Shown here: positions 1 to 64,000 of the stretch, piece by piece | How positions within the stretch are numbered: the first letter of the stretch is position 1 | Layout of the letters: the number at the start of each line of letters is the position of its first letter | Source of the DNA: Candidatus Hermodarchaeota archaeon | GTDB lineage: Archaea; Asgardarchaeota; Lokiarchaeia; Sigyniarchaeales; SOKP01 | DNA length: 64,000 nt | Assembly: GCA_048885525.1 (NCBI GenBank) | Contig: JBHLLP010000005.1 | Coordinates: forward strand, 1 to 64,000 | Direction of reading: 5' to 3' | Made by a program: the position numbers and the translations under genes | Notes under the pieces: generated by a model | What the model saw: the letters and a program-made list of their open reading frames with translations, nothing else | Told to the model about the DNA's origin: nothing | Databases searched by the model: none

Positions 1-777
1 TAACCACCACCATCTTGGTACAAAAATTTCCCTTTTATATTTACGTGAGGCTTTCATCACCGCTTTTGCAATATCTTTAACATCAACAAATTTATAGAAA
101 AACCCGTGTTTTTGATATTTCTCAACCCATTCCGTCATTTCAGGAGTATTCTCCCAAAATTTTGTTTTTGCTGGAGCAGGACAGATTGTTATTACTTGAA
201 TATTATGATTCTGCATCTTAAACTCTAATCGAATAGAATTTGCTAAACCTACTATAGCATATTTACTCATCGAATATGCTGCCATATGTGGAATTCCGGT
301 TTTCCCTGCGGAACTTGAAGAAAATATAAGTTGACCTTCTTTTCGATCAGGGTATTTTTTTGTAGGAGCTGGTCGTCCTATATATGGTAATGCTGCTTGG
401 AGTATTAACCACATCCCATCAACATTTATAGACATGATTTTTCGATACTCTTCGAATGTTCCCCCATTTGTTATCGAACAAGTGGTTCCTATACCTGCAT
501 TGTTATACAAGATATCAATATGTTTTTCTTTTTCACCTATCTTTTCAATAACCTCTTCAATTTGGGTTCTGTTAGTGATATCAAATTCAAATGTTTCAAC
601 ACTTTCAGCCCCTAGGTCTTTAATTTCATGTTTTAATCTATCTAAAGGTGTATTAGGAAGATCTAATAGATACATTCTCATACCTAATGGAGCAAATCGA
701 CGACAAACTTCACTTCCAATATCTCCACTTGCTCCTGTTATCACAAATACCTTACTTTTATACCATTTTTTTTTCAT
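1..777 (-). CDS. Short-chain dehydrogenase/reductase (3' end outside the window)
   Basis: Not in the ORF track. Manual translation from ATG at 777 gives MKKKWYKSKVFVITGASGDIGSEVCRRF (TGxxxGIG-type motif), later NAGIG and the catalytic YSMSK (YxxxK). The frame appears open to position 1. Confidence 0.9.
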   Translation of the reverse strand, partial: MKKKWYKSKVFVITGASGDIGSEVCRRFAPLGMRMYLLDLPNTPLDRLKHEIKDLGAESVETFEFDITNRTQIEEVIEKIGEKEKHIDILYNNAGIGTTCSITNGGTFEEYRKIMSINVDGMWLILQAALPYIGRPAPTKKYPDRKEGQLIFSSSSAGKTGIPHMAAYSMSKYAIVGLANSIRLEFKMQNHNIQVITICPAPAKTKFWENTPEMTEWVEKYQKHGFFYKFVDVKDIAKAVMKASRKYKREIFVPRWWWL

Positions 778-843
778 TGAATAAACACAATTTCAAATAT
801 TTAGAATATAGATTTAGAAGTTTAAAAATAAGAATTTAGTTAT

Positions 844-1227
844 CTATTCACCTTTAATTACCTCTCCATTAAAGGAGGAAAAATGATTAAAAATTGCTTT
901 AGTGTCACCTTCAATTTTAGCAAACACATTAACAGGACTCGCAGCAACGGGTTTGTTCCCAGAACTCGCAGGGGTAGGTCCCCAAAAAATGCAAAATCCC
1001 TGACCACTAATCCAATATCCCACATCTCCTATATCGCATTCTTTTTGAGAATTCTCTGCAGGGATTGTAACAGGGCAATCACCATATAATTCCTCACCCC
1101 ATCTTGATAAATTAACTTCAAATGGAAGAGCATCCCAAATTGCTTGACATGTTTTAGGATTTTTATCAATTAATAATTTTGCTTTTACTTCTCCAATTTT
1201 CTCATTTTTAATTATTATATATTTCAT
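844..1227 (-). CDS. Cyclophilin-like fold protein (TM1367-like)
   Basis: NPKTCQAIWDALP, RWGEELY, GDVGYW..GFCIFWGPTP and ASPVNVF are typical of this family. Confidence 0.8.
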   Translation of the reverse strand: MKYIIIKNEKIGEVKAKLLIDKNPKTCQAIWDALPFEVNLSRWGEELYGDCPVTIPAENSQKECDIGDVGYWISGQGFCIFWGPTPASSGNKPVAASPVNVFAKIEGDTKAIFNHFSSFNGEVIKGE

Positions 1228-1381
1228 GATACAACTTCAAATATTAGAGTTTTAACAATATATAATAATCATTAGTATTTAAACAGAATAAATTGAACAT
1301 TACAAATAAAACTAAAAAGCCAAGTATAATTTTGTTAAAACAATATTATTTAGACATTATAAATAAGTAAAAAAGTATTGG

Positions 1382-1786
1382 ATGATGGCACAATCTAATG
1401 ATGACAAATTACTTTCAAACCCAATTGAGACTCAAGGTTTATTGATTAAACATATTTATAAAAAGTTTGGAAAAGAAGCATTAGGTTTAAAAATTAAAAA
1501 AAAACTGCCAAATAACAACTTAACTACCGTTGCTAAAGCATTTTCGAAGAGTTTTAACCAAAATTTTGTTAAAGTAATTTCGATTTCAGATGAAAAATTC
1601 CAGATTCATGGCACTAAATGTCCATTTGAACTTGAGAATACCTTTAGAGAATTATGTGAAGTCGTTATGACTATTGATCATGAATATTTTCGCGAAGCTG
1701 TTAATAAAAAGATCGAACTAAAAATTATAAAAACTATTGCAGCAGGTGATCCTTATTGTGATACTATTTATGAGATACAGAGATAA
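1382..1786 (+). CDS. ATC-hydrolase/V4R-like small ligand-binding protein, possibly internally deleted
   Basis: KCPF..ELCEVVMTID..TIAAGDPYC cysteine pattern. Confidence 0.55.
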   Translation: MMAQSNDDKLLSNPIETQGLLIKHIYKKFGKEALGLKIKKKLPNNNLTTVAKAFSKSFNQNFVKVISISDEKFQIHGTKCPFELENTFRELCEVVMTIDHEYFREAVNKKIELKIIKTIAAGDPYCDTIYEIQR

Positions 1787-1812
1787 TCAAATTTTTAGGG
1801 ATATTATATATC

Positions 1813-2628
1813 ATGATTTTAGAGAAAACTGTTAATCTCGTTAAGCAAATATATAAAATTCATAAAATTATTCCCCCTCAAATTACAAAAGTAGTTATTG
1901 GATTAGGTTATACTGGTGTGGAAGTTACAGCTTATGCCTATGAACCATTTTTAGGTTTAGCTTCAACTTTACCGAGTGTCATAAAGACAGCTAATTGTAG
2001 TAAGATCAATTTTGCTGGTGAACTTACAAATCAACCACTCACTAAACTTTTAGATTGGTCTATTAAATCCCCCAGTTTAAAAAAAATTATTGGAATTGCC
2101 ACTTTAAATGGTATATCTCAACATATATTAAAAATAATAAATCCCTATAGAAAATTTGAAGAAAAAAATTTAGTAAATATTGTAAAAGTTAATAGAGATA
2201 CTAAAATTACATTTATAGGATTAATCAAACCATTAATACGAGAGATCCACAAAATAAGTCCTTCAATTATAGTAATAGAGGATAGTATTTCAAATTCTTC
2301 AGAATTTAAGGATATAATAATCAAAAATAGTATCGATCAATTAGAAAAAGAAGAGACTCCAACTGATATATTAATTTGTACTGGAACCACTTTAATTAAT
2401 AATACTCTTGAGTCTATTTTAGAGATATTCAAAAAAAAAGCTCGAAAAATAATTTTAATTGGTCCTACTGCTAGTATGATACCCGATATCTTGTTTGATT
2501 ATGGAGTTGATATAGTCGGAGGAATAGAAATATTTAATTCAGAAGCTACCTTAAAAATTTTGCAAGAAGGAGGGGGAACAAAATTATTTAAGAAATATGG
2601 AAAAAAATATAATTTGATAAAAGAATGA
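1813..2628 (+). CDS. DUF364-family Rossmann-like protein
   Basis: IGIATLNG, DILICTGTTLINNTLESIL, IGPTASM and FDYGVDIVGG motifs. Confidence 0.8.
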   Translation: MILEKTVNLVKQIYKIHKIIPPQITKVVIGLGYTGVEVTAYAYEPFLGLASTLPSVIKTANCSKINFAGELTNQPLTKLLDWSIKSPSLKKIIGIATLNGISQHILKIINPYRKFEEKNLVNIVKVNRDTKITFIGLIKPLIREIHKISPSIIVIEDSISNSSEFKDIIIKNSIDQLEKEETPTDILICTGTTLINNTLESILEIFKKKARKIILIGPTASMIPDILFDYGVDIVGGIEIFNSEATLKILQEGGGTKLFKKYGKKYNLIKE

Positions 2629-2669
2629 TACGATATAACTAATGAAATTTCTATTCAAATTTATACAAA

Positions 2670-2978
2670 TCATAAACCTTTCATTTGTAAATAAACCCAA
2701 AATAATATTAATACTATTAATGCAACCCCAATTATTGTGATTAAACCTATTATAAAACAAAATATCTTAGGAAAGAAGGCAAGTATCAAAAATAATAATC
2801 CAATTGCAATTATAAAAATGATTATTAAATTTCTACTAGCGTTCCCTCTTTTTTTCAATGCTGTATAATCAAGTTCCATACCACAATTAGAACAAAAATC
2901 TTGCTCGTACCGATATATTATCGTTTTAGTACCGCATTTTCGGCACTTCACCGGTTCTTTACTTCTATCATATGGCAT
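2670..2978 (-). CDS. Zinc-ribbon membrane protein
   Basis: CRKCG..FCSNCG followed by two hydrophobic helices. Confidence 0.7.
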   Translation of the reverse strand: MPYDRSKEPVKCRKCGTKTIIYRYEQDFCSNCGMELDYTALKKRGNASRNLIIIFIIAIGLLFLILAFFPKIFCFIIGLITIIGVALIVLILFWVYLQMKGL

Positions 2979-3285
2979 GGAATATACATTAAGATTAAAG
3001 GATTATTAAATATTTCTTTAGATATAAGAGTCTTTTAATTAAAACTTCTTATTCTTTATTTCTCTATAATAGTTCATAAACTATTAGAGAAATTTACATG
3101 AAGACTGTGGCGCATAATTATTTAGAAAATATAGAAAAAAATATAAATTAATTAAGGATTAAGTTGTTTTAATACTAGATTGAAATAAATTAATTTTATA
3201 AGAAATCAGCAAGTCTAAATTATAATTTCACGAAGTTTTTAATCTTTGAAAAAACCAATACTGTGTTAGAGAGAGTAAATAAAAA

Positions 3286-3816
3286 ATGTCTGAACAAGTA
3301 TATTCATTTAAATTGATCGTAATTGGTCCAGCAGCAGTAGGAAAATCAAGTCTTATACGTAGATTTGTGGAAAATAAGTTTTCTTTACATTACAAATTCA
3401 CTATAGGAGTAGATTTTATGACAAAAACTGTAGAATATGAATCAGGGAAAGCTGCTAAACTTACATTATGGGATATTGGAGGTCAAGAACGGTTTAAAGT
3501 ATTACGTAGAAGTTTTTATGAGGGAACAAATGGAGCTTTAGTTGTTTTTGATCTTTCAAGAGCAAATACTTTTCTGAAAATGAAAGAGTGGCTTTCAGAT
3601 GCTCGCCAATCTATTGAAAATAATTTCCCTGTCATAATAATTGGAAATAAGTTAGATTTAATTCCGGAAATTGGAGAAATAATAGATAGAAATCAGCCTT
3701 TACAATTTGCCAAAAACGAAAATAGCATTTATATTGAAACTTCTGCGAAGACTGGTGAAAATGTCGATAAAGCTTTTCTTGATCTTACTTTAAGGATGGT
3801 GAAAAAATTCGCTTAG
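3286..3816 (+). CDS. Rab-like small GTPase (copy 1)
   Basis: G1 GPAAVGKS, G2 TIGVDF, G3 WDIGGQERF, G4 GNKLD, G5 ETSAK. Confidence 0.95.
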   Translation: MSEQVYSFKLIVIGPAAVGKSSLIRRFVENKFSLHYKFTIGVDFMTKTVEYESGKAAKLTLWDIGGQERFKVLRRSFYEGTNGALVVFDLSRANTFLKMKEWLSDARQSIENNFPVIIIGNKLDLIPEIGEIIDRNQPLQFAKNENSIYIETSAKTGENVDKAFLDLTLRMVKKFA

Positions 3817-3975
3817 TTTAAGTGGTTAAAAAAATAATACTTTACGCATATATTTTATCATCTTTAAACTTTTTTTAGAATATTCTAATTTTTGAATATT
3901 TTCGAAATGGAACAATATAAATTATTTAATTTTTATAAGATGTTTATAGAAATAGACATCTTATTTTTCAACAAA

Positions 3976-4506
3976 ATGGAAGATTATTCATTCAAAATTC
4001 TCGTTATTGGCCCAGCTGCAGTAGGAAAATCATCTCTTATACGCCGTTTTGTTGAAAATAAATTTTCTCTCCAATATAAATTCACCATTGGGGTAGATTT
4101 TTTAAGTAAGAATGTAGAATATGAAAAAGGTAAAAATGCAAGGTTAATTATCTGGGATATTGGAGGCCAAGATCGCTTTAAATCATTACGTCATAGTTTT
4201 TATGAAGGAACTAATGGTGCTTTAGTTGTCTTTGATCTTTCAAGAGCCAAAACTTTTTCGAAAATGAAAGAATGGCTCTCCAATATGAGACAAATAATTA
4301 AAGATGATATTCCTGTTGTTATAATTGGAAATAAAGCTGATTTAATCTCTGAAATTGGAGAAGTCATCGATCGAAATGAAGCACAAAATTATGCTGAAAA
4401 AGAAAATAGTTTATATATTGAAACTTCAGCTAAAGAAGGGAATAATGTAGAAAATGCGTTTATTGAACTTACAAATAGGATCATAAAATACATAGATTCT
4501 GAATAA
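3976..4506 (+). CDS. Rab-like small GTPase (copy 2)
   Basis: Same G1-G5 motifs. Start moved from TTG 3892 to ATG 3976 (MEDYSFKIL), which matches the 176-aa length of its paralogs. Confidence 0.93.
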   Translation: MEDYSFKILVIGPAAVGKSSLIRRFVENKFSLQYKFTIGVDFLSKNVEYEKGKNARLIIWDIGGQDRFKSLRHSFYEGTNGALVVFDLSRAKTFSKMKEWLSNMRQIIKDDIPVVIIGNKADLISEIGEVIDRNEAQNYAEKENSLYIETSAKEGNNVENAFIELTNRIIKYIDSE

Positions 4507-4620
4507 TAGTTTTTAGCTCTTTTTTATAATTATTTCTATTTAAACTCAATGTTTTGGAAAATGTTTAAATAACTGATGGAGATTATTTATTAGAATTGTA
4601 TAATAAATTAATTATCCATT

Positions 4621-5151
4621 ATGTCAATTTATGTATTTAAGGTTATAATAATAGGACCCGGAGCCGTCGGTAAAACTTCACTTCTACACCGGTTTGTAGA
4701 GAATAAATTCTCCTTTAGGTATAAATTAACTATTGGTGCTGATTTTCTATCAAAAATTATTGAATATAAGCCAGGTACAACTATAAAAATGCAGATTTGG
4801 GACATTGCTGGACAAGATAGATATAAATTTCTAAGATCAAGTTTTTTTGACGGAGCAAATGGAGCATTAATTGTTTTTGATCTCTCAAGATGGCATACAT
4901 TTAAAGAACTTGAAGAATGGTTAAAAGATTTACGTGATTATGCTGGTAAAGACGTACCATTTATATTAATTGGGAATAAGATAGATTTAATTGAAAAAAT
5001 TGATGAATTTAACCAACGAGAAAGTGCTCAAGTGTTTGCTAAAAAAGAAAAAACTTATTATGTTGAAACTTCAGCAAAAACTGGGGAGAATGTAGAAGAT
5101 GCCTTCTTGAATTTAGCAAATAGGATGTTAAAAAACATAAGTTATAAGTAG
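4621..5151 (+). CDS. Rab-like small GTPase (copy 3)
   Basis: GPGAVGKT, TIGADF, WDIAGQDRY, GNKID, ETSAK. Confidence 0.95.
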   Translation: MSIYVFKVIIIGPGAVGKTSLLHRFVENKFSFRYKLTIGADFLSKIIEYKPGTTIKMQIWDIAGQDRYKFLRSSFFDGANGALIVFDLSRWHTFKELEEWLKDLRDYAGKDVPFILIGNKIDLIEKIDEFNQRESAQVFAKKEKTYYVETSAKTGENVEDAFLNLANRMLKNISYK

Positions 5152-5241
5152 GAGCTCCTTTTCATCATCTATTTTTAAAATGGCTAATTAAAAAAAGACT
5201 ATTGTATTATTTTGATTAATTTATTTTATATATTTATGATT

Positions 5242-8200
5242 TTATTGATCAACAATTTTTAATATTGCAAATGATAGGAGATTAGTATAAAATTTTGAGA
5301 GATTTCTTTTGTTCATATCATTTTTAAGATCTTCATATTCATATGCTAAATCATCTAGTTTTTTCTCAATTACCTGTAAATCTTTCTTAATAAATTTTAT
5401 CTCTTCTTCCAATTTTTTAAAATAATCTAGTCTTTCTTGCTTTTTTGCCATATTAGTTATTTTTTCAATATTTTGGAGTTGTCGTGTACTAGGTCGTTTA
5501 ATCTCATTTCTTTCTAATGTTCGATTTATTGACTCAAGTTTAAGATTTAAGATTCTTCTTTTATGAGAAAAAATCTTGTCTTTTTTCTTTTTTTCTTGAT
5601 TAAAAATCTTTTCATTAAGGATTTTGATCTCCCTTTTCCAATTTGAAGTTTTTAATTTAATTTTTTTTTTGGCCCTCTGTTGAAGAATATTAATATTAGT
5701 ATAATCTATGTTGGCTTTCTTTTCATTCTGATTGAATAGAAACATCTTATTGAAACTGTTGATATCTAATATTGTATCAGCCAAATTTTCAATTTCATTT
5801 CCATTTCGATCTACAACTGTAGTAAGAATTTGATTTTCAATTATATAACCCTGAAATTTAACTGAGAAGACAAACAAATATAATTCATTTTCTTGAGTTA
5901 AATCTAAATTAAATTTTTTTATCAATTCGCTCTTTTTTAAATTTAAAATACTAAAAGTTCCTTGAAATTCATCATTTATTATGAAATCTAAAATGCTATT
6001 TATTAAGGGATGTCCTAAAGCGAAAAAGTCTATTTCTTCTCTTTTTCTTGCGATTTCTAAATTAAATGTCCCTCTATATTCATTTAGGAGTCTATACTTG
6101 AGTTTATTTAACAATTTTTCTTTTATTTTGATTTTTGATTGGAAGTTAAAATCTGTTGTAATATCCTCGAGATTATCTTGAATATCTTCTAATACTCCAT
6201 ATTGTTTATCATTGAGGTCAAAGAAATATTTCATTAATAAATACAATTCATTATGAGTAAGTTTTACATCTATGCATGATGCTAGTGAACTAACAAGTCC
6301 CTCCATTTGAAAAGATCTTTTATCGATCATTAAATCATCTAACTGCATCTCAATTTCTTTTGCCTTCCTTATTTCATCATCAAGAGTTCGATAAAACTCA
6401 TTTAATTTTTTCCTCTTTTTTCCATCTTCTTCAGCAAAAATCACACCCTTAAAGTCTTTTTCTACTCTCCCAATAATGGGTTCTAAAATTCCAATAGATT
6501 CCTCAAAAAGATTAATTCTTTTTATTAATGCGTGAAGTACATCAGTTTCTACTGTTCCTTCCAAAAAGAAATTATAAATATAAATTTCTTGAGATTCTTG
6601 TCCAATTCTATCTAATCTTCCAATTCGCTGTTCAAGTTTCATAGGATTCCATGGAAGATCATAATTAATAAGAATTCGGCAAAATTGAAAATTTCGACCC
6701 TCACCACCTATTTCTGTAGATATTAAAATAGAAAATTTCTTACTGTTCCTAAATCTCTCAACAGCCTCATCCTTTTGTATACTGTCTAATCCACCATAAA
6801 ATAATTCTACTCTAAATTGGTGATTAAGATTCTCTATTAGATTTTTTAGATGATTTAATGTATCAACAAATTGAGTAAAAATTATTATTTTTTCATTTGG
6901 ATTTTGGGTATATATTTTCTCTAATAATTCCAATAGCTTATCTGATTTTGAATCGTAAGGTAATGCTTTTAATTTATTGTAAAATTCTTTTAATATTTTT
7001 TCTTGATTAAGAAGATCAATTTCTTCATCTTTTTTTTCCTTCTCTGTTTTGTTAAAAGTTTCATCAATATCCAAATATTGATCTTCCAATTCTGATTCAT
7101 AATATTCAGGATTTCCTTCTTTTATGATGTCAGTATCAAGTAATATATTTTTATAACTATCAATTTGATCTAGTCTTCTTTCGAGACTCTTCAGAAACGC
7201 ATATTTTGAGCTAGTTAATAATTTTTGCAAGGTCGTAATTACAAATCCTATCCCTACATTTTCTTTACTTATTGAAGAATTATATATTTTAGCTAAATAG
7301 AGTCGAATTTCATTATATACCTCTAATTCTTCTCTTGTAGGATTTACCATAATTGTGTTTACAATTCTTTTATTTAGTACGTCTTCAGCAAACACATTTT
7401 TCTTGCGGTTTCTAATTAAAAATTTTGATAATGTATGATCTTCCGCAATTTTATTTAATAAATTCAATTTAAAAGAGTCATCTTTAAGTTTTGAAAGAAT
7501 TTCATCAATATTTTTATTTTTTTCTATATATCTAAGATCTTTTAGAAGCTTTATTGTATTTTTCACTTCAAAATTGTTTAATTTCTCTAAGTTATTCAAA
7601 TTAGTAGTTAATAAATTGATAAACGGCATGTTTTTCCTAAAATGTTCAAAATCACTAAAGTTTTCAAATATTTCAGGATGTATAAGCTCAATTAGAGAGA
7701 ATAATTCAAACGAGTAAAGTTGTAAGGGAGTAGCGGTCAATAGTAACATACTTTCTGATTTTGTACTTAAATTTCGAGCTAATTCATAATTAAGTGTTTC
7801 TCGATAATTTCCTGTTGTTGCATTGATTAAATATCTTCTTATATGATGTGCTTCGTCAAAAATTACAATATCCCAAGATATACCTGATAATAATTCAATG
7901 TACTTTCTATTTCGAGCGAATTGAAGTGAACATATTATTAAATTATCGTAGTAGAAAGGATTCTGAAAGATTTCTAGGTGTCTATAACTTCCTTTACGTT
8001 TTAATTCTTTGACTTTTTTTCCGTCATAAATGGTAAAGCTAATATTAAACTTATTCTGCATTTCAAATTGCCATTGTTTAACTAAAGATGCAGGAACGAT
8101 TATTAATATGCGTTCCGCTAAATCTCTAGCCATCATTTCCTTGATGTAGATACCTGCTTCAATCGTTTTTCCAAGACCAACTTCATCCGCCAAAATTATC

Positions 8201-8844
8201 CTTGGAAAATGTTCTTCAGATAAACGATGTGTAACATTTATTTGGTGTGGCATTAACGATAAACGGGAATTTGTTATACATTTAATTTGATATGATTTGT
8301 AGTAAGAATAAAAGAGATTTGCCCAATATTTTACCAAAAAGTTCTTAGTAGGATCGAGTAACTGTTTTGAAATCAAACTTTTTATGGGTGTCTCATATTT
8401 AGAATAAATCTCATTTTCAAAAATTTGAGAAACCTTTCCATTTTCCATTAAAAATTCATAGGAAATTACTCCATCTTTAACAAGAAAGTCCTTAGTATTA
8501 ATATAACCTATTCCATGTTTAGTTACAATTTTATCATTAAGTTCAAAAATAAAATGGATAAGATCAACGGGATGAATTATTTTTGTTATCTTATTTCTAA
8601 AAGATACTTTATATTTAGTGATAAAATGAGTATCTTCTTCATCTAAAGATTTTGATGTGGGGATTTCTATTTTTTTTATTATTCGCCCTACTCCCAAATC
8701 TGGATTTAACCTATATATTACTTGATTGCCTACATTAAACTTTTGTCCTTGACAATAGATATTGAAACATTTAGAAAACTTTGACTCTAAATCCTTTCCG
8801 CAGAAACTGCAAGTATACTTAGGAGGATTTATCTCTAAAACCAT
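5242..8844 (-). CDS. SNF2-family helicase-like ATPase, RapA/HepA-like
   Basis: LMPHQ, ILADEVGLGKTIEAG, DEAHH, LLTATP, STEIGGEGRNFQ and YDLPWNPMKLEQRIGRLDRIGQ. Has an N-terminal CxxC..CxxxxC and a C-terminal coiled coil. Confidence 0.9.
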   Translation of the reverse strand: MVLEINPPKYTCSFCGKDLESKFSKCFNIYCQGQKFNVGNQVIYRLNPDLGVGRIIKKIEIPTSKSLDEEDTHFITKYKVSFRNKITKIIHPVDLIHFIFELNDKIVTKHGIGYINTKDFLVKDGVISYEFLMENGKVSQIFENEIYSKYETPIKSLISKQLLDPTKNFLVKYWANLFYSYYKSYQIKCITNSRLSLMPHQINVTHRLSEEHFPRIILADEVGLGKTIEAGIYIKEMMARDLAERILIIVPASLVKQWQFEMQNKFNISFTIYDGKKVKELKRKGSYRHLEIFQNPFYYDNLIICSLQFARNRKYIELLSGISWDIVIFDEAHHIRRYLINATTGNYRETLNYELARNLSTKSESMLLLTATPLQLYSFELFSLIELIHPEIFENFSDFEHFRKNMPFINLLTTNLNNLEKLNNFEVKNTIKLLKDLRYIEKNKNIDEILSKLKDDSFKLNLLNKIAEDHTLSKFLIRNRKKNVFAEDVLNKRIVNTIMVNPTREELEVYNEIRLYLAKIYNSSISKENVGIGFVITTLQKLLTSSKYAFLKSLERRLDQIDSYKNILLDTDIIKEGNPEYYESELEDQYLDIDETFNKTEKEKKDEEIDLLNQEKILKEFYNKLKALPYDSKSDKLLELLEKIYTQNPNEKIIIFTQFVDTLNHLKNLIENLNHQFRVELFYGGLDSIQKDEAVERFRNSKKFSILISTEIGGEGRNFQFCRILINYDLPWNPMKLEQRIGRLDRIGQESQEIYIYNFFLEGTVETDVLHALIKRINLFEESIGILEPIIGRVEKDFKGVIFAEEDGKKRKKLNEFYRTLDDEIRKAKEIEMQLDDLMIDKRSFQMEGLVSSLASCIDVKLTHNELYLLMKYFFDLNDKQYGVLEDIQDNLEDITTDFNFQSKIKIKEKLLNKLKYRLLNEYRGTFNLEIARKREEIDFFALGHPLINSILDFIINDEFQGTFSILNLKKSELIKKFNLDLTQENELYLFVFSVKFQGYIIENQILTTVVDRNGNEIENLADTILDINSFNKMFLFNQNEKKANIDYTNINILQQRAKKKIKLKTSNWKREIKILNEKIFNQEKKKKDKIFSHKRRILNLKLESINRTLERNEIKRPSTRQLQNIEKITNMAKKQERLDYFKKLEEEIKFIKKDLQVIEKKLDDLAYEYEDLKNDMNKRNLSKFYTNLLSFAILKIVDQ

Positions 8845-8911
8845 TATCTTTATATTTTATTTAATATAAAACCAACTAAAAATTTTAGCATTTAAATTCT
8901 GTGAGGATGAT

Positions 8912-9778
8912 TTGATGTCTGAAAAAAAAATAGAACCAACTTATATTGGTGAAAATAAAAGTCTAGTATTTGTAAATCCAACGGAACTTTTTACAATGTT
9001 TTCTTCGAGAAGGGTGAAAGCAGATTCTGAAAATTCGGAATTATTAAATAAGTATGTAAAAAGTACTATTGAAGGATTACAGAATGGTATAAAAACAAAA
9101 TATGGAAACGAAAATAACACAGAAACTCAAACATCACCTGATTTTTGGGATGAATTTGAAAAAAAAGTAAGAGACTTTGGAATAGACTTTATTGGATATA
9201 CTTCTGTAATTGAAAACTTTATTTTCTATAAGCTCACTATTTACGGTAAAAATGCTATTGTCCTTGGTATGGAACTTAAAAGTGATGGTATAAAAACCGC
9301 TCCGAATATTCTAAGCGCTATTGAATCCTTTAGAGTTTATAAGGAATTGGGTGAAAAGACTATTGAATTAACCAATTATTTAAAAAGCAAAGGATTTAAA
9401 AGTGAAGCACATCATCCCTTCGGCGGAAAACTTTTATATCCTCCTCATGCTGTTGAGGCAGGATTGGGAATAAAGGGGAGAAATGGTCTGGTATGTACGC
9501 CTGAATTCGGAATAAGACAACGTTGGTCCATGATTACTACTGATGCAGTGATTCCGAACACTATCAAAAGAAATTTTACCGAATTGGAAAATTTTTGCCA
9601 AGACTGTGGAGAATGTATAAGCAACTGCTTAGGTGAAGCCGCTTATAAGGAACCTATTGAAAAGGTGAAAGGCTCAGGAGTTATTACACATATAGAACGT
9701 TCAAAATGCACGCAAAGTATGTTAAATAATAATTATTGTAGCGTATGTTTAAAAGCATGTCCACAAGGACATCTTTAA
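8912..9778 (+). CDS. QueG/reductive-dehalogenase-like iron-sulfur protein (probably corrinoid-dependent)
   Basis: AVEAGLGIKGRNGLVCTPEFGIRQR, FCQDCGECISNC and CSVCLKACP. Confidence 0.75.
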   Translation: MMSEKKIEPTYIGENKSLVFVNPTELFTMFSSRRVKADSENSELLNKYVKSTIEGLQNGIKTKYGNENNTETQTSPDFWDEFEKKVRDFGIDFIGYTSVIENFIFYKLTIYGKNAIVLGMELKSDGIKTAPNILSAIESFRVYKELGEKTIELTNYLKSKGFKSEAHHPFGGKLLYPPHAVEAGLGIKGRNGLVCTPEFGIRQRWSMITTDAVIPNTIKRNFTELENFCQDCGECISNCLGEAAYKEPIEKVKGSGVITHIERSKCTQSMLNNNYCSVCLKACPQGHL

Positions 9779-9881
9779 AAATATCTAATATAATTTTTCG
9801 ATAAACAAAATATAATAGTTATATTCAAATTAGAACAATTTTTTTTATAAACTATAAAAAATCTAATTTTCTTAAATCGAA

Positions 9882-12644
9882 ATGACTGAATCTGATAAAA
9901 AAGCAGCTGGTGATAAAATCAAGGGAACAACTTCAATAGAGTTGCTTAAAAAAGTAAATACTGCTGCTAACTATTGTTATAATTGTAATCGTTGTAATAA
10001 TGTATGCCCAACCGCTTTTCTTGATATATTTTATCCTCGTAGCCTAATTACTGATTTAACTTTTCTCACACCAGAAGAGGCATTACAGAATAATGATATT
10101 TGGAAATGTCTTACCTGTGGTTTATGTTCCATTTATTGTCCTATGACTAAAGAAAATACTGGAGTCAATTTCAATCAAATCATTAAGGATCTCCGCTCCC
10201 TTGCTTCAGAGTATAAACCATTACAAGATGGATTGTTAAGCTGTAATCATGAAAGAGTGTATTCGAGTTTACCAAAATTAATGGCTGAAGATAAAATCAA
10301 ATTTACGAATAAAATAGGATTTCTAAAGGGAACAGGATTAAAGACAGCCGAAAAAGGAGAAATTGGTTATTTTATGGGATGTGTACCATTCTTATCAGGG
10401 ACTGCTCCCTGTGTCGTTGGATGTCCTGCTGGAGTTGACGTCCAAGGTTATGTATCATTAATAGCAGAGGGTAAATACCAAGAAGCTTTAGATCTTATAA
10501 GAGAAACAAATCCATTGCCCTATTTATGTGGAAGAATTTGTACAGCTCAATGCGCATTAAATTGTAATCGTCAGCATTTAGATGATCCAATAGCTATCCG
10601 TGAACTTAAACGTTTTGTTTGCGATTGGGAATCTAACCATCCAAATCAGAGTAAAATAAAACCAGTACCCCAAACTAAAGAAAAAGTTGCTATAATTGGA
10701 GCTGGGCCAGGTGGATTATCAGCAGCGTATTTTCTCGCAAGAATGGGATATAAACCAACAGTTTTCGAAAAAGGTGATAAAACTGGAGGAGTGGTAAGAT
10801 ATGGAGTTCCACAATATAGGCTTTCTGATGAGGCTCTTGATTATGATGTAGAATTTATAAAAAGTATGGGAGTAGAAATTGTTTTAAAGAAAGAATTTGG
10901 ACCAGATTTCACCTTGGAAGACATTTGGGAGCAAGGATTCAAAGCCGTCTTTTTAGCAGTAGGATTATATGTCCCGAAAACTTTAAGACTTGAAGGGGAA
11001 GATTTGCCTAACGTCGATGTGGGATTAGATTTTCTTTTAGAACGAAAATATAAATGTTCAGAAAACCCAGAAGAATTTAAAGGTAAAACATTTGGTATTT
11101 TAGGAGGTGGTGCTGTTGCTGTGGATGTTGGAGAAACTGTTCTTCGATTAGGCGCAACTAAAGCTCATCTTGTAGATATATTATCTGAAGAAGCTTTAAA
11201 AAATGTACTTAAAGACATACATGAAGCTGAAAAAGAAGTAATGCAGTATCATTTTGAGACATCAACAGTAAAAATAACTAAAGAACCAGATGGAAGATTA
11301 GCCTTAAATTGTCATAAAATTGAATGGGGTAAGCCTGATCCCAAAACTGGAAGACGACCCCTCAATAAAATCGAAGGTTCAGAGTTTAAAATTGTTGTTG
11401 ACCGTGTTGTAATAGCTATAGGTCAGGCGCTTGATCCAGAACCACTCCTTGCCGCAACGGATAACCAATTAAAAGTTGAAAGGGGTAAAATTGTAGTTGA
11501 TGATTTAACTTACGAAACGGGTATTCCAGGATTTTTTGCTGGCGGTGATATTATTTATAGTTCATTAATGTGTGCTGTTGATGCTATTGGAGATGGTAGA
11601 GAAGCAGCTTATACAATTGATCGTTATCTTCGAGGTCTCGATTTAAAAGAAGGAAGAATAAGAAAGAATGATCTAAAAAGGTCCACTATTCCTAAAAAAT
11701 ATATCCTCACTCAATCATGTCAAGACATGAATTTCATGCCTAGTTCTGAGAGATTAGTCTGCTTTGACGAGATGGAATTAGGTTTTACTGAAGAACAAGC
11801 CAAAAAAGAAGCTAATCGATGTTTAAACTGTAATTGTTGTTGTAATACTGACCAGATACCTGAAGATTTTGAAAAAGCACTAGACGATTCAGATGTTATG
11901 GTATGCGATTATGGAAGTCAAGATACTTGGTCCTCAATAAATGCACCTAATTATTATGAGATACCCAAGAGTGTAATTGGTCTATTAAATCAAAATGATA
12001 TAATTCCAGTTGTTCTACCACAAGAAAAATGCTGTGGACATGATAGTGTTTGGCAAGGAGATGTAGGTACATTTAAAGCTTTAGCAGAATATAATATAAA
12101 ATTATTTAAAGATGCTGGAGTCAAAACTATAATCTTTAGTTGCGCTGAAGGATATTATACATGGAAAAATGATTATAAAAAGCTATTTGAAGGTAATAAT
12201 GAGTTTGATTTTGAGATTTATCATATTACTGAATATATTCTTAAAAAAAATCTCTTAGAAAATATAACATTTCCAACTTTTGACAAAATCAAAGCGACTT
12301 ACCATGATCCATGTAGACTTGGGAGATTGAGCAATATTTTCGATGCACCACGCGATGTATTGAAACTTATACCTTCTGTTGAATTAGTTGAAATGGAAGA
12401 TTCTAAGCAAGATGCAGATTGTTGTGGCGTTTCTGCATATATTTCTTGCAATCAAGATTCAAAAAAATTCCAGGAGAATAAGATTTTGCAGGCGATAGAA
12501 ACTGGAGCAGAATACCTTATTACCGCATGCCCTAAATGTATTACCCATTTAAATTGTTATCTGAATGAAAATAGAGAATTAAAAAATAAAATAAAAGTCA
12601 CAGATATTTTAAGTTTCATTGGAAAATTACTCTTTCTACTTTAA
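9882..12644 (+). CDS. HdrD-like protein (2x[4Fe-4S] plus CCG domains) with an inserted GltD/NfnB-like FAD/NAD(P) module
   Basis: CYNCNRCNNVCP and CLTCGLCSIYCP; APCVVGCPAG..CGRICTAQC; IIGAGPGG; GFFAGGD; EKCCG, YHDPCRLGR, DCCG and TACPKC. Confidence 0.88.
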   Translation: MTESDKKAAGDKIKGTTSIELLKKVNTAANYCYNCNRCNNVCPTAFLDIFYPRSLITDLTFLTPEEALQNNDIWKCLTCGLCSIYCPMTKENTGVNFNQIIKDLRSLASEYKPLQDGLLSCNHERVYSSLPKLMAEDKIKFTNKIGFLKGTGLKTAEKGEIGYFMGCVPFLSGTAPCVVGCPAGVDVQGYVSLIAEGKYQEALDLIRETNPLPYLCGRICTAQCALNCNRQHLDDPIAIRELKRFVCDWESNHPNQSKIKPVPQTKEKVAIIGAGPGGLSAAYFLARMGYKPTVFEKGDKTGGVVRYGVPQYRLSDEALDYDVEFIKSMGVEIVLKKEFGPDFTLEDIWEQGFKAVFLAVGLYVPKTLRLEGEDLPNVDVGLDFLLERKYKCSENPEEFKGKTFGILGGGAVAVDVGETVLRLGATKAHLVDILSEEALKNVLKDIHEAEKEVMQYHFETSTVKITKEPDGRLALNCHKIEWGKPDPKTGRRPLNKIEGSEFKIVVDRVVIAIGQALDPEPLLAATDNQLKVERGKIVVDDLTYETGIPGFFAGGDIIYSSLMCAVDAIGDGREAAYTIDRYLRGLDLKEGRIRKNDLKRSTIPKKYILTQSCQDMNFMPSSERLVCFDEMELGFTEEQAKKEANRCLNCNCCCNTDQIPEDFEKALDDSDVMVCDYGSQDTWSSINAPNYYEIPKSVIGLLNQNDIIPVVLPQEKCCGHDSVWQGDVGTFKALAEYNIKLFKDAGVKTIIFSCAEGYYTWKNDYKKLFEGNNEFDFEIYHITEYILKKNLLENITFPTFDKIKATYHDPCRLGRLSNIFDAPRDVLKLIPSVELVEMEDSKQDADCCGVSAYISCNQDSKKFQENKILQAIETGAEYLITACPKCITHLNCYLNENRELKNKIKVTDILSFIGKLLFLL
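12603..12644 (+). repeat. Gene-tail direct repeat A1 (3' end of the hdrD-like gene)
   Basis: GATATTTTAAGTTTCATTGGAAAATTACTCTTTCTACTTTAA matches 14556-14597 at 33/42 nt. Confidence 0.85.
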
Positions 12645-12761
12645 ATTATTACTATTTCAATATTTTTAGTACTAATATTTTTAACTTTATATATAAACTT
12701 AAAAAGAATAATAACTTAAAGTAATGTCAAAGGGTAATTTTCAAAAAAATTATTGATAATT

Positions 12762-14546
12762 ATGAGTGAAAACGAAATAGCATGGGATTTAAGCGAAATA
12801 TTTTCAAGTTGTGACGACCCTAAAATTTCAAGTACTATGAGTACACTTTTGGAACAAGCAGATGAACTTGCTAATGAATTTAAAGGAAAAATGAACTTAC
12901 CCTCGTTTTCAGCACAAAATTTAAATGTTCTCTTAGAAAAACAAGAAAAAATTCTAGCTTGTGTTGAAGAAATTGAAACTTTTTCATTCAACTCATTCTA
13001 TGCTAATATGATGTTGCCTGAAACTAAGGCTTTGTATAATAAATTTATTGATTTTAAAGGTACGATAACCAAGAAATTAGCATTCCTCGAATTAGAAATC
13101 GGTAAGCTTCTTAGCAACAATCCGCAGATGCTAGAGGAGGAAATATTAAGTAATTATAGAAATTATCTTAGAAAAATAATGAGAAAGTTTCCTTATAAGC
13201 TGACGGAAACAGAAGAACAGTTAATTCTAGAAAAAGATCAGTATGGGGTCAAGGCATGGCAGCAATTAAGAGATTCTTGGATAAGTGGGCAAAAATTTAA
13301 AGTTATTGTTGAGGGGAAGGAAGAAATAATATCTCCTAGTGAAGTATTTTCATTAATGCGACATCCCGATAGACAAACTAGAACGTCCGTCTTCCATGCA
13401 AATTGTGAATTCTTGAAAGACAATGAAAGAGTATATTCAACAGCATTACGTAGTATCTGTGGTGATTGGGTAAAAACTTCAAATCATAGACATTATGATA
13501 GTCCAATCCATCAAAGTCTTATTGAAAATGAGACTACTCGAAAAATCATTGACAGTATGATGAAATCAGTCGAGGAAAGCATTGATTTATGGCAAAGGTT
13601 CTTAAAAATCAAAAAAAACCTGTTCGATCTACCAAAACTGGGTGGTGTAGATACATGGGCGCGTTTACCTTCAAAGAAAAAATATTCATGGGAGGAAGCA
13701 AAGGAATTCATAATTCAAGTATATAATACGTTTGATCTTTCATTCGGAGAAATTGTAAGAGATATTTTCAACAGAAATCATATAGATGCTAGTGCTCGAG
13801 AAGGGAAAGCAAGCATGATTTACTGTCAAGAATGGTATAATGGAAAATCAGCTTTTATTTTAACCACCTTTAAAGGAACTCTAGGAGACATTGTTCCACT
13901 TGCTCACGAGTTAGGACATGGAATTCATTTTTATTTATCTTCTCGAAATCAATCATTTATAAATTATTTTCCAACCTTAACAGTGATGGAGACCGCTTCA
14001 ATTTTTGGTGAATTATTAATGACAGACTTCTTACTTAAAAACACTCAGTTAACCAGTGAAAAAGTAGCATTGCTTTATAATCAACTAAATTGGGTTGGAA
14101 TTACTATTTTCCTACTAAGTGCAAGAATGTGGTTTGAACAGAGTATTTATGATGCAATTATGAATGGAGAATTTTTAGATGGAGAATTGATTTCAAAGTA
14201 TTGGTGTATTGCCAGAGATAAGATTTATGGAGATTCTGTAGAGTGGTTTGATGAGATGAAATGGGAATGGGCTGCTGTGACGCATTATTTCCTAACAGAT
14301 AGAAGATTCTACAATTATCCATATGTTTATGCCCAGCTTTTTGTTTATGCATTATACCAAACTTACAAAAAAGAAGGCGAAGCATTCGTTCCAAAATTTA
14401 AAAAACTTTTAAGCGCTGGGAGCAGTTTATCTCCCGATGAGCTAGGTAAGATCGTGGGTTTGGATGTAACTAAACCTGATTTTTGGAAACATGGAATGAA
14501 ACAATATAAGCAATTTGTAGATGAGTTAGAAAAACTTACAAAATAA
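12762..14546 (+). CDS. pepF: Oligoendopeptidase F (M3B family)
   Basis: WDLSEIF N-terminus, HELGHGIH zinc motif, ETASIFGE and FYNYPYVYA. ATG 12762 chosen over TTG 12753. Confidence 0.92.
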   Translation: MSENEIAWDLSEIFSSCDDPKISSTMSTLLEQADELANEFKGKMNLPSFSAQNLNVLLEKQEKILACVEEIETFSFNSFYANMMLPETKALYNKFIDFKGTITKKLAFLELEIGKLLSNNPQMLEEEILSNYRNYLRKIMRKFPYKLTETEEQLILEKDQYGVKAWQQLRDSWISGQKFKVIVEGKEEIISPSEVFSLMRHPDRQTRTSVFHANCEFLKDNERVYSTALRSICGDWVKTSNHRHYDSPIHQSLIENETTRKIIDSMMKSVEESIDLWQRFLKIKKNLFDLPKLGGVDTWARLPSKKKYSWEEAKEFIIQVYNTFDLSFGEIVRDIFNRNHIDASAREGKASMIYCQEWYNGKSAFILTTFKGTLGDIVPLAHELGHGIHFYLSSRNQSFINYFPTLTVMETASIFGELLMTDFLLKNTQLTSEKVALLYNQLNWVGITIFLLSARMWFEQSIYDAIMNGEFLDGELISKYWCIARDKIYGDSVEWFDEMKWEWAAVTHYFLTDRRFYNYPYVYAQLFVYALYQTYKKEGEAFVPKFKKLLSAGSSLSPDELGKIVGLDVTKPDFWKHGMKQYKQFVDELEKLTK

Positions 14547-14555
14547 CTGATAATC

Positions 14556-14597
14556 GATCTTGTTAGCTTTATCGGAAAACTACTCTTTTTAGTTTAA
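14556..14597 (+). repeat. Gene-tail direct repeat A2 (orphan copy)
   Basis: Reads DLVSFIGKLLFLV* against DILSFIGKLLFLL* at the end of the hdrD-like gene. Confidence 0.85.
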
Positions 14598-14798
14598 TTT
14601 ATCTATATAATATATTTTATTTACAAATTTGTAAATTCATTGACTTCAAATTACTCTTTATTCTCTATGTTTTATGTTTAGATATTTTAAACAGAGACTT
14701 TTTTGGACTTAAGAAGAAACCTAATAAATATTGATACTTTATTTTTTCATAATTATTTTCTATCAAAAAATAACTCATAAATAATAGTGAATTTTGAA

Positions 14799-16724
14799 AT
14801 GAGTAAAACTAAGGAAATAGCAGTTCCTGATAAAGTAAAAGGTTTTACCCAAGTTCGACTTGACGTTGATCTAACAGATGGAAAAATTAGCAAAAGCGCA
14901 TTATCTAATGAATTCTGTCGCGATTGGATTGGCGGTTACGGTTTCGGTGCAAAAATTCTTTGGGATGAATGTCCTGCTGGTGTAGACCCATTAAGCCCTG
15001 ATAATGTTTTCGTTTATGCACAAGGGCCCTTTCCAGGAACAATCTTACCTACTTCTAGTAAATATGGAGTATTTGCTAAGTCCCCCTTAACAGGAATGTT
15101 TGGGATGGCAATCTCTTCTGGATCTGTTGCTGCTCAAGCTAGACGTGCTGGAATTAATACGATTGTGGTTAAAGGTAAAGCATCAGAACCTGTTTATATG
15201 GTTGTTGATGATGATGATTATTATTTAGTACAATGTAAAGATACATTATGGGGGAAAGGATGCTGGGAAACAGAAGAAATTCTGAGAGATGAATTTCAGG
15301 ATCATCGTCTTGGAATACTGACTATTGGTCCAGGAGGAGAACGCGGAGGTCATATGGGATGTATTACTAATGATCGCAATAGACAAGCTGGAAGAACTGG
15401 AATGGGTGCAATTATGGGCTCAAAGAATCTTAAAGCGATATGTTTTAGAGGAACCAAAGGGATTAGTGTTGCTCGTCCTGTTGAATTCTTTAAATTAGCA
15501 AAAAAGTTAATAAAAGTAGCAAATGGACCTGCTACTGCTAAATATCGTGATTTAGGCACACCTGCCGGTATAACCAGTTATAACAAGCTTGGAATGATGC
15601 CCACTTTTAATCATCGTGAAGGCACATGGGACAAAGTTGACGATGGAACCTTTACAGGTGATACACTTAATCAAGATTGGGTTGTAAAGAAAGTTGCGTG
15701 TTCTCAATGTTCTATAGCTTGTGATCACATAACGAAGATACCAAAAGATCATCCACATTGGCCTAATCTCTATTCAAGTATCGATCAAGAATTATGTTAT
15801 AGTTTTGGATCTGCATGTGGAAACTATGATTGGCCAACTGTATTCAAATGTGTGTCATTAACTGATGATTTAGGTGTTGATGCAATAAGTGCGGGAGTAA
15901 CAGCCGCAATGGCATGTGAATGCTATGAAGAAGGGATTATAACAAAAGATGATTTAGGTTATGAATTACCTTTTGGATCTACAGTTAATCTCGTAAGATT
16001 CACAGAAGAGATGATTCTTGGTAAGGGATTTGCAGGTAAGATTTTTGGAGATGGAACACGTGAAGCGGGAAAACGTTTAGAAGAAATGGGTAGAAAAAAT
16101 GCAAGCTACTATGGTATGCATATTAAAGGCTTGGAAATACCCGCTTTTGATGTTCATGGTATGAATAGTTTTGCAGTTGGAATGAGTGTATCTATTCGCG
16201 GTGCATGTCATCTAAGGAATGGTTCTTATGGACTTGATGCTAAAGGTAATTTTGACCGGTTCGGTTATGACAAACCTGTTGAAAGAGGTAAAGCAATTAA
16301 AGATTTAGAGGATATCTATGCCATTATTGATTCTTATATAGTGTGTAAATTTACTCGAGGTATTTATGAAAATGACGCTGAAATGGCTAAAGTATTTGAA
16401 TTAGTTACAGGAATCCCCGTAACTGATAAATTTATAGCACATAGAGGAGACGCAATTGTTACACTTTCGAAGTGCTTTAATATTCGAGAAGGATGGACTA
16501 GAGACGATGATAAACCTCCCGAGCGATTCTTCAAGCAACCACATACAAAGGGACCAGCTAAGGGAGTTACTTTAAAGGAAGATGGCTATCAGAAACTTTT
16601 GAGTGGTTATTATGAAGCTCGAGGCTGGGACACTAAGACAGGGATTCCAACTGATGCAACTTTGAAATCTCTTGGATTAGATTTTGTAATTGGTAAATTA
16701 AATGTCGCGGGAGGGAAGAAATAA
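14799..16724 (+). CDS. aor: Tungsten-type aldehyde:ferredoxin oxidoreductase family protein
   Basis: DPLSPDN, KSPLTG, AGRTGMGAIMGSKNLKAI, CSQCSIAC, GVDAIS, RGACH and YYEARGWD. Confidence 0.92.
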   Translation: MSKTKEIAVPDKVKGFTQVRLDVDLTDGKISKSALSNEFCRDWIGGYGFGAKILWDECPAGVDPLSPDNVFVYAQGPFPGTILPTSSKYGVFAKSPLTGMFGMAISSGSVAAQARRAGINTIVVKGKASEPVYMVVDDDDYYLVQCKDTLWGKGCWETEEILRDEFQDHRLGILTIGPGGERGGHMGCITNDRNRQAGRTGMGAIMGSKNLKAICFRGTKGISVARPVEFFKLAKKLIKVANGPATAKYRDLGTPAGITSYNKLGMMPTFNHREGTWDKVDDGTFTGDTLNQDWVVKKVACSQCSIACDHITKIPKDHPHWPNLYSSIDQELCYSFGSACGNYDWPTVFKCVSLTDDLGVDAISAGVTAAMACECYEEGIITKDDLGYELPFGSTVNLVRFTEEMILGKGFAGKIFGDGTREAGKRLEEMGRKNASYYGMHIKGLEIPAFDVHGMNSFAVGMSVSIRGACHLRNGSYGLDAKGNFDRFGYDKPVERGKAIKDLEDIYAIIDSYIVCKFTRGIYENDAEMAKVFELVTGIPVTDKFIAHRGDAIVTLSKCFNIREGWTRDDDKPPERFFKQPHTKGPAKGVTLKEDGYQKLLSGYYEARGWDTKTGIPTDATLKSLGLDFVIGKLNVAGGKK

Positions 16725-17285
16725 ATGTCAAAAGCCAAAACAACTAAAAAAAGAGGTGGGGTAGTTCACCAATTTATCATTGTCGATCCAAATTTGTGCA
16801 CTGGTTGCGAAACTTGTGAATCAGTGTGTTCATTTGTTCATGATGGAGAGTTTAACCCTATTAATACGAGAATTCACAGAGTAAGAATTGAACCCATCTT
16901 AAATGTAGCATTAGCATGTCAGAAGTGCGATGATGCTCCATGTGTTCGAAGTTGTCCAGAAAAAGCCTTAGAACAAGATAAAGAAACAGGTTCAATTATC
17001 GTTGATGATGACAAATGTAATGGATGTGCTTTTTGTATTCGTGCGTGTGATTTTGGTGTTCTAAGCTTACATATTCAATCTCAGAAGGCTCTAATTTGTG
17101 ATCTTTGTGAAACAATGAAGGATGATTATATAGATCCTGAAAGGGGTGAAAAATATCCTGCTTGTATCGATGTCTGTCCAAAAGAAGCTATCTCATTAAA
17201 AGATGTAGAACAAATTGGTGAAGAGAAACGAATTGATGCGGTAAAACGACTTTTTGGAGATATTCTAAAAGAAACTGAAGGTTAA
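16725..17285 (+). CDS. AOR-associated 4x[4Fe-4S] electron-transfer protein
   Basis: CTGCETCESVC, CQKCDDAPCVRSCP, CNGCAFCIRAC and CDLC..PACIDVCP. Directly abuts the aor stop codon. Confidence 0.9.
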   Translation: MSKAKTTKKRGGVVHQFIIVDPNLCTGCETCESVCSFVHDGEFNPINTRIHRVRIEPILNVALACQKCDDAPCVRSCPEKALEQDKETGSIIVDDDKCNGCAFCIRACDFGVLSLHIQSQKALICDLCETMKDDYIDPERGEKYPACIDVCPKEAISLKDVEQIGEEKRIDAVKRLFGDILKETEG

Positions 17286-17287
17286 AT
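17268..17287 (+). repeat. Gene-tail direct repeat B1
   Basis: AAAGAAACTGAAGGTTAAAT matches 17837-17856 at 19/20 nt. Confidence 0.75.
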
Positions 17288-17509
17288 AATATCTTTTTAT
17301 TCTTTATTTTTTTATAGATTTAATATGAAAGACTTTAAGATTATTTTATCGATAAAATGTATAGAACTATATCAAGATTAATCTAATTATGTAAATGAGT
17401 CTTGGTACTTCAAGATTCTTGATTGTTTAACCAGAACATTTATATATTGAAATAAGTTCTTATACTTTTGAAAAATTTAAAAAAATATTTTTTGAAGGAC
17501 AGTTAAACT

Positions 17510-17821
17510 ATGGACCCAGGTCTCATTGGGCTTATTGTTGGCATCGTAGGTTCAGCTATCGGAGTGTTAGGGGGCGTTATTGGAATTTATCTATCTATTA
17601 AACGCACAAAAACCACCGCTGAGCGAAAATTTGTAATTAAATGCACTCTGGCTGCGTGGATAGCGGTCACTCTGTTAATAATTTTACCACTTTTACTTTC
17701 TCTTGCTGGATTAATTCCACAATGGATTTATTGGATAGCATCAATCTTGTTTTATATCTTGCTTATATCATCAATCTTCTGGGCAAATAAGTATCAAGCG
17801 ACACTACGAGAGCAACACTAA
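17510..17821 (+). CDS. Small 3-TM membrane protein
   Basis: Gly-rich TM1 (GLIVGIVGSAIGVLGGVIG) plus two more hydrophobic helices. Lies between repeats B1 and B2. Confidence 0.8.
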   Translation: MDPGLIGLIVGIVGSAIGVLGGVIGIYLSIKRTKTTAERKFVIKCTLAAWIAVTLLIILPLLLSLAGLIPQWIYWIASILFYILLISSIFWANKYQATLREQH

Positions 17822-17836
17822 GTCTCAGTCAATATT

Positions 17837-17856
17837 AAAGAAACTGAAGCTTAAAT
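17837..17856 (+). repeat. Gene-tail direct repeat B2 (orphan copy)
   Basis: AAAGAAACTGAAGCTTAAAT reads KETEA* against KETEG*. Confidence 0.75.
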
Positions 17857-18000
17857 TGAAATTTTTATTATTTATATTTTTTTTCTTAATCTTACTGTTT
17901 ATAAAAAAATCATATTTTGGAATCTCGAATTTAAACATTAACTTCAGGTTTTTTTAGAATAATTGGATAAAAAAAAAAATAAAAAAAAAGGGATAATATA

Positions 18001-19293
18001 TTATTCATAATCTGGCGTCTTTCCTTCAGCGACTTCTTTTTTATACCATTCATCATATGGTTCATATTCAGGTGGCGTGTACTCAATATCGGCCAAATTT
18101 TCAGCAATTGGATATTTTCCATAAATCCTTACAGCATTTATAAAAGTGTGTACATTTAAAGGAGGAGTATCAATTGGGACTTGGGTTAGACTGAAGCACA
18201 TGCTTCCTTCTCGGCCAAGATTATCAATAATTTTTTTAACGTAATTGATAATATCTTGAGGGGAAGCATCCCTTATGAAACTAGCACTACAACCAACAAA
18301 TATTGGTGGTCTCCATTTTTTTGTAATGTTTTCTTCAATATATTCCCTCATCAAATCAATAGGCCAGAGTTGAGTTTGGCCCATACCCATGATTAAAGCA
18401 GGTTTACCAATATATGACATTGCCATATTATGCCAACAATATTTCATGAGTTCGGGATCAAATCGATCTGGATTTTCTTCACAATAATCTCCACCACCTG
18501 CTGCAACTACTCTTAGTTTTTTCTTCTTAGCTTGTTTAGCAAAGTATTTATAATATGGATTAACAAATTCCTCAATTATCATCTTATTAGTATTTGGTAC
18601 TACTGCCCATGCATCAGGAGCGATGAAACTTTTGATTCCCGTTTCCTTCTTGAGAAACTCCATGAAAGGTAATAATACCTCATCAATACTCCAGGTCAGA
18701 AGTCTGTGAATGAACTCTGGATTCTTCCTAATATTTCGTATCACTCTGATATATGAGTGGATACCACAAATGAAGCTAAAAGGCGCTGTGACTATGCCAG
18801 GTCCTTTAGATCCTGTAAATTCTTCAATTGCTTTATGGCAATCTATAACAAAGGGATTGCTCCCGGAATCCTTTTCTGATATCCTCTGGATATCAACCTT
18901 TTCGATATCATCTGGATTTTTAATTAATGGATCCGATTGATCTATTGAGGGCATGTGAACACGACTCTTGAGGACCTTTCCCCCTAATGCTTCAACTTCA
19001 TAATTATAGTTTGCAGGGGGAAATAACATAGGTTGTTCGAAACCATACCACTTCTGCATGGATATCTGTACACCAGTGCAATATCGGCCATCCGTATAGA
19101 TGAACCTCTCTGGATCGGCTTTAGCCACCAACATCGAATGAACATGCATCTGGGCAGAGAGTGATGGGGCATAATCTGGTTTTCCAAACATTGAAGCTAC
19201 AGCTCTACTTCCAGGAGTAAGTTTGATGAATTTCAACCCCTTCGTATATAGGATTCCCTTCAATGCTTCTACTATAGTTGGGGACATACTCAT
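18001..19293 (-). CDS. Uroporphyrinogen-decarboxylase-family (MtaA/CmuA-like) methylcobamide methyltransferase
   Basis: YEVEALGG, APFS..IRKNPEFIHRLL, PDAWA and VPIDTPPLNVHTFINAVR. Overlaps the stop of the corrinoid gene. Confidence 0.8.
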   Translation of the reverse strand: MSMSPTIVEALKGILYTKGLKFIKLTPGSRAVASMFGKPDYAPSLSAQMHVHSMLVAKADPERFIYTDGRYCTGVQISMQKWYGFEQPMLFPPANYNYEVEALGGKVLKSRVHMPSIDQSDPLIKNPDDIEKVDIQRISEKDSGSNPFVIDCHKAIEEFTGSKGPGIVTAPFSFICGIHSYIRVIRNIRKNPEFIHRLLTWSIDEVLLPFMEFLKKETGIKSFIAPDAWAVVPNTNKMIIEEFVNPYYKYFAKQAKKKKLRVVAAGGGDYCEENPDRFDPELMKYCWHNMAMSYIGKPALIMGMGQTQLWPIDLMREYIEENITKKWRPPIFVGCSASFIRDASPQDIINYVKKIIDNLGREGSMCFSLTQVPIDTPPLNVHTFINAVRIYGKYPIAENLADIEYTPPEYEPYDEWYKKEVAEGKTPDYE

Positions 19294-19922
19294 CTCTCAC
19301 CCCCCATGAGTTTTACAGCATTTTCAGCAGCATGAACCCCATCTCTTCCCCATCCATCAGCACCAACTTCTTTCGCATACTGCTCGCTTATCCTGACGCC
19401 TCCAATCATCACTTTTAAACTAGATCTTAAACCTTCATTTTCAAGAATTTGTATGTAATCTTTAATTGTTGCAGCAGTGGTACTCATGTAAGCACCTAAC
19501 CCAACGATATCAGGTCGGACCTCCTTAACCTTTTCAATGAACTTTGTAATGGGAACATCCACACCTAAATCATGTATCTCGAATCCTGATGCCTTGAGCA
19601 TAGAACTTACAATTTCCTTACCAAGGTCATGAATATCTCCTTCAACCGAACAAATGAGAAACTTTCCTATTTTATCTCCACCAGGCTCAGTTTGATCTTT
19701 TTCAAGTATAGCCATTGCAGATTTGAAGGCCTCAGAACTCAAAATCATATCTGGAAGAAAGTATACACCTTGCTTCCAAAGTTTTCCTGCTTCAAGAATG
19801 CCTGGAATTACTGCATCCTTAATAATCTTCAAATTATTAATTCCTGATTCTAGAATGTTTTTAGCTAATTCTTCAGCTAATTCTGGATCTCCTTCTAAAA
19901 TTGATTTTTTTAATTCCTCCAT
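19290..19922 (-). CDS. Methyltransferase corrinoid (B12-binding) protein
   Basis: EGDIHDLGK (DxHxxG), DLGVDVP and VMIGG. Confidence 0.93.
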   Translation of the reverse strand: MEELKKSILEGDPELAEELAKNILESGINNLKIIKDAVIPGILEAGKLWKQGVYFLPDMILSSEAFKSAMAILEKDQTEPGGDKIGKFLICSVEGDIHDLGKEIVSSMLKASGFEIHDLGVDVPITKFIEKVKEVRPDIVGLGAYMSTTAATIKDYIQILENEGLRSSLKVMIGGVRISEQYAKEVGADGWGRDGVHAAENAVKLMGGER

Positions 19923-20204
19923 AAGATCACGTATAAAATATTTATCTAAAATTTATAACTAGTAATATTTTGATATTTGTGTATATAAATTTTAGTTCCT
20001 ATTGATATAATATAGGCATAAAACTTAATTTATTTACACTCGAGACATGTGAATCTGTTTGTTCCTTATTATTTCTATTTTATTTTTAATTTCAGCATTT
20101 ATTTAAGTAGTTATTTTAAGAGGTAAATATTCCTTTTCTGATTAGACAAAATATTAGTGATATTATCATAATTAATGTGAAGGATTAAATATTTTTCAAC
20201 TTAG

Positions 20205-20681
20205 ATGATAGTTATGTACTCACTAAGAAAAGCAAATCTCAATGATATAGATAAATTGATAGATTTTCGAGTTGAGTTTTTAAAAAAAGTTCAAGATTTT
20301 CCCTCCAATAATGAAATTGAAGAATTCCGCAAAACTTTAAAGGAATATTTTTTGGAGAAAATGAAATCCAATGAATTTGTAGCTTGGATGGCAGAAATTA
20401 ATAATGAGATCATCGCTACAAGCGGGTTATCTTTTCTACAAAAACCACCTCATTTTATTAATATGACGGGAAAATTTGCTTATATTATGAATATGTATAC
20501 TAAACCTGAATGGCGTAGGAAAGGGATTGGAGCTGCGCTTCTTAAGAAATTATTTGAAGAAATAAGGAAAAAGGGGATACAATCAGTAGTTCTTCATTCT
20601 ACTCCTACTGGAAGACCATTATATGAAAAATATGGTTTTAAAGAAAATGATGGTGATAAAGAAATGATCTTAAAATTATAA
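20205..20681 (+). CDS. GNAT acetyltransferase
   Basis: NMYTKPEWRRKGIG and LYEKYGF. The start may be ATG 20214. Confidence 0.9.
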   Translation: MIVMYSLRKANLNDIDKLIDFRVEFLKKVQDFPSNNEIEEFRKTLKEYFLEKMKSNEFVAWMAEINNEIIATSGLSFLQKPPHFINMTGKFAYIMNMYTKPEWRRKGIGAALLKKLFEEIRKKGIQSVVLHSTPTGRPLYEKYGFKENDGDKEMILKL

Positions 20682-21051
20682 ATAAAGAAATTTAACAATT
20701 TATATCATTTTTAAGAATATTTGATGAGTGTAATTTTACTAGTATATATATTTAATATATTGATCGAAAATGATACATTTTCAATATGAAATGTTTGGAA
20801 ATGTTAAATTTATAAGATTTTTTTTACGAAATTCGCCAGTTTCAATTAATTGAAACCGTTGGATAAAAATTTCAAGTATTAACTCATCCTATATTACTGA
20901 AAGAGAATTGATTTGTTATAATAATTTAATTTTAATAATATAGACTATTTACAATATCATAATATATTTCTTAGAAATATTCTAAGAACTAAAAGATAAC
21001 ATCGTTAATCTTTACAATTCAGGAGGTTAGGATTAACAAAGGTGAAAAATA

Positions 21052-23028
21052 TTGTCTGATAAACAGACCAATGAAAGTGTTAACGAAGATCAACCAAGAA
21101 TAGGTGTGTTCGTATGCCATTGAGGTATCAATATCGCAGGGATCTTAGATATTCCTAAAATTGTTGAAGAAATAGACAAATTAGAAAATGTTTGGGCTTA
21201 TCCTTATTTATCTTTGTGTACTGAAGGTGGATCCACGGAAATTAAAGAGAAACACGAAGATCGAAAATTTGATAGAATTTTAGTAGCAGCTTGCACCCCA
21301 AAGACTCATCAACCCGTTTTCCATGCAATATTAAAAGAAATGGGATTGCCTCCAAGATACTTAGAATTTGTAAACATTCGAGAGCATTGTTCCTTTGTAC
21401 ATCAAGCTCCAGAAGTACGCGAAAGAGCTACATTAAAAGCCATTGAATTAATCAAAGCCGGGATCGCTCGAGCAAGATTATTGGAAGATGTACCTACTAA
21501 AACTGTACCAGTAGAACCTGCAGCTCTAGTTGTAGGTGGAGGAATTGCTGGCTTATCTGCTGCTATCGATTTAGGTGATGCTGGATATAAGGTATATTTA
21601 GTTGAAAAAAATACTACAATTGGTGGACGTATGTCTCAACTTGATAGAACATTTCCTACCGATGATTGTTCTATATGAATCTTGGGCCCAAAAATGCTTG
21701 AAGCCAATCGACATCCAAACATAGAGATCTTATCTTATAGCGATGTTGATGTTATAGATGGCTATATCGGTAATTTTGAAGTCAAAGTACGAAGAAAAGC
21801 ACGATTCGTTGATGAAACAAAATGTACTGGATGTGGTACATGTAGAGATGTGTGTCCAGTTTACACGAGTAATTATTTTGATGAACATCTATCTGCAAGA
21901 AAAGTTATTGATATTGCTTTTGCTCAAGCGGTACCAGCAGTTTCGCAACTTGAGAGAAAAGTATGCATTGAATGCTTTGCATGCGTTGATGCGTGTGAAC
22001 AAGAGGCAATTGATTTTAGTCAGCAGGATAAAATTGAAGCACTTAAAGTTGGTACAATAATAGTTGCTACGGGTTGGGACCTCTATCAAGGCGATGACTA
22101 TGGATATGGTATATATGAAAATGTCATTAACCAAATAGAATTAGAACGAATCCTTGCTCCAAATGGTCCTACTTATGGACATTTAAAGCGCCCATCTGAT
22201 GGAAAACGTCCTACAAAAGTGCTGTTCATTAATTGCGTTGGTTCACGAGATATTAATAAAAATGCTCATTGTAGTGTTATATGTTGTAATCTTTCACTTA
22301 AAAATTCCAAACTAATAAAATCAGAGTATCCTGATTCACAAATCCTTTGTACATATATAGATATGCGATGTGCTGGAAAAGATTATGAAGAATACTATAG
22401 AAGATCTCGTGATGCTGGTATAATTTTTGTTAAAGGATTAGTAGGGAAAATTGAAGAAGATCCACTAACAAAAAATCTTAAAGTACAATTTGAACCAGTT
22501 GGGACAGATACTGTAGTTTCTATGGAATTCCACATGGTTGTGTTGTCGCCTGCTTCATTACCATCTCAAGGTACAATTGAAATTGCGAGAGTGTTAAACA
22601 TGGAGAAAAGTCCTGATGGGTTCTTAAAAGAATACCACGCTCGATTAGATCCAATTAGCACAAAAGTACCCGGAATTTATATTTGCGGTTCTGCTCAAGG
22701 GCAAAAAGAAATTGATAAATCGGTAAGTCAAGCGAGAGGAGCAGCATCAGTAGCAGGTATTCCAATGGGGAAGGGAGAATATACGATGGAATTAATCAGA
22801 GCTTCTCCCTCAGATGAACGATGTGCTAAATGCTATAAATGTATAGAAGCTTGTCCATACACAGCAATTTCAGTAAATGAAAAAGGAAATATTGTAGTTG
22901 ACCTAATAAATTGTCGCGGTTGTGGAACATGTGCGGGTCTATGTCCTTCAAAGGCAATTGAATTAACATACTTTAGAGATGATCAATATATGGCATTAGT
23001 AGATGAATTATTACCAATAGAGGAATAG
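21052..23028 (+). CDS. hdrA: Heterodisulfide reductase subunit A, selenoprotein (658 aa; Sec at codons 24 and 209)
   Basis: One frame runs from TTG 21052, with GGTGA RBS at 21041-21045. TGA 21121-21123 lies in RIGVFVCH-U-GINIAG and TGA 21676-21678 in FPTDDCSI-U-ILGPKM. Both are conserved HdrA Cys positions. This joins ORF-track pieces 21214..21678 and 21682..23028. Ends in TAG. Confidence 0.93.
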
Positions 23029-23041
23029 AGAGGTAGATAAA

Positions 23042-23500
23042 ATGGCAGAAGCAAATGATATTAAAATAATTGTTTATGCTTGCTGGAAATGAGGTTATGG
23101 TTCTGCTGATATGGCTGGTACTATTAGAGCACAATATCCAGATTCGATTAGAAATGTTTTAGTACCATGCTCGGGACGTGTAGGATCAGACTTAATAATG
23201 CGAGCATTTGGAAGAGGTGCAGATGGAGTAGTAATTAATGCTTGATATCCAGGTGAATGTGATTATGAAACAGGAAATTACCACGCATATAGACAAGTTG
23301 AATACGTTAAAGAAATTTTAAGAGTTGTTGGTATGAGTCCAGAGAGAATTAAGATAATCTACTGTACTGCTGCTGAAGGTCAAAAATTCCAAAATGAAGC
23401 TATAGAAATTGATAAAATAATCAGGAAATTAGGACCAAGTCCTCTACGTACAAAAGGCACACCTAAAAAAGAAAAAGCTAAGGCGAAAGCTAAAGCTTAA
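23042..23500 (+). CDS. mvhD: MvhD/VhuD [2Fe-2S] hydrogenase subunit D, selenoprotein (152 aa; Sec at codons 17 and 68)
   Basis: Missing from the ORF track. Translates as MAEANDIKIIVYACWK-U-GYGSADMAG..VPCSGRV..GADGVVINA-U-YPGECDYETGN..GMSPERI..CTAAEGQKF..LGPSPL. TGAs at 23090-23092 and 23243-23245. GAGGT RBS at 23030-23034. Ends in TAA. Confidence 0.93.
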
Positions 23501-23508
23501 AAAATTTA

Positions 23509-23582
23509 ATGTGTTGACTGATGAAGCTGAGTTAAAAAAAACGAGAGCTCAGTTGAAGAAATGGGTGCACCATATAACACAT
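23509..23582 (+). promoter_or_regulatory. Eukaryote-type SECIS element
   Basis: Lower helix AUGUGUUG (23509-16) pairs with UAACACAU (23575-82). Core AUGA (23521-24) sits opposite GA (23555-56). Upper 9-bp helix 23525-33 pairs with 23546-54. The apical loop AAAAAAAACGAG is A-rich. Confidence 0.88.
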
Positions 23583-23689
23583 AAAAATGGTTTGATAAAA
23601 TTTAATATAAATATTTATAATTTATTTTAAAAAATTTGGGAAATTTAAGAAAATATAAAAGTATTGTAAATAGTTAGAGTTGGAATTAC

Positions 23690-24829
23690 ATGGAAGCAAT
23701 GGCAGAATATTTGATAAAGATTGAAGATTTCCCCAAAATCTTGGCAATTTTACTAAAAGAGAAAACGGTAGACAAAATTATCGGTGCTGAATTGAGAGTT
23801 GATAAGAAATCTGGTAATATAGATAGATTTACTGTTCAGCCTAAGTTAGCAGAAAAAGAGGAAGATCTAAAGGATTTTCCATTAACTCCTTTAATTGCAT
23901 TTGGATATGCTAGAACTGATTCTGCTTCAAAATTTTTACATAAATCCGTGGAGGGTGCAATGAAGGAGAAAGTAGGTCTTATTGCACGGCCATGTGATAC
24001 AAGAGCATTAATTGAGCTTGCTAAAATAAAACAGGTAAATCTTGATAATCTTTTTATAATTGGTATTGAAGATAGAGGGATGCTTCCTAAAGCAGGAAGA
24101 GAGATGAGATCTATTAAAGATGTTGATCCTATTAAAATCCTTAAAGAAAAAGTTGGAGATAAAGGTCTTATTGTCAAGATGGAAGATGGAACAACTAAAG
24201 AGTTAGAGCTTACTGTTGCTGAGAATTGTTTGAGATGCTATCGAAAAATTCCAGTTATAGCGGATTTAACTGTTAGCGATCTTGGTATTCCAGTTGATTC
24301 AGACGAGATAATTTTAAAGGTATATTCAGATAAAGGAAGTGAGATTCTAGAAAAATCAGGTGTAAAAGCAAAAACACTACCAGATAAAGAAAAGAAAGCT
24401 CATCTAGCAAAATATACTGAAATAATCGATAAAGCAAAAGAAAAGCGAACAAAGGATTTAGAAGAATGGGAGAAGCTTTCACAAGAAGAAAAAATAGCAG
24501 AACTTCTTAAATGCACGATGTGCAACACTTGTATAAGAGGATGCCCAGTTTGCTACTGTGTGGATTGTATTTTGCAGAAAAAGAGAAAGGCCAAAAACAT
24601 TGATAAAGCAACATATCAATTAACGCGTATAGCACATGATGCTGATAGATGCGTAGAATGTGGAAACTGTGATAATAACTGTCCTCAGAATCTACCTTTA
24701 TCACTATATTTTCAATCATTAAATGAAGCCTTTAAGAAGAAGTTTAAATACGAGGCAGGCATGTCTCTTGAGGATATTCCGTTTCGATCTGGAAAAGCAA
24801 TTTCCCAGATGGAATTAGAAAAAACATAA
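23690..24829 (+). CDS. FdhB/FrhB-family flavin/Fe-S subunit
   Basis: ARPCDTRALIEL, CLRC..ADLTVSD, CTMCNTCIRGCPVCYC and CVECGNCDNNCP. Confidence 0.85.
   Translation: MEAMAEYLIKIEDFPKILAILLKEKTVDKIIGAELRVDKKSGNIDRFTVQPKLAEKEEDLKDFPLTPLIAFGYARTDSASKFLHKSVEGAMKEKVGLIARPCDTRALIELAKIKQVNLDNLFIIGIEDRGMLPKAGREMRSIKDVDPIKILKEKVGDKGLIVKMEDGTTKELELTVAENCLRCYRKIPVIADLTVSDLGIPVDSDEIILKVYSDKGSEILEKSGVKAKTLPDKEKKAHLAKYTEIIDKAKEKRTKDLEEWEKLSQEEKIAELLKCTMCNTCIRGCPVCYCVDCILQKKRKAKNIDKATYQLTRIAHDADRCVECGNCDNNCPQNLPLSLYFQSLNEAFKKKFKYEAGMSLEDIPFRSGKAISQMELEKT
24788..24829 (+). repeat. Gene-tail direct repeat C1
   Basis: TCTGGAAAAGCAATTTCCCAGATGGAATTAGAAAAAACATAA matches 28521-28562 at 37/42 nt. Confidence 0.9.
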
Positions 24830-24921
24830 ATAATAACTTATTTTTTAATTTTCTTTTTTATAGATTTAGGTTTTTAAGTTCCTAAAGAACTTTAGATTTT
24901 CACTTTTTTATTATAATTTTT

Positions 24922-26193
24922 TTATATGTATGAACTAAAGAGACTTATTATTTTTGGAAACATAGTCTCAATTAGAGATTTTGATGTATTATTTACTATA
25001 GCATCTTTAATAATGTGATTTATCTCATCAATAGTCCTATCTCCCAATAGTAGTTTAAATAAAAGTGCTCCAGGAATCATGAGGTCAGTAGTTCTAGGAT
25101 TTGGATATTCTTTTTTAATTTCAATTTTCTCGATTTTTCCGTTATTAAAAGTTAATACAATAGTTTCATTATAATTGCTAATTCTTATAGTTTTAGTTAG
25201 TCCTTTAAATTCAGAATGATTTAGTCTCCTTTCAATTAAATTTTTTACAAAGTGAAAAAACTTTTTTAAATTTGGAATTTTTACTTGCCATCCATAGGTT
25301 GAAACTGGTTTTCCCCCTAATGATTTGATATAATCAAACAATGGTGAATGTTCACTAACACTAAATGTGATTACATCATTTGCTTTATACTTTCCCATCT
25401 TTTTAATAAATTGAAGCAAGCTTATCATCTCGTTTTTAGATAAATTAGGAGTAGTTATTTCATAATTTTGATTATCATAACTCATTCCAACAGAAAAATA
25501 ATTTGTGGGGATACTAAGTTCATTAAAAATGTAAGTGGATCGAACTTCTGAATTAAATATATCATTTAAGTATTTAAATTTAAAAGATTCTGGTTCAAAC
25601 CTGTTAAAGATATAGAAACGCTTATGGAATTGATTATATTTTGTTTTAATAAAAGAAAGGTCCTTAGAATTAGCTTTTCTTATGTTAAGGTTCTCATATT
25701 TTTTATTAGGGATTTTGGATGCTGGAATCGCTATTCTTTCATCGAGAGATGAAACATATTCATATCCTAACTTACGATAAAAATAGGGGATACCTCTTAT
25801 AACTGAAAGAATATAACCATTTTGGTCAATTATTTTTTCATAAAGCTTGTTTAAAAGTTTAACGAAGCCTTTTTCTCTATATTCTTCAAGAGTTCCAACA
25901 AATTCCATTTCACATATTGGTAATGGAATGTCTTCAATTTGCCATTCTATAGGAGATAGACATATCAAAGAGATTAGTTTATTTAATTTATCATCCTTGA
26001 TATATAACCACAAAATCTCATTTCTTCCCGGATGTTCTAAAAAAATATTTGGAATATAAGTCTTTAATACCTCTTCTTGATGAACTTCCATACTAAAATT
26101 AACTATAGATTTTAATTCGTCTTCGCTATCAGCAGCAATGTGAATACTGTAGCGATCATCGATTTTCGCAATATAACCTTTTCGAAATTCCAT
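24922..26193 (-). CDS. Eis-like GNAT acetyltransferase
   Basis: EFVGTLEEYREKG, GIPYFYRKLGYEY and an SCP2-like C-terminus. Confidence 0.8.
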   Translation of the reverse strand: MEFRKGYIAKIDDRYSIHIAADSEDELKSIVNFSMEVHQEEVLKTYIPNIFLEHPGRNEILWLYIKDDKLNKLISLICLSPIEWQIEDIPLPICEMEFVGTLEEYREKGFVKLLNKLYEKIIDQNGYILSVIRGIPYFYRKLGYEYVSSLDERIAIPASKIPNKKYENLNIRKANSKDLSFIKTKYNQFHKRFYIFNRFEPESFKFKYLNDIFNSEVRSTYIFNELSIPTNYFSVGMSYDNQNYEITTPNLSKNEMISLLQFIKKMGKYKANDVITFSVSEHSPLFDYIKSLGGKPVSTYGWQVKIPNLKKFFHFVKNLIERRLNHSEFKGLTKTIRISNYNETIVLTFNNGKIEKIEIKKEYPNPRTTDLMIPGALLFKLLLGDRTIDEINHIIKDAIVNNTSKSLIETMFPKIISLFSSYI

Positions 26194-26386
26194 AATTTTG
26201 AAAATAGTTAGCTCTTTTTCAATCTATTTAATTCCTAAGTTGCTGGTAGTTGTAAATCTTTGGAAAAATTCCGTTATTTTGATTTGAAAAATAGATATGA
26301 AAAGTGTGTTTATAAATTATCCATATATCTTAATATATATAATTAATTATCAATTTAAGGTAAAATCCCAAATTTATAGTTTTATC

Positions 26387-26557
26387 ATGAATGAAGAAAA
26401 TATACAAAACGAGTTAAAAGAAATTGGTCAAAAACTTGATAGAATCGGGAAGCTTAATAATAACATACTAACTACACTCACGATATTAGTTATTATATTA
26501 ATTATTCTCGTTTTTATGTGTTTCATATATTTCTCAGGTCATTTCCCTCCAATATAG
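26387..26557 (+). CDS. Small single-pass membrane protein
   Basis: Coiled-coil-like MNEENIQNELKEIGQKLDRI followed by a hydrophobic stretch. ATG 26387 preferred over 26297. Confidence 0.55.
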   Translation: MNEENIQNELKEIGQKLDRIGKLNNNILTTLTILVIILIILVFMCFIYFSGHFPPI

Positions 26558-26637
26558 TAATTTAAGTTTTTGAAATTGGATTATCTAATTTGAGATTTAA
26601 GTTCTCAATTTGATTCTGTTTTATTTATAAATAGAAT

Positions 26638-28416
26638 TCACTTCTTTGGAGTCTTAATATCATTTTCCGATGATATCTCAATCCCTTCTTCCTTTTCATA
26701 AGGTTTAATCGGTTTAGAGGGATTAATAGGAGTATTACAACCCCAACAAAGATTTTCTAAATCTATCAGCGTCTTGGCACAATTCTGACAGTAAATTGTA
26801 TTACATTCTGGACAAATATAGATATTAAACCTCTCGATATCTCCCTTACAAACCAAACATACCTTTCTTTCTTTATGAACTGAAATTTTTTCAATAGTCA
26901 TATGTGTTATGAATGACATCCGATTATGCAACATCCCTTGGATTTGGTCTTCTATATGGGCAAGTTTCATGCGTTCAGTTAAGGGTGCATTTGATTCTTT
27001 TAATTTTTCCCATACGTCTAATTGTTTGAGTAATTTTTCCTGCTCATTTGAAACTTTCATTGCCAACAGTTTATAATTATGCCTTTCGGCTATTTGTTGA
27101 GCTTGGGTCAAGAATCGTCTAGCTTCTTTTATATTCAAAACTATTAACGATAGTCTGGCTTGTAATAGGTAAGTTTCGGCTAGTAACAAGTGTGAACGGC
27201 TTTTCTCAGCTATATCCAATAGTTGAGTAATAAAAGATTGTAACTCCTCTAATATTTCAAGATCACTGGTAATGCGTAAATCAATTAAGAGTAAATCGCA
27301 AAGATTAAGCAGCGTAAAAGTCAAGAAATCAAAATCAAAAGTTTCTTTAAGACAGTGTTTGAGTATTTTTTCGGCTCTCCCCCGATTAATAGCTCTTAGG
27401 TTAGTTTTCAACATTATTGCCTTATTCATGCGATACACCAGTTTTGATAATTCGCTAATTCCTTGATCTTTGATTTGCTTCAAACGCATTAAGTATTGCC
27501 GCGCTTGTTCAAGATCGTTCATATCTAAAGCTACGTGAAATAGTGAATCGAGTACTTTCCATGGGGAAGAAGTAATGCTTTCCCAAATTTCTAAGCTTCG
27601 CTTTAGGTATTCTTGTGCATGAAATAAGTCGCCTTTTTGTTGATATATTCCCCCAATATTATTAAGAAATCCCGCAATATCCCTTTTAGAATTCAATTTT
27701 TCCGCAATTACTAAACCCTGTTTATTATAATCTAGAGCATTATCTAAATCTCCTTTATATAAGTAAATTGTCCCTATTGTTGCATAACTTCGCGAAATAT
27801 TCCGATTGAAATGGTCTTCTTCAAGTGCCAAACCTCGTTTAGCGTATTCTAAAGCACGATCTAGATCACCTTTAAGAGCTATAATAAATCCACAACGATT
27901 AAGGCACCGCGCAATATTTCGCTCTAATCCATATTCCTCTCCTATTTTCAAGCTATGCTTAAGGTGATCCATGGAGGTATCTAATTCACCTTTACTTTCA
28001 TATATAAGACCTTTTATAAAAGAAATAGCCACTTTCTTTCGCGCAAGTTCTTTTGATGATAAATCTATCATTTCAAAGAGCACATCTTCATTATTAGAAA
28101 GTACTTCTAACGCTTTTTCCTCTTGATTCAGCCATACTAAAGATTCAGCCATAATAAGGGAAGCATCAAGCAATTGAAGACGGTTTTTCAATTTTTTACT
28201 CTCTTGATATACTTGTTCTGCTAATTTAAGCGCTTCTTGGTCTTGACCTAATCTACTTAAGCTGATACTTTTGAGGAGGTCGTAAGAAACTTGCTCTTGA
28301 GTGGTGAGAATTGTGTTTTCACTCAAATTATTTAGAGTTTGGAGGGCTTCGTAAAATTTTCCTTTCTCTTGGAGCTGTTTTGCTTGAATTAGTTCCTTAA
28401 TTTCTGAATTTTGCAT
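26638..28416 (-). CDS. TPR-repeat protein with C-terminal Cys-rich zinc finger
   Basis: Repeated LNNIGxIYxxKGDLxxA-type TPRs and a C-terminal CLVC..CPEC..CQNC..CWGC. Confidence 0.88.
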   Translation of the reverse strand: MQNSEIKELIQAKQLQEKGKFYEALQTLNNLSENTILTTQEQVSYDLLKSISLSRLGQDQEALKLAEQVYQESKKLKNRLQLLDASLIMAESLVWLNQEEKALEVLSNNEDVLFEMIDLSSKELARKKVAISFIKGLIYESKGELDTSMDHLKHSLKIGEEYGLERNIARCLNRCGFIIALKGDLDRALEYAKRGLALEEDHFNRNISRSYATIGTIYLYKGDLDNALDYNKQGLVIAEKLNSKRDIAGFLNNIGGIYQQKGDLFHAQEYLKRSLEIWESITSSPWKVLDSLFHVALDMNDLEQARQYLMRLKQIKDQGISELSKLVYRMNKAIMLKTNLRAINRGRAEKILKHCLKETFDFDFLTFTLLNLCDLLLIDLRITSDLEILEELQSFITQLLDIAEKSRSHLLLAETYLLQARLSLIVLNIKEARRFLTQAQQIAERHNYKLLAMKVSNEQEKLLKQLDVWEKLKESNAPLTERMKLAHIEDQIQGMLHNRMSFITHMTIEKISVHKERKVCLVCKGDIERFNIYICPECNTIYCQNCAKTLIDLENLCWGCNTPINPSKPIKPYEKEEGIEISSENDIKTPKK

Positions 28417-28520
28417 TTAATTATCTCAATAGAATAAATATTACAAACTTGTCCAAAACGTTTTAAATACAATTAATAAAGTAAGTTAGTTTTCAATTTA
28501 AATGTAATTTATAATTTCAG

Positions 28521-28562
28521 TCTGAAAAAGCAATTGCCAAGATGGAATTAGAAAAAATTTAA
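28521..28562 (+). repeat. Gene-tail direct repeat C2 (orphan copy)
   Basis: Reads SEKAIAKMELEKI* against SGKAISQMELEKT* at the end of the FdhB-like gene. Confidence 0.9.
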
Positions 28563-28595
28563 TTACTTTTTTTAAAATTCTAGAGTTTTATTATT

Positions 28596-29843
28596 TCAAA
28601 TTTGATGTTCAGCTTTTCCTATATGGTCAAGCTTATGAATATCAGTGAATATCCATATTAATATTGTAACAGCAATTCCAATAATAATACTGAAGAGATA
28701 TAGATTTTTAATGCCGAGCAATACCGCAAGTGGTCCCGATAAAAATGACCCAATAGGCATTATAGCAAAAGTCAACGAGTGGTCAAGTGAAACAATTCTT
28801 CCTACTTTATCAGAAGGAACAGAGCTTTGTAGTAGAGTTGCATAGTTTACAATTATGAAATTAAAAGACATTCCTTGAATAAATAATCCAATTCCCATAA
28901 CAATAAAATGTCCTATTGGTGCGATTATTAAAAAAGAGTATCCTAAAAAGATCATCAATGTACCAAACATCATTATGAAGGTTTTATGCCAATATTCTTT
29001 TTTAAATGAATTAATTATCCCGCCAGTGATATTGGCTACTGACATGAACATTGAGACAAATGCTAAATTGATTGGATTGCCATTATGGATTTCTTTAATA
29101 AAATAAGGTAATAAAACAGAAAACGGTCTCCAAAGAAAGTTTATAACCATAGCAAAGAATATTAGACTTAATAACCCAGGAACAGCTTTAACTGTTTTTA
29201 ATCCCAATTTAAACTCGTGAAAAAATGAAGTCTTTCCTTCTTCTTTAGTAACTTGGCTCACCGAAGGAATTGTAATGAAAAGCAATGGGATAAGCGCAAT
29301 TATAAACGTAATAATATCAATCATAAAAATTAGTTCAATGGGTAGAATTAACAAAAGAATTCCTCCCAAAATTGGTCCAATAATAAATATGAAACTATTG
29401 AATACATTATTTATTGCATTAACTCTATTCAATCTATCTTTTGGCACCATTGAAGGTATGATAGCGTTAAAAGCCGGTAAATGAAATGCCTGAAGTATAC
29501 TGCGAATAGTATTAACTGAAAGAACTAGCCAAACATTTGTAAGACCAAAAAAAAATAAAAGAGACAATCCGAAAGTTACACACGCTTGAATAGCATCTAT
29601 AGAAATTATAATATATTTTCGATTTAATCTATCTACTAATACTCCCGCAATCGGCGCAATAAAAATTTGAGGTACAATATATAGAACTGATGATAAAGAA
29701 AGATAAATAGGATTATCAGCGATCCACCAACTTATTACAAAATAAACAATTGAGGAACCGAGTAAAGAAAATTCTTGTCCGAATAGGAAATAAAAGAAGT
29801 TTTTGTAGTACTTTTTTGATGAATTTTCTTCCAATAATATCAA
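28596..29843 (-). CDS. MFS transporter (DHA3/Mef-like)
   Basis: GQEFSLLGS, AGVLVDRLNRK and about 12 TM segments. Confidence 0.9.
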   Translation of the reverse strand: MILLEENSSKKYYKNFFYFLFGQEFSLLGSSIVYFVISWWIADNPIYLSLSSVLYIVPQIFIAPIAGVLVDRLNRKYIIISIDAIQACVTFGLSLLFFFGLTNVWLVLSVNTIRSILQAFHLPAFNAIIPSMVPKDRLNRVNAINNVFNSFIFIIGPILGGILLLILPIELIFMIDIITFIIALIPLLFITIPSVSQVTKEEGKTSFFHEFKLGLKTVKAVPGLLSLIFFAMVINFLWRPFSVLLPYFIKEIHNGNPINLAFVSMFMSVANITGGIINSFKKEYWHKTFIMMFGTLMIFLGYSFLIIAPIGHFIVMGIGLFIQGMSFNFIIVNYATLLQSSVPSDKVGRIVSLDHSLTFAIMPIGSFLSGPLAVLLGIKNLYLFSIIIGIAVTILIWIFTDIHKLDHIGKAEHQI

Positions 29844-30028
29844 CTGCCAATTAATTTAAAAATTAAATGTTTCTTGAGTTTTTAATTCTATGATTTCTTG
29901 TTATTTTAAGTCGAAATATGTAGGTTTAGAAAGAAATACTAATTTTTTTAAATGTTATTTTTTTAGCTTAAATAAGCTTCTTGGTAAAATACATTTAAGA
30001 ATTATAAAAGTCTTGATGAAGAGATAAT

Positions 30029-31975
30029 TTGCGTTATTCAGATTATAAAATCCATCCAATTCCCCTCTCTCAGGTAAGAATTGAAGATAAATTCTGGTCT
30101 TCTAAAATTGAAGTTAATAATCTAATAACAATTCCTCATGCCTTTAAAAATTTAGAAAATACTGGAAGTATTGACAATTTTTTTAGAGCTGCGGCATTTT
30201 TAAGAGATGGAAAAGCACCGACATTTCCTTTTGATGATTCTGATGTCTATAAAGTTATTGAAGGAGCAGCATATTCACTAATTTTAATTCCGAATCTTAA
30301 ACTCGAAAAATATCTTGATAATTTAATTGAAAAAATAGCAGCAGCTCAAGAAGATGATGGATACATATATACTACTCGTACAATAAACCCTGATAAACCT
30401 CATATATGGGCAGGGAAAAAAAGATGGGAATTAGTTTCAGTTTTAAGTCATGAATTATATAATATAGGTCATCTTATTGAAGCTGCTATCGCTTACTATC
30501 AAGCTACAGGTAAAAAAAAGTTGTTAAATGTAGCGATCAAGAGTGGAGACTTAGTGGAGATGGATTTTGGGCCGGGGAAAATCGAAAAAATTCCAGGACA
30601 TCAAGAGATTGAATTAGCGTTAGTAAAATTATTTAAAACGACTAATAATGACAAATATCTGCGCTTAGCTAAGTATTTTCTTGATATTCGTGGTTCTACT
30701 AATGTATTTGAGCATCAAAATTCGTTTAAACAATTAAAAAATGATAACCCTCTTATACAGAATACAAATGCCCGAGAATATAACCAAAGCCATAAAAGAA
30801 TTATTGAACAGGATGAAGTAGTTGGGCATGCTGTTAGAGCAATGTATATGTATTCTGCCATTACAGACATATCAGCCCTTTATAACGATATAAAATATCG
30901 ATCTGCTATAACTAGACTTTGGGATAATATAATTTCAAAAAAAATATATATTACAGGTGGAATTGGGTCGAGATCACATGAATATGGGGAAAGTTTCTGG
31001 GATGATTATAAATTACCTAATTTTGAAGCATATAATGAAACTTGTGCAGCTATCGGAAATATGTTTTGGAATTACCGACTTTTTTTATTACAGGAAGATG
31101 CTAAATATATTGATGTTCTAGAGCGAATATTATATAACAGTTTCCTCTCAGGAATCTCTATTGATGGGAAGAAATTTTTTTATTCTAATCCGCTTGCTTC
31201 AAAGGGAAATGCTAGAAGGAGATCTTGGTGGAAGGTAGCTTGTTGTCCTACGAACTTCGTGCGATTTATTCCCCAGATTTCGAGTTATATTTATGCTAAT
31301 GCGAATAATTGTATTTTTGTTAATCTTTTTGTTGGAAGTAGTGCATCAATTAATCTTCAAGACACAGAAGTGTCATTATTTCAAGAAACAAATTACCCAT
31401 GGGATGGAGCTGTGAAAATTACACTCTTCCTTACTCAAAAGAAACAATTTGTAATTGCAATTCGAATTCCTGGATGGACTCAGAATAAACCCATGCCAAG
31501 TGATTTATATCGCTACTTAACAGTGAATAATCAGAAAACAAAGTTAAAAGTTAACAATGAAATAATGGAATTTGAAATAAAAAATGGATTTGCTAGAATT
31601 CAAAGAACTTGGAAAGATAATGACACCATTGAGTTAAACCTACCAATGCCTATTAGAAGGGTAATAAGTGATCCAAAGCTTAAAGAAAATAACAATAGAG
31701 TAGCAATTGAGCGAGGTCCAATTGTTTATTGTATTGAAAGCATTGATAACGAAGGTGAATCAATATTTAACATCAAATTAAACGATAATGATTCACTTCA
31801 AGAGAAATATCAGAGTAGTCTACTTAAAGGAATTGTCACCATTACAAATTATGTTAAAAGAAAGAATAAGAACCTGGAGAAAATATTTGCGATTCCTTAT
31901 TATGCGTGGGCTAATCGAGGTAAAAGTAAAATGACAGTATGGATATGTCGAGACTCTCAAGTAGCTCTTTCTTAA
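30029..31975 (+). CDS. Glycoside hydrolase family 127 (beta-L-arabinofuranosidase-like)
   Basis: DSDVYKVIE, HELYNIGH, GHAVRAMY, YNETCAAIG, CCPTN and RGPIVYC. Confidence 0.92.
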   Translation: MRYSDYKIHPIPLSQVRIEDKFWSSKIEVNNLITIPHAFKNLENTGSIDNFFRAAAFLRDGKAPTFPFDDSDVYKVIEGAAYSLILIPNLKLEKYLDNLIEKIAAAQEDDGYIYTTRTINPDKPHIWAGKKRWELVSVLSHELYNIGHLIEAAIAYYQATGKKKLLNVAIKSGDLVEMDFGPGKIEKIPGHQEIELALVKLFKTTNNDKYLRLAKYFLDIRGSTNVFEHQNSFKQLKNDNPLIQNTNAREYNQSHKRIIEQDEVVGHAVRAMYMYSAITDISALYNDIKYRSAITRLWDNIISKKIYITGGIGSRSHEYGESFWDDYKLPNFEAYNETCAAIGNMFWNYRLFLLQEDAKYIDVLERILYNSFLSGISIDGKKFFYSNPLASKGNARRRSWWKVACCPTNFVRFIPQISSYIYANANNCIFVNLFVGSSASINLQDTEVSLFQETNYPWDGAVKITLFLTQKKQFVIAIRIPGWTQNKPMPSDLYRYLTVNNQKTKLKVNNEIMEFEIKNGFARIQRTWKDNDTIELNLPMPIRRVISDPKLKENNNRVAIERGPIVYCIESIDNEGESIFNIKLNDNDSLQEKYQSSLLKGIVTITNYVKRKNKNLEKIFAIPYYAWANRGKSKMTVWICRDSQVALS

Positions 31976-32064
31976 TGTTAATATTACGAATTGGGTTAAG
32001 TTTTAATGAAAAAAAAGATTTATTAAGAGTAATAGATCAATGAATAAGAATATCTCAAAATTAT

Positions 32065-32730
32065 ATGACAAATTTTAAATCTGTTGTCAGTAAACTACAA
32101 AAACACTATCCTGATGCATCGGATGTAGTTATTGTGAGCAATAACGGTAAAATTCTTTATTCAACAAGTAAATGGGATGTTAAAAATGATATTAATAGTT
32201 TTTTAAGTAGCTGGGAAAGTGGTACCGCGCAATTTGTAACTCTAAATGGGATTAGATATTCAATACTTCAAATGGAGCCTGAACGCTTTATTGGGACTAA
32301 TCGCCAAAAAAAGGGACATCTTATCGGTGCCGCATCTCCAGATGGAGAAAAATATATGGTAGCTCATATTAAACCAAAAGCAAAAGGCTGGTTCCATATG
32401 GCTTATCCTGCTGTAGCAAGAGCCGCAGCTATGTTGAAAAAAGGCATAAAATCTGAATTTATTGGATCTAAAATTGATTTATCTAGTGAAACTAAGCAAG
32501 AGAGCGTGTACGAGAGCTCATCAAGGCAAACTGTAGCCTACCAACCTGCTCCAACTGAACCTACAATTGATCCTTATCTTAAAGCAGAAGTTGAAGGCTT
32601 TTTACAATGGATAAATAACCCATCAGGATTAGCTGGTTATATTTCTTATGTTTTACAACAAAACGACCAATATCGAATTTCTAGACTTGCTGAACTTTAT
32701 AATGAATTATATCACTTATTTTTTGATTAG
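32065..32730 (+). CDS. Loki-type profilin domain with C-terminal extension
   Basis: The N-terminal ~125 aa (VVIVSNNGKILYSTSKWDV..GIRYSILQMEPERFIGTNRQKKGHLI) resembles Lokiarchaeal profilin as recalled (G+kY.i....ER.IGTN...KGH). Confidence 0.72.
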   Translation: MTNFKSVVSKLQKHYPDASDVVIVSNNGKILYSTSKWDVKNDINSFLSSWESGTAQFVTLNGIRYSILQMEPERFIGTNRQKKGHLIGAASPDGEKYMVAHIKPKAKGWFHMAYPAVARAAAMLKKGIKSEFIGSKIDLSSETKQESVYESSSRQTVAYQPAPTEPTIDPYLKAEVEGFLQWINNPSGLAGYISYVLQQNDQYRISRLAELYNELYHLFFD

Positions 32731-32917
32731 GAGATCCCGCTTAATAATCATCTTTTTAATTTAAGTTATATTCTACACTAAAGTTTAAATTCGCTTAGTC
32801 AATTAATTTAAACTTTAAATATTCATTACACTGAAACGATATTCTTAATTGAAACGTTTATTATCTTATATGAATTATAAATAATTAATCTAAAATTCAT
32901 AACGAATAAGAGAAAAA

Positions 32918-33691
32918 ATGAGTCTACCGTCAAAAAAAGCTATTCAAGTGGATGAGAATACAGTAGATTATGAGTACAAGATGTTAAATCATGTTATGCA
33001 ACTAAGATACCACGAAGATAAATGCGTCGAATGTGGATTTTGTCATCGTGTTTGCCCCGTTACTGTCTCTATTTATGATGAACCTCTAAAAAAGACAGCT
33101 ATAGGAACCCCAAAAGATATGAAAATTGAATCAAACAAAAAAATCGTAGTCGATACTGAAAAATGCGTCTGGTGCGGGTGTTGTACATGGATCTGTCCTG
33201 GTTATACATTAGAGCTTTTCATTAATGGTGAGAAAAAACTAAATGTAGTTGAAAATGGTTCACTTCCCGAATTTGAAGAAGAGGTAAGAACATTAGAGAA
33301 TGGACAAAAAGTACGTAAGGTTGTAGAAGGGTCTATAACAATTAATTGCAATGAGAAGGATACAAAGGTTTTAGATGCTTTTTGTGATGAATGCGCTGTA
33401 AGTGCCATGGAAAGAAAGGATAAAGAAATTGAAGCAGATCGAGATAAATGTATTTTATGCTTTAAATGTACTGAAGCTGCAGATAATTATGATAATATTA
33501 GCGTTGAGATTCATCGCGATAGATTTAAAAATATAAAAGGAGAACCTTCTTCTGTGTGGAATGGCATCATGTTGAGAGTTCTTGGAAAAGAAGGTAAAAT
33601 TAAAGGAATTATGAGCCGAAGTCAAAACAAACTTGCTGATGCCGTGATGCGATTAATGGGAAAAGAATTTAAAGAAGAAGAGGAAGCCTAA
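32918..33691 (+). CDS. Polyferredoxin (FwdF-like)
   Basis: CVECGFCHRVCP, CVWCGCCTWICP and degenerate CILCFKC. Confidence 0.8.
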   Translation: MSLPSKKAIQVDENTVDYEYKMLNHVMQLRYHEDKCVECGFCHRVCPVTVSIYDEPLKKTAIGTPKDMKIESNKKIVVDTEKCVWCGCCTWICPGYTLELFINGEKKLNVVENGSLPEFEEEVRTLENGQKVRKVVEGSITINCNEKDTKVLDAFCDECAVSAMERKDKEIEADRDKCILCFKCTEAADNYDNISVEIHRDRFKNIKGEPSSVWNGIMLRVLGKEGKIKGIMSRSQNKLADAVMRLMGKEFKEEEEA

Positions 33692-33717
33692 ATCTCCACT
33701 TTTTTATATTATTTTTA

Positions 33718-34614
33718 TTATTTACTCCCTAGTATTTTTTGTTTGTATAATTTATTCTGGTCGAATGCTTGTATAATATCATTCATACGATTTTTAATAT
33801 TTCTCTTATACATTAGATCTGTATGGGATAATATATAAAATGCATCATCTTTTATTGCTTGAAATATAATCTCACCTGCTTGATTGGGTGAAAGACCCGC
33901 TTCAAACATTCGACGAAGCATTTCGAACGTTTTTTTAGATTCTGGATAGTTCTTAATCACTTTTTCTGTAGCAGACATATAATCTGGACCACGATATTCA
34001 TCAGGACGATTTCGTTCACAATCCATTATCGTTGTATTTACAAATGATGGGCAAAAAACAGAAACCTTTATTTTTGAATTTGCTTGTTCAAGCTCCCCTG
34101 CTAAAGCTTCAGAGAGAGCAACAACACCATGTTTTGTAGCAGCATAAATCCCAGTTCCCGTTTCACCTGACATGAGACCAGCAAGAGATGCTGTGTTTAC
34201 GATATGACACTCATTATCTTGTTTAAGCATGATTGGGACAAAATTACGAATGCCATGGATTACACCCCAAAAGTTCACATTAATAATCCATTTCCAATCG
34301 AGTAGAGAATGTTCCCACATAGGTCCAGGCAAGACAACCCCAGCATTATTACATAATAAATTTACTTCACCGAAAGTATCTATTGTTTTTTGCGCTAAAT
34401 TTTCAACATGTTCCGCTTTTGTAACATCTGTTAATACAGATAACACCGCTACTCCCGCTGCTTTTAATTCATCTTCAGCTTTAGATAATGCATCTGCTTC
34501 AAGATCGGCAAGTACAATCTTCATCCCTTCCTTTGCAGCTATGTTAGCAATTCCACGCCCAATACCATTTGCGCCACCAGTGATAACCGCTACTTTATCT
34601 TTAAAATCTTTCAT
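33718..34614 (-). CDS. Short-chain dehydrogenase/reductase
   Basis: TGGANGIG, NNAGV and YAATK. Confidence 0.93.
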   Translation of the reverse strand: MKDFKDKVAVITGGANGIGRGIANIAAKEGMKIVLADLEADALSKAEDELKAAGVAVLSVLTDVTKAEHVENLAQKTIDTFGEVNLLCNNAGVVLPGPMWEHSLLDWKWIINVNFWGVIHGIRNFVPIMLKQDNECHIVNTASLAGLMSGETGTGIYAATKHGVVALSEALAGELEQANSKIKVSVFCPSFVNTTIMDCERNRPDEYRGPDYMSATEKVIKNYPESKKTFEMLRRMFEAGLSPNQAGEIIFQAIKDDAFYILSHTDLMYKRNIKNRMNDIIQAFDQNKLYKQKILGSK

Positions 34615-34853
34615 ATATATCTCACTCTAATTTTTCTTTTTTAAAACCAACATTGGATATTTATAAAAGATAATAAGATTATTTATAACATTTATTAAAA
34701 AAAAAGCAAAATTAAATTATTTCACATTTATATCTCCTTTAAATTTCCTACATATCGTTCTTATATGTGGAAAAATATAAAACTAAAAAATTAAAAAACT
34801 ATCTACCACATATTTAGATTGTCATTTCTAAATTAAATATAAAAAAAGTGATA

Positions 34854-35864
34854 ATGATGGCAAAAAGAGTCGCAATTAATGGTTTTGGTAGAATCGGTCG
34901 ATTATTTTTTAGAGCAGTATACGATAATTTCTGGAATGACATTGATGTTGTTTCAATTAACGATCTGTTTGAACCCAAATATTTAGCATATGCCTTAAAA
35001 TATGATACCGTCTTTGGAAGATTTAAAGGAAAAGTAGAATCAACTGAAAATTCATTGATTATCGATGGTAAAAATATACCAATCACTGCTGAGAGAGATC
35101 CTGCGAATTTACCACATGCTAATAATAATATTGATGTTGCTGCTGAATGTACCGGTCGATTTGTTAATAGAGAAGGAGCTAGCAAACATTTAACTGCTGG
35201 CGCAAAAAGAGTCCTAATTAGTGCTCCAGCAACGGATCCAGATATTACTGTTGTATTGGGATGTAATGATGATAAAATTTCATATGAGCATAAGATTATT
35301 TCGAATGCTTCCTGTACAACTAACTGTCTAGCACCTGTAGTTAAAGTTCTGCAAGATAATTTCAAAATCAAATACGGTTTAATGACAACTATCCACTCAT
35401 ATACAAATGATCAAACTACAGGAGATATCGCAAGAGCAGGTAGTCCAGATAAAATGATTCGTGGAAGATCTGCTGCTCAAAATATGATTCCTACATCTAC
35501 AGGTGCAGCTAAAGCAATTGGATTAGTTTTTCCTGAATTAAAGGGGAAACTAGATGGTATTGCTGTAAGAGTACCAACAATCGACGGTAGTGTAGTAGAT
35601 TTAAAAGCTATTCTAGAAACTAGATGTAATGCTGAAGATATTAATTCTAAAATGAAGGAAGCCTCCAATAACAGTTTAAGGGGTATCTTAGAATATACTG
35701 AAGACCCAATTGTAAGTAGTGATATTATAGGGAACCCACACAGCTCAATATTCAATAGTCTTTGGACTAAAGTTATTGAGGATCAAGTTTTTGTGTTGAG
35801 CTGGTATGATAATGAATGGGGTTTCTCTAACCGAATGGCTGAATTGATTATTAAAAGATTATAA
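34854..35864 (+). CDS. gap: Type I (bacterial-like) glyceraldehyde-3-phosphate dehydrogenase
   Basis: INGFGRIGR, SNASCTTNCLAP and WYDNEWGFSNR. Confidence 0.95.
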   Translation: MMAKRVAINGFGRIGRLFFRAVYDNFWNDIDVVSINDLFEPKYLAYALKYDTVFGRFKGKVESTENSLIIDGKNIPITAERDPANLPHANNNIDVAAECTGRFVNREGASKHLTAGAKRVLISAPATDPDITVVLGCNDDKISYEHKIISNASCTTNCLAPVVKVLQDNFKIKYGLMTTIHSYTNDQTTGDIARAGSPDKMIRGRSAAQNMIPTSTGAAKAIGLVFPELKGKLDGIAVRVPTIDGSVVDLKAILETRCNAEDINSKMKEASNNSLRGILEYTEDPIVSSDIIGNPHSSIFNSLWTKVIEDQVFVLSWYDNEWGFSNRMAELIIKRL

Positions 35865-35900
35865 ATGTAAAATTTATTCAATCCTTTTTTTATTTTTTTC

Positions 35901-36455
35901 CTATAATATAAGATTTAGAAGTGTAATTATAGTTATTAAGAAACTACTTAATAGAATTATAAAAAGATTAGAACTCTGCGTTTTAATTCTTCTTCTTATA
36001 AGCATGAATTTAAATCCTACAGCAATGTGTAATATTATACAAATTGCTAGAAAGTAATCATAATAGATATGCACTTCAAAAGGAATTACAATTCCTATAG
36101 TTCCTTGATACCAATCAAAATATCCTAGACCTGATAAAACAACCAAAGCGGCTAAAATGATTATTACTCTATTTGTAATTAGTTGTATCAACCTTAATAT
36201 GTATATGGGGCGAGCTCTTTCATTTTTTAGCCCTTTAAAGATTCGAGGAAACCAAAGTTTCAAGTATTTTTGTGAAAGAATGCAGTGGATAATAAGTAAT
36301 CCCATTAAAGTCCATTCGACAACCATGTGAAGAATGGGATAGAAATCATAAATTTCCAGAAATTCATGTGAACTCACTATAGCAAGCACAAATAATGAAA
36401 AAACTGCAACTAACCAAGATATATTCCTGTGTAATTTTAATCCGTTTATTTTCAT
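35901..36455 (-). CDS. Membrane protein with conserved His (cytochrome b-like)
   Basis: Multiple TM helices with H residues (ILH..IIH; EVH..ILH). Confidence 0.55.
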   Translation of the reverse strand: MKINGLKLHRNISWLVAVFSLFVLAIVSSHEFLEIYDFYPILHMVVEWTLMGLLIIHCILSQKYLKLWFPRIFKGLKNERARPIYILRLIQLITNRVIIILAALVVLSGLGYFDWYQGTIGIVIPFEVHIYYDYFLAICIILHIAVGFKFMLIRRRIKTQSSNLFIILLSSFLITIITLLNLIL

Positions 36456-36457
36456 AA

Positions 36458-37120
36458 TTACATTTCCTTTTTCTTAAAATTCAATTGATATACAAACCAA
36501 TTTCCAAATTGATCATCTAATTCAAAACCAGCTTCATCTGCCCACTTTTTTTCTGTTTTGCGCCTCGGGTAATCAGGATCAGGAATCATTTCACTTAACG
36601 ATATTAACCCATTAGGTTTTAAAACTCTTTTAATTTCTTTAAGAGCTCGTATAGGTTCTGGAATTTCGGGAAGACAAGCAATCATTAGAATACGATCAAT
36701 GCTTTCATCTTCAAACGAGAGATTATACACATCTTCTATTTTAGGGATAATATTAATAATATTCTCTTTTTCTATTCTTTTTTTTAACCTATTTATTACT
36801 GATTCTTGGATATCTATAGCAAACACTTTTCCTTTCGGTAAAACATTTTTTGCGATTGCTTTTGTATAGCTCCCTTTTCCTGGTCCAATTTCAACTACTA
36901 TCATACCAGATTCGAGATTCATCCTTTCAGCTATCTTTTTAGGTTTTTGTATAAATTTCCTTCTAATAGGATTGTCTATTAGAAGTGTCATAAAACCAGG
37001 GATCGGAAATTTATGATATCTTCGAATTATTCTTAATATGATAAATACAATAAAGAATAAAGTTCCCAGGATTATAAGAAATGTCAAAAAAATGATTCTT
37101 AAGATAAGCCAAATATCCAT
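36458..37120 (-). CDS. Class I SAM-dependent methyltransferase with N-terminal TM anchor
   Basis: VVEIGPGKG, AIDIQ and RVLKPNG. Confidence 0.88.
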   Translation of the reverse strand: MDIWLILRIIFLTFLIILGTLFFIVFIILRIIRRYHKFPIPGFMTLLIDNPIRRKFIQKPKKIAERMNLESGMIVVEIGPGKGSYTKAIAKNVLPKGKVFAIDIQESVINRLKKRIEKENIINIIPKIEDVYNLSFEDESIDRILMIACLPEIPEPIRALKEIKRVLKPNGLISLSEMIPDPDYPRRKTEKKWADEAGFELDDQFGNWFVYQLNFKKKEM

Positions 37121-37211
37121 TGATATTAAACTCTTGAAATTCTACGAAGTTTGTTTAATTAACTAAATAAAAGAATAATCCTTTTAAAGTTCTTTAAATA
37201 ATAAAATAACC

Positions 37212-38141
37212 ATGGATCTTAGCACGGGAAAACCAATTGAATTATCAGATAAAAGTCTATTCGATGAATATTTTAGCAAATATCCCCCAGAAAGTTCTGA
37301 ATTTACATTTACTAACTTGTTTATGTGGAGGAATTATTATAATTTCTTATTTATGGAATTTGAGGGGCATTTAATCCTACATTCTAAAGATTATTTAAGA
37401 AACAGAAAAAAACCGATTAATGCAGACTCTAATAATTATATTTACTTCTTTCCTCCAATAGGTCTTTATCCAGAAAAAATCATTATTAAATTATTTGAAA
37501 ATTTTGAGAATATAGAAATACATAGGGTTCCAGAAGAAATATGTGAAAAATTAGCTCAAAATGAGAATTTTACTAAATTAAATTTAGGTTGCATTGAAGA
37601 TAGGAATAATTGGGATTATGTATATAACAAAGAAGAAATTCTCAATTTAGCTGGAAACAAGTATAGGCAAAATCGAAGGTGGTTACAAAAATTCCTAACC
37701 AATTACAATCACGATTTTAAGTTAATAACGGAAAAAGATATTGAAAAGTGTAAAGAACTTCAATTGGAATGGTGTATAATGAGAGCTTGCACTGAAGATG
37801 AGAGTTTAGAGGCTGAACAAGCGGCGATTTATGAAGCCTTGAACAATTTTAACGCTCTAAAATTTAAGGGGGGAATACTATGTGTTGATGATAAATGTGC
37901 TGCTTATACTTTTGGTGAAATGTTAAATACTAAAACTTTAGTAATTCATATTGAAAAGGCTCACATGGAATATGAAGGATCCTATCAAGCCATCAATAAC
38001 TTCTTCTTAAAAAACTGTTGTGTAGATGCTATATGTGTTAATCGGGAACAAGATTTAGGGATAGAGGGCTTAAGAAGGGCAAAAGAGTCGTATAAGCCAA
38101 TTAAAATGAATAAAAAAAGTATTGTCTATAAAATAGTGTAA
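37212..38141 (+). CDS. DUF2156 / phosphatidylglycerol-lysyltransferase C-terminal-like protein
   Basis: SEFTFTNLFMW, WDYVY, IHIEKA and NREQDLGIEGLRRAKESYKP. Confidence 0.85.
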   Translation: MDLSTGKPIELSDKSLFDEYFSKYPPESSEFTFTNLFMWRNYYNFLFMEFEGHLILHSKDYLRNRKKPINADSNNYIYFFPPIGLYPEKIIIKLFENFENIEIHRVPEEICEKLAQNENFTKLNLGCIEDRNNWDYVYNKEEILNLAGNKYRQNRRWLQKFLTNYNHDFKLITEKDIEKCKELQLEWCIMRACTEDESLEAEQAAIYEALNNFNALKFKGGILCVDDKCAAYTFGEMLNTKTLVIHIEKAHMEYEGSYQAINNFFLKNCCVDAICVNREQDLGIEGLRRAKESYKPIKMNKKSIVYKIV

Positions 38142-38146
38142 TTTAG

Positions 38147-38956
38147 TTATTGTTTATCTCTAATTTTTTCCTTTTTAAAAGCATATAAAGCTTTTAACGG
38201 TAAGGTTGTAAGAAATGCTATATATTCGCGTTCCTTTACTTCAGGATCGTTATTTTGTGCTGTTAATAATTCAATATTCTTTTTAACAAAATCTAGCTCT
38301 GCTTTCTTATATTGCTCATAATATTTTTCACTGAAATAGCTATAACCAATAGAAGGTGCCAATTTCGATTCAAAGCTAAAATATTTGTCATATATTTTTT
38401 TTGCATTTGGGAGATCATCAAGGTGTAATTCAAAACTATTTAATAATGGCTTTAATAAGTCTAATAGTTTTTTAAAACTATGAATTGCAACTCTACAAAG
38501 ATCTATTTCTTTTCTGTAGAATTCAACTAATTTTTTTGGATCTGCTGGTGATTCGTGACTAATCGGACTATATTCAAGTACTTGTAGTACTTTTTTATTT
38601 AGTTGATATAATTTTGGAGGGATTTTTCCTTTTTGATGCTTCTCAGCTTTTCGTGAAATAATCATACCGTCTTCTTCCATACTTTTAAGATGTCTAGCTA
38701 CTGTAGATTTACTTTGTTCAACCATGTGACTAATTTGGGTTATATTCAATTCACCAAATACTGATAAAATGCTCATAAGATCAAATCGTATATTATATTT
38801 ACCCAATAGATGAAACCAGTTTTCAATTGTTTTGATTTCTTTATCATTCAATTTTACTTCAATTTTTTCTCCATTTGGTAAGGTTATAGTGAATTTTTGT
38901 TCCTTATCCACTTTCAGCTTTTCCGGTACAATTTCACGGAATTCTTCTTTAGACAT
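38147..38956 (-). CDS. ArsR-like winged-helix transcription regulator
   Basis: ELNITQISHMVEQSKSTVARHLKSMEEDGMI. Confidence 0.85.
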   Translation of the reverse strand: MSKEEFREIVPEKLKVDKEQKFTITLPNGEKIEVKLNDKEIKTIENWFHLLGKYNIRFDLMSILSVFGELNITQISHMVEQSKSTVARHLKSMEEDGMIISRKAEKHQKGKIPPKLYQLNKKVLQVLEYSPISHESPADPKKLVEFYRKEIDLCRVAIHSFKKLLDLLKPLLNSFELHLDDLPNAKKIYDKYFSFESKLAPSIGYSYFSEKYYEQYKKAELDFVKKNIELLTAQNNDPEVKEREYIAFLTTLPLKALYAFKKEKIRDKQ

Positions 38957-39136
38957 TTTTTAAATCATCACTCTAAAATTCATTAATTTTTTTCATATCG
39001 TGTTAGTTTCAGTTTTTTTCTTTAATAATAATATAGCGTATTATTTTTTTAATTTTTTGGTTTGACAGTCCGTTTCATAAATTTATACATTTTAGTATTT
39101 GAGATTGTTTTTTCTCGATTTAATAGTTCTATTCAA

Positions 39137-39167
39137 TATCATACCAATGATAAGATTTAAATATGAA
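39137..39167 (+). promoter_or_regulatory. Palindromic operator plus TATA core (module 1)
   Basis: TATCAT-ACCA-ATGATA (39137-39152), a 2-nt gap, then ATTTAAATATGAA (39155-39167). Confidence 0.6.
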
Positions 39168-39223
39168 ACGTCCCAATATTATAATGCCATATTGAAAATT
39201 AATTTAAAAATAAAAAATAAGAT

Positions 39224-39931
39224 TTGATGAAAAAAATATTTGAGGTGAAAATGATAGTGAAAAAGAAATCAAATGTGACTAAAGGACTGATCGTCGCAAC
39301 ACTTTTAATAACGATCATTACACTTCTTACAACAGTGAACGCTTGTGCCTCTAATCGCGTCTATTTCATGGCAATAGGAGATGATCTAGATCTCGCTAGA
39401 ACTAATAATTTTATCATAGGTAATATTAAACTCGGTGAAGACGGTGAGCCTGAATCGGCAGGAGTATTTTTCTATTCAAAAATCTATGATGAATCAGGTC
39501 AATATGCAATGATAGGAATGACCACAAATGGGATTCTGGTAACCGACCAATTAACATTTTATTGCCCAGTCTTTAGTGTCTGGTTCACTAATGTGTGGGC
39601 TTTCGTGGGTGAGGGATTGTTTAGAACTACTGATACCAATATCGACTTAGTTTTTCGAAGAACATTTCCAATAACCATGCCAAATACCGAAGGTCAATGG
39701 GTCCCAGCTTCCATTTTTATATGGCTAAGCCCTACAGGTGAATATTATGAAGGTGATCCCGAAGATCCCAATTATCCCCCTCAACCGATAGGCGAAGTTC
39801 AAATTATGGAACCAGGATGGGCCCTTGCTGGGGTTTTTTGGAATGTTAGCATCCCAATGGATGTGGGGTTTGGATTAGGTATATTACCGATCGGTCCGAT
39901 ATCCTATTTGACATCATACATAGAAATATGA
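39224..39931 (+). CDS. Secreted hypothetical protein
   Basis: Basic N-terminus and hydrophobic signal ending VNACA. The start may be ATG 39251, after GAGGTG. Confidence 0.75.
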   Translation: MMKKIFEVKMIVKKKSNVTKGLIVATLLITIITLLTTVNACASNRVYFMAIGDDLDLARTNNFIIGNIKLGEDGEPESAGVFFYSKIYDESGQYAMIGMTTNGILVTDQLTFYCPVFSVWFTNVWAFVGEGLFRTTDTNIDLVFRRTFPITMPNTEGQWVPASIFIWLSPTGEYYEGDPEDPNYPPQPIGEVQIMEPGWALAGVFWNVSIPMDVGFGLGILPIGPISYLTSYIEI

Positions 39932-40055
39932 GTCCCATAACGCTAAGTCATTTGTAACAGATAAAAAATATATTCTAAAATCTTTTTTTTTTAAACCGCT
40001 TTAACCATCAATTTGATGATAATATCAAAATAAAAAAAAATGAATTGATAAAAAA

Positions 40056-40445
40056 ATGACCGAAATTAAAAAACTTACAAAAATTGCTCTTATAGTGGAT
40101 GCTGTTATTTTTATTATATTTGGAACCATGCTTATCTTTCTATATGATGCGACGTTGAATACGGAGGGTTGGACAAATCCATTATTTCCAAGAGGTTTTG
40201 GGGGTCTTATCTATGTCGCTGCTCTTTACGCAGTTATAATGCTTCGCAAAAAGGAATGGGAAGAGATTAAATTGGCATATTTATTTTTGTTTAGCTTGTG
40301 TATACCAGTAATAATTATTGAAGCTACAGTATTAGGAGTGCTTGGGTCAACTTTTAAGGTTGTAACTGTCTCTCAGATGATCTTCGACTTGATTATGATT
40401 AGTGCAAAGGTAGCTCTTGGCTTTGTCGCTTATTTCCGACAGTGA
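40056..40445 (+). CDS. 4-TM membrane protein (paralog of 41693-42097)
   Basis: Starts MTEIKKLTKI and contains KKEWEEIKLAY. Confidence 0.85.
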   Translation: MTEIKKLTKIALIVDAVIFIIFGTMLIFLYDATLNTEGWTNPLFPRGFGGLIYVAALYAVIMLRKKEWEEIKLAYLFLFSLCIPVIIIEATVLGVLGSTFKVVTVSQMIFDLIMISAKVALGFVAYFRQ

Positions 40446-40525
40446 GGATAAACGCAAAAAATGAATAATTTTTAAATTAAATTTTTTTTCTTTTTATTTT
40501 TTCTATATATATTCAGGAACTAATG

Positions 40526-41227
40526 CTATTTTTTATTGATAAATTTTTTTAACTCCATTTCTTCAAATAGAATTTTAACCGGTATACCCGCGTGAAACCA
40601 ATAAATGTATTTTTCTTGATTAGGGTTTTCCTTTTGTTCCTTGATACACTGTTCTTCAAATTCTATAATAAATTTATAAAGTAGTTTCTGCAATCTCTTC
40701 CATTGATTCTCAGTAAAAAAGAACCTGCCCCCAAAAAAATGACTAATATCGAGTTTTGTGTAATTTACCGTTTTATAAATTTCTTTATAAATTTCTACTA
40801 TATCGTCAGAATCAGTTTCTTCTAGATATTCACAGAATTTAATACATTTATCTAAAATTCTTCTATTATACAATACTGAAGATTTTGTTGATTTAGCAAT
40901 TTTTTGAACCAGTTCTTTATTAAACCCATGTGAAAGATCATAAGCAGCTATTAAGGTTATTTCATCAGCATCAGGAGTTAGAGAATAATAATGGGCTTCT
41001 ATATTAGCCCGAACATGTTCTTTTTTAGAAATTTCAACAATTCCAAGCTCGATCAATTTTTGCAAATGAGGATGTATTGTAGATTTTGACTTTCCTAATT
41101 TTTTCGCTAGTTCAGTAAAACTTAATTCAGGATATACGTTTAATAGACCCCATATTCTAAATCGTATTCCTGTTAAATCTGAAATATCTATTGTTGATTT
41201 TATTTCATTCTCTTCCAAATCACCCAC
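40526..41227 (-). CDS. ArsR-like winged-helix transcription regulator
   Basis: ELSFTELAKKLGKSKSTIHPHLQKLIELGIV. Confidence 0.87.
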   Translation of the reverse strand: MGDLEENEIKSTIDISDLTGIRFRIWGLLNVYPELSFTELAKKLGKSKSTIHPHLQKLIELGIVEISKKEHVRANIEAHYYSLTPDADEITLIAAYDLSHGFNKELVQKIAKSTKSSVLYNRRILDKCIKFCEYLEETDSDDIVEIYKEIYKTVNYTKLDISHFFGGRFFFTENQWKRLQKLLYKFIIEFEEQCIKEQKENPNQEKYIYWFHAGIPVKILFEEMELKKFINKK

Positions 41228-41486
41228 CTTTAAGACAATTTAATGAATCTTAAAAAACAAGTTTTTTCTATTAATTACTTCACTTTATATCTCTTCTTTA
41301 TTTGTTTTAATAGAATCAATTCAAGTTTATAAGTATTATTAATAATACGAATAATAAATAATCGAATATATAAATAATCTTATTATTTTAATATTATATT
41401 GTCGGATTATGTCGAATCGATTCATACAAATTCATGTTTTTATTATAAATTTATAAAGTGTTTTTTAAAAATTTTGATTTCTATTA

Positions 41487-41517
41487 TTCGAAGTATATCG
41501 AAATATTTAAATATGAA
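41487..41517 (+). promoter_or_regulatory. Palindromic operator plus TATA core (module 2)
   Basis: TTCGA-AGTATA-TCGAA (41487-41502), a 2-nt gap, then ATTTAAATATGAA (41505-41517). A related site GTCGG-ATTATG-TCGAA lies at 41401-41416. Confidence 0.6.
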
Positions 41518-41692
41518 TGTGATCTAATTTATTAATAAAGCCGAATAATGAAAGGTTCACTATTCTTTAGTATATAATGGTCTTATAAAAGTATACTAAG
41601 ATTGGGCGAATCGATTCGGAGAATCTAACAAAAATCAAATAACGAAATCTAACGCCAAATTAAAAATAAAAAAAAAGAGTCTATAACAAAAA

Positions 41693-42097
41693 ATGACTGA
41701 AATTAAAAAACTTACAAAAATTTCACTTTTAGCAGTTGGTATCGTTAATATCTTATATGGGCCTATGTTATTATTTCTTCCTAATCTTTTTATAAACCTA
41801 GGTGTTATAACTCCTACGACAAATCCTTATATTCTGAGATTTGGTGGTGCAACTTTATTAGGAATGGCAATTTTCGCATTTGTAATTTTAATCAAAAAGG
41901 ATTGGGAATGGGAAAAGGTAAAATTGGCATATGCATTTCTATATTATCTGTTAATTGCGAACATAATCCTGGAACCTACAAAGCTAGTATTTTCAATACC
42001 CACTAATATGATGATTTCTCAGACGATCATGGATTTAATCATAATGTCTGTACTTCTTGTTCTTGGTGTTTACTCTTACATCAAACAGAGAGAATAA
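41693..42097 (+). CDS. 4-TM membrane protein (paralog of 40056-40445)
   Basis: Starts MTEIKKLTKI and contains WEWEKVKLAY and ISQTIMDLIIMS. Confidence 0.85.
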   Translation: MTEIKKLTKISLLAVGIVNILYGPMLLFLPNLFINLGVITPTTNPYILRFGGATLLGMAIFAFVILIKKDWEWEKVKLAYAFLYYLLIANIILEPTKLVFSIPTNMMISQTIMDLIIMSVLLVLGVYSYIKQRE

Positions 42098-42154
42098 ATA
42101 GAAAAATTAAAAATATAATTAATTAAAAATGATAAATCAAATCAAAAAGAAGAG

Positions 42155-42664
42155 TTGAGCAAAATTAATAGATCTAAATTAATACCGAAAGTATTAGTAG
42201 GTTTAGTTGTTTTAGCAACAATCTTGGGCTTAACAACAGCAGCTAGAGCAGGTGTCCCTCCATTCATATGGGTTTACATGTCAGAATACAATCAGATTAG
42301 CAGTTTAGAAGGCGATGTAGAAGCTCCTCATGATGAGCCATGTTTATGGGGAGTTATGTCTGCTTGTAGTGAAGATGAAATAGGATACTTTCCTCAACAT
42401 CCCTATGATCATAAATTGTTTATTGATGGAGAAAAAATAGCTTTACTCAGGTTTGTGTGGATTGATAGGGATGGGTTGTTTGGATATCCAGACCTTAAAT
42501 GGTGGGTTTATTATCAAGTTTTTGAAGCAGGTTATTTTGATGTAGGTTTGCATGAAATTAAGCATGAAATGTGGGTTCAAAAACCTTATTTTGGAAGCGA
42601 AATGTATGGATGGAGAATCTTTATAACTCTGACTTACACTTTAAATATTACTGAAAACGTATAA
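42155..42664 (+). CDS. Secreted hypothetical protein
   Basis: Signal peptide ending TAARA-G. Confidence 0.75.
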   Translation: MSKINRSKLIPKVLVGLVVLATILGLTTAARAGVPPFIWVYMSEYNQISSLEGDVEAPHDEPCLWGVMSACSEDEIGYFPQHPYDHKLFIDGEKIALLRFVWIDRDGLFGYPDLKWWVYYQVFEAGYFDVGLHEIKHEMWVQKPYFGSEMYGWRIFITLTYTLNITENV

Positions 42665-42711
42665 GAAATAATAATGAGGGTGAAGAAGGGCAATTTTAAT
42701 TTTAAATCAGG

Positions 42712-42803
42712 ATATAGAAAATGGAGGAGTTGGGTTAGATAAAATACTTCCTAATAAAGCTACTACTAAACCAACAATCCTCCATTCTATATTTCTTTTT
42801 TTT
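42712..42803 (+). other. Long imperfect intergenic hairpin followed by a T-tract
   Basis: ATATAGAAAATGGAGGAGTTGGGTTAG (42712-38) pairs with CTAAACCAACAATCCTCCATTCTATAT (42766-92). Confidence 0.6.
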
Positions 42804-42900
42804 ATATTTAAAGTTTGATATGTAATCCGAGAAAAAAATACATAAAAAAATTAATTTTCTAAAATTAAAAAAAGGGAAAAAATTTATGGAATAAAAAGTA

Positions 42901-43419
42901 ATGAAGGGAGAAATTGATAAAAAGTTTGATGAAGCACTTAAACAATTTGAAGAGATATTTCCTAAACTAGATCCTACTGAAGGTGGCTGTGCGGAAGGCA
43001 CAATGACAGGTATTTTAAATATACTAGGAATCCAAGATGGATTAATCAATAACATAATGATTCCTTTATCTGGTGGACTAGGTGGTTATAAGTCTGAAAA
43101 AGACTGGTATGGCCCATGTGGGGCGGTAGTTGGAGGGTGTGCTGCAATAGGAGCAATTTTAGGAGGAAAAGGAAGAGAAAAGATGTCTAATGATTTAATT
43201 CCTGTTGCTTATATGAAATCGGCACAATTTGCGAAAGAATTTGAGAAGGAATTTGGTTCAGTAATTTGCCCAAATTTATCTGGATATGATTTCAGTGAGC
43301 CAAATGCATTGACGAAATACATCGAAGATGGTACATGGGGAAAAAAGTGTTATAAGTACGTTCTATGGGCGATCGACAACATAAGAAAATTAATGCAGGA
43401 AGAATTAGTAAAATTTTAA
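42901..43419 (+). CDS. C_GCAxxG_C_C family putative redox protein
   Basis: GGCAEG..GGLGG..CGAVVGG..FGSVIC..C. Confidence 0.85.
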   Translation: MKGEIDKKFDEALKQFEEIFPKLDPTEGGCAEGTMTGILNILGIQDGLINNIMIPLSGGLGGYKSEKDWYGPCGAVVGGCAAIGAILGGKGREKMSNDLIPVAYMKSAQFAKEFEKEFGSVICPNLSGYDFSEPNALTKYIEDGTWGKKCYKYVLWAIDNIRKLMQEELVKF

Positions 43420-43605
43420 TAATAAATACTAATTTTTTTTTTTAATTTCTTGAATATTTTTAGTAATTTGGTAAATCTACTTAAGATATTTAATTATCAA
43501 GGAATTAAGAATTAGAAATCAAATTTTAATAAGAATTAAAAATTGAAATCGCTTAGATTTATATTTTTAAAATTTCTAAGATCATTATAACTTATATTAA
43601 TTTAT

Positions 43606-45273
43606 GTGGTATTAATGACAGAAGAAGGTTCACTAGAAGAAAAACCAGTAGGTAGATTAACTGGAAAAACGACAACACATACAGTAACAGCGGTGTTTGA
43701 GGTTCCTTCAGTTGAAAGAAATAATTATTTAGTGGTTTATGGGGAAAAAGATAAAGAAGGAAGAAGATTATATTATGTGCTCTACATTATTGAAATGTGG
43801 ACCGATGAGAAGGGGCGTCAAGCAAAATTAGGAGTCCTGGGAGAAAGACCGACAAAACCTTTTGAAATTGGAGCAGATATCTTCATGGCAAAACAAGAAC
43901 AAATTTCAAAAATTTTAGGAATCTTCAACCCACCAGGCGAATCCCTCTCATTAGGAAAACTTATAGGTTATCCATATGAAGTGTATCTATTAATTAAAAA
44001 TTTTGGCAGAATTTTCATTACTGGAAAATCTGGTTCCGGTAAATCTTATACTATGGGAGTTTTATGCGAGGAATTTCTTAAAAAGGGTATTCCTGTTGTC
44101 ATTTTAGACAGACATGGGGAATATGGAAGTCTTAAGGTAGCTGGTGAGGATTTACCGGAAGGAGAGAGTGAATTTGTCGATAAGATAGTAGAATTTTCTG
44201 ATTTGAAGAAGAATAAGGGTGGTGATGTCGATATTGAATATTTATTTTCATTAAAACCCTTGGATATTGTTGCTCCAAATTTATGTACTGTTGTAAATCT
44301 AAATGGTCTGGCTTTAGAAGTTCAGGAAGCTATAGCAGGTAAATTACTAAAAAAATTATATGATGCAAGTACAACAAGAAGTATACCTCCTTTCTACTTG
44401 TTTTTAGATGAGGCTCATTTATTTGCTGGAAAGAAACAAACAGAAACATGTGAAGTAGTTAAATTATTTGCACAGGAAGGTAGAAAATTTGGTGCTAATA
44501 TTGTTATAGGCACACAACGTCCTCAATTATTAGATACTACCATCAGAGCTCAAGCTGGTACTTGGGTAGTTCATAATTTATCAGATATAAGAGATATCGG
44601 AATTACAATTTCAAGTGCGGAAGATTTAAGTAATGAAAATAAATCAGATATTTCAGGGTTAGATAAAGGACAGGCAATAGTCTGTGGAGAAGCTGTTAAA
44701 GGGATTCCTTTATTTGTTAAAATAAGATCACGACGAACCAAGCATGGTGGAGTTAGTTTTAATCCTTTAGATTTTCTTTCAGAAAGCACTGTAGAAGAGT
44801 TACAAAAAAGAAAGGAGAGACTTTTAGGAGGGAAATCCGCTGATGAATTAGAAACTGGAAAGTCAATGTTTGAAGAAATGTTGGAACCAAAAAAAGCAGC
44901 CGATTATTTGGATGAAATTGCTGCGTTAAAAGTCAGAATTCAGGAATTGGAAGATGAAGTTAATCGATTAAAACAAAAAGTAGCTGATGTGAAAGAAGGA
45001 AAAGAAATTCCGCTTATTGCTACTGATGAAACTATAGAAGAATTACAAACCGAAATAAATGTATGGAAGGAGAAATATAACTTTTTAAAAGAAATGGCAG
45101 AAAAAGGTGGAGAAGATATGGTCCCCTTAGATGAAGGCAGCGAAATGGTATTAGATTTGAATAATAGAATAATAGAATTAGATGCTCAAGTTAAAAAATA
45201 TAAATCAAAGTATGATGATGCAATAATTTTAGCTGAAAAATCAATAGCTGAACTGAAAAAGCGAAAAAAGTAA
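43606..45273 (+). CDS. HerA-like (DUF87) ATPase with C-terminal coiled coil
   Basis: GKSGSGKS, DRHGEY, LDEAH and EGRKFG..TQRP, followed by a heptad-rich C-terminus. Confidence 0.88.
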   Translation: MVLMTEEGSLEEKPVGRLTGKTTTHTVTAVFEVPSVERNNYLVVYGEKDKEGRRLYYVLYIIEMWTDEKGRQAKLGVLGERPTKPFEIGADIFMAKQEQISKILGIFNPPGESLSLGKLIGYPYEVYLLIKNFGRIFITGKSGSGKSYTMGVLCEEFLKKGIPVVILDRHGEYGSLKVAGEDLPEGESEFVDKIVEFSDLKKNKGGDVDIEYLFSLKPLDIVAPNLCTVVNLNGLALEVQEAIAGKLLKKLYDASTTRSIPPFYLFLDEAHLFAGKKQTETCEVVKLFAQEGRKFGANIVIGTQRPQLLDTTIRAQAGTWVVHNLSDIRDIGITISSAEDLSNENKSDISGLDKGQAIVCGEAVKGIPLFVKIRSRRTKHGGVSFNPLDFLSESTVEELQKRKERLLGGKSADELETGKSMFEEMLEPKKAADYLDEIAALKVRIQELEDEVNRLKQKVADVKEGKEIPLIATDETIEELQTEINVWKEKYNFLKEMAEKGGEDMVPLDEGSEMVLDLNNRIIELDAQVKKYKSKYDDAIILAEKSIAELKKRKK

Positions 45274-45430
45274 TTTATTTTATAATCTTTTTTGTTAATT
45301 CTCGTAGATCATTTTCTCTAAGGAAATTGGTTATTTTAGTTAATTTTTTTTAATTTTCTTAAACTATTTATGTGAATTATTAATTGCATAATTATTATTA
45401 TAGTAGAATTTTACCAGGAGTAGTATTATA

Positions 45431-45598
45431 GTGAATATTGAAAGTATTAAAGAGTTACAACAAAAATTATCATCTTTACTTGGTGTATCTGTTCCATGTA
45501 GATATATCCACTCACCAAATTCCTTATTAAAACTTGAGGATATTTATAAGACTATTCAGCTGATTGAAGCTTTTATACGAAATCCTGCTAATGTATAA
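45431..45598 (+). pseudogene. Internally deleted M42 (TET-type) aminopeptidase relic, 55 aa
   Basis: Runs GTG to TAA after AGGAG: MNIESIKELQQKLSSLLGVS|VPCRYIHSPNSLLKLEDIYKTIQLIEAFIRNPANV. RYIHSP is the M42 C-terminal metal motif and the first part resembles the M42 N-terminal helix. Confidence 0.72.
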
Positions 45599-47056
45599 TT
45601 ATTCCTCAAAGAATAATTCTTCTTCTGAAATTTCAGGGCTTATAACTGGTTTATGGATAAATTTTTCATTCAGCTTAATTCTTTTGAGAAAAAATAAACT
45701 AAATAAGTAAAAAATTCCCATTGAAGCTAATGTAAGTGTAATAATTGTAGAATTTTCTGCATTATGCCCAGTAAGAATTAATCCTATTACGAAAGAAGCC
45801 AGCGATTGGCCCGCTGCCATAATGAAAGAGCTTAAACCGAAATAAGCTCCAGATATGTTTGACACAGCTTCATGAAAATCAGGTTTTTTAGCCCTATCAG
45901 CTGCTTCATAAACTAAAACGCTCGCTAAAGGAGGATTAAATAATCCTAATCCATACATAGAACCTAATATAGTACCCATAGTTAATATAAATAAAATAAT
46001 TTCAAATCCAGTAGATAACACTTTAATCAAGAAAAACAATTCTAAAAAACACGCAATAATCGAAGATAATATACAAACCATATATGTTTTAAGTATTGAA
46101 TTCTTTTTAAGCAGTCTTCGCCAGATATAGAAACCAATCATCTTACTTATTACCGAGACTACAACATAAATATAAAATTTACTTGCGGTAAACAGGAGTG
46201 TATAAGTGAGAAAAGGAATTACTATAATTCCTAATATTTTCCCGGATATACTGTTAAAAAGTATTACACTTAGATACTTTCTGTATTTTTTATCCCATAA
46301 TGGAGCTCGCATTTGGCTGACAAAAGACTTTAAGCTGGTTTTACTTCTACTTTTTTCTACTTTGGTAGTTTTATGAAAGCTTTCATCAACAGAAAAAAAG
46401 GTTATTATAATAGTGATTAAACCAAAAATTGTGAATGCAATTCCAATCCATGGCATAAATGTAAGAATTATTGTTCCAGAATATTCCCACCATTTTACAT
46501 TTTCTGGTTCTGGTAATAAGCTCTCTACCATTAAAGGAAGCATTAGTGCTAAAACTGATGCAATTATGTGAAAAAATGTAGTAACTGCCGCGATTTTTTC
46601 TCTATTTTTATGAGTTTGTGATTGTTCTGTCAACATGGAAAGATGGACAGTCATAATCGATGAACTACTGATAGATTTAATAATTAACGTACTCCACAGA
46701 AATATTGCTGTAGGCATAAATAAGGCATTATTTTGAGGGCATCTCGGAGGTAACCAAACGATAATACTAGTTAAAATCCATATTGGTAACCCATATAAAA
46801 GAAAAGGTTTACGTTTTCCAAGTTTAGTCGGTTTTTTATTGTCAGCGACTATTCCAAAAATGATAGAAGAAATTGCGGAGACTATGAGTTGTATGGAAAT
46901 CCCAACAGATGTCAGAATTGAATCCAGATTAATCGTATAAACATAAAATTGAAAGATAAATGTGCCTACAAACATATTGGACATAATCATGCCGAAGTTG
47001 CCTATGGCATATCCAATAAGTCGCTTTCCATGTAACTCACGTTGAACCTCAACCAT
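45599..47056 (-). CDS. MFS transporter, GPH (MelB-like) sugar:cation symporter family
   Basis: GYAIGNFG, GIVADNKKPTKLGKRKPF and about 12 TM segments. Confidence 0.88.
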   Translation of the reverse strand: MVEVQRELHGKRLIGYAIGNFGMIMSNMFVGTFIFQFYVYTINLDSILTSVGISIQLIVSAISSIIFGIVADNKKPTKLGKRKPFLLYGLPIWILTSIIVWLPPRCPQNNALFMPTAIFLWSTLIIKSISSSSIMTVHLSMLTEQSQTHKNREKIAAVTTFFHIIASVLALMLPLMVESLLPEPENVKWWEYSGTIILTFMPWIGIAFTIFGLITIIITFFSVDESFHKTTKVEKSRSKTSLKSFVSQMRAPLWDKKYRKYLSVILFNSISGKILGIIVIPFLTYTLLFTASKFYIYVVVSVISKMIGFYIWRRLLKKNSILKTYMVCILSSIIACFLELFFLIKVLSTGFEIILFILTMGTILGSMYGLGLFNPPLASVLVYEAADRAKKPDFHEAVSNISGAYFGLSSFIMAAGQSLASFVIGLILTGHNAENSTIITLTLASMGIFYLFSLFFLKRIKLNEKFIHKPVISPEISEEELFFEE

Positions 47057-47145
47057 GATATTATAATTAATATATAAAAGATTAAGTTTTCGATTTTAAA
47101 AGGAGAAGAGTCATATTTGTCAAGAAATAAGTTTAAAAAAATATT

Positions 47146-48027
47146 TTATTTATCTGTTTTTTCCTTTTTCCTCTTTTCAACTTTCTTTTGTTGTTCTACA
47201 ATTACATTACTAATAAATTGGGTAGTAGAATATGCCGATTCCGCTTCGCCGAGACTTAACCCTTCTAATTCTTCCATTTCAGCTTCATCCTCACTGAATC
47301 CCATTTCTTTCATGGCATATTCCTTAGCACTCATTTTATGTCTTTTAGTTCTTAATTCAGCTCTCTGTAAATAATAATGGCTGGTCATATGAAGAACAGT
47401 TCCATCACCATGATCAAATGTAATAACTATTGGAGGTTCACCATATTTTTCTTGCATTTCTTTACTTACGATTAAAAGTTTAACTCGAGTTTTATCTAAT
47501 ATTTGAATTGGATACGAAGAACTCTCTAACCACCAAATTGGATCAGCTTTTTCATCAAATAATCCTTCTAAAAACTTGTTGCTTTTGTCTAATACTTCTA
47601 CTTTAACACAATCATCTGCGGTTGGTCTCTGATTGTATTTTAAATAAAGGGGAAATATTTTTTCAAGAATATTTAGCAGAACCCAATCAGTAGTAAAGAG
47701 AAATCCTCCTTTCTTGACAAATTCTTTTATTTTTGTTAAAGCATCATCGTTTACATTTCCAGGACAATTAATAATTAAGATTTGATCTGATCTTAATTCA
47801 ATTTGACTCACTTCATGAGGTTGAATTAAAATATATGGAACTTTTATCAGATCTAATACCAACTCAATTTTATCATAAGACCCAGCAACTATTATTATTG
47901 ATGATTCTTTCACTTTTCTCAATATATCGAGATCCATTGGTCGTTCTTTTGCCATTCTTCTTTCTAATATCTTGGAGGAAGCTTTATAAGCTTGTTCCAT
48001 CTTTTTAAAATCTCCCATTTGAATCAC
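47146..48027 (-). CDS. Conserved hypothetical protein (class I glutamine-amidotransferase-like fold possible)
   Basis: IINCPG..IKEFVKKGGFLFTTDW..GDGTVLHMTSHYY. Confidence 0.6.
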   Translation of the reverse strand: MIQMGDFKKMEQAYKASSKILERRMAKERPMDLDILRKVKESSIIIVAGSYDKIELVLDLIKVPYILIQPHEVSQIELRSDQILIINCPGNVNDDALTKIKEFVKKGGFLFTTDWVLLNILEKIFPLYLKYNQRPTADDCVKVEVLDKSNKFLEGLFDEKADPIWWLESSSYPIQILDKTRVKLLIVSKEMQEKYGEPPIVITFDHGDGTVLHMTSHYYLQRAELRTKRHKMSAKEYAMKEMGFSEDEAEMEELEGLSLGEAESAYSTTQFISNVIVEQQKKVEKRKKEKTDK

Positions 48028-48179
48028 ATTTTAATATTTCTTTTAAAAAATTATGACAATTGATATCTTTAAACTTTTTCTAGATTTTATCTATACCAAA
48101 AAAATTAATAATTAATAAATTATAAAATCAAATAATTTAACCATTAAAATTTGGTACAAACAATTAGGATTTAACAAAA

Positions 48180-49877
48180 ATGAGCAAAATTGAAATATCT
48201 AAAAAGAGAATAATTCTACTGAGTCTTTTTTTAACTATTTTCGTGATAGGGACAGTTTTAATATTCGTAATACCCATAAGTGTCAAAGCAACTTATAATC
48301 AAACAGCTCAAACTACAGATGGAGTAACAATTTCATTCAATGTCTTTGAGCCTTCAACTAGCGGAATGAATAAACCAGCATTCATACTCGGGCATGGCTC
48401 TATGGCAAATAAAGAAATGATGAAGGGGTATGCTATAGAGCTGGCAGCAGCAGGTTTTGTAGCAATTCCATTTGATTTTAGAGGACATGGGCAAAGTACA
48501 TCAGGAAATACTAGTGCCATGTTTAATGATGTTATAGCAATCAAAGAATACCTTAATACTAGAGCTGATATTGATATGAATTCATTAGGATATATTGGAT
48601 ATAGTATGGGAGGATTAGGTCAAAGTGTAGTTCATGTTGACCCTTCATTCAAATGTTTTATTGGTGTAGGTACATGGTTATATCCCACCCTCCGAACAGG
48701 TAATTTAACTAACCCTTTAAATGTCCTTATGATCCAAGCGTTATTTGATGAGGCAATAGAGCTTGGTGAATTAAAAGAGAGCTTGGCAACTCGCGTTGGT
48801 ATTTCTGTTTCTGCTGTTGATGCAAATAAAATGTATGGATCTTTTGAACAAGAAAATGCATCGATGATTTATTTAGATGATGATAGTAATCATTTGAAAG
48901 TAGCTTGGGACCAAGATTTCATAAGAGAAGCAAGAAATTGGGCAATAAATGCATTTGATATTGATGTGTTAGATGAAAATTTTTATGTCAATATAAGAGC
49001 AATCATTTTGTTGATACAAGTAATTGGTGGCATAGGATTTTTCTTTTTAGTTGTTGAACCTTTTTCTAAATTGATACTTCTATCAAAAGAAGAGAGGGAA
49101 AGAGACGCAGAATTAGAAATTTATAAAATTGATATACCAGAAATTTCAATTAAAAAATTATCAATTAAAGTACTAATCTATTCATTATTACTTGGTATTC
49201 CCGGGATTATTATTTTTATCCCAATTTTATTAATCCTGCCGTTTGCTATTGCCGGATTTGTTGTTACTATCTTATTTGGTCAAACCTTCGGATTAATAAT
49301 TTTATTATGGAGGATTAGTAAACGTTTAGAATTATCATTTAAAGAAATATTAAAGAAACCATTTCAAGGAAGAACTAAATTTTTAAGACAATTAGCACTA
49401 GGAACGATCTTATCAATAATATTATTTTTAATTTCATATTCTTCAGTAGGTTTAAACTATTTTGGATTAGTTCCTGCAGTAATTAAAATTTGGGGATTAG
49501 CTATCTTTCTAGTTATTTGTTTTTTTATTAATGTCATCTATTCTCTCCTAATGCAAGTGATCATACAAAACAAATTTACTGATACACTTAAGGATACTTT
49601 GAAAATGGTATTTTTAGGTTTTATTTTCCCATTCTTATATTATTCTATATATCTGTTAATACTCAGTGGACTTACAAGAAGTCTTTTTTACTTTGGGAAT
49701 TTTATTCCTCTTTCTTTAATAATGTTTACATTAAATTCTTCTGTTTCAATAATAGCATATAAGAAAACAGGAAATATAGCAACAGGCGCTATAATATATG
49801 CTGTATTACTAACATTTCTAATTGTTACAGCATCTACTCCATCAACTGGTTTATCTTTTATATCAAGATTTTTCTAA
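48180..49877 (+). CDS. Membrane-anchored alpha/beta hydrolase
   Basis: GHG, FDFRGHGQS and nucleophile GYSMG, followed by a multi-TM C-terminus. Confidence 0.87.
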   Translation: MSKIEISKKRIILLSLFLTIFVIGTVLIFVIPISVKATYNQTAQTTDGVTISFNVFEPSTSGMNKPAFILGHGSMANKEMMKGYAIELAAAGFVAIPFDFRGHGQSTSGNTSAMFNDVIAIKEYLNTRADIDMNSLGYIGYSMGGLGQSVVHVDPSFKCFIGVGTWLYPTLRTGNLTNPLNVLMIQALFDEAIELGELKESLATRVGISVSAVDANKMYGSFEQENASMIYLDDDSNHLKVAWDQDFIREARNWAINAFDIDVLDENFYVNIRAIILLIQVIGGIGFFFLVVEPFSKLILLSKEERERDAELEIYKIDIPEISIKKLSIKVLIYSLLLGIPGIIIFIPILLILPFAIAGFVVTILFGQTFGLIILLWRISKRLELSFKEILKKPFQGRTKFLRQLALGTILSIILFLISYSSVGLNYFGLVPAVIKIWGLAIFLVICFFINVIYSLLMQVIIQNKFTDTLKDTLKMVFLGFIFPFLYYSIYLLILSGLTRSLFYFGNFIPLSLIMFTLNSSVSIIAYKKTGNIATGAIIYAVLLTFLIVTASTPSTGLSFISRFF

Positions 49878-49983
49878 AACTCTAAATATTCTTTTTTTTT
49901 TTAATTTTATAGAGTACAAAAACATTATTCAACCATATTATAATTAAAAATTTTAAATTGGAAATAATCTTATTTCTTCAATA

Positions 49984-51021
49984 ATGACGCAAAACCAGAT
50001 TTTATGTATTACTTATTTTGACCAAGTAATCGGTCCTAGCACTTTATATTCAAGTGAACCATTAGTTAAAAGCATAGATACACCTGATATAAATCGAATT
50101 CTTGAATTCAACGATGAGGAAGGCACTTTCATTTTTGCTTATAGAAAGTTTCAAACAGTTAATCATATCTTTCACATTGAATCAGAATTAGCTCGGGGGG
50201 GCAAAGATTTAATGATGATTACTTATATGATCAAAACAGCGATTTTCAAGGATGAAATCGTAGATGTGTTCAAATATTTAGATTCTAAAGCACCAGTTTT
50301 AGAAGAATTTGCTTCTGAGATTAGTAAATTAAATGAATTAACAACAATTCTACACACAAAGAAGAGTGCTATTACTGGTGAATACACTTTAGAATTAGCT
50401 AATGAGGAACTAAAACGTAATTTTTTGGACATATTCAATAAGTATTTTGAAAAATTAGCCCCTAAATACCGATTAGAAACCCCTATAAGGGATAAACGTC
50501 TTATAAAGAAAATTTTTATAATTGGGGCTCCTAGAGCTGGTAAAACAACATTTTTAAAGAATATTGAATTAATACAATTTTTAAATATTAAAAGAAATGA
50601 TTTACCAAGTAGGATTTATGAAGTTGTTATTGAAAATCTCGAAATTTTACAATATGACGATGAGATGAGAGAATTCGAATGTAAAGATTTTGAGAATTTA
50701 GAGAATTGTGTTAACTTCGCGCAGGGATTTATCATACTTTTTAATTTATCAGATAAAAATTCAATTATTCTCACAAAGGAAATTTTCAAAATAGTTGATA
50801 ATACACGATTAAAAATTGAGACTGAATTGGCACCAATTTTAATTATAGGAAACAAGTTTCATGATAAGGAGGATTTTGACCAAGAATTTATTAATGAAAC
50901 ATTTGAAATTAATGAATTAAGGGAACTTGGTATCAAGATAAAATATTTTCCTATAAACATTTTAAAGGAAGACGAAAAAGTTATGAAAGCTATACGCTGG
51001 TTAATACGAAAAATTGTGTAA
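49984..51021 (+). CDS. Longin/uDENN-like domain fused to a degenerate small GTPase
   Basis: N-terminal CITYFDQVIGP. C-terminal GAPRAGKTT, GFIILFNLSD and IIGNKF, with no DxxG. Confidence 0.65.
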   Translation: MTQNQILCITYFDQVIGPSTLYSSEPLVKSIDTPDINRILEFNDEEGTFIFAYRKFQTVNHIFHIESELARGGKDLMMITYMIKTAIFKDEIVDVFKYLDSKAPVLEEFASEISKLNELTTILHTKKSAITGEYTLELANEELKRNFLDIFNKYFEKLAPKYRLETPIRDKRLIKKIFIIGAPRAGKTTFLKNIELIQFLNIKRNDLPSRIYEVVIENLEILQYDDEMREFECKDFENLENCVNFAQGFIILFNLSDKNSIILTKEIFKIVDNTRLKIETELAPILIIGNKFHDKEDFDQEFINETFEINELRELGIKIKYFPINILKEDEKVMKAIRWLIRKIV

Positions 51022-51162
51022 TATTAGACTAAAGAAAAATAGTAATAGTTAAGATTTCTTTTCATTAAATTAAACCTCCAGCAAATCTTTTAAATTATCA
51101 TAAATATAATAAATAAAAATAGAATCATATTCAATCTTAAATAACAATTTGAATTCTTAAAA

Positions 51163-51516
51163 ATGGCATTTAAAGGCATAGCATGGGGAATTGTTTTCTT
51201 TTTAACAGCAGTTATATATTCTACAATTCCCACTTATTTAATTATTAGGTTTTGGGTGTGGTTAAACAGTTTTCCCGTTTATACTTTATCATTATTTATG
51301 CTATTTTTATGGATTGTTGCTATAATTGTAGTACTAATCTATATTGTAGCAATGATAAGAGCTTTTATTCAAAGAAAAAATGAAGAAGGTCTTGGTATTC
51401 CAAAAGGTGTGAAAGGTTTTGGATTAGTGTCAACAATCATAGTAATTGTATTCATGGTGATCTGGTATATTCTGTTTGGTAAAATTGCTTTTTTTACTAT
51501 GATTCCTCCAATTTAA
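51163..51516 (+). CDS. Small 3-TM membrane protein
   Basis: Three hydrophobic helices. Confidence 0.75.
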   Translation: MAFKGIAWGIVFFLTAVIYSTIPTYLIIRFWVWLNSFPVYTLSLFMLFLWIVAIIVVLIYIVAMIRAFIQRKNEEGLGIPKGVKGFGLVSTIIVIVFMVIWYILFGKIAFFTMIPPI

Positions 51517-52721
51517 TATAAAATAACTCGAATTACCTTAAAGAGGATTTGAGGATTTTTTATTAGAAATTTAATTAAAAAAAATAGAAACAGTGGATTT
51601 TTGATTATTTTGAATATTGTAGCTCGAGGAAAGTCCATATCACCATAAATAGATATTAATGTTTCAATTTCGCTTTTTTTTATTATTCTGAATATCTTTT
51701 CAAAATCTTTCTTAGTACACTTCTCTAAAAAGGCTCGAATTAAATAATGAATTTTTAATTCTCTTCCAATTTTAATTCTACATGGAGTTTCATAATTCCT
51801 CTTGATTATTCTCCGTGTGAATTTTTTATATTTAAAACATTTTTTAATGCATTCAGCTGCATATTTCCCTGCTGTTAATAACATTATGATCCCACCTCCA
51901 GTAGTAGCTTTAACTTGACAGGCTGAATCTCCTACTAGTAAAACATTATTAAAAGCAAGTTTGTTCATTAATCCATACGGTATTAAACCGCCTTGTTGAT
52001 CAATCTTTTGGTCAGGATTAATTTTTAGTCTATTTAGGAAAGTTCGGAAATTTTTTCCTATATTTTTAGAGCTTGCTATTCCAATACGATAGATATTGTT
52101 GCCTTCTGGGACGATCCAGCCAAATAATTCTCTCCATCGGCGATCAAAAAACAGCAGTGCTTCATTTTCATTAAATTGACCTTTAATACGGATCTGAGTA
52201 GCAAATAAATTATCATTTTTTATTCCTAATATCTTTCCTACAGAAGTTAAAGGTCCATCGCATCCAACCAATATATTAGCTTTAATTTTTCTTTTATTAG
52301 TTTCAATTAATACTAGTTTTTCTTGATTTTGTTTTATAATTTGAAAATTTCTAAATTTCTCTCCAAAACTATACTGAATATTCTCATTATATTTAATTTT
52401 TTCATAGAATAAGCGGTCTAACCCCACTCTGTCAATTATGTATGGCTTTTCATTTCCTGCTAGTTTAATAAAGACTCCTGAGGGTGCTACAATTTTAGCT
52501 GTATCTACACGATTTAAAATTATTTCAGGAGGTAATTCGATTAAATTACTTAGTTTTTGAGAAACAATACCAGCACATTGAAGAGGCAGTCCTATTTGTT
52601 CATGTTCTTCGATAACTAATATTTTTAAATTAGTTTTGGATAATAAATAGCTTAAATAATTACCTGTAAGGCTTCCCCCAATGATACAAACATCACAATC
52701 TGCAATTTTAATCTCCTTCAT
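51513..52721 (-). CDS. Geranylgeranyl reductase family flavoprotein
   Basis: IGLPLQCAG, GCDG, FGWIVP and VGDSACQVKATTGGGI. Confidence 0.9.
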   Translation of the reverse strand: MKEIKIADCDVCIIGGSLTGNYLSYLLSKTNLKILVIEEHEQIGLPLQCAGIVSQKLSNLIELPPEIILNRVDTAKIVAPSGVFIKLAGNEKPYIIDRVGLDRLFYEKIKYNENIQYSFGEKFRNFQIIKQNQEKLVLIETNKRKIKANILVGCDGPLTSVGKILGIKNDNLFATQIRIKGQFNENEALLFFDRRWRELFGWIVPEGNNIYRIGIASSKNIGKNFRTFLNRLKINPDQKIDQQGGLIPYGLMNKLAFNNVLLVGDSACQVKATTGGGIIMLLTAGKYAAECIKKCFKYKKFTRRIIKRNYETPCRIKIGRELKIHYLIRAFLEKCTKKDFEKIFRIIKKSEIETLISIYGDMDFPRATIFKIIKNPLFLFFLIKFLIKNPQILFKVIRVILY

Positions 52722-52807
52722 GAGTTTTTAGAATATTACGATTTATAGTTATGAAAATTACAAATATATTGAAAAAATATCAAAAATTTTGTATATCGAA
52801 ATTATCT

Positions 52808-53842
52808 TTAAGAATAATATTTTTTAACATAAATTAATTCATCGGGTGGAATCTCTCGATAACCTAATGATGTCATCATTCCATAGACTATTCCTAAAGT
52901 TACATTAGAAAAGATAGAATTAGTCTTAACAGTTAGATCTGTCCTTGATGTTAGAATTGGAGTAATTTTATCAACTAGAAATTTTGTTCTAGGATTTTCT
53001 TCATATAATTTTATTATTGCATCTTTAAATGTTTTCATAAAATTCTCATGTTCTGAAATGATTTCATGAACATTGTTTTTCCCATTAACTATTCCAAAAT
53101 GGCCAAAACCGGCTTTTAAAGGGAATAATTTTTTCAGATTACCTAAGGTTTCCATATACTTATTATGATTGTAGTAAATAGGCATAGATGATGGCATTGT
53201 TACTAACTTTGAAGTATGATAGAGGGTTCCAACACCTTCTCCAAAAAATATAAAATCTATTTTCCCATCTTTGATGAAGAGAGGCATCTGGTGATCTGGG
53301 GTGTGTCCAGGTGTTTTTAATATAGCTAATTTAACTTCTGATTCATTAGTAGTGAAAATATCAATGATATCAATTTTTTTGGGATCTTGATTAAAATTGG
53401 CACTTGGATCAATTATTTTAAAAGCAGTTTCTGGAATAGGTCTCATCTCACCTATTAAATTACCGTATGTGCGCTTACCCCGATTCAAATGAAGTTCAAA
53501 ATCAATTAATAGTTCTTTAGTTATTTGATTTGTGAGAATTTTTACATCTGGGTTATACTTTTTTAATTTTGCATAAAGCTTCCACATTCCACCATTATGA
53601 TCAAAATGATGATGGGAGGTTATTAAATATTTAAATGATGATAATGAGATATTCTGTTTTTTAAAATACCTTAATCCTTTTTTGATATCTAATGAAGATC
53701 CACAGTCAAATAAAACAGAGCAATCATCAAATTCTCCAAGAAAAATAGATAGCATTCTTGTTGTTCCATAACCTCTCATATCAATATGATGGAGATATTC
53801 GTTGATCTTCCCCGTTTTTAAAGTTATTACCTCATTATCCAT
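52808..53842 (-). CDS. Metallo-beta-lactamase-fold hydrolase
   Basis: SHHHFDHNGG, TPGHTPDH and FGHFG. Confidence 0.9.
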   Translation of the reverse strand: MDNEVITLKTGKINEYLHHIDMRGYGTTRMLSIFLGEFDDCSVLFDCGSSLDIKKGLRYFKKQNISLSSFKYLITSHHHFDHNGGMWKLYAKLKKYNPDVKILTNQITKELLIDFELHLNRGKRTYGNLIGEMRPIPETAFKIIDPSANFNQDPKKIDIIDIFTTNESEVKLAILKTPGHTPDHQMPLFIKDGKIDFIFFGEGVGTLYHTSKLVTMPSSMPIYYNHNKYMETLGNLKKLFPLKAGFGHFGIVNGKNNVHEIISEHENFMKTFKDAIIKLYEENPRTKFLVDKITPILTSRTDLTVKTNSIFSNVTLGIVYGMMTSLGYREIPPDELIYVKKYYS

Positions 53843-53940
53843 AGAAAAGGTAATTAAAAATACAATAAGAAGTATTTTATTATAAAAAATTAAAAATTTG
53901 TGAGATTTAAAAGGTAAAAGTTATAAAAAGGATTTTTTTC

Positions 53941-56148
53941 TTAAAGATTTAGTTTTTGTTTCCAGATTTTCATTGAAAGTCTCAATTCCTCTCTTTCAGG
54001 ATGGCTTAACACCTCTGATTTATCTTTAAGCTCTGTACCAGTACTATGAATAGTTTTTAATATACTATTATATCCCTCTGTCTTAACAAATTCATTTTGA
54101 AATCTTTCTAATGCTGCTGAAATTTCTTTTCCAGTCATTTTTTCTAGATTATTTAAAATATCATGGAACTGTTTTGATAAGAAAGTATCTTTTGGGATTT
54201 CGGCTACTTCTGTCTCTACCATTTTAGGTTCTTCCAATGGGGGTGTAATTACAGGTTTAGTAATGATGGGTTCTTCTTTTAGAGGTTCTTCTAATTTGGG
54301 TTGTGTTTCTAATGAAATTGGCTTTTTAATTGTACGCAAAATTTCCTTACGTGCTCCAACCCAAGCATCTTCAAGGATAGGTACAAATATTTTAATATGT
54401 TCTTCAATTATACTCCCAATACCTGCGATTTCAGTTAGATATTCTCCTCTAAATTCTGTTTTTGAAAGAACACATAGTATTACTTCTTCATAATCTTTGT
54501 TAATTCCCCAAAGATTTTGTAGTGCTCGATTTCGATAATCTACGTTATCCATATTATCCATCTCTCGCATAATAGCCTCATGTTCTGGGATAGTTGGATC
54601 TATATAAGTTGCAATTCTAAAGTTTATGCGTGAAGGTCGGGCTTTAATTGTCTCAATGTCAATGTCAGAAAGATTGGGTGCTACAATCAAGACTCTCATT
54701 TTAGCATTTAATATTTCTTCATTTATATGAGCTCTAGCCGCTTCTGGAGACCTAATAAACCATATATCCTTCATTGTAAAGCCACGTTGGCTTTTGGCTT
54801 GATCCCAAAATTCTCGAGTAGTAACTTCACTAACTTCCAATCTTTTTAAAATATCTGATAATGTATTATCTAGAGTGTCAACAATACCCTTTCCAAAGAT
54901 ATCTTTTATATTACCAAATGATTCAAAAATACCTCCAGAAAGACCATCAATTCGTTGTTCCGCTAACTTTACAGCTTTATTAAAATTTTCAGAAATATCA
55001 GCAAATATTCTTTCTTTATCTTCTCCAGATTTGGAAGTAATTGATTCAATATTCTTTGCGGCATCTTCAAGTGAATCCTTAAGTTTTGAAATAATTTCTG
55101 TGTTAATTCCTTGTGTTGCTTTTTTCAATTCATCAGCAAATACAGTCTGACTGACGCTTAATTGCACGTTTAAATTGTCAGTAATATCTTTTAAACGTGT
55201 AGCAATAACTTTATCGATTACATCACTAACTGCTTGTTGAATTACCCCTAAGCGTAATTTTTGTAAATTTTCAGTAATAGTTGTTTTGATATCACCAAAT
55301 TGATCTCGTAGATCATCAACTTGATTTTTAATAATCTGGGATGTTCTTACATTAAGATTTTCAAATTGCTTTGATAAAGAACTAATTTGATCATCAGACA
55401 AAGACTTTGTTAAATCTCCGAGATGAGATATATCATCTGTAATTGTTCTAATTTGATCGATTGCTGAAATCGTCTGATCGAATTCTTTCTTTTGAGCATG
55501 GATTTGAGAAAGCATTTTTTCTTTTAAATCTGACATTACTACACTAGAATCTTTCATTTTTTCCATATCCTTTGCCTCAGTTTCAAGTTGAGAAAATGAT
55601 TTATCTAATTGCTTAGGGATAGTAGATTTTATATCATATATATAAGCATAAAATTTCTTCAATTGTGCGATTAAAGCAGCATAAGGCGGTAAAGCCTGAT
55701 AATGAGGAGTTGCACCGATAATCTCTTTAAATAATCCTTTTTCTACAAATTTATCAGCAATTTCTTTACATTTTTCTTTTGGTTTGCCAATTAGAATTGA
55801 CATTTCCCCAATAGATATTGCTTCTCGACCTGTGGTTCGAAAATATAGATCTATTTCTTCATCCGATAGATCAATCTCACTTAATACTTGCTTTGTTAAT
55901 TCTTTGGAATATGCAACATCTTTTTCTTTTTCTATAACATCTTTTATTTCAAAATTCTCTACTTCTAAATGTTGATTGATAAAAATTATTAATTTATGAG
56001 CAGGGTCGCCGTGAACATTTTCTTTTTTAATTGGAAACTTTTTAATTTCTTTATACTCATCTACAGAAATTGGAAATTTAATATCTTTTAAACAAATCTT
56101 ACATTTAATAGGGACTTCAACAATATCTTTATCTTTAAATAGATACAT
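53941..56148 (-). CDS. TrmB-like HTH, long coiled coil and PLD-like domain protein
   Basis: N-terminal CKIC..H..H. Then LSDEEIDLYF..KFVEKGLFKEIIGATPHYQALPP (TrmB-like), a helical middle region, and AKMRVLIVAP..KDYEEV..LEDAW. Confidence 0.6.
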   Translation of the reverse strand: MYLFKDKDIVEVPIKCKICLKDIKFPISVDEYKEIKKFPIKKENVHGDPAHKLIIFINQHLEVENFEIKDVIEKEKDVAYSKELTKQVLSEIDLSDEEIDLYFRTTGREAISIGEMSILIGKPKEKCKEIADKFVEKGLFKEIIGATPHYQALPPYAALIAQLKKFYAYIYDIKSTIPKQLDKSFSQLETEAKDMEKMKDSSVVMSDLKEKMLSQIHAQKKEFDQTISAIDQIRTITDDISHLGDLTKSLSDDQISSLSKQFENLNVRTSQIIKNQVDDLRDQFGDIKTTITENLQKLRLGVIQQAVSDVIDKVIATRLKDITDNLNVQLSVSQTVFADELKKATQGINTEIISKLKDSLEDAAKNIESITSKSGEDKERIFADISENFNKAVKLAEQRIDGLSGGIFESFGNIKDIFGKGIVDTLDNTLSDILKRLEVSEVTTREFWDQAKSQRGFTMKDIWFIRSPEAARAHINEEILNAKMRVLIVAPNLSDIDIETIKARPSRINFRIATYIDPTIPEHEAIMREMDNMDNVDYRNRALQNLWGINKDYEEVILCVLSKTEFRGEYLTEIAGIGSIIEEHIKIFVPILEDAWVGARKEILRTIKKPISLETQPKLEEPLKEEPIITKPVITPPLEEPKMVETEVAEIPKDTFLSKQFHDILNNLEKMTGKEISAALERFQNEFVKTEGYNSILKTIHSTGTELKDKSEVLSHPEREELRLSMKIWKQKLNL

Positions 56149-56181
56149 TATTCTAAATCATCTCATATTAATTATTATACT

Positions 56182-57435
56182 TTAAAATATTACTTTCTCT
56201 GGATATGTAATTTCTAATAAGCTAAGAGCTTTTCTAGCGATTTCATAAGTAATTGCACCATCAGTATCTTGATCTTTATAAGCTGCTCTTATTTTAGGGA
56301 GAAGATATTCTGGAAATATAATCAATGGTTTAATATCAGTTAATAGACATATCCATTTTCTGTCAGTCTCATCTGTAACTTCTGTAATTATATTTAATTT
56401 CTTTAGATCTTCTAATAAAATCTCAGTTACAGCGAACTCGGAAAAAATTTTTGGAATTTTATCCATTGGATAATGATTATGTCTCATTAAGACAAAAAAA
56501 TCATAAACATCAGGATTGAGAAGAATTGATGCCAATTTTTTCGTATCTTCAATTGGTTGAGTATAAGGATCGTAATTTGAAAAGAAATCAACAACTTTTT
56601 GTCTATATAAAGGTAATAATTCATTTTTAGTCTCTTTAAAGTGGTTTAATAAGTTTTCATTTGGAACACGAGCAAACATTAAATCTTTAACTAGAAATAG
56701 ATATTCTCCTTGATGGGTTAGTGTACCTGTTTTTTTGTCTTTTTCACCTTTTATCCAATCCCGACGTATAATATTTAACTCTAAAAAAGGTTGTAAGAGG
56801 ATATCTACATTTACATTAGATGACATCTTTTCTAATATTGCCTTCATTTCCTTCTTTGAGATTGGTCTTTCTCTCAAAAGTTCTAAAATTTTCAAACGTT
56901 CATTACTATTATAGATCAAAGCGACTTTCTGAAGTTTATCTAAGTTTGATAAACGGTCCACTTGAAAAATAGTAAACTTTAATTCATTTTTTAACCTGAT
57001 ATTAATATTCTCGATAAGAGAAAGTTGTTTCGAATTCCTTGCTCTTGTTAATTTATCAAAAATGACATCTAATCTTTTTCCCATTTCTTTAATTAGAGCT
57101 TCAAAAATGTCAATTTCATCATCTAATTCGAATACTGAGATGGCCAAATACTGCGTTCCATCAGCGACTTGTTTAAAATAAGATAATATCTGATAAGGAG
57201 TGTCTTTTGATCTTCCCTCATAAAAATTACTATAACTATACTTGACTCCAAAAAGTCCTGTAGTGTGCTGATAAAAAATCGCAAAAATATCATTTTGAGA
57301 AATTAATTCTGAAAAATGATCCTCATCATACTCATCTTCCCGGAAGATTAATTGAATTGGTTCAAACTCTGGTTCTATTTCACCACTTTCTTTTTGATTA
57401 ATCTTGAACTGAAATGTTAAAATACCTTGGATCAA
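56182..57435 (-). CDS. Asgard-type hypothetical protein with winged-helix segments
   Basis: Long ORF co-oriented with 53941-56148. RLKILELLRERPISKKEM looks HTH-like. Confidence 0.6.
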   Translation of the reverse strand: MIQGILTFQFKINQKESGEIEPEFEPIQLIFREDEYDEDHFSELISQNDIFAIFYQHTTGLFGVKYSYSNFYEGRSKDTPYQILSYFKQVADGTQYLAISVFELDDEIDIFEALIKEMGKRLDVIFDKLTRARNSKQLSLIENINIRLKNELKFTIFQVDRLSNLDKLQKVALIYNSNERLKILELLRERPISKKEMKAILEKMSSNVNVDILLQPFLELNIIRRDWIKGEKDKKTGTLTHQGEYLFLVKDLMFARVPNENLLNHFKETKNELLPLYRQKVVDFFSNYDPYTQPIEDTKKLASILLNPDVYDFFVLMRHNHYPMDKIPKIFSEFAVTEILLEDLKKLNIITEVTDETDRKWICLLTDIKPLIIFPEYLLPKIRAAYKDQDTDGAITYEIARKALSLLEITYPEKVIF

Positions 57436-57735
57436 TTATATCACTTTACAGATTTGATAAATAAGTTTTTTAAATTAATATTATAATATTACTTCTTAAG
57501 TATTATTTATTATTATAGTTTAATTAAACTTTATTCAAATTAATTAAGATTAGACATTTAGTATTTCTAAATAATTGATAATACGTTGTAATTTATATAT
57601 TATGATATCCTAAAGAAAAACATCTAAGAATATATTTCAAAGGTTTTAAGATATATTGGCAAATTATTTATTAAATAATTTAGTATAATACCTTAACAAA
57701 AATTTTTTAATTAAAAGAGCAAAGAATACCTAATT

Positions 57736-60700
57736 ATGATTTTGAGAAATGGGAAAAAGAAGAGCTTTCTAATTTTTAGTTTTATTTTTTTAATTTCATT
57801 CTCATCTATTTTTATATTTTCTATAAATCAAAATACTAGTTCAATCTTAAACAAGAAATTTGGAGGATCTGAAAAGAATAATCTAAAAAATCCTAAATTA
57901 GCAGCTCAAGAAACGCTTACGGCTGTATGGTTTGAAAACCCTACTTTTGAAGATCCAATAGGCCCAACTTGGTATCATTTATATGGAGAATTAGGAGATA
58001 ATTCAGATATAAAAGCAACTTCAGGTTCAGATCAAGCAAACTTTATAATAATAGGGGATAGCTATGAGGAACAGATCCTCCTTGATGATACAACTTACAC
58101 AAATTGGGAAGCGTTCAATAAAACAGAGCTAGTTGTCGTTCCTCAACGCTCATCTGTTCCCTATTATGGGATTGATAGTGATGGAGCTTGGTGCAGTCAT
58201 CGTTGGGATGAAGGAGAGACTGGAGGGCAACCCAAAAATACTCCTGTTATGCATTGGAGAACAAATGTTAGTCTAAATGTCGACATGTCTGATTATATTA
58301 TTACATCGGTAGATTTTAACGCAATAATTAATGGTAGCGTAGATATATATATTGATACGCCTGGTGATACACTGGCTAGAGCAGGAGTTTCCATCAATCA
58401 ATATGAAACTTATGATTATGCTCAATTTTATGTTGAAATTACCACTTTAGATATTAATGAGCTAAATACTTACAGGATTGCCTTTAATCAAACAATCTGG
58501 TTAGGAAATGAAGCCCGTTTATTATATGATATAGAAGGATTAATAGGAGCTTATGAAGAACAAGCAATAATTAATGCGTTAAATAATGTCTTAGCAGTGG
58601 ATCCAGGTCATAATAATTTCACAATTGTTTTGGGAATATATTTGTATTGTGAAGACAATAATTCGGGCACTGATCTCGACGATTGGACTGAATTACGATT
58701 CAAATTTCTGAATTTGACGTTTTCTTATGAAAAAAAAATAGATCAATTTACTTCTGCCTCATGGAATCAGGATGGAGATAAAGTAAGTGATATTAGTAAT
58801 GATACAATTATAATAAATGAAGCAAAACTTAATTTTAACTATAAAACGGATAGTAATTGGACTGATGCTTCTCCTAATTCTGAAATCAGAATTTTTATTA
58901 ATAACAATAAACTCACAGAAACAATTAAACTAAGTACAGCTACCACAAGTTTTCAAATCGCTAAAATAGGTGGTTATGATGTCACTTCATTAATTCCATA
59001 TAATGTTTTTATCAATTTTTCAATTCAAGTTTATTTAGCAGATGAATTTTCATTAAGTAAAAATATCACTTTTTCAATAGATAATCTTTATCTCAATATT
59101 ACATATACTGTACTATTTCCTGATTATCAGACAAATTTACAAATATTTTTCAACGGTGTGAACAAGACTTCTCTTCCATTTTATGATCATCCTGTAGGTA
59201 ATGATTTAAATATAACTGTAAAGTATCCTGATGATACAGGTACTCATATTCCAGGAGCTGTAGTACAGTTATCTGGAAATCTCACAGGAACTTTACAAGA
59301 AGATCCATCGTATGAACAATATACTATTATTATAGACGCAAATGATTTTAATGCAGGTACTTACGATTTAAAAATTGTCGCGCATAAGGTAAATTATAAG
59401 CTAAGTACCATCAGCCGTGTTTTAACTGTAAGTCCAACTAGTTCGCAAGATCTTCAATTATTCTTAAATGGTGAAAATAAGACTTTAGACCCTTCATTTG
59501 AAATTTCACTCGATAAATTATTAAATATCACAATAAAATACAATACTTTCTTAGGAACACCGGTAACAGGAGCTTCAGTAACTTTATCTGGAGAAGGAAT
59601 TTTAGAAAATCTGAATGAAAGCGTGAGTTTAAATCAATATTCTACAATCATAAATACTACATTAAATCTTAAATATGGGACTAATCTCTTAGAAATTGAA
59701 GCAAAAAAATTAAATCATGAAACAAAATTTGAATATCCAAGGATAAATATAAGGAAAATTAATGCAATGATTACTCCTGTAAATAATACTAATACAATAA
59801 GTACTAAACCAGGAGGAGACGCTACAATACAAGTATATATAAATAACACAGATTTTAATGAAATAGTCAAAGGAGCATATGTTACTTATTCTTGGGATTT
59901 TGATGATGGCATTCTTTATGATCTTGATAATGATGGGATATATGAGGTGAATATAACAGATGTTCCTGCAGGAACTCATTCAATAAATATTAATGCTTTT
60001 GGAAGTGATAAATACAATTTTATCAGTCTTGAAATCATAATAGCTGCTGTAAAACCTATAGATTCATCGTTTCTCTTTCGAGCTTTATTAATAGCAGCAA
60101 TTATTGTTTCCATTGGATTAACGAGTTATCTTTATGCATATCAAACATATCTAAAATATCCTAAACAAGTTAGAAAAATCCGAAAATATCGAAAAACTCT
60201 AAGAAAAGCAAAAGATCCACATATTCCTATTATAAAACGTAAAAAAGCATTTAATCGTTCATATCAAGAAGAATTGGATAAAACGTCAATAAATTTAAAA
60301 AGTAAACCAAAAGGAGAAAAAGAACTGCAGGAAAGGATGGTTAAAGAATCTCCAGAAAATTCTGGAGTCGAATTACCTAATGGAACTATAAAACAAAGCA
60401 CAAATTCTCATTTTACAAATAAAGATAAAACCAATAGAAAAAATAAAAATAGGACTCATCGAAAGTGGTTTAAGTTTAGTTTGAAAAAAAAGTGGGGAGG
60501 ATCTCTTAATATTAAAAACAACAGAAAATTTCTTTATTTAATTTTTATTTTAGCAAGCTTAATTCTGTACTCCTTGATAATCTGTCCATTTATTAGTCAA
60601 AATTCCACTATATTCTCCAATGATTCAGTTAACAATGTATTTAATGAAAATGTTGGCAAACTTGGAATTTCAGCTCAAGAGTCTTTTACAAAACAATGGC

Positions 60701-63231
60701 TTGATAATTATAACCTTACAACTCCAATAGAACCAACTTGGTTCCCTTCATATGGAGAATTAGGAGACAGTTCAGATGTAAAGGCAACTTCAGGTTCAGA
60801 TCAAGCAAATTTTATAATAATAGGGGATACCTATGAGGAACAGGTCCTCCTTGATGATACAACTTTTTCGAACTGGGAAGCCTTCAATAAGTCTGAACTG
60901 GTCGTCGTTCCTCAACGCTCATCTGTCCCCTATTATGGAATTGATAGTGATGGAGCTTGGTGTAGTCATCGTTGGTGGGAAGGAGAGTCAGGGGGTCAAC
61001 CTAAAAATACTCCTGTTATGCATTGGAGAACAAATGTGAGTCTATCAGTCGACATGTCTGATTATGTTATCACATCTGTAGACTTCAATGCGATAATAAA
61101 TGCTAGTGTAGATATGTATATTGATACTCCTGGTGATACTCTAGCTAGAGCAGGAGTTTCCATCAATCAATATGAGACTTATGATTATGCCCGATTTTAT
61201 GTTGAAATTACCACATTAGATGTTGATGAGTTAAATACTTACAGGATTGCCTTTAATCAAACACGATTATTAGGAAACGAATTTCTTTCATTATATGATA
61301 TAGAAGGATTTATAGGAGCTTATGAAGAAAAGGCGATAATTGATGCGTTAACTAATGTTTTAGCAGTAGATCCAGGTCATAATAATTTCACCATTGTTTT
61401 AGGAATCTATTTATACTGTGAAGATAATAATTCTGGCACTGATCTTGACGATTGGACCGAATTACGTTTTAAATTTCTGAATTTGACGTTTTCTTATGAA
61501 AAAAAAATAGATCAATTTACTTCCGTTTCATGGAATCAAGATGGAGATAAAATAAGTGATATTAGTAATTATACAGTGGTAGTTGATCAAGCATTCCTTA
61601 ATTTCAAATATAAAATCAATGATACTTGGCCTAGCACATCACCAAATTCCGAAATTAGGGTTTTAATTAATGATAACTTACATCCTGAAACAGTAAAATT
61701 AACAACCGCTAATGCATCATTCCAATTAGCAAAAACAGGAGGTTTTGATGTAACTCCTCTAATTATAGAAGATGTGAACCTTTCAATTCAAGTATATGTT
61801 GCTGATGAATTTAGTTTAGATAGGAATATTGAAATTTCAATAGATGATGTTACACTAAATATATCTTATACAATAATACTTCCTGACGAGAAAACTGATC
61901 TGCATTTATTTTTAGATAATGTAAATAAAACTGACGATCCTGAGATTGATATATTTATTGGTGATTCTCTAAATGTTACGGTAAAATATCTTAATTCAAC
62001 TGGAGAGCATATAACTAATGCTACAGTTCAACTATTAGGAAGTTTTGCTGGAGAATTAGAGGAAGATGATGGATTGGGACAATATACTCGAATTATAAAT
62101 ACAGATATATCTGATGCTGGTACACATTTTTTAACAATTATTGCACGAGCAGAAGATCATGAAACACGGGAAATAATTTTTAGAGTAGATATTAATAAAT
62201 TTGAGAGTGATAATTTACAAGTTCTATTAAATAATCAAAATCGCACTCAAGATCCTTATATTCAATTAACTGTAAGTCAGATCTTAAATATAACTATTAA
62301 GTATACCAATCTTATAGGAACCCATATTTCAGGAGCAAATGTGCTACTCACATCTGAAACGTACTCTTCATATTTAAATGAAAGTATTAGTTTTGAACAT
62401 TATTCAATAATTATTAATACAACTGAAAGATTAAAAATTGGAGCAAATTATTTAACAATTGAAGCACAAGCACCAACATTTCAAACCCAATTCCTAGATA
62501 TAACAATCTCTATTAGAAAGATTAATCTTGATATTATAACTATAACTGGTTCAAATTCTATAGAGGCTAAAAAAGGAGACAATATCAGGTTACAGGTAAG
62601 ATTAAATAATACAGATTTTGGTGGATTTGTAAAGGGGGCATTTTTAACATATACATGGCAAGAGGGAGATGGCATTCTTACTGATGATAACAATGATGGG
62701 ATTTATGAAGCTACGATCTCAAATTTTCCAGAGGGTACATATTCAATAGAATTATTCGCATTTGTGGGTGATGATTATAATATTGATATGTATCAAATTT
62801 TTGTATCAGCAACGAGTGAAGAGGAGGAGGAAAATATTATTTTTCCAATACTGTTTTCAATTTTTCTTGTATTAATATCTGGTTTAGCAATTTATCTTTA
62901 TGCCTATCAAACATATTTAAAATATCCTAAACAAGTTAGAAAAGTTCGAAAATATAGAAAATCCCTAAATCGTAAGGAAGCTCCTAAAGTACAAATTATA
63001 GGCAGAGAGACTGCCTTCAAATCATACTATAACGAAAATTTAGGAAAGGATACTAGCAATTTAAAATTGAAACGCCATCCAGGAATAACAAAATCAATGG
63101 AACAAAAAATAAGTGTTGATAAAGCACCTGATAAATCTCTAGAAAAAAAAATGGACCAAGATCAATTAACTAGAAAAGTTATTGAAAAGAAGGAAGAATT
63201 GGATGAATTAATTAAAGATTCTTCAAAATAA
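57736..63231 (+). CDS. Large internally duplicated membrane-anchored surface glycoprotein
   Basis: Two ~920-aa halves (offset 2769 nt), each TM, extracellular beta-rich region with many NxS/T, TM, then YAYQTYLKYPKQVRK. Confidence 0.85.
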   Translation: MILRNGKKKSFLIFSFIFLISFSSIFIFSINQNTSSILNKKFGGSEKNNLKNPKLAAQETLTAVWFENPTFEDPIGPTWYHLYGELGDNSDIKATSGSDQANFIIIGDSYEEQILLDDTTYTNWEAFNKTELVVVPQRSSVPYYGIDSDGAWCSHRWDEGETGGQPKNTPVMHWRTNVSLNVDMSDYIITSVDFNAIINGSVDIYIDTPGDTLARAGVSINQYETYDYAQFYVEITTLDINELNTYRIAFNQTIWLGNEARLLYDIEGLIGAYEEQAIINALNNVLAVDPGHNNFTIVLGIYLYCEDNNSGTDLDDWTELRFKFLNLTFSYEKKIDQFTSASWNQDGDKVSDISNDTIIINEAKLNFNYKTDSNWTDASPNSEIRIFINNNKLTETIKLSTATTSFQIAKIGGYDVTSLIPYNVFINFSIQVYLADEFSLSKNITFSIDNLYLNITYTVLFPDYQTNLQIFFNGVNKTSLPFYDHPVGNDLNITVKYPDDTGTHIPGAVVQLSGNLTGTLQEDPSYEQYTIIIDANDFNAGTYDLKIVAHKVNYKLSTISRVLTVSPTSSQDLQLFLNGENKTLDPSFEISLDKLLNITIKYNTFLGTPVTGASVTLSGEGILENLNESVSLNQYSTIINTTLNLKYGTNLLEIEAKKLNHETKFEYPRINIRKINAMITPVNNTNTISTKPGGDATIQVYINNTDFNEIVKGAYVTYSWDFDDGILYDLDNDGIYEVNITDVPAGTHSININAFGSDKYNFISLEIIIAAVKPIDSSFLFRALLIAAIIVSIGLTSYLYAYQTYLKYPKQVRKIRKYRKTLRKAKDPHIPIIKRKKAFNRSYQEELDKTSINLKSKPKGEKELQERMVKESPENSGVELPNGTIKQSTNSHFTNKDKTNRKNKNRTHRKWFKFSLKKKWGGSLNIKNNRKFLYLIFILASLILYSLIICPFISQNSTIFSNDSVNNVFNENVGKLGISAQESFTKQWLDNYNLTTPIEPTWFPSYGELGDSSDVKATSGSDQANFIIIGDTYEEQVLLDDTTFSNWEAFNKSELVVVPQRSSVPYYGIDSDGAWCSHRWWEGESGGQPKNTPVMHWRTNVSLSVDMSDYVITSVDFNAIINASVDMYIDTPGDTLARAGVSINQYETYDYARFYVEITTLDVDELNTYRIAFNQTRLLGNEFLSLYDIEGFIGAYEEKAIIDALTNVLAVDPGHNNFTIVLGIYLYCEDNNSGTDLDDWTELRFKFLNLTFSYEKKIDQFTSVSWNQDGDKISDISNYTVVVDQAFLNFKYKINDTWPSTSPNSEIRVLINDNLHPETVKLTTANASFQLAKTGGFDVTPLIIEDVNLSIQVYVADEFSLDRNIEISIDDVTLNISYTIILPDEKTDLHLFLDNVNKTDDPEIDIFIGDSLNVTVKYLNSTGEHITNATVQLLGSFAGELEEDDGLGQYTRIINTDISDAGTHFLTIIARAEDHETREIIFRVDINKFESDNLQVLLNNQNRTQDPYIQLTVSQILNITIKYTNLIGTHISGANVLLTSETYSSYLNESISFEHYSIIINTTERLKIGANYLTIEAQAPTFQTQFLDITISIRKINLDIITITGSNSIEAKKGDNIRLQVRLNNTDFGGFVKGAFLTYTWQEGDGILTDDNNDGIYEATISNFPEGTYSIELFAFVGDDYNIDMYQIFVSATSEEEEENIIFPILFSIFLVLISGLAIYLYAYQTYLKYPKQVRKVRKYRKSLNRKEAPKVQIIGRETAFKSYYNENLGKDTSNLKLKRHPGITKSMEQKISVDKAPDKSLEKKMDQDQLTRKVIEKKEELDELIKDSSK
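57964..61570 (+). repeat. Intragenic direct repeat (about 57964-58800 vs 60733-61570)
   Basis: Near-identical DNA, e.g. TCAGGTTCAGATCAAGCAAA..ATAATAATAGGGGATA and TTTCTGAATTTGACGTTTTCTTATGAAAAAAAAATAGATCAATTTACTTC in both copies. Confidence 0.9.
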
Positions 63232-63538
63232 ACTAAAATTTAATATCAGCTTTTTTAACTTAATTATTTTTATTTTTAAGCGAATTAGTAATGAAGCTAA
63301 AATAATAACTCAACTATTTTAAAATTTATATATCAAAAAAAGGGGTAATTTATCTTATATATAATAATGTCTTAAGTAACTTAAACGATAGGTAGAAAAA
63401 GCACTTATATACTGTTTAAACTTGTTTTTTGAAAGTGAATTATTTATTAGGAACTTTTACCCATTAACTTTAGTTAATAATATAAACCAAATTGAGTTTA
63501 AATAAATTATAAAAATCATCATATTTAGGCGAAAAATT

Positions 63539-64000
63539 TTGATTAAAAATAGAAGAATTAGACAAAGGTCAAGATCTATAGGATTATTATCTATTCTATT
63601 ATGCATTTTTGTTAGTTTTGTTTTATTAAATTCTGATAGAGAACATATTTTATCTATGGAAAATAATGAGAACAATTTAGAGAATGTAATTCAAAATAAT
63701 TTATTAAAAACTTCAAGCCTTTCTTTGAATAATATTTTTAGTGGAATTGGAGAACCGTGGAATGCAACCCATTATGCAAATCGAACCGATTATAATTTAC
63801 CAGTTAATTTTGGAAATGGTACATACGATACAGCAGAAATTCCATTAGGAATTGATTGGATTGGGTATCAATTAAATGCATCAATAGACAATCTTTATGA
63901 TACTAGAAATTGGAATAATGGTACGTTCGATTTTGGAGATGATGATGGAACGTATGCTGCGGCTGAGGATGATACAAGTGATATAATAAATCCATATCAA
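63539..64000 (+). CDS. Secreted or surface protein, N-terminal part (runs off the window)
   Basis: From TTG 63539: MIKNRRIRQRSRSIGLLSILLCIFVSFVLL..GIGEPWNATHYANRTD..WIGYQLNASIDNLYDTRNW. The frame is open to 64000. Confidence 0.8.
   Translation, partial: MIKNRRIRQRSRSIGLLSILLCIFVSFVLLNSDREHILSMENNENNLENVIQNNLLKTSSLSLNNIFSGIGEPWNATHYANRTDYNLPVNFGNGTYDTAEIPLGIDWIGYQLNASIDNLYDTRNWNNGTFDFGDDDGTYAAAEDDTSDIINPYQ

Follow-up and report, generated by a model that had tools for sequence, protein, structure and literature searches.

Within a 64,000-nt stretch of the genome of a Candidatus Hermodarchaeota archaeon (Lokiarchaeia, Sigyniarchaeales), the 3' ends of several protein genes recur further downstream in intergenic DNA, and we consider these orphan tails to be probable scars of one-sided, additive homologous recombination, either homology-facilitated illegitimate recombination (HFIR) or single-crossover (Campbell-type) insertion. 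The stretch, hereafter the window, comprises positions 1–64,000 of contig JBHLLP010000005.1 (assembly GCA_048885525.1; genome G+C content 29%).

Orphan gene tails in the window

A sequence-only reading of the window had claimed three repeat pairs, and exact counts reproduced all of them. The first copy of each pair is the genuine 3' end and stop of a + strand Fe-S protein gene, the second is intergenic and lies beyond one to three unrelated genes, and a stop codon closes every pair. The first anchor gene (9882–12644, + strand) encodes a 920-aa fusion of Fer4, GltD-like flavoprotein and CCG parts. Its working tail (12603–12649; VTDILSFIGKLLFLL and stop) is followed by cargo 1 (12645–14555, + strand), which consists of intergenic DNA with a pepF promoter-like motif and the gene for oligoendopeptidase F (M3; 12753–14546), with the far junction 9 nt past the pepF stop. 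Orphan tail 1 (14556–14602, + strand; IIDLVSFIGKLLFLV and stop) matches the working tail at 33 of 42 positions (12603–12644 against 14556–14597), or 37 of 47 over the longer span (12603–12649 against 14556–14602). Anchor gene 2 (16725–17285, + strand), which encodes the 4Fe-4S partner of AOR, lies downstream of the AOR gene (14787–16724); its working tail and 3' flank (17268–17313) end the protein in KETEG. Cargo 2 (17286–17836, + strand) holds intergenic DNA and a gene for a 103-aa membrane protein, TM103 (17510–17821), and here the far junction lies 15 nt past the cargo stop. Orphan tail 2 with its ancestral 3' flank (17837–17882, + strand) ends in KETEA, and 19 of 20 nt are identical between the coding copies (17268–17287 and 17837–17856). 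The third anchor gene (23690–24829, + strand) encodes an FrhB/FdhB-like Fe-S protein with the working tail FRSGKAISQMELEKT and stop (24782–24832). Its cargo (24830–28514) comprises a GNAT-like gene (24922–26193, − strand), an 86-aa ORF (26297–26557, + strand) and a TPR protein gene (26638–28416, − strand). Orphan tail 3 (28515–28565, + strand; FQSEKAIAKMELEKI and stop) stands 34 nt from the stop of an MFS gene (28596–29843, − strand) and is 37/42 identical to the working copy (24788–24829 against 28521–28562), or 43/51 over the longer span (24782–24832 against 28515–28565).

A fourth case in the window is new to the original finding. The gene at 1813–2628 (+ strand), encoding a DUF364/DUF4213 protein, shares its last 69 nt (2556–2624), the working copy, with an orphan at 3090–3158 (+ strand; 52 of 69 identical). 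The roughly 460 nt of cargo between them (2629–3089) contain one 102-aa ORF on the − strand (2670–2978), which is zinc-ribbon/TM-like and of no firm family.

Genome-wide counts

We scanned 2966 ORFs with stop-anchored tails, each against 10 kb, with four permuted sets as control. Pairs 1 and 3 scored 16.5 and 27.5, values that the permuted sets reached 0–2 times each; pair 2 scored 12.5, which they reached 4–12 times. Pair 2 is thus near chance by sequence statistics alone, and its validation comes from its flank. In an unanchored scan with 45-nt queries, a score of at least 20 and same-strand ORF matches left out, 13 gene tails matched downstream DNA, against none for tails matched upstream, one and one for gene heads, one and one for mid-gene queries and none for permuted sequence; tiled queries scoring at least 22 gave 10 against 0, 0 and 2. 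The excess of downstream tails that the sequence-only reading predicted is therefore present, at 13 against 0–1 in every control class. That reading also tied the repeats to redox genes, a tie that proved incidental: anchors across the genome include Fe-S oxidoreductase subunits and DUF364, together with ThiC, ProRS, XPF, GatC, AroD and Ras-like GTPases.

Repeat length varies between about 20 and over 250 nt, and identity between 72 and 97%; the repeats lack an identical core, and in pair 1 no identical run exceeds 8 nt. Copies differ by 10–28%, and in the long repeats the differences are biased to the third codon position, which indicates that the copies diverged as working genes. Most cargo units are a single ordinary gene, compact and hugging gene boundaries, and the events cluster in hot regions. 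Cargo ends compared across 20 cases had no common termini, and a look at the borders of cargo 2 gave no convincing terminal inverted repeats.

The absence of an associated integrase or transposase, asserted for the window, extended to the assembly, which holds one XerC/D-type tyrosine recombinase, no resolvase, and no member of the six other recombinase/transposase families searched. No recombinase was found within well-supported cargo. Binning often loses mobile elements from metagenome-assembled genomes (MAGs), and the source genome here is a MAG.

Empty sites and alleles in relatives

Genomes of the same genus provided empty sites for pairs 1 and 2, for the DUF364 gene and, outside the window, for an XPF case. 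In these relatives the genuine gene end continues directly into the DNA that lies 3' of the orphan copy here, which identifies the orphan as the old resident tail on its old flank. Twelve relatives lack pepF at the pair 1 locus, and in five of the 12 the real tail aligns to the window's orphan and onward into the AOR flank. A palindrome, TTTACAAATTTGTAAA (14620–14635), lies 22 nt past orphan 1 and upstream of the AOR gene; the same palindrome follows the real stop in the empty genomes and so marks the ancestral flank. The cargo of the DUF364 case is absent from G005, G008, G043, G021 and G024, where the real tail is contiguous with the DNA 3' of the orphan.

The alleles at pair 1 bear on where the working tail came from. 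The orphan is the allele typical of the genus, on a flank of the empty-site type. The working tail's ending, LFLL and stop, is common, together with the pepF promoter motif, only to the pepF-positive genomes G014, G008 and G013b; this alliance with pepF carriers indicates that the incoming DNA brought its own tail. The nearest relative of anchor gene 1 is G005, switching to G014/G013b over the last ~60 nt. The right half of the orphan is G005-like and the left half G002/G041-like, and alleles of the genus are mosaic everywhere. The presence of pepF itself varies among genus members, and the relatives that carry pepF lack an orphan, so most exchanges at this locus are scar-free. These comparisons support the earlier proposal that an incoming homolog with cargo left the old tail stranded.

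At pair 2, the orphan and ~60 nt downstream are nearly identical to the real tail and native flank of G003; TM103 had no match among the 30 genus genomes searched. A related metagenomic scaffold, L166, carries the pair 2 cassette with the same 15-nt junction; it has another cassette as well, and another stranded tail, arranged serially. The flank of orphan 2 in L166 is identical to that of orphan 2 in the window at 56 of 60 positions. In L166 it is orphan sequence that furnishes the final codons of the B12 gene, which marks the junction as arbitrary. The array of two cassettes and two stranded tails substantiates the accretion, in the style of genomic islands, that had been suggested for these loci; it was seen in L166 only, with no convincing serial orphans within G000 itself.

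The pair 3 interval is a hot spot, hypervariable across 20 genomes and different in almost all genomes of the genus; none of those sampled had a truly empty site. An independent assembly, G011, has an orthologous, decayed pair 3 orphan at the same place, and none was recognisable next to the MFS gene in the other MFS-bearing relatives G010, G016 and G020. The pair 3 orphan is older than its present cargo.

A model for stranded tails

Taken as a model, one-sided recombination would begin with DNA from a related archaeon that carries the 3' end of the same conserved gene and different downstream genes. The shared gene end would pair the incoming DNA with the resident gene, and the event would be resolved as an insertion rather than a clean replacement, the far junction landing shortly before the end of the resident gene, at no particular position. 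The product would be a gene closed by the imported tail, then cargo, then the silent resident tail on its original flank. The far junction might form while linear DNA integrates (HFIR), or earlier, through circularisation of a fragment that would then enter by a single crossover (Campbell-type insertion-duplication). The two direct copies could then serve host recombination, by which cassettes may be deleted, exchanged or stacked serially, and housekeeping recombination functions would suffice throughout. We infer the form of the incoming DNA, the enzymes and the route of the DNA into the cell. At about 20 nt, the coding repeat of pair 2 is short for homologous recombination.

By analogy, the process resembles one already described in bacteria. 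The second junction in HFIR falls at a non-homologous site, usually with 3–10 nt of microhomology. As would apply here, one joint lies in shared homology and the other is arbitrary, foreign DNA is added beside the anchor, and no dedicated recombinase takes part. Here the anchor genes are uninterrupted and the relative nearest to anchor gene 1 switches within its final stretch, as a junction in homologous sequence would predict, and the empty sites at four loci (pairs 1 and 2, DUF364, XPF) mark DNA new to the recipient lineage beside the anchor. Experiments have demonstrated HFIR in Acinetobacter baylyi, Pseudomonas stutzeri, Streptococcus pneumoniae and E. coli conjugation (PMC122324, PMC122325, PMC3240628; cited in PMC5361080, PMC2884548). 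Whereas the known cases come from transforming bacteria in the laboratory, HFIR would be read here from natural scars in an Asgard archaeon; and whereas it usually deletes recipient DNA between the joints in the laboratory, the far joint here lies upstream of the homology end and the duplicated tail stays. Campbell-type insertion-duplication inevitably leaves a copy of the homologous segment on each side of the insert, in direct orientation, and pairs 1–3 have this arrangement. It would also account for the tandem homeologous duplication at the FrhB locus of G024 (unit ~1.55 kb, copies 84–89% identical) and for contig C33 of G000, where the orphan tails of two convergent genes stand back to back. 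Unlike the classical process, however, the homology here is as short as 20–70 nt, and the circle is hypothetical.

A further likeness is to the Rhs, CDI and T6SS loci, whose C-terminal displacement arrays have been proposed to arise by HFIR (Jackson 2009, PMC2935791; Kirchberger 2017, PMC5361080). There too, DNA anchored in a conserved gene pushes the old 3' region downstream, and repetition gives strings of orphan ends. Those loci encode polymorphic toxins whose displaced tips differ and are kept with immunity genes, whereas here ordinary metabolic or housekeeping genes serve as anchors, with homologous tails and unrelated cargo. Double-crossover exchange likewise leaves different accessory genes at the same loci in nearly every relative, within mosaic flanking core genes and with no mobility genes. 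Double crossovers are scar-free, however, and the orphan tails would mark a minority of one-sided events.

The 13:1 tail-to-head bias in this genus is not predicted by one-sided recombination itself. In G038, from another genus, 0.8 Mb of sequence held no stranded tails and six stranded heads, a mirror image; this opposite bias rules out selection against expressed orphan heads as the whole explanation. The sequence-only reading had suggested a general route of gene gain in Lokiarchaeia. Genome G006 is as dense in scars as this one (scan with N masked). A special status for Lokiarchaeia was not borne out; the comparison of scars covered this assembly, G006 and 0.8 Mb of G038.

Asgard archaea have large, accessory-rich genomes, and their route of gene gain bears on models of eukaryote origin. 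The Asgard mobile elements described so far are viruses, plasmids and tRNA-targeting integrative elements. The scars would represent a second route of gene gain, one that needs only host recombination and the DNA of relatives. From each scar one can read where a gain event took place, its polarity and relative age, and which allele was resident, so that hot spots, donor lineages and turnover rates could be quantified straight from genome sequences. The contrast between genera, with tails in one and heads in the other, is a concrete question that the scars raise.

Alternative explanations

The orphans might instead be purely internal products, in which unequal exchange duplicates DNA in tandem across a gene tail and later decay or partial deletion of the second copy leaves remnants of local paralogs, with nothing imported. 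The G024 duplication is of this form, and the long fragments on contigs C33 and C47 are from tandemly arrayed multigene families (Ras-like GTPases, ubiquitin-like). We nevertheless regard this origin as unlikely. Five tested cases have cargo missing from the empty sites of relatives and an orphan on the ancestral flank, and the pair 1 working tail is allied with pepF-carrying genomes. The differences between copies, with their third-position bias, point to separate genomes in which each copy diverged while functional. If paralogs decayed at random, heads and middles should also survive as often as tails, contrary to the counts.

A dedicated cassette system would treat gene ends as attachment sites for circular one-gene cassettes moved by a specific enzyme, in integron-like arrays without IntI, with the lineage setting the preferred end. 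The compact one-gene cargo units at gene boundaries fit such a system, as do the clustering of events in hot regions, the recurrence of the TM103 cassette, junction included, in a second genomic context, the two-cassette array in L166, and the lineage-specific polarity, which simple recombination does not predict. Such a system has, however, no candidate enzyme, conserved cassette end or fixed repeat length here, and the junctions are arbitrary; the identical junctions in the window and L166 could also reflect common descent and deletion between two orphans. Integrons proper have an IntI integrase, an attI site and cassettes that end in attC hairpins; here the assembly has no integrase apart from the Xer-type gene, and the cassettes share no ends. 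We judge a dedicated system very unlikely. In a broader and unlikely version, a Lokiarchaeial cassette economy, one-gene units flanked on both sides by copies of the end of a host gene would leave as circles and insert at that gene in other cells, so building integron-like arrays with no integrase, a lineage factor picking 3' ends in this genus and 5' ends in that of G038.

Footprints of classical integrative elements are, in our estimate, highly improbable. Here a site-specific tyrosine or serine recombinase would act at an att site overlapping the gene's 3' end, with a replacement tail carried in and the integrase since lost or acting in trans. Integration of e14 or phage 21 at icd is of this kind, leaving a 163-bp pseudo-icd (PMC6379469). 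Both this and island accretion at tRNA genes supply a replacement gene end, leave the old end as the far direct repeat and permit serial accretion, much as the genes here are kept intact by a supplied tail and have direct repeats at both ends of the insert. On contig C54, moreover, the last cargo gene of a weak case is the genome's only tyrosine recombinase. Against this, the architecture of that recombinase is XerC/D, and the two copies on C54 are T-rich and match weakly (27/33). The assembly has none of the six other families searched, well-supported cargo holds no recombinase, and in place of an identical crossover core of fixed length the repeats vary in length and share no core. The cargo is mostly one ordinary gene with no common termini, and the junctions are arbitrary, one of them inside a gene's last codons.

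Two further candidates were rejected. Stop-codon read-through, a form of recoding, was suggested by the position of orphans 1 and 2, each in frame with the cargo ORF before it and directly after its stop. It was ruled out, since pepF ends in TAA and has no relation to the anchor gene, and in other cases the frame is not kept. A long target-site duplication is conceivable for the 20-nt pair 2 but is excluded for pairs 1 and 3 by their 12–21% coding-type divergence and by the linkage of tail and cargo.

Chance matches in AT-rich DNA or assembly artefacts are extremely unlikely, even given the frequency (4–12 times per 2966 genes) with which permuted sets reach the pair 2 score: pairs 1 and 3 score well beyond the controls, and all three pairs are backed by homologous flanks in separately assembled genomes, comparisons on which we take this reading to be refuted for pairs 1–3. 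Chimeric assembly is also unlikely because the repeats, at 72–90% identity or only ~20 nt, offer too little for k-mer joins, and because the pair 3 orphan stands at the same place in G011.

Duplicated gene tails in the window

Three + strand genes for Fe-S proteins in the window have their terminal codons and stop repeated in intergenic DNA 0.57–3.7 kb further 3′. A direct base count confirmed the pairs that the sequence-only reading had reported, with 33/42 identical bases in pair 1 (12603–12644 and 14556–14597), 19/20 in pair 2 (17268–17287 and 17837–17856) and 37/42 in pair 3 (24788–24829 and 28521–28562). Below, the conserved gene with the working tail is the anchor, the second copy is the orphan or stranded tail, and the intervening genes are the cargo. 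The anchor of pair 1 is a 920-aa Fer4/GltD-like/CCG fusion (9882–12644, +) followed by an M3 oligoendopeptidase gene (pepF); that of pair 2 is the 4Fe-4S partner of an aldehyde:ferredoxin oxidoreductase (AOR; 16725–17285, +) followed by a 103-aa membrane protein (TM103); and that of pair 3 is an FrhB-like protein (23690–24829, +) followed by a GNAT-like gene, an 86-aa ORF and a TPR protein. The two copies read, each up to the stop, VTDILSFIGKLLFLL and IIDLVSFIGKLLFLV in pair 1, KETEG and KETEA in pair 2, and FRSGKAISQMELEKT and FQSEKAIAKMELEKI in pair 3, with conservative amino-acid differences throughout. Orphans 1 and 2 share the frame of the cargo ORF by chance, and recoding across the cargo stop was ruled out, the pepF stop being TAA and the other cases out of frame.

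A fourth case, a DUF364 gene (1813–2628) with an orphan at 3090–3158, lies at the start of the window and is directly followed by tandem genes for Ras-family small GTPases (3892–4506 and 4621–5151), a type typical of Asgard genomes. Upstream of the pair 3 anchor, two HdrA-like ORFs of 154 and 448 aa (21214–23028, +) form one gene with an in-frame TGA within DDCSI-U-ILGPK, the classical selenocysteine site of HdrA.

Gene tails recur downstream above chance

The source assembly (G000; 3.58 Mb, 87 contigs, 29% G+C, 2966 called ORFs) was searched by comparing the last 45 nt of each gene, anchored at the stop, with the following 10 kb. Thirty genes scored at least 14, compared with 1–4 for permuted gene/flank pairings and 2 on the opposite strand; tandem paralogs account for many of these matches, and without them strong orphans occur downstream only. 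An unanchored test, restricted to matches outside same-strand ORFs with a score of at least 20, found 13 tails repeated downstream and none upstream, heads and mid-gene segments each once in each direction, and no match in the permuted set. Called ORF starts are over-extended, which may weaken head queries; the test was hence rerun with each gene end tiled by five queries, giving at a score of at least 22 ten tail-downstream, no head-upstream, no tail-upstream and two head-downstream matches. The excess of gene tails in downstream DNA thus exceeds its controls in both forms of the search. Pairs 1 and 3 far exceed the controls in score; pair 2 is at chance level by sequence score alone, and its support comes from the flanks in relatives. 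Positions 1.8–28.6 kb of the window hold 4 of the ~19 cases genome-wide, where 0.14 would be expected.

The association with Fe-S redox genes proved incidental, as anchors genome-wide include ThiC, ProRS, XPF, GatC, AroD, a SET-domain protein, ubiquitin-like proteins and Ras-like GTPases. Ordinary accessory genes make up the cargo (TPR proteins, an esterase, a solute-binding protein, a C45-type acyltransferase, DUF6259, small membrane proteins). In most cases the cargo is a single complete gene between short flanks, and it frequently runs convergent to the anchor. Repeat lengths range from ~20 to more than 250 nt, and differences between long repeats are concentrated at third codon positions, indicating that both copies diverged as working genes.

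Empty sites and resident tails in relatives

For pair 1, the search covered 30 genomes from the genus, and 20 loci were retrieved. About 10 relatives have pepF between the anchor and AOR; it is absent in 12, where AOR begins 110–200 nt past the anchor stop. In five genomes (G002, G015, G006, G041, G013) the real tail aligns with the orphan of the window and on into the AOR flank, and the palindrome TTTACAAATTTGTAAA, 22 nt past the orphan, comes after the real stop in empty genomes. The orphan is the genus-typical allele, best matched by G015 (43/51) and then by G005 and G001 (42/51). The working tail closes with LFLL, and a pepF promoter-like motif comes next; among the relatives, only the pepF-carrying G014, G008 and G013b have these two features. 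The anchor is nearest G005 (85–97% in most 60-nt windows) up to roughly its final 60 nt; there, G014 and G013b are nearest. Together, these alignments, the flank, the palindrome and the linkage of tail to promoter indicate that the working tail was imported with pepF and that the orphan is the resident tail. No orphan was found at this locus in pepF-carrying relatives, so most exchanges here are scarless. One MAG, G013 (contigs C31, C41, C3), carries both empty and pepF-carrying alleles, owing either to mixed strains in a bin with 7% contamination or to polymorphism within the population. The palindrome (14620–14635) is perfect, occurs once in the window and stands upstream of AOR genus-wide (~15 relatives); it is a candidate operator for a dimeric regulator.

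At pair 2, the Fe-S gene ends in KETEA in most relatives, and the orphan with its flank is nearly identical to the real tail and ~60 nt of native flank in G003. TM103 had no match in the 30 genus genomes searched and has homologs in metagenomes. Scaffold L166, 86% identical to the window here, carries AOR, the Fe-S gene ending in KETEG and TM103, with the spacer before TM103 and the 15-nt junction after it as in the window, followed by a first stranded tail, a B12-binding gene and a second, longer stranded tail (VERLFGEILKETEA and stop), past which the flank matches the post-orphan flank of the window at 56/60 positions. Relative to the window, L166 therefore has one additional cassette, with a stranded tail on either side. 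This cassette was either lost from the window through recombination between the orphans or inserted at an orphan in L166, and L166 is a serial array. Its B12-binding gene takes its last codons and stop from the second stranded tail, a junction that argues for arbitrary rather than site-specific ends. Remoter TM103 homologs have unrelated gene contexts. In other archaeal metagenome contigs (L168–L170, L172–L173), TM103 homologs are usually followed by an ABC-2 permease and ABC ATPase pair or by an HTH_45 gene, and TM103 may be a small accessory transporter subunit. In G016, G041 and G018 (L055, L067, L071) the Fe-S gene downstream of AOR is split by a ~30-nt insert between in-frame halves, which may be a tRNA-type mini-intron.

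Upstream of pair 3, HdrA-FrhB is kept in 20 genomes, and the downstream content differs in almost every one. G011 has an orthologous, decayed orphan (CGA to TGA) at the same place beside an MFS gene, only 72 nt past the true stop; the scar therefore predates the present cargo of the window, and cargo turns over inside the bracket. No orphan was recognisable beside the MFS gene in G010, G016 and G020. Empty sites, in which the real gene end runs into the post-orphan flank, were thus found for pairs 1 and 2 and none truly empty for pair 3 among sampled loci. Five relatives are empty at the DUF364 locus, and at an XPF/ERCC4 gene (C5:82964) at least ten are empty, one has the same cargo and six have other cargo.

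Probable recombination without an integrase

The whole assembly encodes one tyrosine recombinase of XerC/D architecture (SAM-like N-domain and catalytic domain; C54:15022–15942, L085), and no resolvase, TnpB, DDE_Tnp_1, rve, Y1 transposase or Cas1. The recombinase adjoins a weak, T-rich match (27/33) to the end of a TauE-like gene that lies 4.5 kb upstream; we judged the adjacency coincidental. No shared sequence was found at cargo ends. This census, the unlike cargo ends, the variable repeat length without an identical core and the arbitrary junctions argue against integrase-borne elements and an integron-like system.

One-sided homologous recombination with relatives' DNA is consistent with the data. 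The earlier proposal, that an incoming homolog with cargo stranded the old tail, is supported by the empty sites, the resident orphans on resident flank and the tail–cargo link in pair 1. Cargo would be inserted by homology-facilitated illegitimate recombination (HFIR) with linear DNA or by a single crossover with a circularised fragment; alleles within the genus are mosaic with no donor sampled, and their patterns do not separate the two. Once formed, the direct tail copies themselves act as recombination substrates, as seen when the window is compared with L166.

Two loci share a back-to-back topology of two convergent tails. G024 (L016, C13, 2456–5555) has an independent tandem homeologous duplication of a 1.55-kb unit (FrhB tail, spacer, 297-aa gene, tail of a convergent GNAT gene), with copies 84–89% identical and both 297-aa genes intact. 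On C33 of the source assembly (1232–4396, L075), a SET-domain gene is followed by a stranded Ras-GTPase tail (1847–2077, −), a stranded SET tail (2101–2153), a TPR gene and the GTPase gene; C33 is an array of GTPase and TPR units. The shared topology is the direct product of either a single crossover with a circular copy or an unequal exchange.

Known systems and other genomes

Laboratory work on several bacteria has demonstrated HFIR (PMC122324, PMC122325, PMC3240628, as cited in PMC5361080 and PMC2884548). The same mechanism has been put forward to explain the series of orphaned 3′ regions at Rhs, CDI and T6SS loci (PMC2935791; PMC5361080) and dimorphic loci in E. coli. Gene-transfer hot spots without mobile elements have been ascribed to double recombination in the core genes on either side, and at icd an integrase-mediated insertion leaves behind a pseudo-icd of 163 bp (PMC6379469). 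The searchable Asgard mobile-element literature describes integrase- and tRNA-linked integration and does not mention stranded gene tails. The scars represent a further case of a recombination scar whose type is already known; they are useful because they mark gene gain without an integrase in Asgard archaea.

G006, a complete genome of the same genus, has three stranded tails in its first 0.8 Mb, and its permuted control gave none. For G038, from another genus of the order, we scanned 0.8 Mb (C1:1.0–1.8 Mb, L126–L165) and found no stranded tails and six stranded gene starts upstream of genes, the opposite polarity to G000 and G006. On this comparison of G000 and G006 with 0.8 Mb of G038, polarity appears to be lineage-specific. 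In one G038 case an SRP54-like N-terminus is stranded 1.9 kb upstream, and identity begins exactly at the ATG.

Follow-up and report, generated by a model that had tools for sequence, protein, structure and literature searches.

An HdrD/GltD-like gene (hdr) has its end represented twice in the window, by which we mean the whole 64,000-nt stretch of DNA that was analysed: once as the working tail of the gene and once as an orphan tail, which lies behind an intact peptidase gene (pepF) and in front of an aldehyde:ferredoxin oxidoreductase (AOR) gene. The orphan is probably (at about 0.6) the scar of one-ended recombination with the DNA of a pepF-bearing relative, in which an illegitimate joint at ~14547-14549 displaced the native end of hdr.

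Results

Structure of the hdr-pepF-AOR locus

The hdr gene (9882..12644, plus strand), the hdrD-like gene of the preliminary description, is an ORF of 920 aa. Pfam searches gave CCG (1.8e-25), Pyr_redox_2 (3.9e-24), Fer4_20 (2.4e-22) and Fer4 families, and the domain layout comprises 2x[4Fe-4S], a GltD-like FAD/NAD(P) domain and two HdrD/HdrB-type CCG domains. By its domains the predicted product is an HdrD/HdrB-type CCG protein fused to a GltD-like flavoprotein. Its relatives from Promethearchaeota/Lokiarchaeota are named in the databases 'heterodisulfide reductase-related iron-sulfur binding cluster' or 'FAD-dependent oxidoreductase'. The genome contains one full-length copy, and orthologs with 72-90% amino acid identity are present in 42 of 53 other genomes of the genus. 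The working tail occupies 12600..12644 (plus strand) and reads T DILSFIGKLLFLL and stop, the last 14 codons being 12603-12644.

The spacer behind hdr (12645..12761, plus strand) contains a conserved pepF upstream block and aligns with the hdr-pepF spacers of 11 pepF-bearing relatives. The intact pepF gene (12762..14546, plus strand) encodes an M3-family oligoendopeptidase F-like protein of 594 aa from the ATG at 12762, with an HELGH motif, Peptidase_M3 (1.4e-31, residues 201-582) and Peptidase_M3_N (2.2e-9). The catalytic domain, the HExxH motif and the N-terminal domain assign the predicted protein to peptidase family M3 (oligoendopeptidase F / PepF); it is 59-70% identical in amino acids to the same-locus copies of relatives. 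Further to the right, all on the plus strand, follow the trinucleotide CTG (14547..14549), the orphan tail (14550..14597), the AOR upstream region (14598..14786) with a palindromic box ACAAATTTGTAAA at 14623-14635, and the conserved right-hand neighbour, the AOR gene (14787..16724; AFOR_C 2e-98, AFOR_N 2.6e-63; relatives 78-95% identical in amino acids). The AOR upstream region was conserved with either hdr or pepF in front of it, in an alignment of 20 loci.

The tail pair is real

Behind the pepF stop (14544-14546), positions 14556-14597 translate in the same frame as DLVSFIGKLLFLV and stop. The repeat is slightly longer than had been described, the orphan reading LIIDLVSFIGKLLFLV and stop, or I IDLVSFIGKLLFLV and stop from 14550; it aligns with orthologous tails from ATC GAT onward (14550/14553). 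The open in-frame stretch upstream of it is only 17 codons long, and the appropriate annotation for 14550-14597 is a gene fragment, neither a small ORF nor a regulatory repeat.

A direct count between 12603-12644 and 14556-14597 gave 9 mismatches in 42 nt, with five synonymous codon differences (AGT/AGC, TTC/TTT, ATT/ATC, TTA/CTA, CTA/TTA) and three conservative ones (I/L, L/V, L/V), the same as in the preliminary description. The differences fall on first, second and third codon positions 5, 0 and 4 times. This pattern had been taken as the clue to capture of pepF; the idea of capture is supported, mostly by other evidence, while the pattern alone is a weak guide to it (0/9 at second positions, p = 0.026 under uniformity).

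In a repeat search the tail pair was the longest direct repeat in 11500-15500 (47 nt, 79%), the longest identical runs between the copies being 8 nt (TACTCTTT) and 6 nt. When the 42-nt tail was compared with both strands of the 3.58-Mb genome (~7.2 million positions), the orphan, at 33/42, was the sole non-self match above 29/42. With an nhmmer profile built from 44 orthologous 60-nt gene ends, the only match outside true gene ends was window 14540-14597 (E = 3.8e-12; next E = 0.64). The local score of the pair was reached by 0 of 1000 shuffles. Chance is excluded as the origin of the pair, because the genome-wide match count, the gene-end profile and the shuffles all single out the orphan.

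The structure is no product of misassembly. Independent Logan contigs from the likely source run cover 12569-13793 and 14375-14900 with zero differences, a check that rested on contigs and not on raw reads. A contig of a run from another study matches 14429-14579 without a difference, passing the joint by 30-33 nt, which makes it a borderline bridge. That the assembly is a chimera of two co-occurring strains is extremely improbable. The source sample does contain relatives, with contigs that leave hdr at 12600 for a different tail and then orphan-like sequence (depth 7.5, shorter side 26 nt), and Logan contig depth is 28.7 before 12593 as compared to 21 for the next contig. Against a chimera, both junctions are bridged by independent Logan contigs and the pepF-orphan junction also by the run of the other study; this joint has no shared long word able to mislead an assembler, and identical hdr and pepF proteins are recorded from two or three ~119 kb contigs. 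The sum of depths, 28.7 = 21 + 7.5, was considered as a sign of a pepF-less strain with an identical hdr and was set aside, since it consists of contig depths only and involves the 26-nt side.

Two haplotypes at the locus

Orthologous loci were compared in relatives. Among 44 loci, hdr stands directly before AOR in 22, an intact pepF follows hdr in 13, one has a pepF remnant, seven carry other cargo and one is cut by a contig end. Conservation of pepF at this place throughout the clade, which would have spoken against capture, is not what is seen. The orphan and its downstream DNA match, in colinear order, the hdr end, the spacer and the AOR promoter as found in the 22 pepF-less relatives; the distance from the orphan stop to the AOR start is 190 nt, and that from the hdr stop to AOR in these loci is 163-284 nt. 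Twelve pepF-bearing relatives show such colinearity with the working tail, the spacer and pepF, which continue the hdr reading frame. The alignments show colinearity with two haplotypes, hdr-AOR on the one side and hdr-pepF-AOR on the other, although the type of tail does not split cleanly by pepF presence.

A second tail was searched for in the 43 other loci by regular expression and by the nhmmer profile, and none was found; the window alone has one. The usual spread of pepF at this locus appears to leave no scar, because the 12 other pepF-bearing genomes lack an orphan. The nearest relative of both flanks, G009 (hdr 86.6% identical in nucleotides, AOR region 87%, further right 86%), has no pepF at the locus. 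In G059 an internally deleted pepF remnant is found, and G010 has two tandem pepF copies. As judged from the loci compared, the hdr|AOR junction is a hotspot with differing cargo in differing species.

The arrangement could also be read as the remnant of a second complete hdr, a xenolog that arrived with AOR and whose body was deleted down to its last 51 nt. The orphan is indeed a bona fide gene end followed by a normal spacer and AOR, and the locus is prone to insertion and deletion, as the deleted pepF of G059 and the tandem pepF of G010 illustrate. We regard this reading as very improbable: two events are needed, one of them a deletion that starts by coincidence 3 nt after the end of pepF; between pepF and the orphan there is no further trace of hdr; and a tandem hdr occurs in no relative.

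The right joint lies directly behind pepF

The position of the right joint is shown by comparison with relatives on both of its sides. The sequence TAACTG after the pepF stop is common to G041 and G046. Homology to the metagenome contig L103, which carries the same pepF unit, stops at 14548, and hdr-tail homology begins at 14550/14553, so that the CTG at 14547..14549 marks the putative illegitimate junction between the pepF unit and the displaced gene end. Extended similarity between the pepF end and hdr was not found, and the right joint involves no homology or a few bases. A candidate microhomology, AAAATAA, between the pepF end and hdr was rejected; it is one base out of register and conflicts with the shared TAACTG.

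The working tail is the more derived copy

Of 117 clusters, the window's own 90% cluster is the sole one with exactly the ending of the working tail, and the next closest ending is TDIVSFLGKLLFLL. No database ortholog outside this cluster ends in TDILSFIGKLLFLL, and the donor was not found. Orthologs with endings of the orphan type do exist, e.g. IIDLVSFIGKLLFLI and VIDLVSFLGKLLFLV, as the preliminary description had anticipated. When sliding windows were used to look for the donor of this tail, no genome stood out, the best reaching 81-83% over the last 48 nt and 82% over the last 60-nt window. The orphan is 88% identical to the tail of G015 and 85% to those of G005 and G066, and of 44 ortholog tails compared, 32 are closer to it than to the working tail.

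A recombination breakpoint within hdr had been proposed. The expected fall in identity is present at 12600: relative to G066 and G005, the 200 nt before the working tail are 93-94% identical and the last 48 nt only 77%. In 14 other genome pairs taken as a control (upstream 200 nt 90-98%), three also drop to <=77% in the tail. A left breakpoint at the tail start is suggestive, and it is not decisive because 3 of 14 comparable pairs drop similarly and the tail is a fast-evolving segment.

Synonymous differences were compared next to those of the gene body, the tail values resting on ~11 sites. Between the working tail and its nearest relatives they amount to 0.56-0.74 per site, and in the preceding 600 nt to 0.35-0.56. 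The orphan behaves much like the hdr body (0.37 vs 0.35 for G005/G066, 0.46 vs 0.39 for G047), whereas the working tail stands at 0.65-0.74 from these three genomes, about double. At synonymous sites the orphan lies nearer than the working tail to five of the seven nearest relatives compared (G005, G066, G047, G009 and G015); the gap is small for G006 and opposite for G059. Of the 9 differing sites, 6 have the derived state in the working copy. The two tails differ to the extent that tails of separate species do (79% identity, against a median of 75%).

That the orphan is in a coding-like state is shown by its comparison with the 44 orthologs: it is legal at all 14 positions and the stop, every state being seen among them. 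When random substitutions were simulated, tails were still legal in 4-5% after three changes, in <0.7% after five and in <0.1% after 7-9. The claim that both tails diverged while still coding, in different lineages, is supported by the colinearity with two haplotypes, the legal orphan, the more derived working copy and the orphan-type endings among orthologs. For the first three of these reasons a drifted target-site duplication is unlikely as the origin of the pair.

An in-place duplication of the gene end at insertion, as a long target-site or a tandem duplication followed by divergence, is likewise very improbable. Distance alone would allow an old duplication, the distances being roughly star-like: 21-23% between working tail and orphan, 21% between orphan and G009, 29% between working tail and G009. 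Neighbouring tail copies also exist at another gene in G011 and, as a tandem copy, in C20. Nevertheless, a neutral orphan with 9/42 differences should have lost its legality, as the simulated frequencies indicate. The copy under constraint would also need to have evolved faster, with derived states at 6/9 sites (p = 0.003-0.03 if its share of changes is 0.2-0.3). The G011 pair represents two allele types, not the drift of a single copy, and the block yielded neither a transposase nor terminal inverted repeats.

The roles of the two tails may instead be reversed, with the hdr ending in the TDIL tail and pepF as residents and the orphan as a foreign fragment from a pepF-less relative. Such a fragment would start 51 nt before its hdr stop, be anchored by homology in the AOR promoter or AOR, and be joined illegitimately behind the pepF stop. 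No coincidence would then be needed between the left crossover and the insertion point. The endings that most resemble the working tail (TDIVSFLGKLLFLL, and in G059 IDIVSFLGKLLFLL) are those of close relatives, and no other proteins are closer to the window's hdr than the ones ending in TDIVSFLGKLLFLL (88.5-88.8%). The working tail could thus be native; G059 is a relative of these proteins and carries a pepF remnant, hence the pepF haplotype existed in the clade. In comparison with G059 the working tail tracks the hdr body (0.56 vs 0.52) and the orphan is more distant (0.80). Next to the AOR start, ~95 nt match G041 and G013b almost perfectly, whereas the whole AOR region is 82% identical to G041, which suggests a recent short import on the AOR side. 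Set against this are the greater closeness of the orphan to most of the nearest relatives and to most ortholog tails, the AOR region and rightward DNA, which like hdr are nearest to G009 with no long foreign tract visible, and the pepF unit, which is the demonstrably mobile part. A reversal of roles is therefore judged unlikely.

The pepF unit occurs at a second locus

The scan of metagenome contigs yielded four loci, of which L103 is the sole informative one. It carries the same pepF unit, 94.4% identical over 12653-14548, at a different locus with neither hdr nor AOR. The homology starts on the left at ~12653 in pairwise alignment and at 12636 by blastn. The pepF genes of L103 and the window are 90% identical in amino acids and 94% in nucleotides, with dS 0.125 and dN 0.043; for hdr against any sampled species dS is 0.65-0.9. 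Of the other three, L104 has the common hdr-insert-pepF-AOR arrangement, L105 contains a pepF fragment (74%) and neither hdr nor AOR, and L106 shows distant similarity (46%). The scan of genome contigs with pepF gave two Heimdallarchaeum loci only, at 46-47%.

L103 is a probable member of the genus. It had been considered a distant organism from flanks of ~40-50% amino acid identity to the window's genome, a notion that was dropped since the flank is an accessory region 89-92% identical to six same-genus genomes. The pepF unit lies there inside a 2.58-kb indel in an A-rich spacer and has no tail-like repeat. An imperfect direct repeat around it was tried as evidence of a duplicative mechanism and discarded; 17 of 1000 shuffles reach its score, and the empty sites show an A-rich overlap only. 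By comparison of the two contexts, the pepF unit is shown to be mobile between loci.

The right end of the L103 homology (14548) coincides with the joint in the window. This is not predicted by an arbitrary illegitimate break.

Mobility of the unit brings into consideration the Campbell-type integration of a circular pepF cassette carrying a mimic of the hdr tail. The two tails would then be attL and attR, and the crossover would rely on short homology or on a site-specific recombinase provided in trans. This would explain automatically the common start of both tail copies, the pepF units of the window and of L103 stop at one and the same point on the right, and the architecture is that of icd ... 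e14 ... icdC (PMC13626634). As with integrative elements, a replacement 3' end is supplied and the native end displaced. Integration of this type is nonetheless improbable: pepF is the sole gene in the block, and integrase is absent there and in the cargo of the other scars of this genome, which flank unrelated cargo behind unrelated genes. Identical runs between the copies are <=8 nt, although old sites could have drifted. The second tail is missing from the 12 other pepF-bearing loci, and the unit in L103 has no tail-like repeat, its weak flanking similarity being within the reach of shuffled sequence.

Similar scars recur in the genome

Orphan-type tail copies were counted throughout the genome. 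Ten lie downstream of genes and four upstream, all four of the latter from one repeat locus; there were none on the opposite strand and none among decoys. In the window, a second scar at 28521..28562 (plus strand) is an orphan copy (37/42) of the tail of an FrhB-like gene (23678-24829), beyond 3.7 kb of cargo with a GNAT-domain gene and a TPR gene on the minus strand. The site is empty in G054. In G011 both tail types are present in the opposite order and only ~60 nt apart; they are different allele types, each a working tail in other genomes. The tandem tail copy of C20 lies 33 nt downstream. No recombinase gene was detected in any cargo examined (12, then 11 proteins scanned), and neither was an integrase or a transposase. 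These counts show that such scars recur.

Discussion

We infer that the orphan is the native tail and the working tail the foreign one, and the route below is proposed on that footing. A pepF-less chromosome of the window's lineage would have taken up DNA from a pepF-bearing relative. On the left side the incoming DNA would have paired with the hdr-like gene; from ~12600 the last 15 codons of the donor gene, the spacer and pepF would have been copied or integrated. The right side, having no homology, would have been sealed illegitimately three bases past the pepF stop, at a point of the recipient 45-51 nt ahead of its own hdr stop. As a result hdr would have remained complete with a foreign, homeologous tail, followed by pepF with its own upstream region, and the native tail would have been shifted 1.95 kb downstream, non-coding and directly before the intact AOR promoter. 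The locus agrees with such one-ended recombination in that the insert runs, on one side, without interruption into sequence homologous or homeologous to hdr and is joined at the other end without homology or with a few bases of microhomology.

The donor part and the retained native tail may share their start because a break in the last ~50 nt of hdr was repaired by one-ended invasion of a homeologous template and then end joining. The route would be homology-facilitated illegitimate recombination or a synthesis-dependent repair of such kind; the former has reportedly been studied by de Vries and Wackernagel in 2002, by Prudhomme et al. in 2002 and by Meier and Wackernagel in 2003, as cited in PMC5361080. 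Short, diverged duplicates would persist, recombination between the copies being inefficient, and a survival bias for them would explain why the scars are 36-94 nt long. The finding also indicates that the hydrophobic C-terminal tail of the redox protein is selected strongly enough for only those insertions to survive that restore it.

If the preferred reading is right, the scar places the entry of pepF into an Asgard chromosome within a few bases, with one homologous side, one illegitimate joint and no mobile-element enzyme. DNA exchange in these uncultivated relatives of eukaryotes is little known. Small, directional scars of this kind can be searched for in any genome, and such a search would yield counts, donors and relative ages of gene gains. 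More tentatively, tail displacement might be a regular, recombinase-independent route by which Loki-type Asgard archaea acquire accessory genes of related species. It would begin with a break or a one-ended invasion within the final 40-100 nt of a conserved gene, through which a relative's gene end is copied together with its cargo while the native end stays behind. Were this true, the scars could serve as dated, oriented records of inter-species gene flow in a group without a known DNA-exchange mechanism.

Comparison with known systems

Transposable elements produce target-site duplications that are short and, at their formation, identical. Here too direct repeats flank inserted DNA. Unlike such duplications, the repeats are 45-51 nt long and 79% identical with coding-like differences, there is no transposase, and no terminal inverted repeat was found at the two block ends.

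Prophage e14 lies in icd of E. coli K-12, where the insert supplies a diverged working 3' end and the native end remains at the far side as the icdC pseudogene (PMC13626634); as here, the tail differences are mainly synonymous or conservative. Unlike e14, a 15 kb element that has its own site-specific recombination system and excises, the present insert is 1.9 kb long and holds one gene and no recombinase.

Homology-facilitated illegitimate recombination has been proposed for the orphaned 3' modules of T6SS, Rhs and CDI loci, with clean replacement without an orphan as the commoner outcome (PMC5361080). Those orphans resemble ours in having one homologous anchor, foreign cargo, an illegitimate second joint, a displaced 3' orphan and no integrase, and in the rarity of the orphan, here 12 pepF loci without one and one with. 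The settings differ, the host being an Asgard archaeon and not a transformable bacterium and the mechanism being deduced from sequence alone; in addition, unlike orphan immunity genes or toxin tips, the displaced piece is 45-51 nt long and has no function of its own. By these analogies the scar would belong to an already known kind, with icd/icdC and orphan Rhs/T6SS ends, and what is new is this instance, together with the pepF unit in a second genomic context (L103) and the ten downstream orphan tails of the genome.

The two hdr tails around pepF

The 920-aa hdr gene of the window (9882–12644, + strand), which encodes 4Fe-4S motifs, a GltD-like flavoprotein module and two HdrD/HdrB-type CCG domains, is followed on the same strand by pepF, an M3 peptidase gene of 594 aa (12762–14546), and by the aldehyde:ferredoxin oxidoreductase gene, AOR (14787–16724). 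hdr ends in the working tail, DILSFIGKLLFLL and its stop (12603–12644, +). A second copy of this end, the orphan, DLVSFIGKLLFLV and its stop (14556–14597, +), starts nine bases 3′ of the pepF stop. Read at full extent, the orphan is LIIDLVSFIGKLLFLV and its stop, so that the part common to both tails is 45–51 nt; the direct-repeat search returned the pair as 47 nt at 79% identity. A recount gave the figures of the preliminary description: nine mismatches in 42 nt, with five synonymous and three conservative codon differences. Of the nine mismatches, five fall at first codon positions, none at second and four at third.

The match between the tails is not due to chance. In the 3.58-Mb genome (G+C 29%), searched on both strands, the best non-self match was the orphan (33/42) and no other exceeded 29/42. 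A profile of 44 orthologous gene ends matched window 14540–14597 with E = 3.8e-12, the sole match outside true gene ends, and the next had E = 0.64. As to the reality of the structure, independent Logan contigs from the likely source run match 12569–13793 and 14375–14900 without difference. A contig from another study's run covers 14429–14579, also without difference, and reaches 30–33 nt past the joint, which is borderline for bridging. In contigs of co-occurring relatives, hdr runs through other tails into orphan-like sequence, a weak indication with only 26 nt on the shorter side. Records from two or three long contigs carry identical hdr and pepF proteins.

The pepF stop is in frame with the orphan (14544–14597), and read-through would add 17 residues; this phase has a chance of one in three. 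The orphan retains a T5 run (CTCTTTTTAG) which the working tail does not have, and one may speculate that it serves pepF as a termination signal.

Divergence of the tails as coding sequence

The synonymous and conservative pattern of the nine differences had been put forward as the main clue to mechanism. The pattern is present, but alone it is weak: finding no second-position difference among nine has p = 0.026 if all positions are hit uniformly, and the code itself makes first-position changes in NTN codons conservative. Four independent results support the claim that both tails diverged while coding. All 14 positions of the orphan, stop included, show states found in the 44 orthologues. In simulations with random substitutions, tails were still legal in this sense in 4–5% of cases after three changes, in <0.7% after five and in <0.1% after seven to nine. 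The orphan has thus accumulated very little drift since selection last acted on it.

Of the nine sites that differ, six show the orthologues' commoner state in the orphan and three show it in the working tail. If insertion had begun with two identical copies, the working one, being constrained, should carry the minority of changes; a working tail derived at at least six of nine sites has p = 0.003–0.03 for an expected share of 0.2–0.3. Orthologous tails are nearer to the orphan than to the working tail in 32 of 44 comparisons (mean identity 77.3% and 73.1%), the best identities being 88% for the orphan (with G015) and 83% for the working tail (with G064). Orphan-type C-termini, looked for among orthologues as the preliminary description had proposed, are present (IIDLVSFIGKLLFLI, VIDLVSFIGKLLFLI and VIDLVSFLGKLLFLV), and among the 117 clusters the exact working-tail ending is confined to the 90% cluster of the window itself. 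These results make it unlikely that the pair arose as a target-site or tandem duplication that then drifted, because the orphan is legal, less derived and closer to orthologue tails, and because orthologues with orphan-type endings exist.

The hydrophobic C-terminal tail of hdr (last 14 residues; consensus about IDxVSFLGKLLFLx) is kept across more than 100 of the 117 protein clusters compared, some of them at about 60% identity. This conservation suggests a functional role, perhaps in membrane or partner binding, which would explain the survival of tail-restoring insertions only.

Arrangement of the hdr–AOR locus among relatives

Orthologues of hdr are found in 42 of 53 other genomes of the genus (72–90% aa identity), and 44 loci were examined, the window among them, with some genomes giving more than one contig. 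hdr is directly followed by AOR, 163–284 nt away, at 22 loci; intact pepF lies 3′ of hdr at 13 only, so that pepF is not conserved at this place across the clade, a point on which the capture model had been staked. One locus (G059) has a pepF remnant, seven have other cargo between hdr and AOR and one is cut by a contig end. The intact-pepF loci include that of G007, with 2.5 kb of other genes between hdr and pepF. The other cargo comprises beta-helix/NosD proteins with zinc ribbons, a beta-propeller protein, a PIN protein and DUF1847; a flavodoxin gene is found in the extra DNA of G007 and also 3′ of pepF in G008. No integrase or transposase was found among the cargo genes of these loci. The arrangement counts mark the hdr–AOR junction as a hotspot for insertions, at which two haplotypes predominate. 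None of the 43 other loci has a second hdr tail.

Several loci have features of their own. G010 carries two tandem pepF copies 3′ of hdr, 67% and 62% identical to that of the window. G059 ranks among the closest relatives of the window. Behind its hdr come the pepF upstream block and, immediately after that, pepF codons from ~533 on; most of the gene body up to about that codon is deleted, and the contig stops there (3′ end). The hdr orthologues of G022 and G042 have one in-frame stop each (TAG and TAA, respectively) in an otherwise full-length match.

The window combines both haplotypes. The part from the working tail through the 118-nt spacer to pepF aligns with pepF-bearing loci; the part from the orphan through the 190 nt behind it aligns with pepF-less loci, matching their gene end, spacer and AOR upstream region. 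Seven pepF-bearing loci besides the window's extend as far as AOR, and in these 175–227 nt separate the pepF stop from AOR, the same spacing as from the hdr stop in pepF-less loci; in the window the distance is 241 nt, made up of 190 nt plus the 51-nt scar. Sequence comparison places the right joint at 14547–14549, since TAACTG 3′ of the pepF stop is common to the window, G041 and G046 and similarity to hdr tails begins at 14550/14553.

A conserved palindromic box, ACAAATTTGTAAA, lies at 14623–14635, ~150 nt before AOR. It has a counterpart at this position in about 15 of the 20 loci aligned, whichever gene stands upstream, and may be a regulator site. The ~100 nt adjoining the AOR start occur as two haplotypes across the genus, and the version in the window differs hardly at all from the sequences of G041 and G013b.

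Probable origin of the two tails

Over the 200 nt that precede the tail, G005 and G066 match the window at 93–94%, and G066 is identical to it along one stretch of 60 nt; identity falls to 77% in the last 48 nt of hdr. Against five of the seven nearest relatives compared, the working tail has 0.65–0.74 synonymous differences per site, about twice those of the preceding 600 nt. The orphan tracks the gene body, with 0.37 versus 0.35 synonymous differences per site for G005 and G066 and 0.46 versus 0.39 for G047. The nearest relative of hdr, of the AOR region and of the DNA further right alike is G009 (86–87% nt), whose locus is pepF-less. Together these three comparisons favour a pepF-less recipient with the orphan as its native tail. 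Several points limit this reading: equally low tail identity is seen in 3 of 14 other-genome pairs with comparable upstream identity, the tail has only about 11 synonymous sites, and G059 shows the reversed relation of the tails. Moreover, the endings most like the working tail, TDIVSFLGKLLFLL, whose proteins are 88.5–88.8% identical to the window's hdr, belong to relatives of G059, the bearer of the pepF remnant.

Mobility of pepF

Every copy of window-type pepF in species representatives is at the hdr–AOR locus, and these copies are very diverse (60–84% aa identity to each other). A second, core type, 50–57% identical to the window's pepF, lies elsewhere in most genomes. It was not found in the 99%-complete genome holding the window, where its expected position next to a GltD-like gene on contig C52 falls beyond the contig end; pepF matches in that genome are limited to the window copy and, where contig C33 ends, a partial paralogue at 29%. 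Among database proteins, P0133 is a pepF match at 90.7%.

A metagenome contig of 4049 nt, L103, carries at 1600–3494 a pepF unit 94.4% identical in DNA to window ~12653–14548, from nine bases 3′ of the hdr stop to two bases 3′ of the pepF stop. Both hdr tails are outside this common unit. L103 has no hdr before the unit and no AOR behind it, and no tail-like duplication around it; its flank is an accessory region, 89–92% identical to six genomes of the genus, in which the unit lies within a 2.58-kb indel in an A-rich spacer. The near-complete hdr–pepF spacer indicates that the L103 copy descends from an hdr-linked haplotype. The two pepF copies differ by dS 0.125 (dN 0.043), as against dS 0.65–0.9 between the window's hdr and that of any sampled species. 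Judged from these distances, the pepF unit is mobile, and its move to another place or host is much younger than the split of the species.

Further orphan tails in the same genome

For each of 3177 stop-to-stop ORFs of at least 120 codons, the last 42 nt were sought in the 6 kb downstream (at least 33/42). Ten orphan-type copies, not at the end of a long ORF, and 12 tails of tandem paralogues were obtained. Reversed decoys gave none, nor did the opposite strand. The upstream scan gave four orphan-type matches, all at one repeat locus on contig C31, and ten of paralogue type. At six of the ten downstream orphan-type cases, pepF included, similarity is confined to the last 36–94 nt and up to 46 nt behind the stop; three are too near their own gene to judge, and the tenth is a tandem copy at a distance of 33 nt. 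Same-strand downstream copies (33–37 of 42) were found for genes on C17 (24652–25032, copy at 25965), C33 (12481–11927, copy at 10258), C52 (20345–20821, copy at 23462) and C20 (10424–10050, copy at 10016), and for window gene 1774–2628 (copy at 3121). Among the proteins of their cargo are a TPR protein and a DUF6259 protein; the cargo examined contained no integrase, transposase or recombinase.

The tail scan revealed a second scar in the window. An FrhB-like gene (23678–24829) is followed by 3.7 kb with a GNAT-domain gene and a TPR gene, and then by an orphan tail (28521–28562, 37/42). The working tail ends in AISQMELEKT and the orphan in AIAKMELEKI, each before a stop. G054 has the empty site, in which the gene tail is directly followed by the sequence found behind the window's orphan. 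In G011 the two alleles are in swapped order and only about 60 nt apart, and the orphan has an internal stop.

Proposed mechanism and comparison with known systems

The simplest account would be one-ended homeologous recombination: the hdr side would have paired by homology, and the opposite side would have been closed by an illegitimate joint. If the event started from a break within about the last 50 nt of hdr that was mended from a relative's DNA and sealed by end joining, the tail from the donor and the native tail left behind would share one starting position, which is what is seen. As a recombination scar the orphan is of an ordinary kind; what is unusual is its host. It is informative on how pepF reached its locus, and more interesting as one of a directional set than alone.

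Full-text search, with most subscription journals outside its coverage, found no paper on Asgard illegitimate recombination or on a lokiarchaeal oligoendopeptidase. In architecture, hdr–pepF–orphan is similar to icd–e14–icdC of E. coli (PMC13626634), with the difference that the window locus is without a recombinase. The scheme proposed for the window, with one homologous side and one illegitimate joint, is known from bacteria as homology-facilitated illegitimate recombination, and it has been put forward to explain 3′ modules left orphaned at T6SS and Rhs loci (PMC5361080).

Follow-up and report, generated by a model that had tools for sequence, protein, structure and literature searches.

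How two adjacent genes that carry four in-frame TGA codons between them are read to full length, and whether a single RNA element behind the second gene could serve both, is the question raised by the hdrA-vhuD locus described here. The locus lies within a 64-kb window (the whole stretch of DNA analyzed, to which all coordinates refer) on contig C5 of a 3.58-Mb draft metagenome-assembled genome (MAG) of 87 contigs, which is 99% complete and has a G+C content of 29%. The host is a Promethearchaeota, Lokiarchaeia-type Asgard archaeon. The frames were found by reading TGA as U (selenocysteine, Sec) on the forward (+) strand, where all features of the locus are located.

The first gene, hdrA (21052..23028), has a TTG start, which is supported by the ATG or GTG starts aligned with it in orthologs, and a TAG stop; its product is a 658-aa flavo-FeS protein that resembles heterodisulfide-reductase subunit A. 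Residues 14–654 align with solved HdrA chains in the PDB comparison (E 4.8e-200), and Pfam identifies FAD/NAD Rossmann and 4Fe-4S domains. The predicted Sec codon U24 (21121–21123; motif VCH-U-GINIAG) aligns with a Cys of solved HdrA, and the second, U209 (21676–21678; motif DCSI-U-ILGPK), matches the Sec residue (X) of 9sfi_A, so that the protein combines full-length similarity with Sec at the canonical HdrA position, about residue 200. Both sites are Sec in all four Sec-hdrA paralogs of the genome.

The second gene, vhuD/mvhD (23042..23500; ATG start, TAA stop), encodes a 152-aa protein of the FlpD family (Pfam FlpD PF02662, 136 bits, E 6.5e-40). Its two predicted Sec codons, U17 (23090–23092; motif CWK-U-GYGSADMAGTIR) and U68 (23243–23245; motif NA-U-YPGECDYETGNYHAYR, i.e., NA-U-YPGEC), both fall on Cys residues of solved MvhD chains, and this pair of Sec at conserved Cys sites of an FlpD domain places the protein among the VhuD/MvhD/FrhD selenoproteins. 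Both TGAs recur in more than 100 matches across 80 genomes of the same order and are therefore neither chance occurrences nor sequencing errors. Between the two genes lies a spacer of only 13 nt (23029..23041), which carries a GAGGT ribosome-binding site and no oligo-T run and leaves no room for a SECIS; in all 62 orthologous loci, this spacer is 11–20 nt long.

When translated with the standard table 11, hdrA falls into two ORFs (21214–21678 and 21682–23028) and mvhD survives only as pieces of 44 and 55 aa, which explains why the two genes appeared hidden. The preliminary description of this DNA had placed the four in-frame TGAs at 21121, 21676, 23090, and 23243, all at family Cys positions and with TAG and TAA as the true stops, and had stated that the gap of 13 nt is too short for a SECIS and that the supplied ORF track splits hdrA and misses mvhD. 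All of this is borne out, with the refinement that U209 aligns with a Sec of a solved HdrA.

The flanks of the two genes are also informative. Upstream, an A/T-rich block (20917..20965), about 90–135 nt before hdrA, is the sole nearly invariant stretch in a 260-nt alignment of 24 orthologs, and is probably the operon promoter, comprising the BRE/TATA region. Downstream, a FrhB/FdhB-like Fe-S gene (23690..24829; Pfam PF04432, E 1.4e-10) shows conserved synteny, as the start of the same gene follows the SECIS in orthologs.

The SECIS element itself occupies 74 nt (23509..23582) and was delineated from its fold, from orthologs, and from covariance models as a three-helix junction. Its outer helix 1 (AUGUGUU/AACACAU; 23509–23515 paired with 23576–23582) begins 8 nt past the vhuD stop and encloses an AUGA core (23521–23524), a 9-bp helix 2 (23525–23533 with 23546–23554), a 12-nt apical loop consisting of eight A followed by CGAG (23534–23545), the opposing GA (23555–23556), and a hairpin on the 3′ side (AUGG-GUGCA-CCAU; 23561–23564 with 23570–23573). 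The AUGA core is located 20 nt past the vhuD stop and 2400 nt from the first hdrA UGA. The local fold has a z-score of −2.6. In the 30 best mvhD loci, taken from the more than 100 matches in 80 same-order genomes, the element is present in 30/30, with AUGA and GA invariant in every one. Compensatory, double-sided changes occur in seven of the nine pairs of helix 2 among orthologs and in nine of nine among the paralog groups; the pair beside the core is often non-canonical. The apical loops of the orthologs are 11–13 nt long and all end in AG, and the loop here is one nucleotide longer than the approximately 11-nt lokiSECIS loop because of extra length in the A-run. The AUGA, the GA, the covarying 9-bp stem, and the A-rich loop ending in AG are the features of lokiSECIS or Asgard type I eSECIS-like elements, as is the position, with the core just past vhuD and no other match in the window. 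In elements of this class, the loop opens with about five adenines and closes with a G that mostly follows an A, and AA can take the place of the GA.

A eukaryote-type SECIS 8 nt after mvhD and 2.4 kb from the first UGA had been proposed for this locus. The fold, the 30 orthologous loci, and the covariance models agree with the proposed element and its position, whereas the label stands only in part: the AUGA/GA core is eukaryote-like, but helix 2 has only 9 bp and no Rfam eukaryotic model matches. In particular, the Rfam SECIS models (SECIS_1-5, RF00031 and its kin) gave no match at the gathering threshold in the window and none with E ≤ 10 in 20900–23800. Two matches from the relaxed Rfam search, SNORD24 (E 3.8) and a group II D5 fragment (E 7.6), were regarded as chance matches.

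If the element behind vhuD served vhuD only, the hdrA UGAs would have to be recoded by a local in-frame structure, a 5′-UTR element, or a trans factor. The window was searched with two covariance models, R1 built from orthologs and R2 from diverse paralogs, with filters off over the 64 kb. The segment 23509–23582 is the only significant match for either model (R1 106.6 bits, R2 81.9 bits); the next-best R1 and R2 matches (E 0.18 and 0.38) lie far from the operon, and there is no second SECIS in the 64 kb, in particular none upstream of or inside hdrA, in agreement with the single element initially described. A pattern scan for the euryarchaeal GAA_A-type SECIS over the operon and the whole window, on both strands, gave zero matches. 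A relaxed scan for AUGA, a stem, and GA/AA did yield two weak candidates, at 20770–20807 and 21575–21605, which would favor separate recoding of hdrA; however, neither has the A-rich/AG loop or is scored by R1 or R2, and the sequence in which they are found is either unconserved or plain coding sequence. The synonymous-site entropy of 25 hdrA orthologs likewise indicates no constraint after U24 (94th percentile) or after U209 (14th percentile), and synonymous constraint in hdrA is confined to the translation start and the extreme 3′ end, which bears the vhuD ribosome-binding site.

The stop codons and the other hdrA loci of the genome also speak against a separate mechanism for hdrA. Across the 62 orthologous loci, hdrA ends in TAG (34 loci) or TAA (28 loci) and never in TGA, whereas vhuD ends in TGA in 9/62, matching the 13% genome background; because the orthologs are phylogenetically non-independent, these counts, like those from 30 and 25 loci above, overstate significance. 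This asymmetry fits an hdrA-stop UGA that is within reach of the SECIS and selected against: ribosomes would read through a UGA that ended hdrA, and a UGA that ends vhuD, 18–20 nt from the core, would be too close for recoding. In addition, the genome contains three Sec-hdrA/Sec-vhuD pairs (contigs C5, C6, and C24), each with one SECIS behind vhuD, and a solitary Sec-hdrA with three TGAs on contig C64, which needs a SECIS of its own and has one directly behind hdrA. By the R1/R2 model search, the four Cys-type hdrA loci of the same genome have no SECIS. We consider it improbable, given these observations, that the hdrA UGAs are recoded independently of the element behind vhuD.

Taken together, the single SECIS, the lack of constraint within hdrA, the stop asymmetry, the SECIS of the solitary hdrA, and the short spacer combined with the sole conserved upstream block support the sharing of one element, and the four UGAs are very probably read as Sec via one shared 3′ SECIS on a co-transcribed message, as judged from sequence comparison. 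In the mechanism that we propose, hdrA and vhuD would be transcribed as a bicistronic mRNA that includes the SECIS, the four UGAs would be decoded by tRNA-Sec(UCA) with an EFSec-type factor, and the single lokiSECIS in the 3′ UTR would act over 0.28–2.4 kb, reaching across the cistron boundary to the hdrA UGAs. To our knowledge, no experiment in any organism has yet demonstrated that a SECIS can work past a stop codon and re-initiation. A SECIS-binding factor is a presumed further component, and the literature reports no SBP2 in Asgard archaea.

A shared SECIS presupposes that TGA means Sec here. It is conceivable instead that TGA has been reassigned throughout the genome, or that a near-cognate tRNA for Trp, Cys, or Gly reads through it, and some gene callers do give TGA as W in related short contigs, showing that the frames are open. 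However, TGA terminates 13% of the genome frames of at least 250 codons, and 6/43 long frames within the 64-kb window, and the codon is therefore still an ordinary stop rather than a reassigned one. Moreover, the in-frame TGAs occur only at Cys/Sec positions, and the genome encodes a full Sec pathway in addition to the SECIS. A search for this machinery had been suggested in the preliminary description, and its components were found in the same genome: a tRNA-SeC with anticodon TCA (UCA; 63.6 bits in the search of the contigs of the genome), SepSecS (385 bits), which directly adjoins the tRNA-Sec gene, an EFSec-like GTPase (226 bits, best match) about 5.4 kb past the tRNA-Sec gene, all three within 8 kb, a PSTK-like kinase (155 bits, best match), and two selD genes, one of which has an in-frame TGA (175 bits) and thus encodes a Sec-containing SelD. 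The PSTK and EFSec matches are below the strict NCBIfam cut-offs of models that were built on methanogens and bacteria. The set of tRNA-Sec, PSTK-like kinase, SepSecS, EFSec-like GTPase, and SelD is that of a Sec-decoding organism with the archaeal/eukaryotic pathway, and decoding of these TGAs as anything other than Sec is very unlikely. A draft MAG in 87 contigs also raises the concern that the TGAs stem from faulty assembly or sequencing, or that the genes are decaying pseudogenes. This is effectively refuted, since identical codons are TGA in more than 100 loci of 80 genomes and in independent public MAGs, and since the protein sequence is conserved on both sides of every TGA.

The shared-SECIS arrangement of hdrA and vhuD is already known from a 2016 publication and a 2024 catalog, and the window therefore represents another instance of it and not a new concept. 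Passages of Mariotti et al. (2016; PMC4989117) state that HdrA and VhuD of Lokiarchaeota always form tandem pairs with a very short spacer, that a single lokiSECIS may be responsible for as many as six UGAs within about 2 kb, that UGA stops are used by VhuD and never by HdrA, and that there is no SBP2; the same passages note a single Sec in the HdrA of previously described Sec-using archaea and presume that the neighboring HdrA SECIS degenerated in Lokiarchaeota. The shared SECIS is the conclusion drawn there, and it is repeated in passages of Huang et al. (2024; PMC11227280). Compared with the pairs as described in those passages of Mariotti et al., the locus has the same gene order, the same short spacer, a multi-Sec HdrA that includes the canonical site, a two-Sec VhuD, hdrA stops restricted to UAA/UAG with vhuD sometimes ending in UGA, and a single element right after vhuD with AUGA, a 9-bp stem, an A-rich loop ending in AG, and GA. 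The element differs from the lokiSECIS given there in the apical loop, which is 12 nt here (11–13 in orthologs) rather than 11 nt, and in lying 20 nt past the stop rather than abutting it.

The text of Huang et al. (2024; PMC11227280), as far as it covers these points, reports 227 Sec-using Asgard genomes, with roughly 410 analyzed, and hdrA-frhD clusters with type I eSECIS-like structures. In the sequence sets from that study that we compared, VFVCHXGINIAG occurs 15 times and IIVYACWKXGYGSADMAG nine times, and the CWKXG motif is found 159 times in the Asgard FrhD set. These sets thus contain near-identical orthologs in which all four positions are given as X (Sec), and we see no substantive difference between the locus and the catalogued entries.

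More distant systems share some of these features. Methanococcales and Methanopyrus have the same HdrA and VhuD families, hdrA-vhuD synteny, canonical HdrA Sec, and two VhuD Sec, in line with the earlier statement that HdrA and VhuD are selenoproteins in Methanococcales. The Methanococcales SECIS, likewise in the 3′ UTR, works over a distance of 520–679 nt (Peiter, 2022; PMC9622424), whereas neither its GAA_A bulge nor its GC-rich stems were found here. Eukaryotic type I SECIS (RF00031) share the AUGA…GA kink-turn-like core, the apical A-run, and the 3′-UTR location with the element, and the multi-UGA mRNA of SELENOP offers a parallel to the proposed long-range action on several UGAs and to a minimal UGA–SECIS distance. 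By contrast, the element described here has a helix 2 of 9 bp, a probable polycistronic mRNA, and an extra 3′-strand hairpin, it matches no Rfam SECIS model, and no SBP2 is known from its host lineage according to the literature.

The extra hairpin and the outer helix are not mentioned for hdrA/vhuD in the main-text passages of PMC4989117 and PMC11227280 that bear on the element, and the three-helix junction may be an addition to the published description. Although their sequences differ, the paralogous elements of this genome and elements from other families were aligned by R1 to the complete three-helix structure. Helix 1, GUGUU/AACAC here, is CCGAAA/UUUCGG, UCUGAAAA/UUUUCAGA, UCCGAC/GUCGGA, or AUCGAA/UUCGAU elsewhere, and the side hairpin, AUGG/CCAU here, is replaced by AACCC/GGGUU, ACCUU/AAGGU, or AUCC/GGAU. 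In an alignment of 28 diverse elements fitted to the model, double-sided changes are found in 20/20 pairs, and 92.6% of the cells pair, compared with 31–44% when the partners are slid. Independently of that alignment, unconstrained single-sequence folds gave the outer helix and the 3′ hairpin in 84% of 55 elements versus 35% of flank-shuffled controls. The paralogous cores were aligned by structure-aware alignment (A3, A4), as a MAFFT alignment misplaced the cores and was not used; one row of A3 (L038:3317-3363) was a false positive and was removed by a tighter E-value.

The architecture is reminiscent of k-junction RNA, in which the non-bulged strand of a k-turn bears a third helix (PMC4005666, PMC10573300). 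Both have a G.A/A.G core, a bulged 5′ strand, and an extra hairpin on the non-bulged 3′ strand, placed between the core and the closing helix; the element differs in its linkers (4 nt and 2 nt) and its 7-nt 5′ loop, and the comparison concerns secondary structure. We put forward the k-junction resemblance as a hypothesis drawn from secondary-structure topology and covariation. More tentatively, the Asgard SECIS might be a three-way k-junction-like element common to the eight elements of this genome, in which the third helix could be a required and so far undescribed determinant, for example by docking a SECIS-binding factor for long-range, cross-cistron recoding; we regard this extended proposal as possible, although somewhat less than an even prospect.

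R2 finds eight SECIS elements in the genome, four of which are at hdrA loci. A fifth is found downstream of a 159-aa ORF on contig C1 that has two adjacent in-frame TGAs (VVHAD-U-U-ADVMKERL) and matches no Pfam family. The TGA pair is kept by homologs in 53/61 genomes of the family, conservation extends over the 40 residues past the pair, and all ten homologs checked have a SECIS behind them. In public records, these homologs appear either as a 118-aa hypothetical protein cut at the first TGA or with WW under code 4. The motifs of the ORF are absent from the sequence sets of Huang et al. (2024; PMC11227280) that we searched, and no fitting family is among the Asgard selenoprotein families named in passages of a 2026 review. 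An AlphaFold model (pLDDT 78) gave weak beta-grasp/Urm1-like matches in Foldseek (best E 1.6e-3), which we treat as a lead and not as an assignment. The ORF is a candidate for a Sec-Sec selenoprotein family. Two further SECIS elements were found behind short membrane-protein ORFs with one in-frame TGA each.

Overall, in the archaeal lineage nearest to eukaryotes, four stop codons in two reading frames appear to be reprogrammed by a single RNA element over a distance of 2.4 kb. To the published arrangement, the analysis adds independent tests of SECIS sharing in about 60 new loci, namely the stop asymmetry, the lack of internal constraint, and the solitary hdrA with its own SECIS. The SECIS covariance model also flags selenoprotein candidates that appear in neither the family lists nor the sequence sets of published catalogs, as far as these were represented in our comparison. 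Finally, the covariation-backed junction gives concrete mutants for reporter assays and a bait for the missing SECIS-binding protein of these archaea.

The SECIS element of the hdrA-vhuD operon (window 23509-23582, + strand) is a three-helix element: its closing helix encloses the SECIS core and also, on the 3' strand, a second small hairpin. Covariation is seen in all three helices when paralogue groups and families are compared, and one model accommodates all eight SECIS elements of the source genome (G000). The same architecture recurs in further elements (L022:1929-2027; L024:1391-1493, minus strand; L029:3504-3606; and in loci L112-L114). As predicted secondary structure, the arrangement shares the topology of a k-junction. 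The two papers on Asgard SECIS elements (Mariotti 2016, PMC4989117; Huang 2024, PMC11227280) do not describe this arrangement in their main texts.

Upstream of hdrA, an almost invariant A/T-rich block (window 20917-20965) is probably a promoter. In the 5' leader (window 21016-21047), the TTG/GTG/ATG start of hdrA is preceded by two conserved boxes that resemble Shine-Dalgarno sequences, namely AGGAGGUUAGG and AAGGUGA. At the other end of the genes, vhuD stops with TGA in 9 of 62 orthologues (L043, L048, L051, L054, L061 and four more), 18-20 nt before the SECIS core, whereas hdrA never does (34 TAG, 28 TAA, 0 TGA); TAG is strongly over-represented at the hdrA stop (34/62) against a genome background of 15%. 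This asymmetry in UGA stops is already present in the text of Mariotti 2016 (PMC4989117).

The Sec pathway is encoded in part by a cluster on contig C8 (64962-72757; L001, L005, L008), where SepSecS adjoins tRNA-Sec and, about 5.4 kb past the latter, there is a gene for an EFSec-like GTPase. Contig C16 carries two tandem selD genes, one with a TGA and one without.

According to the text of Mariotti 2016 (PMC4989117), HdrA and VhuD of Loki are always found as tandem pairs. A solitary Sec-hdrA on contig C64 (11405-13510; L029:1501-3606) is an exception to this rule: it has three TGAs, the third within the CSxxCC motif, no vhuD follows it, and its own SECIS lies about 100 nt downstream.

Small UGA-containing ORFs also precede SECIS elements. 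An 82-aa predicted membrane protein (C35:26270-26518; L113:1264-1512, + strand) has a single in-frame TGA (GGGG-U-AC) and ends in UGA, with its SECIS (C35:26507-26607) directly abutting that stop; it turned up in just 4 of the 61 genomes, which belong to one genus and each carry the SECIS. On contig C70, a SECIS match of 52 bits (L114:449-549) is preceded by a 61-aa hydrophobic ORF (L114:200-385, + strand) that contains a single in-frame TGA (LA-U-GN). A weaker SECIS match (C80:5947-6050, 35 bits) has no obvious UGA-containing ORF.

A 159-aa ORF on contig C1 (79290-79769; L112:1040-1519, + strand) contains two directly adjacent in-frame TGAs (HAD-U-U-AD) and a SECIS (C1:79751-79849) that is conserved downstream. 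Homologues, present in 53 of 61 genomes of the family, all retain the TGA pair, and conservation extends over the C-terminal 40 aa; public annotation gives truncated, 118-aa hypothetical proteins. Fold modelling yields a weak beta-grasp/Urm1-like signal. The ORF represents a candidate for an unreported family of Sec-Sec selenoproteins.
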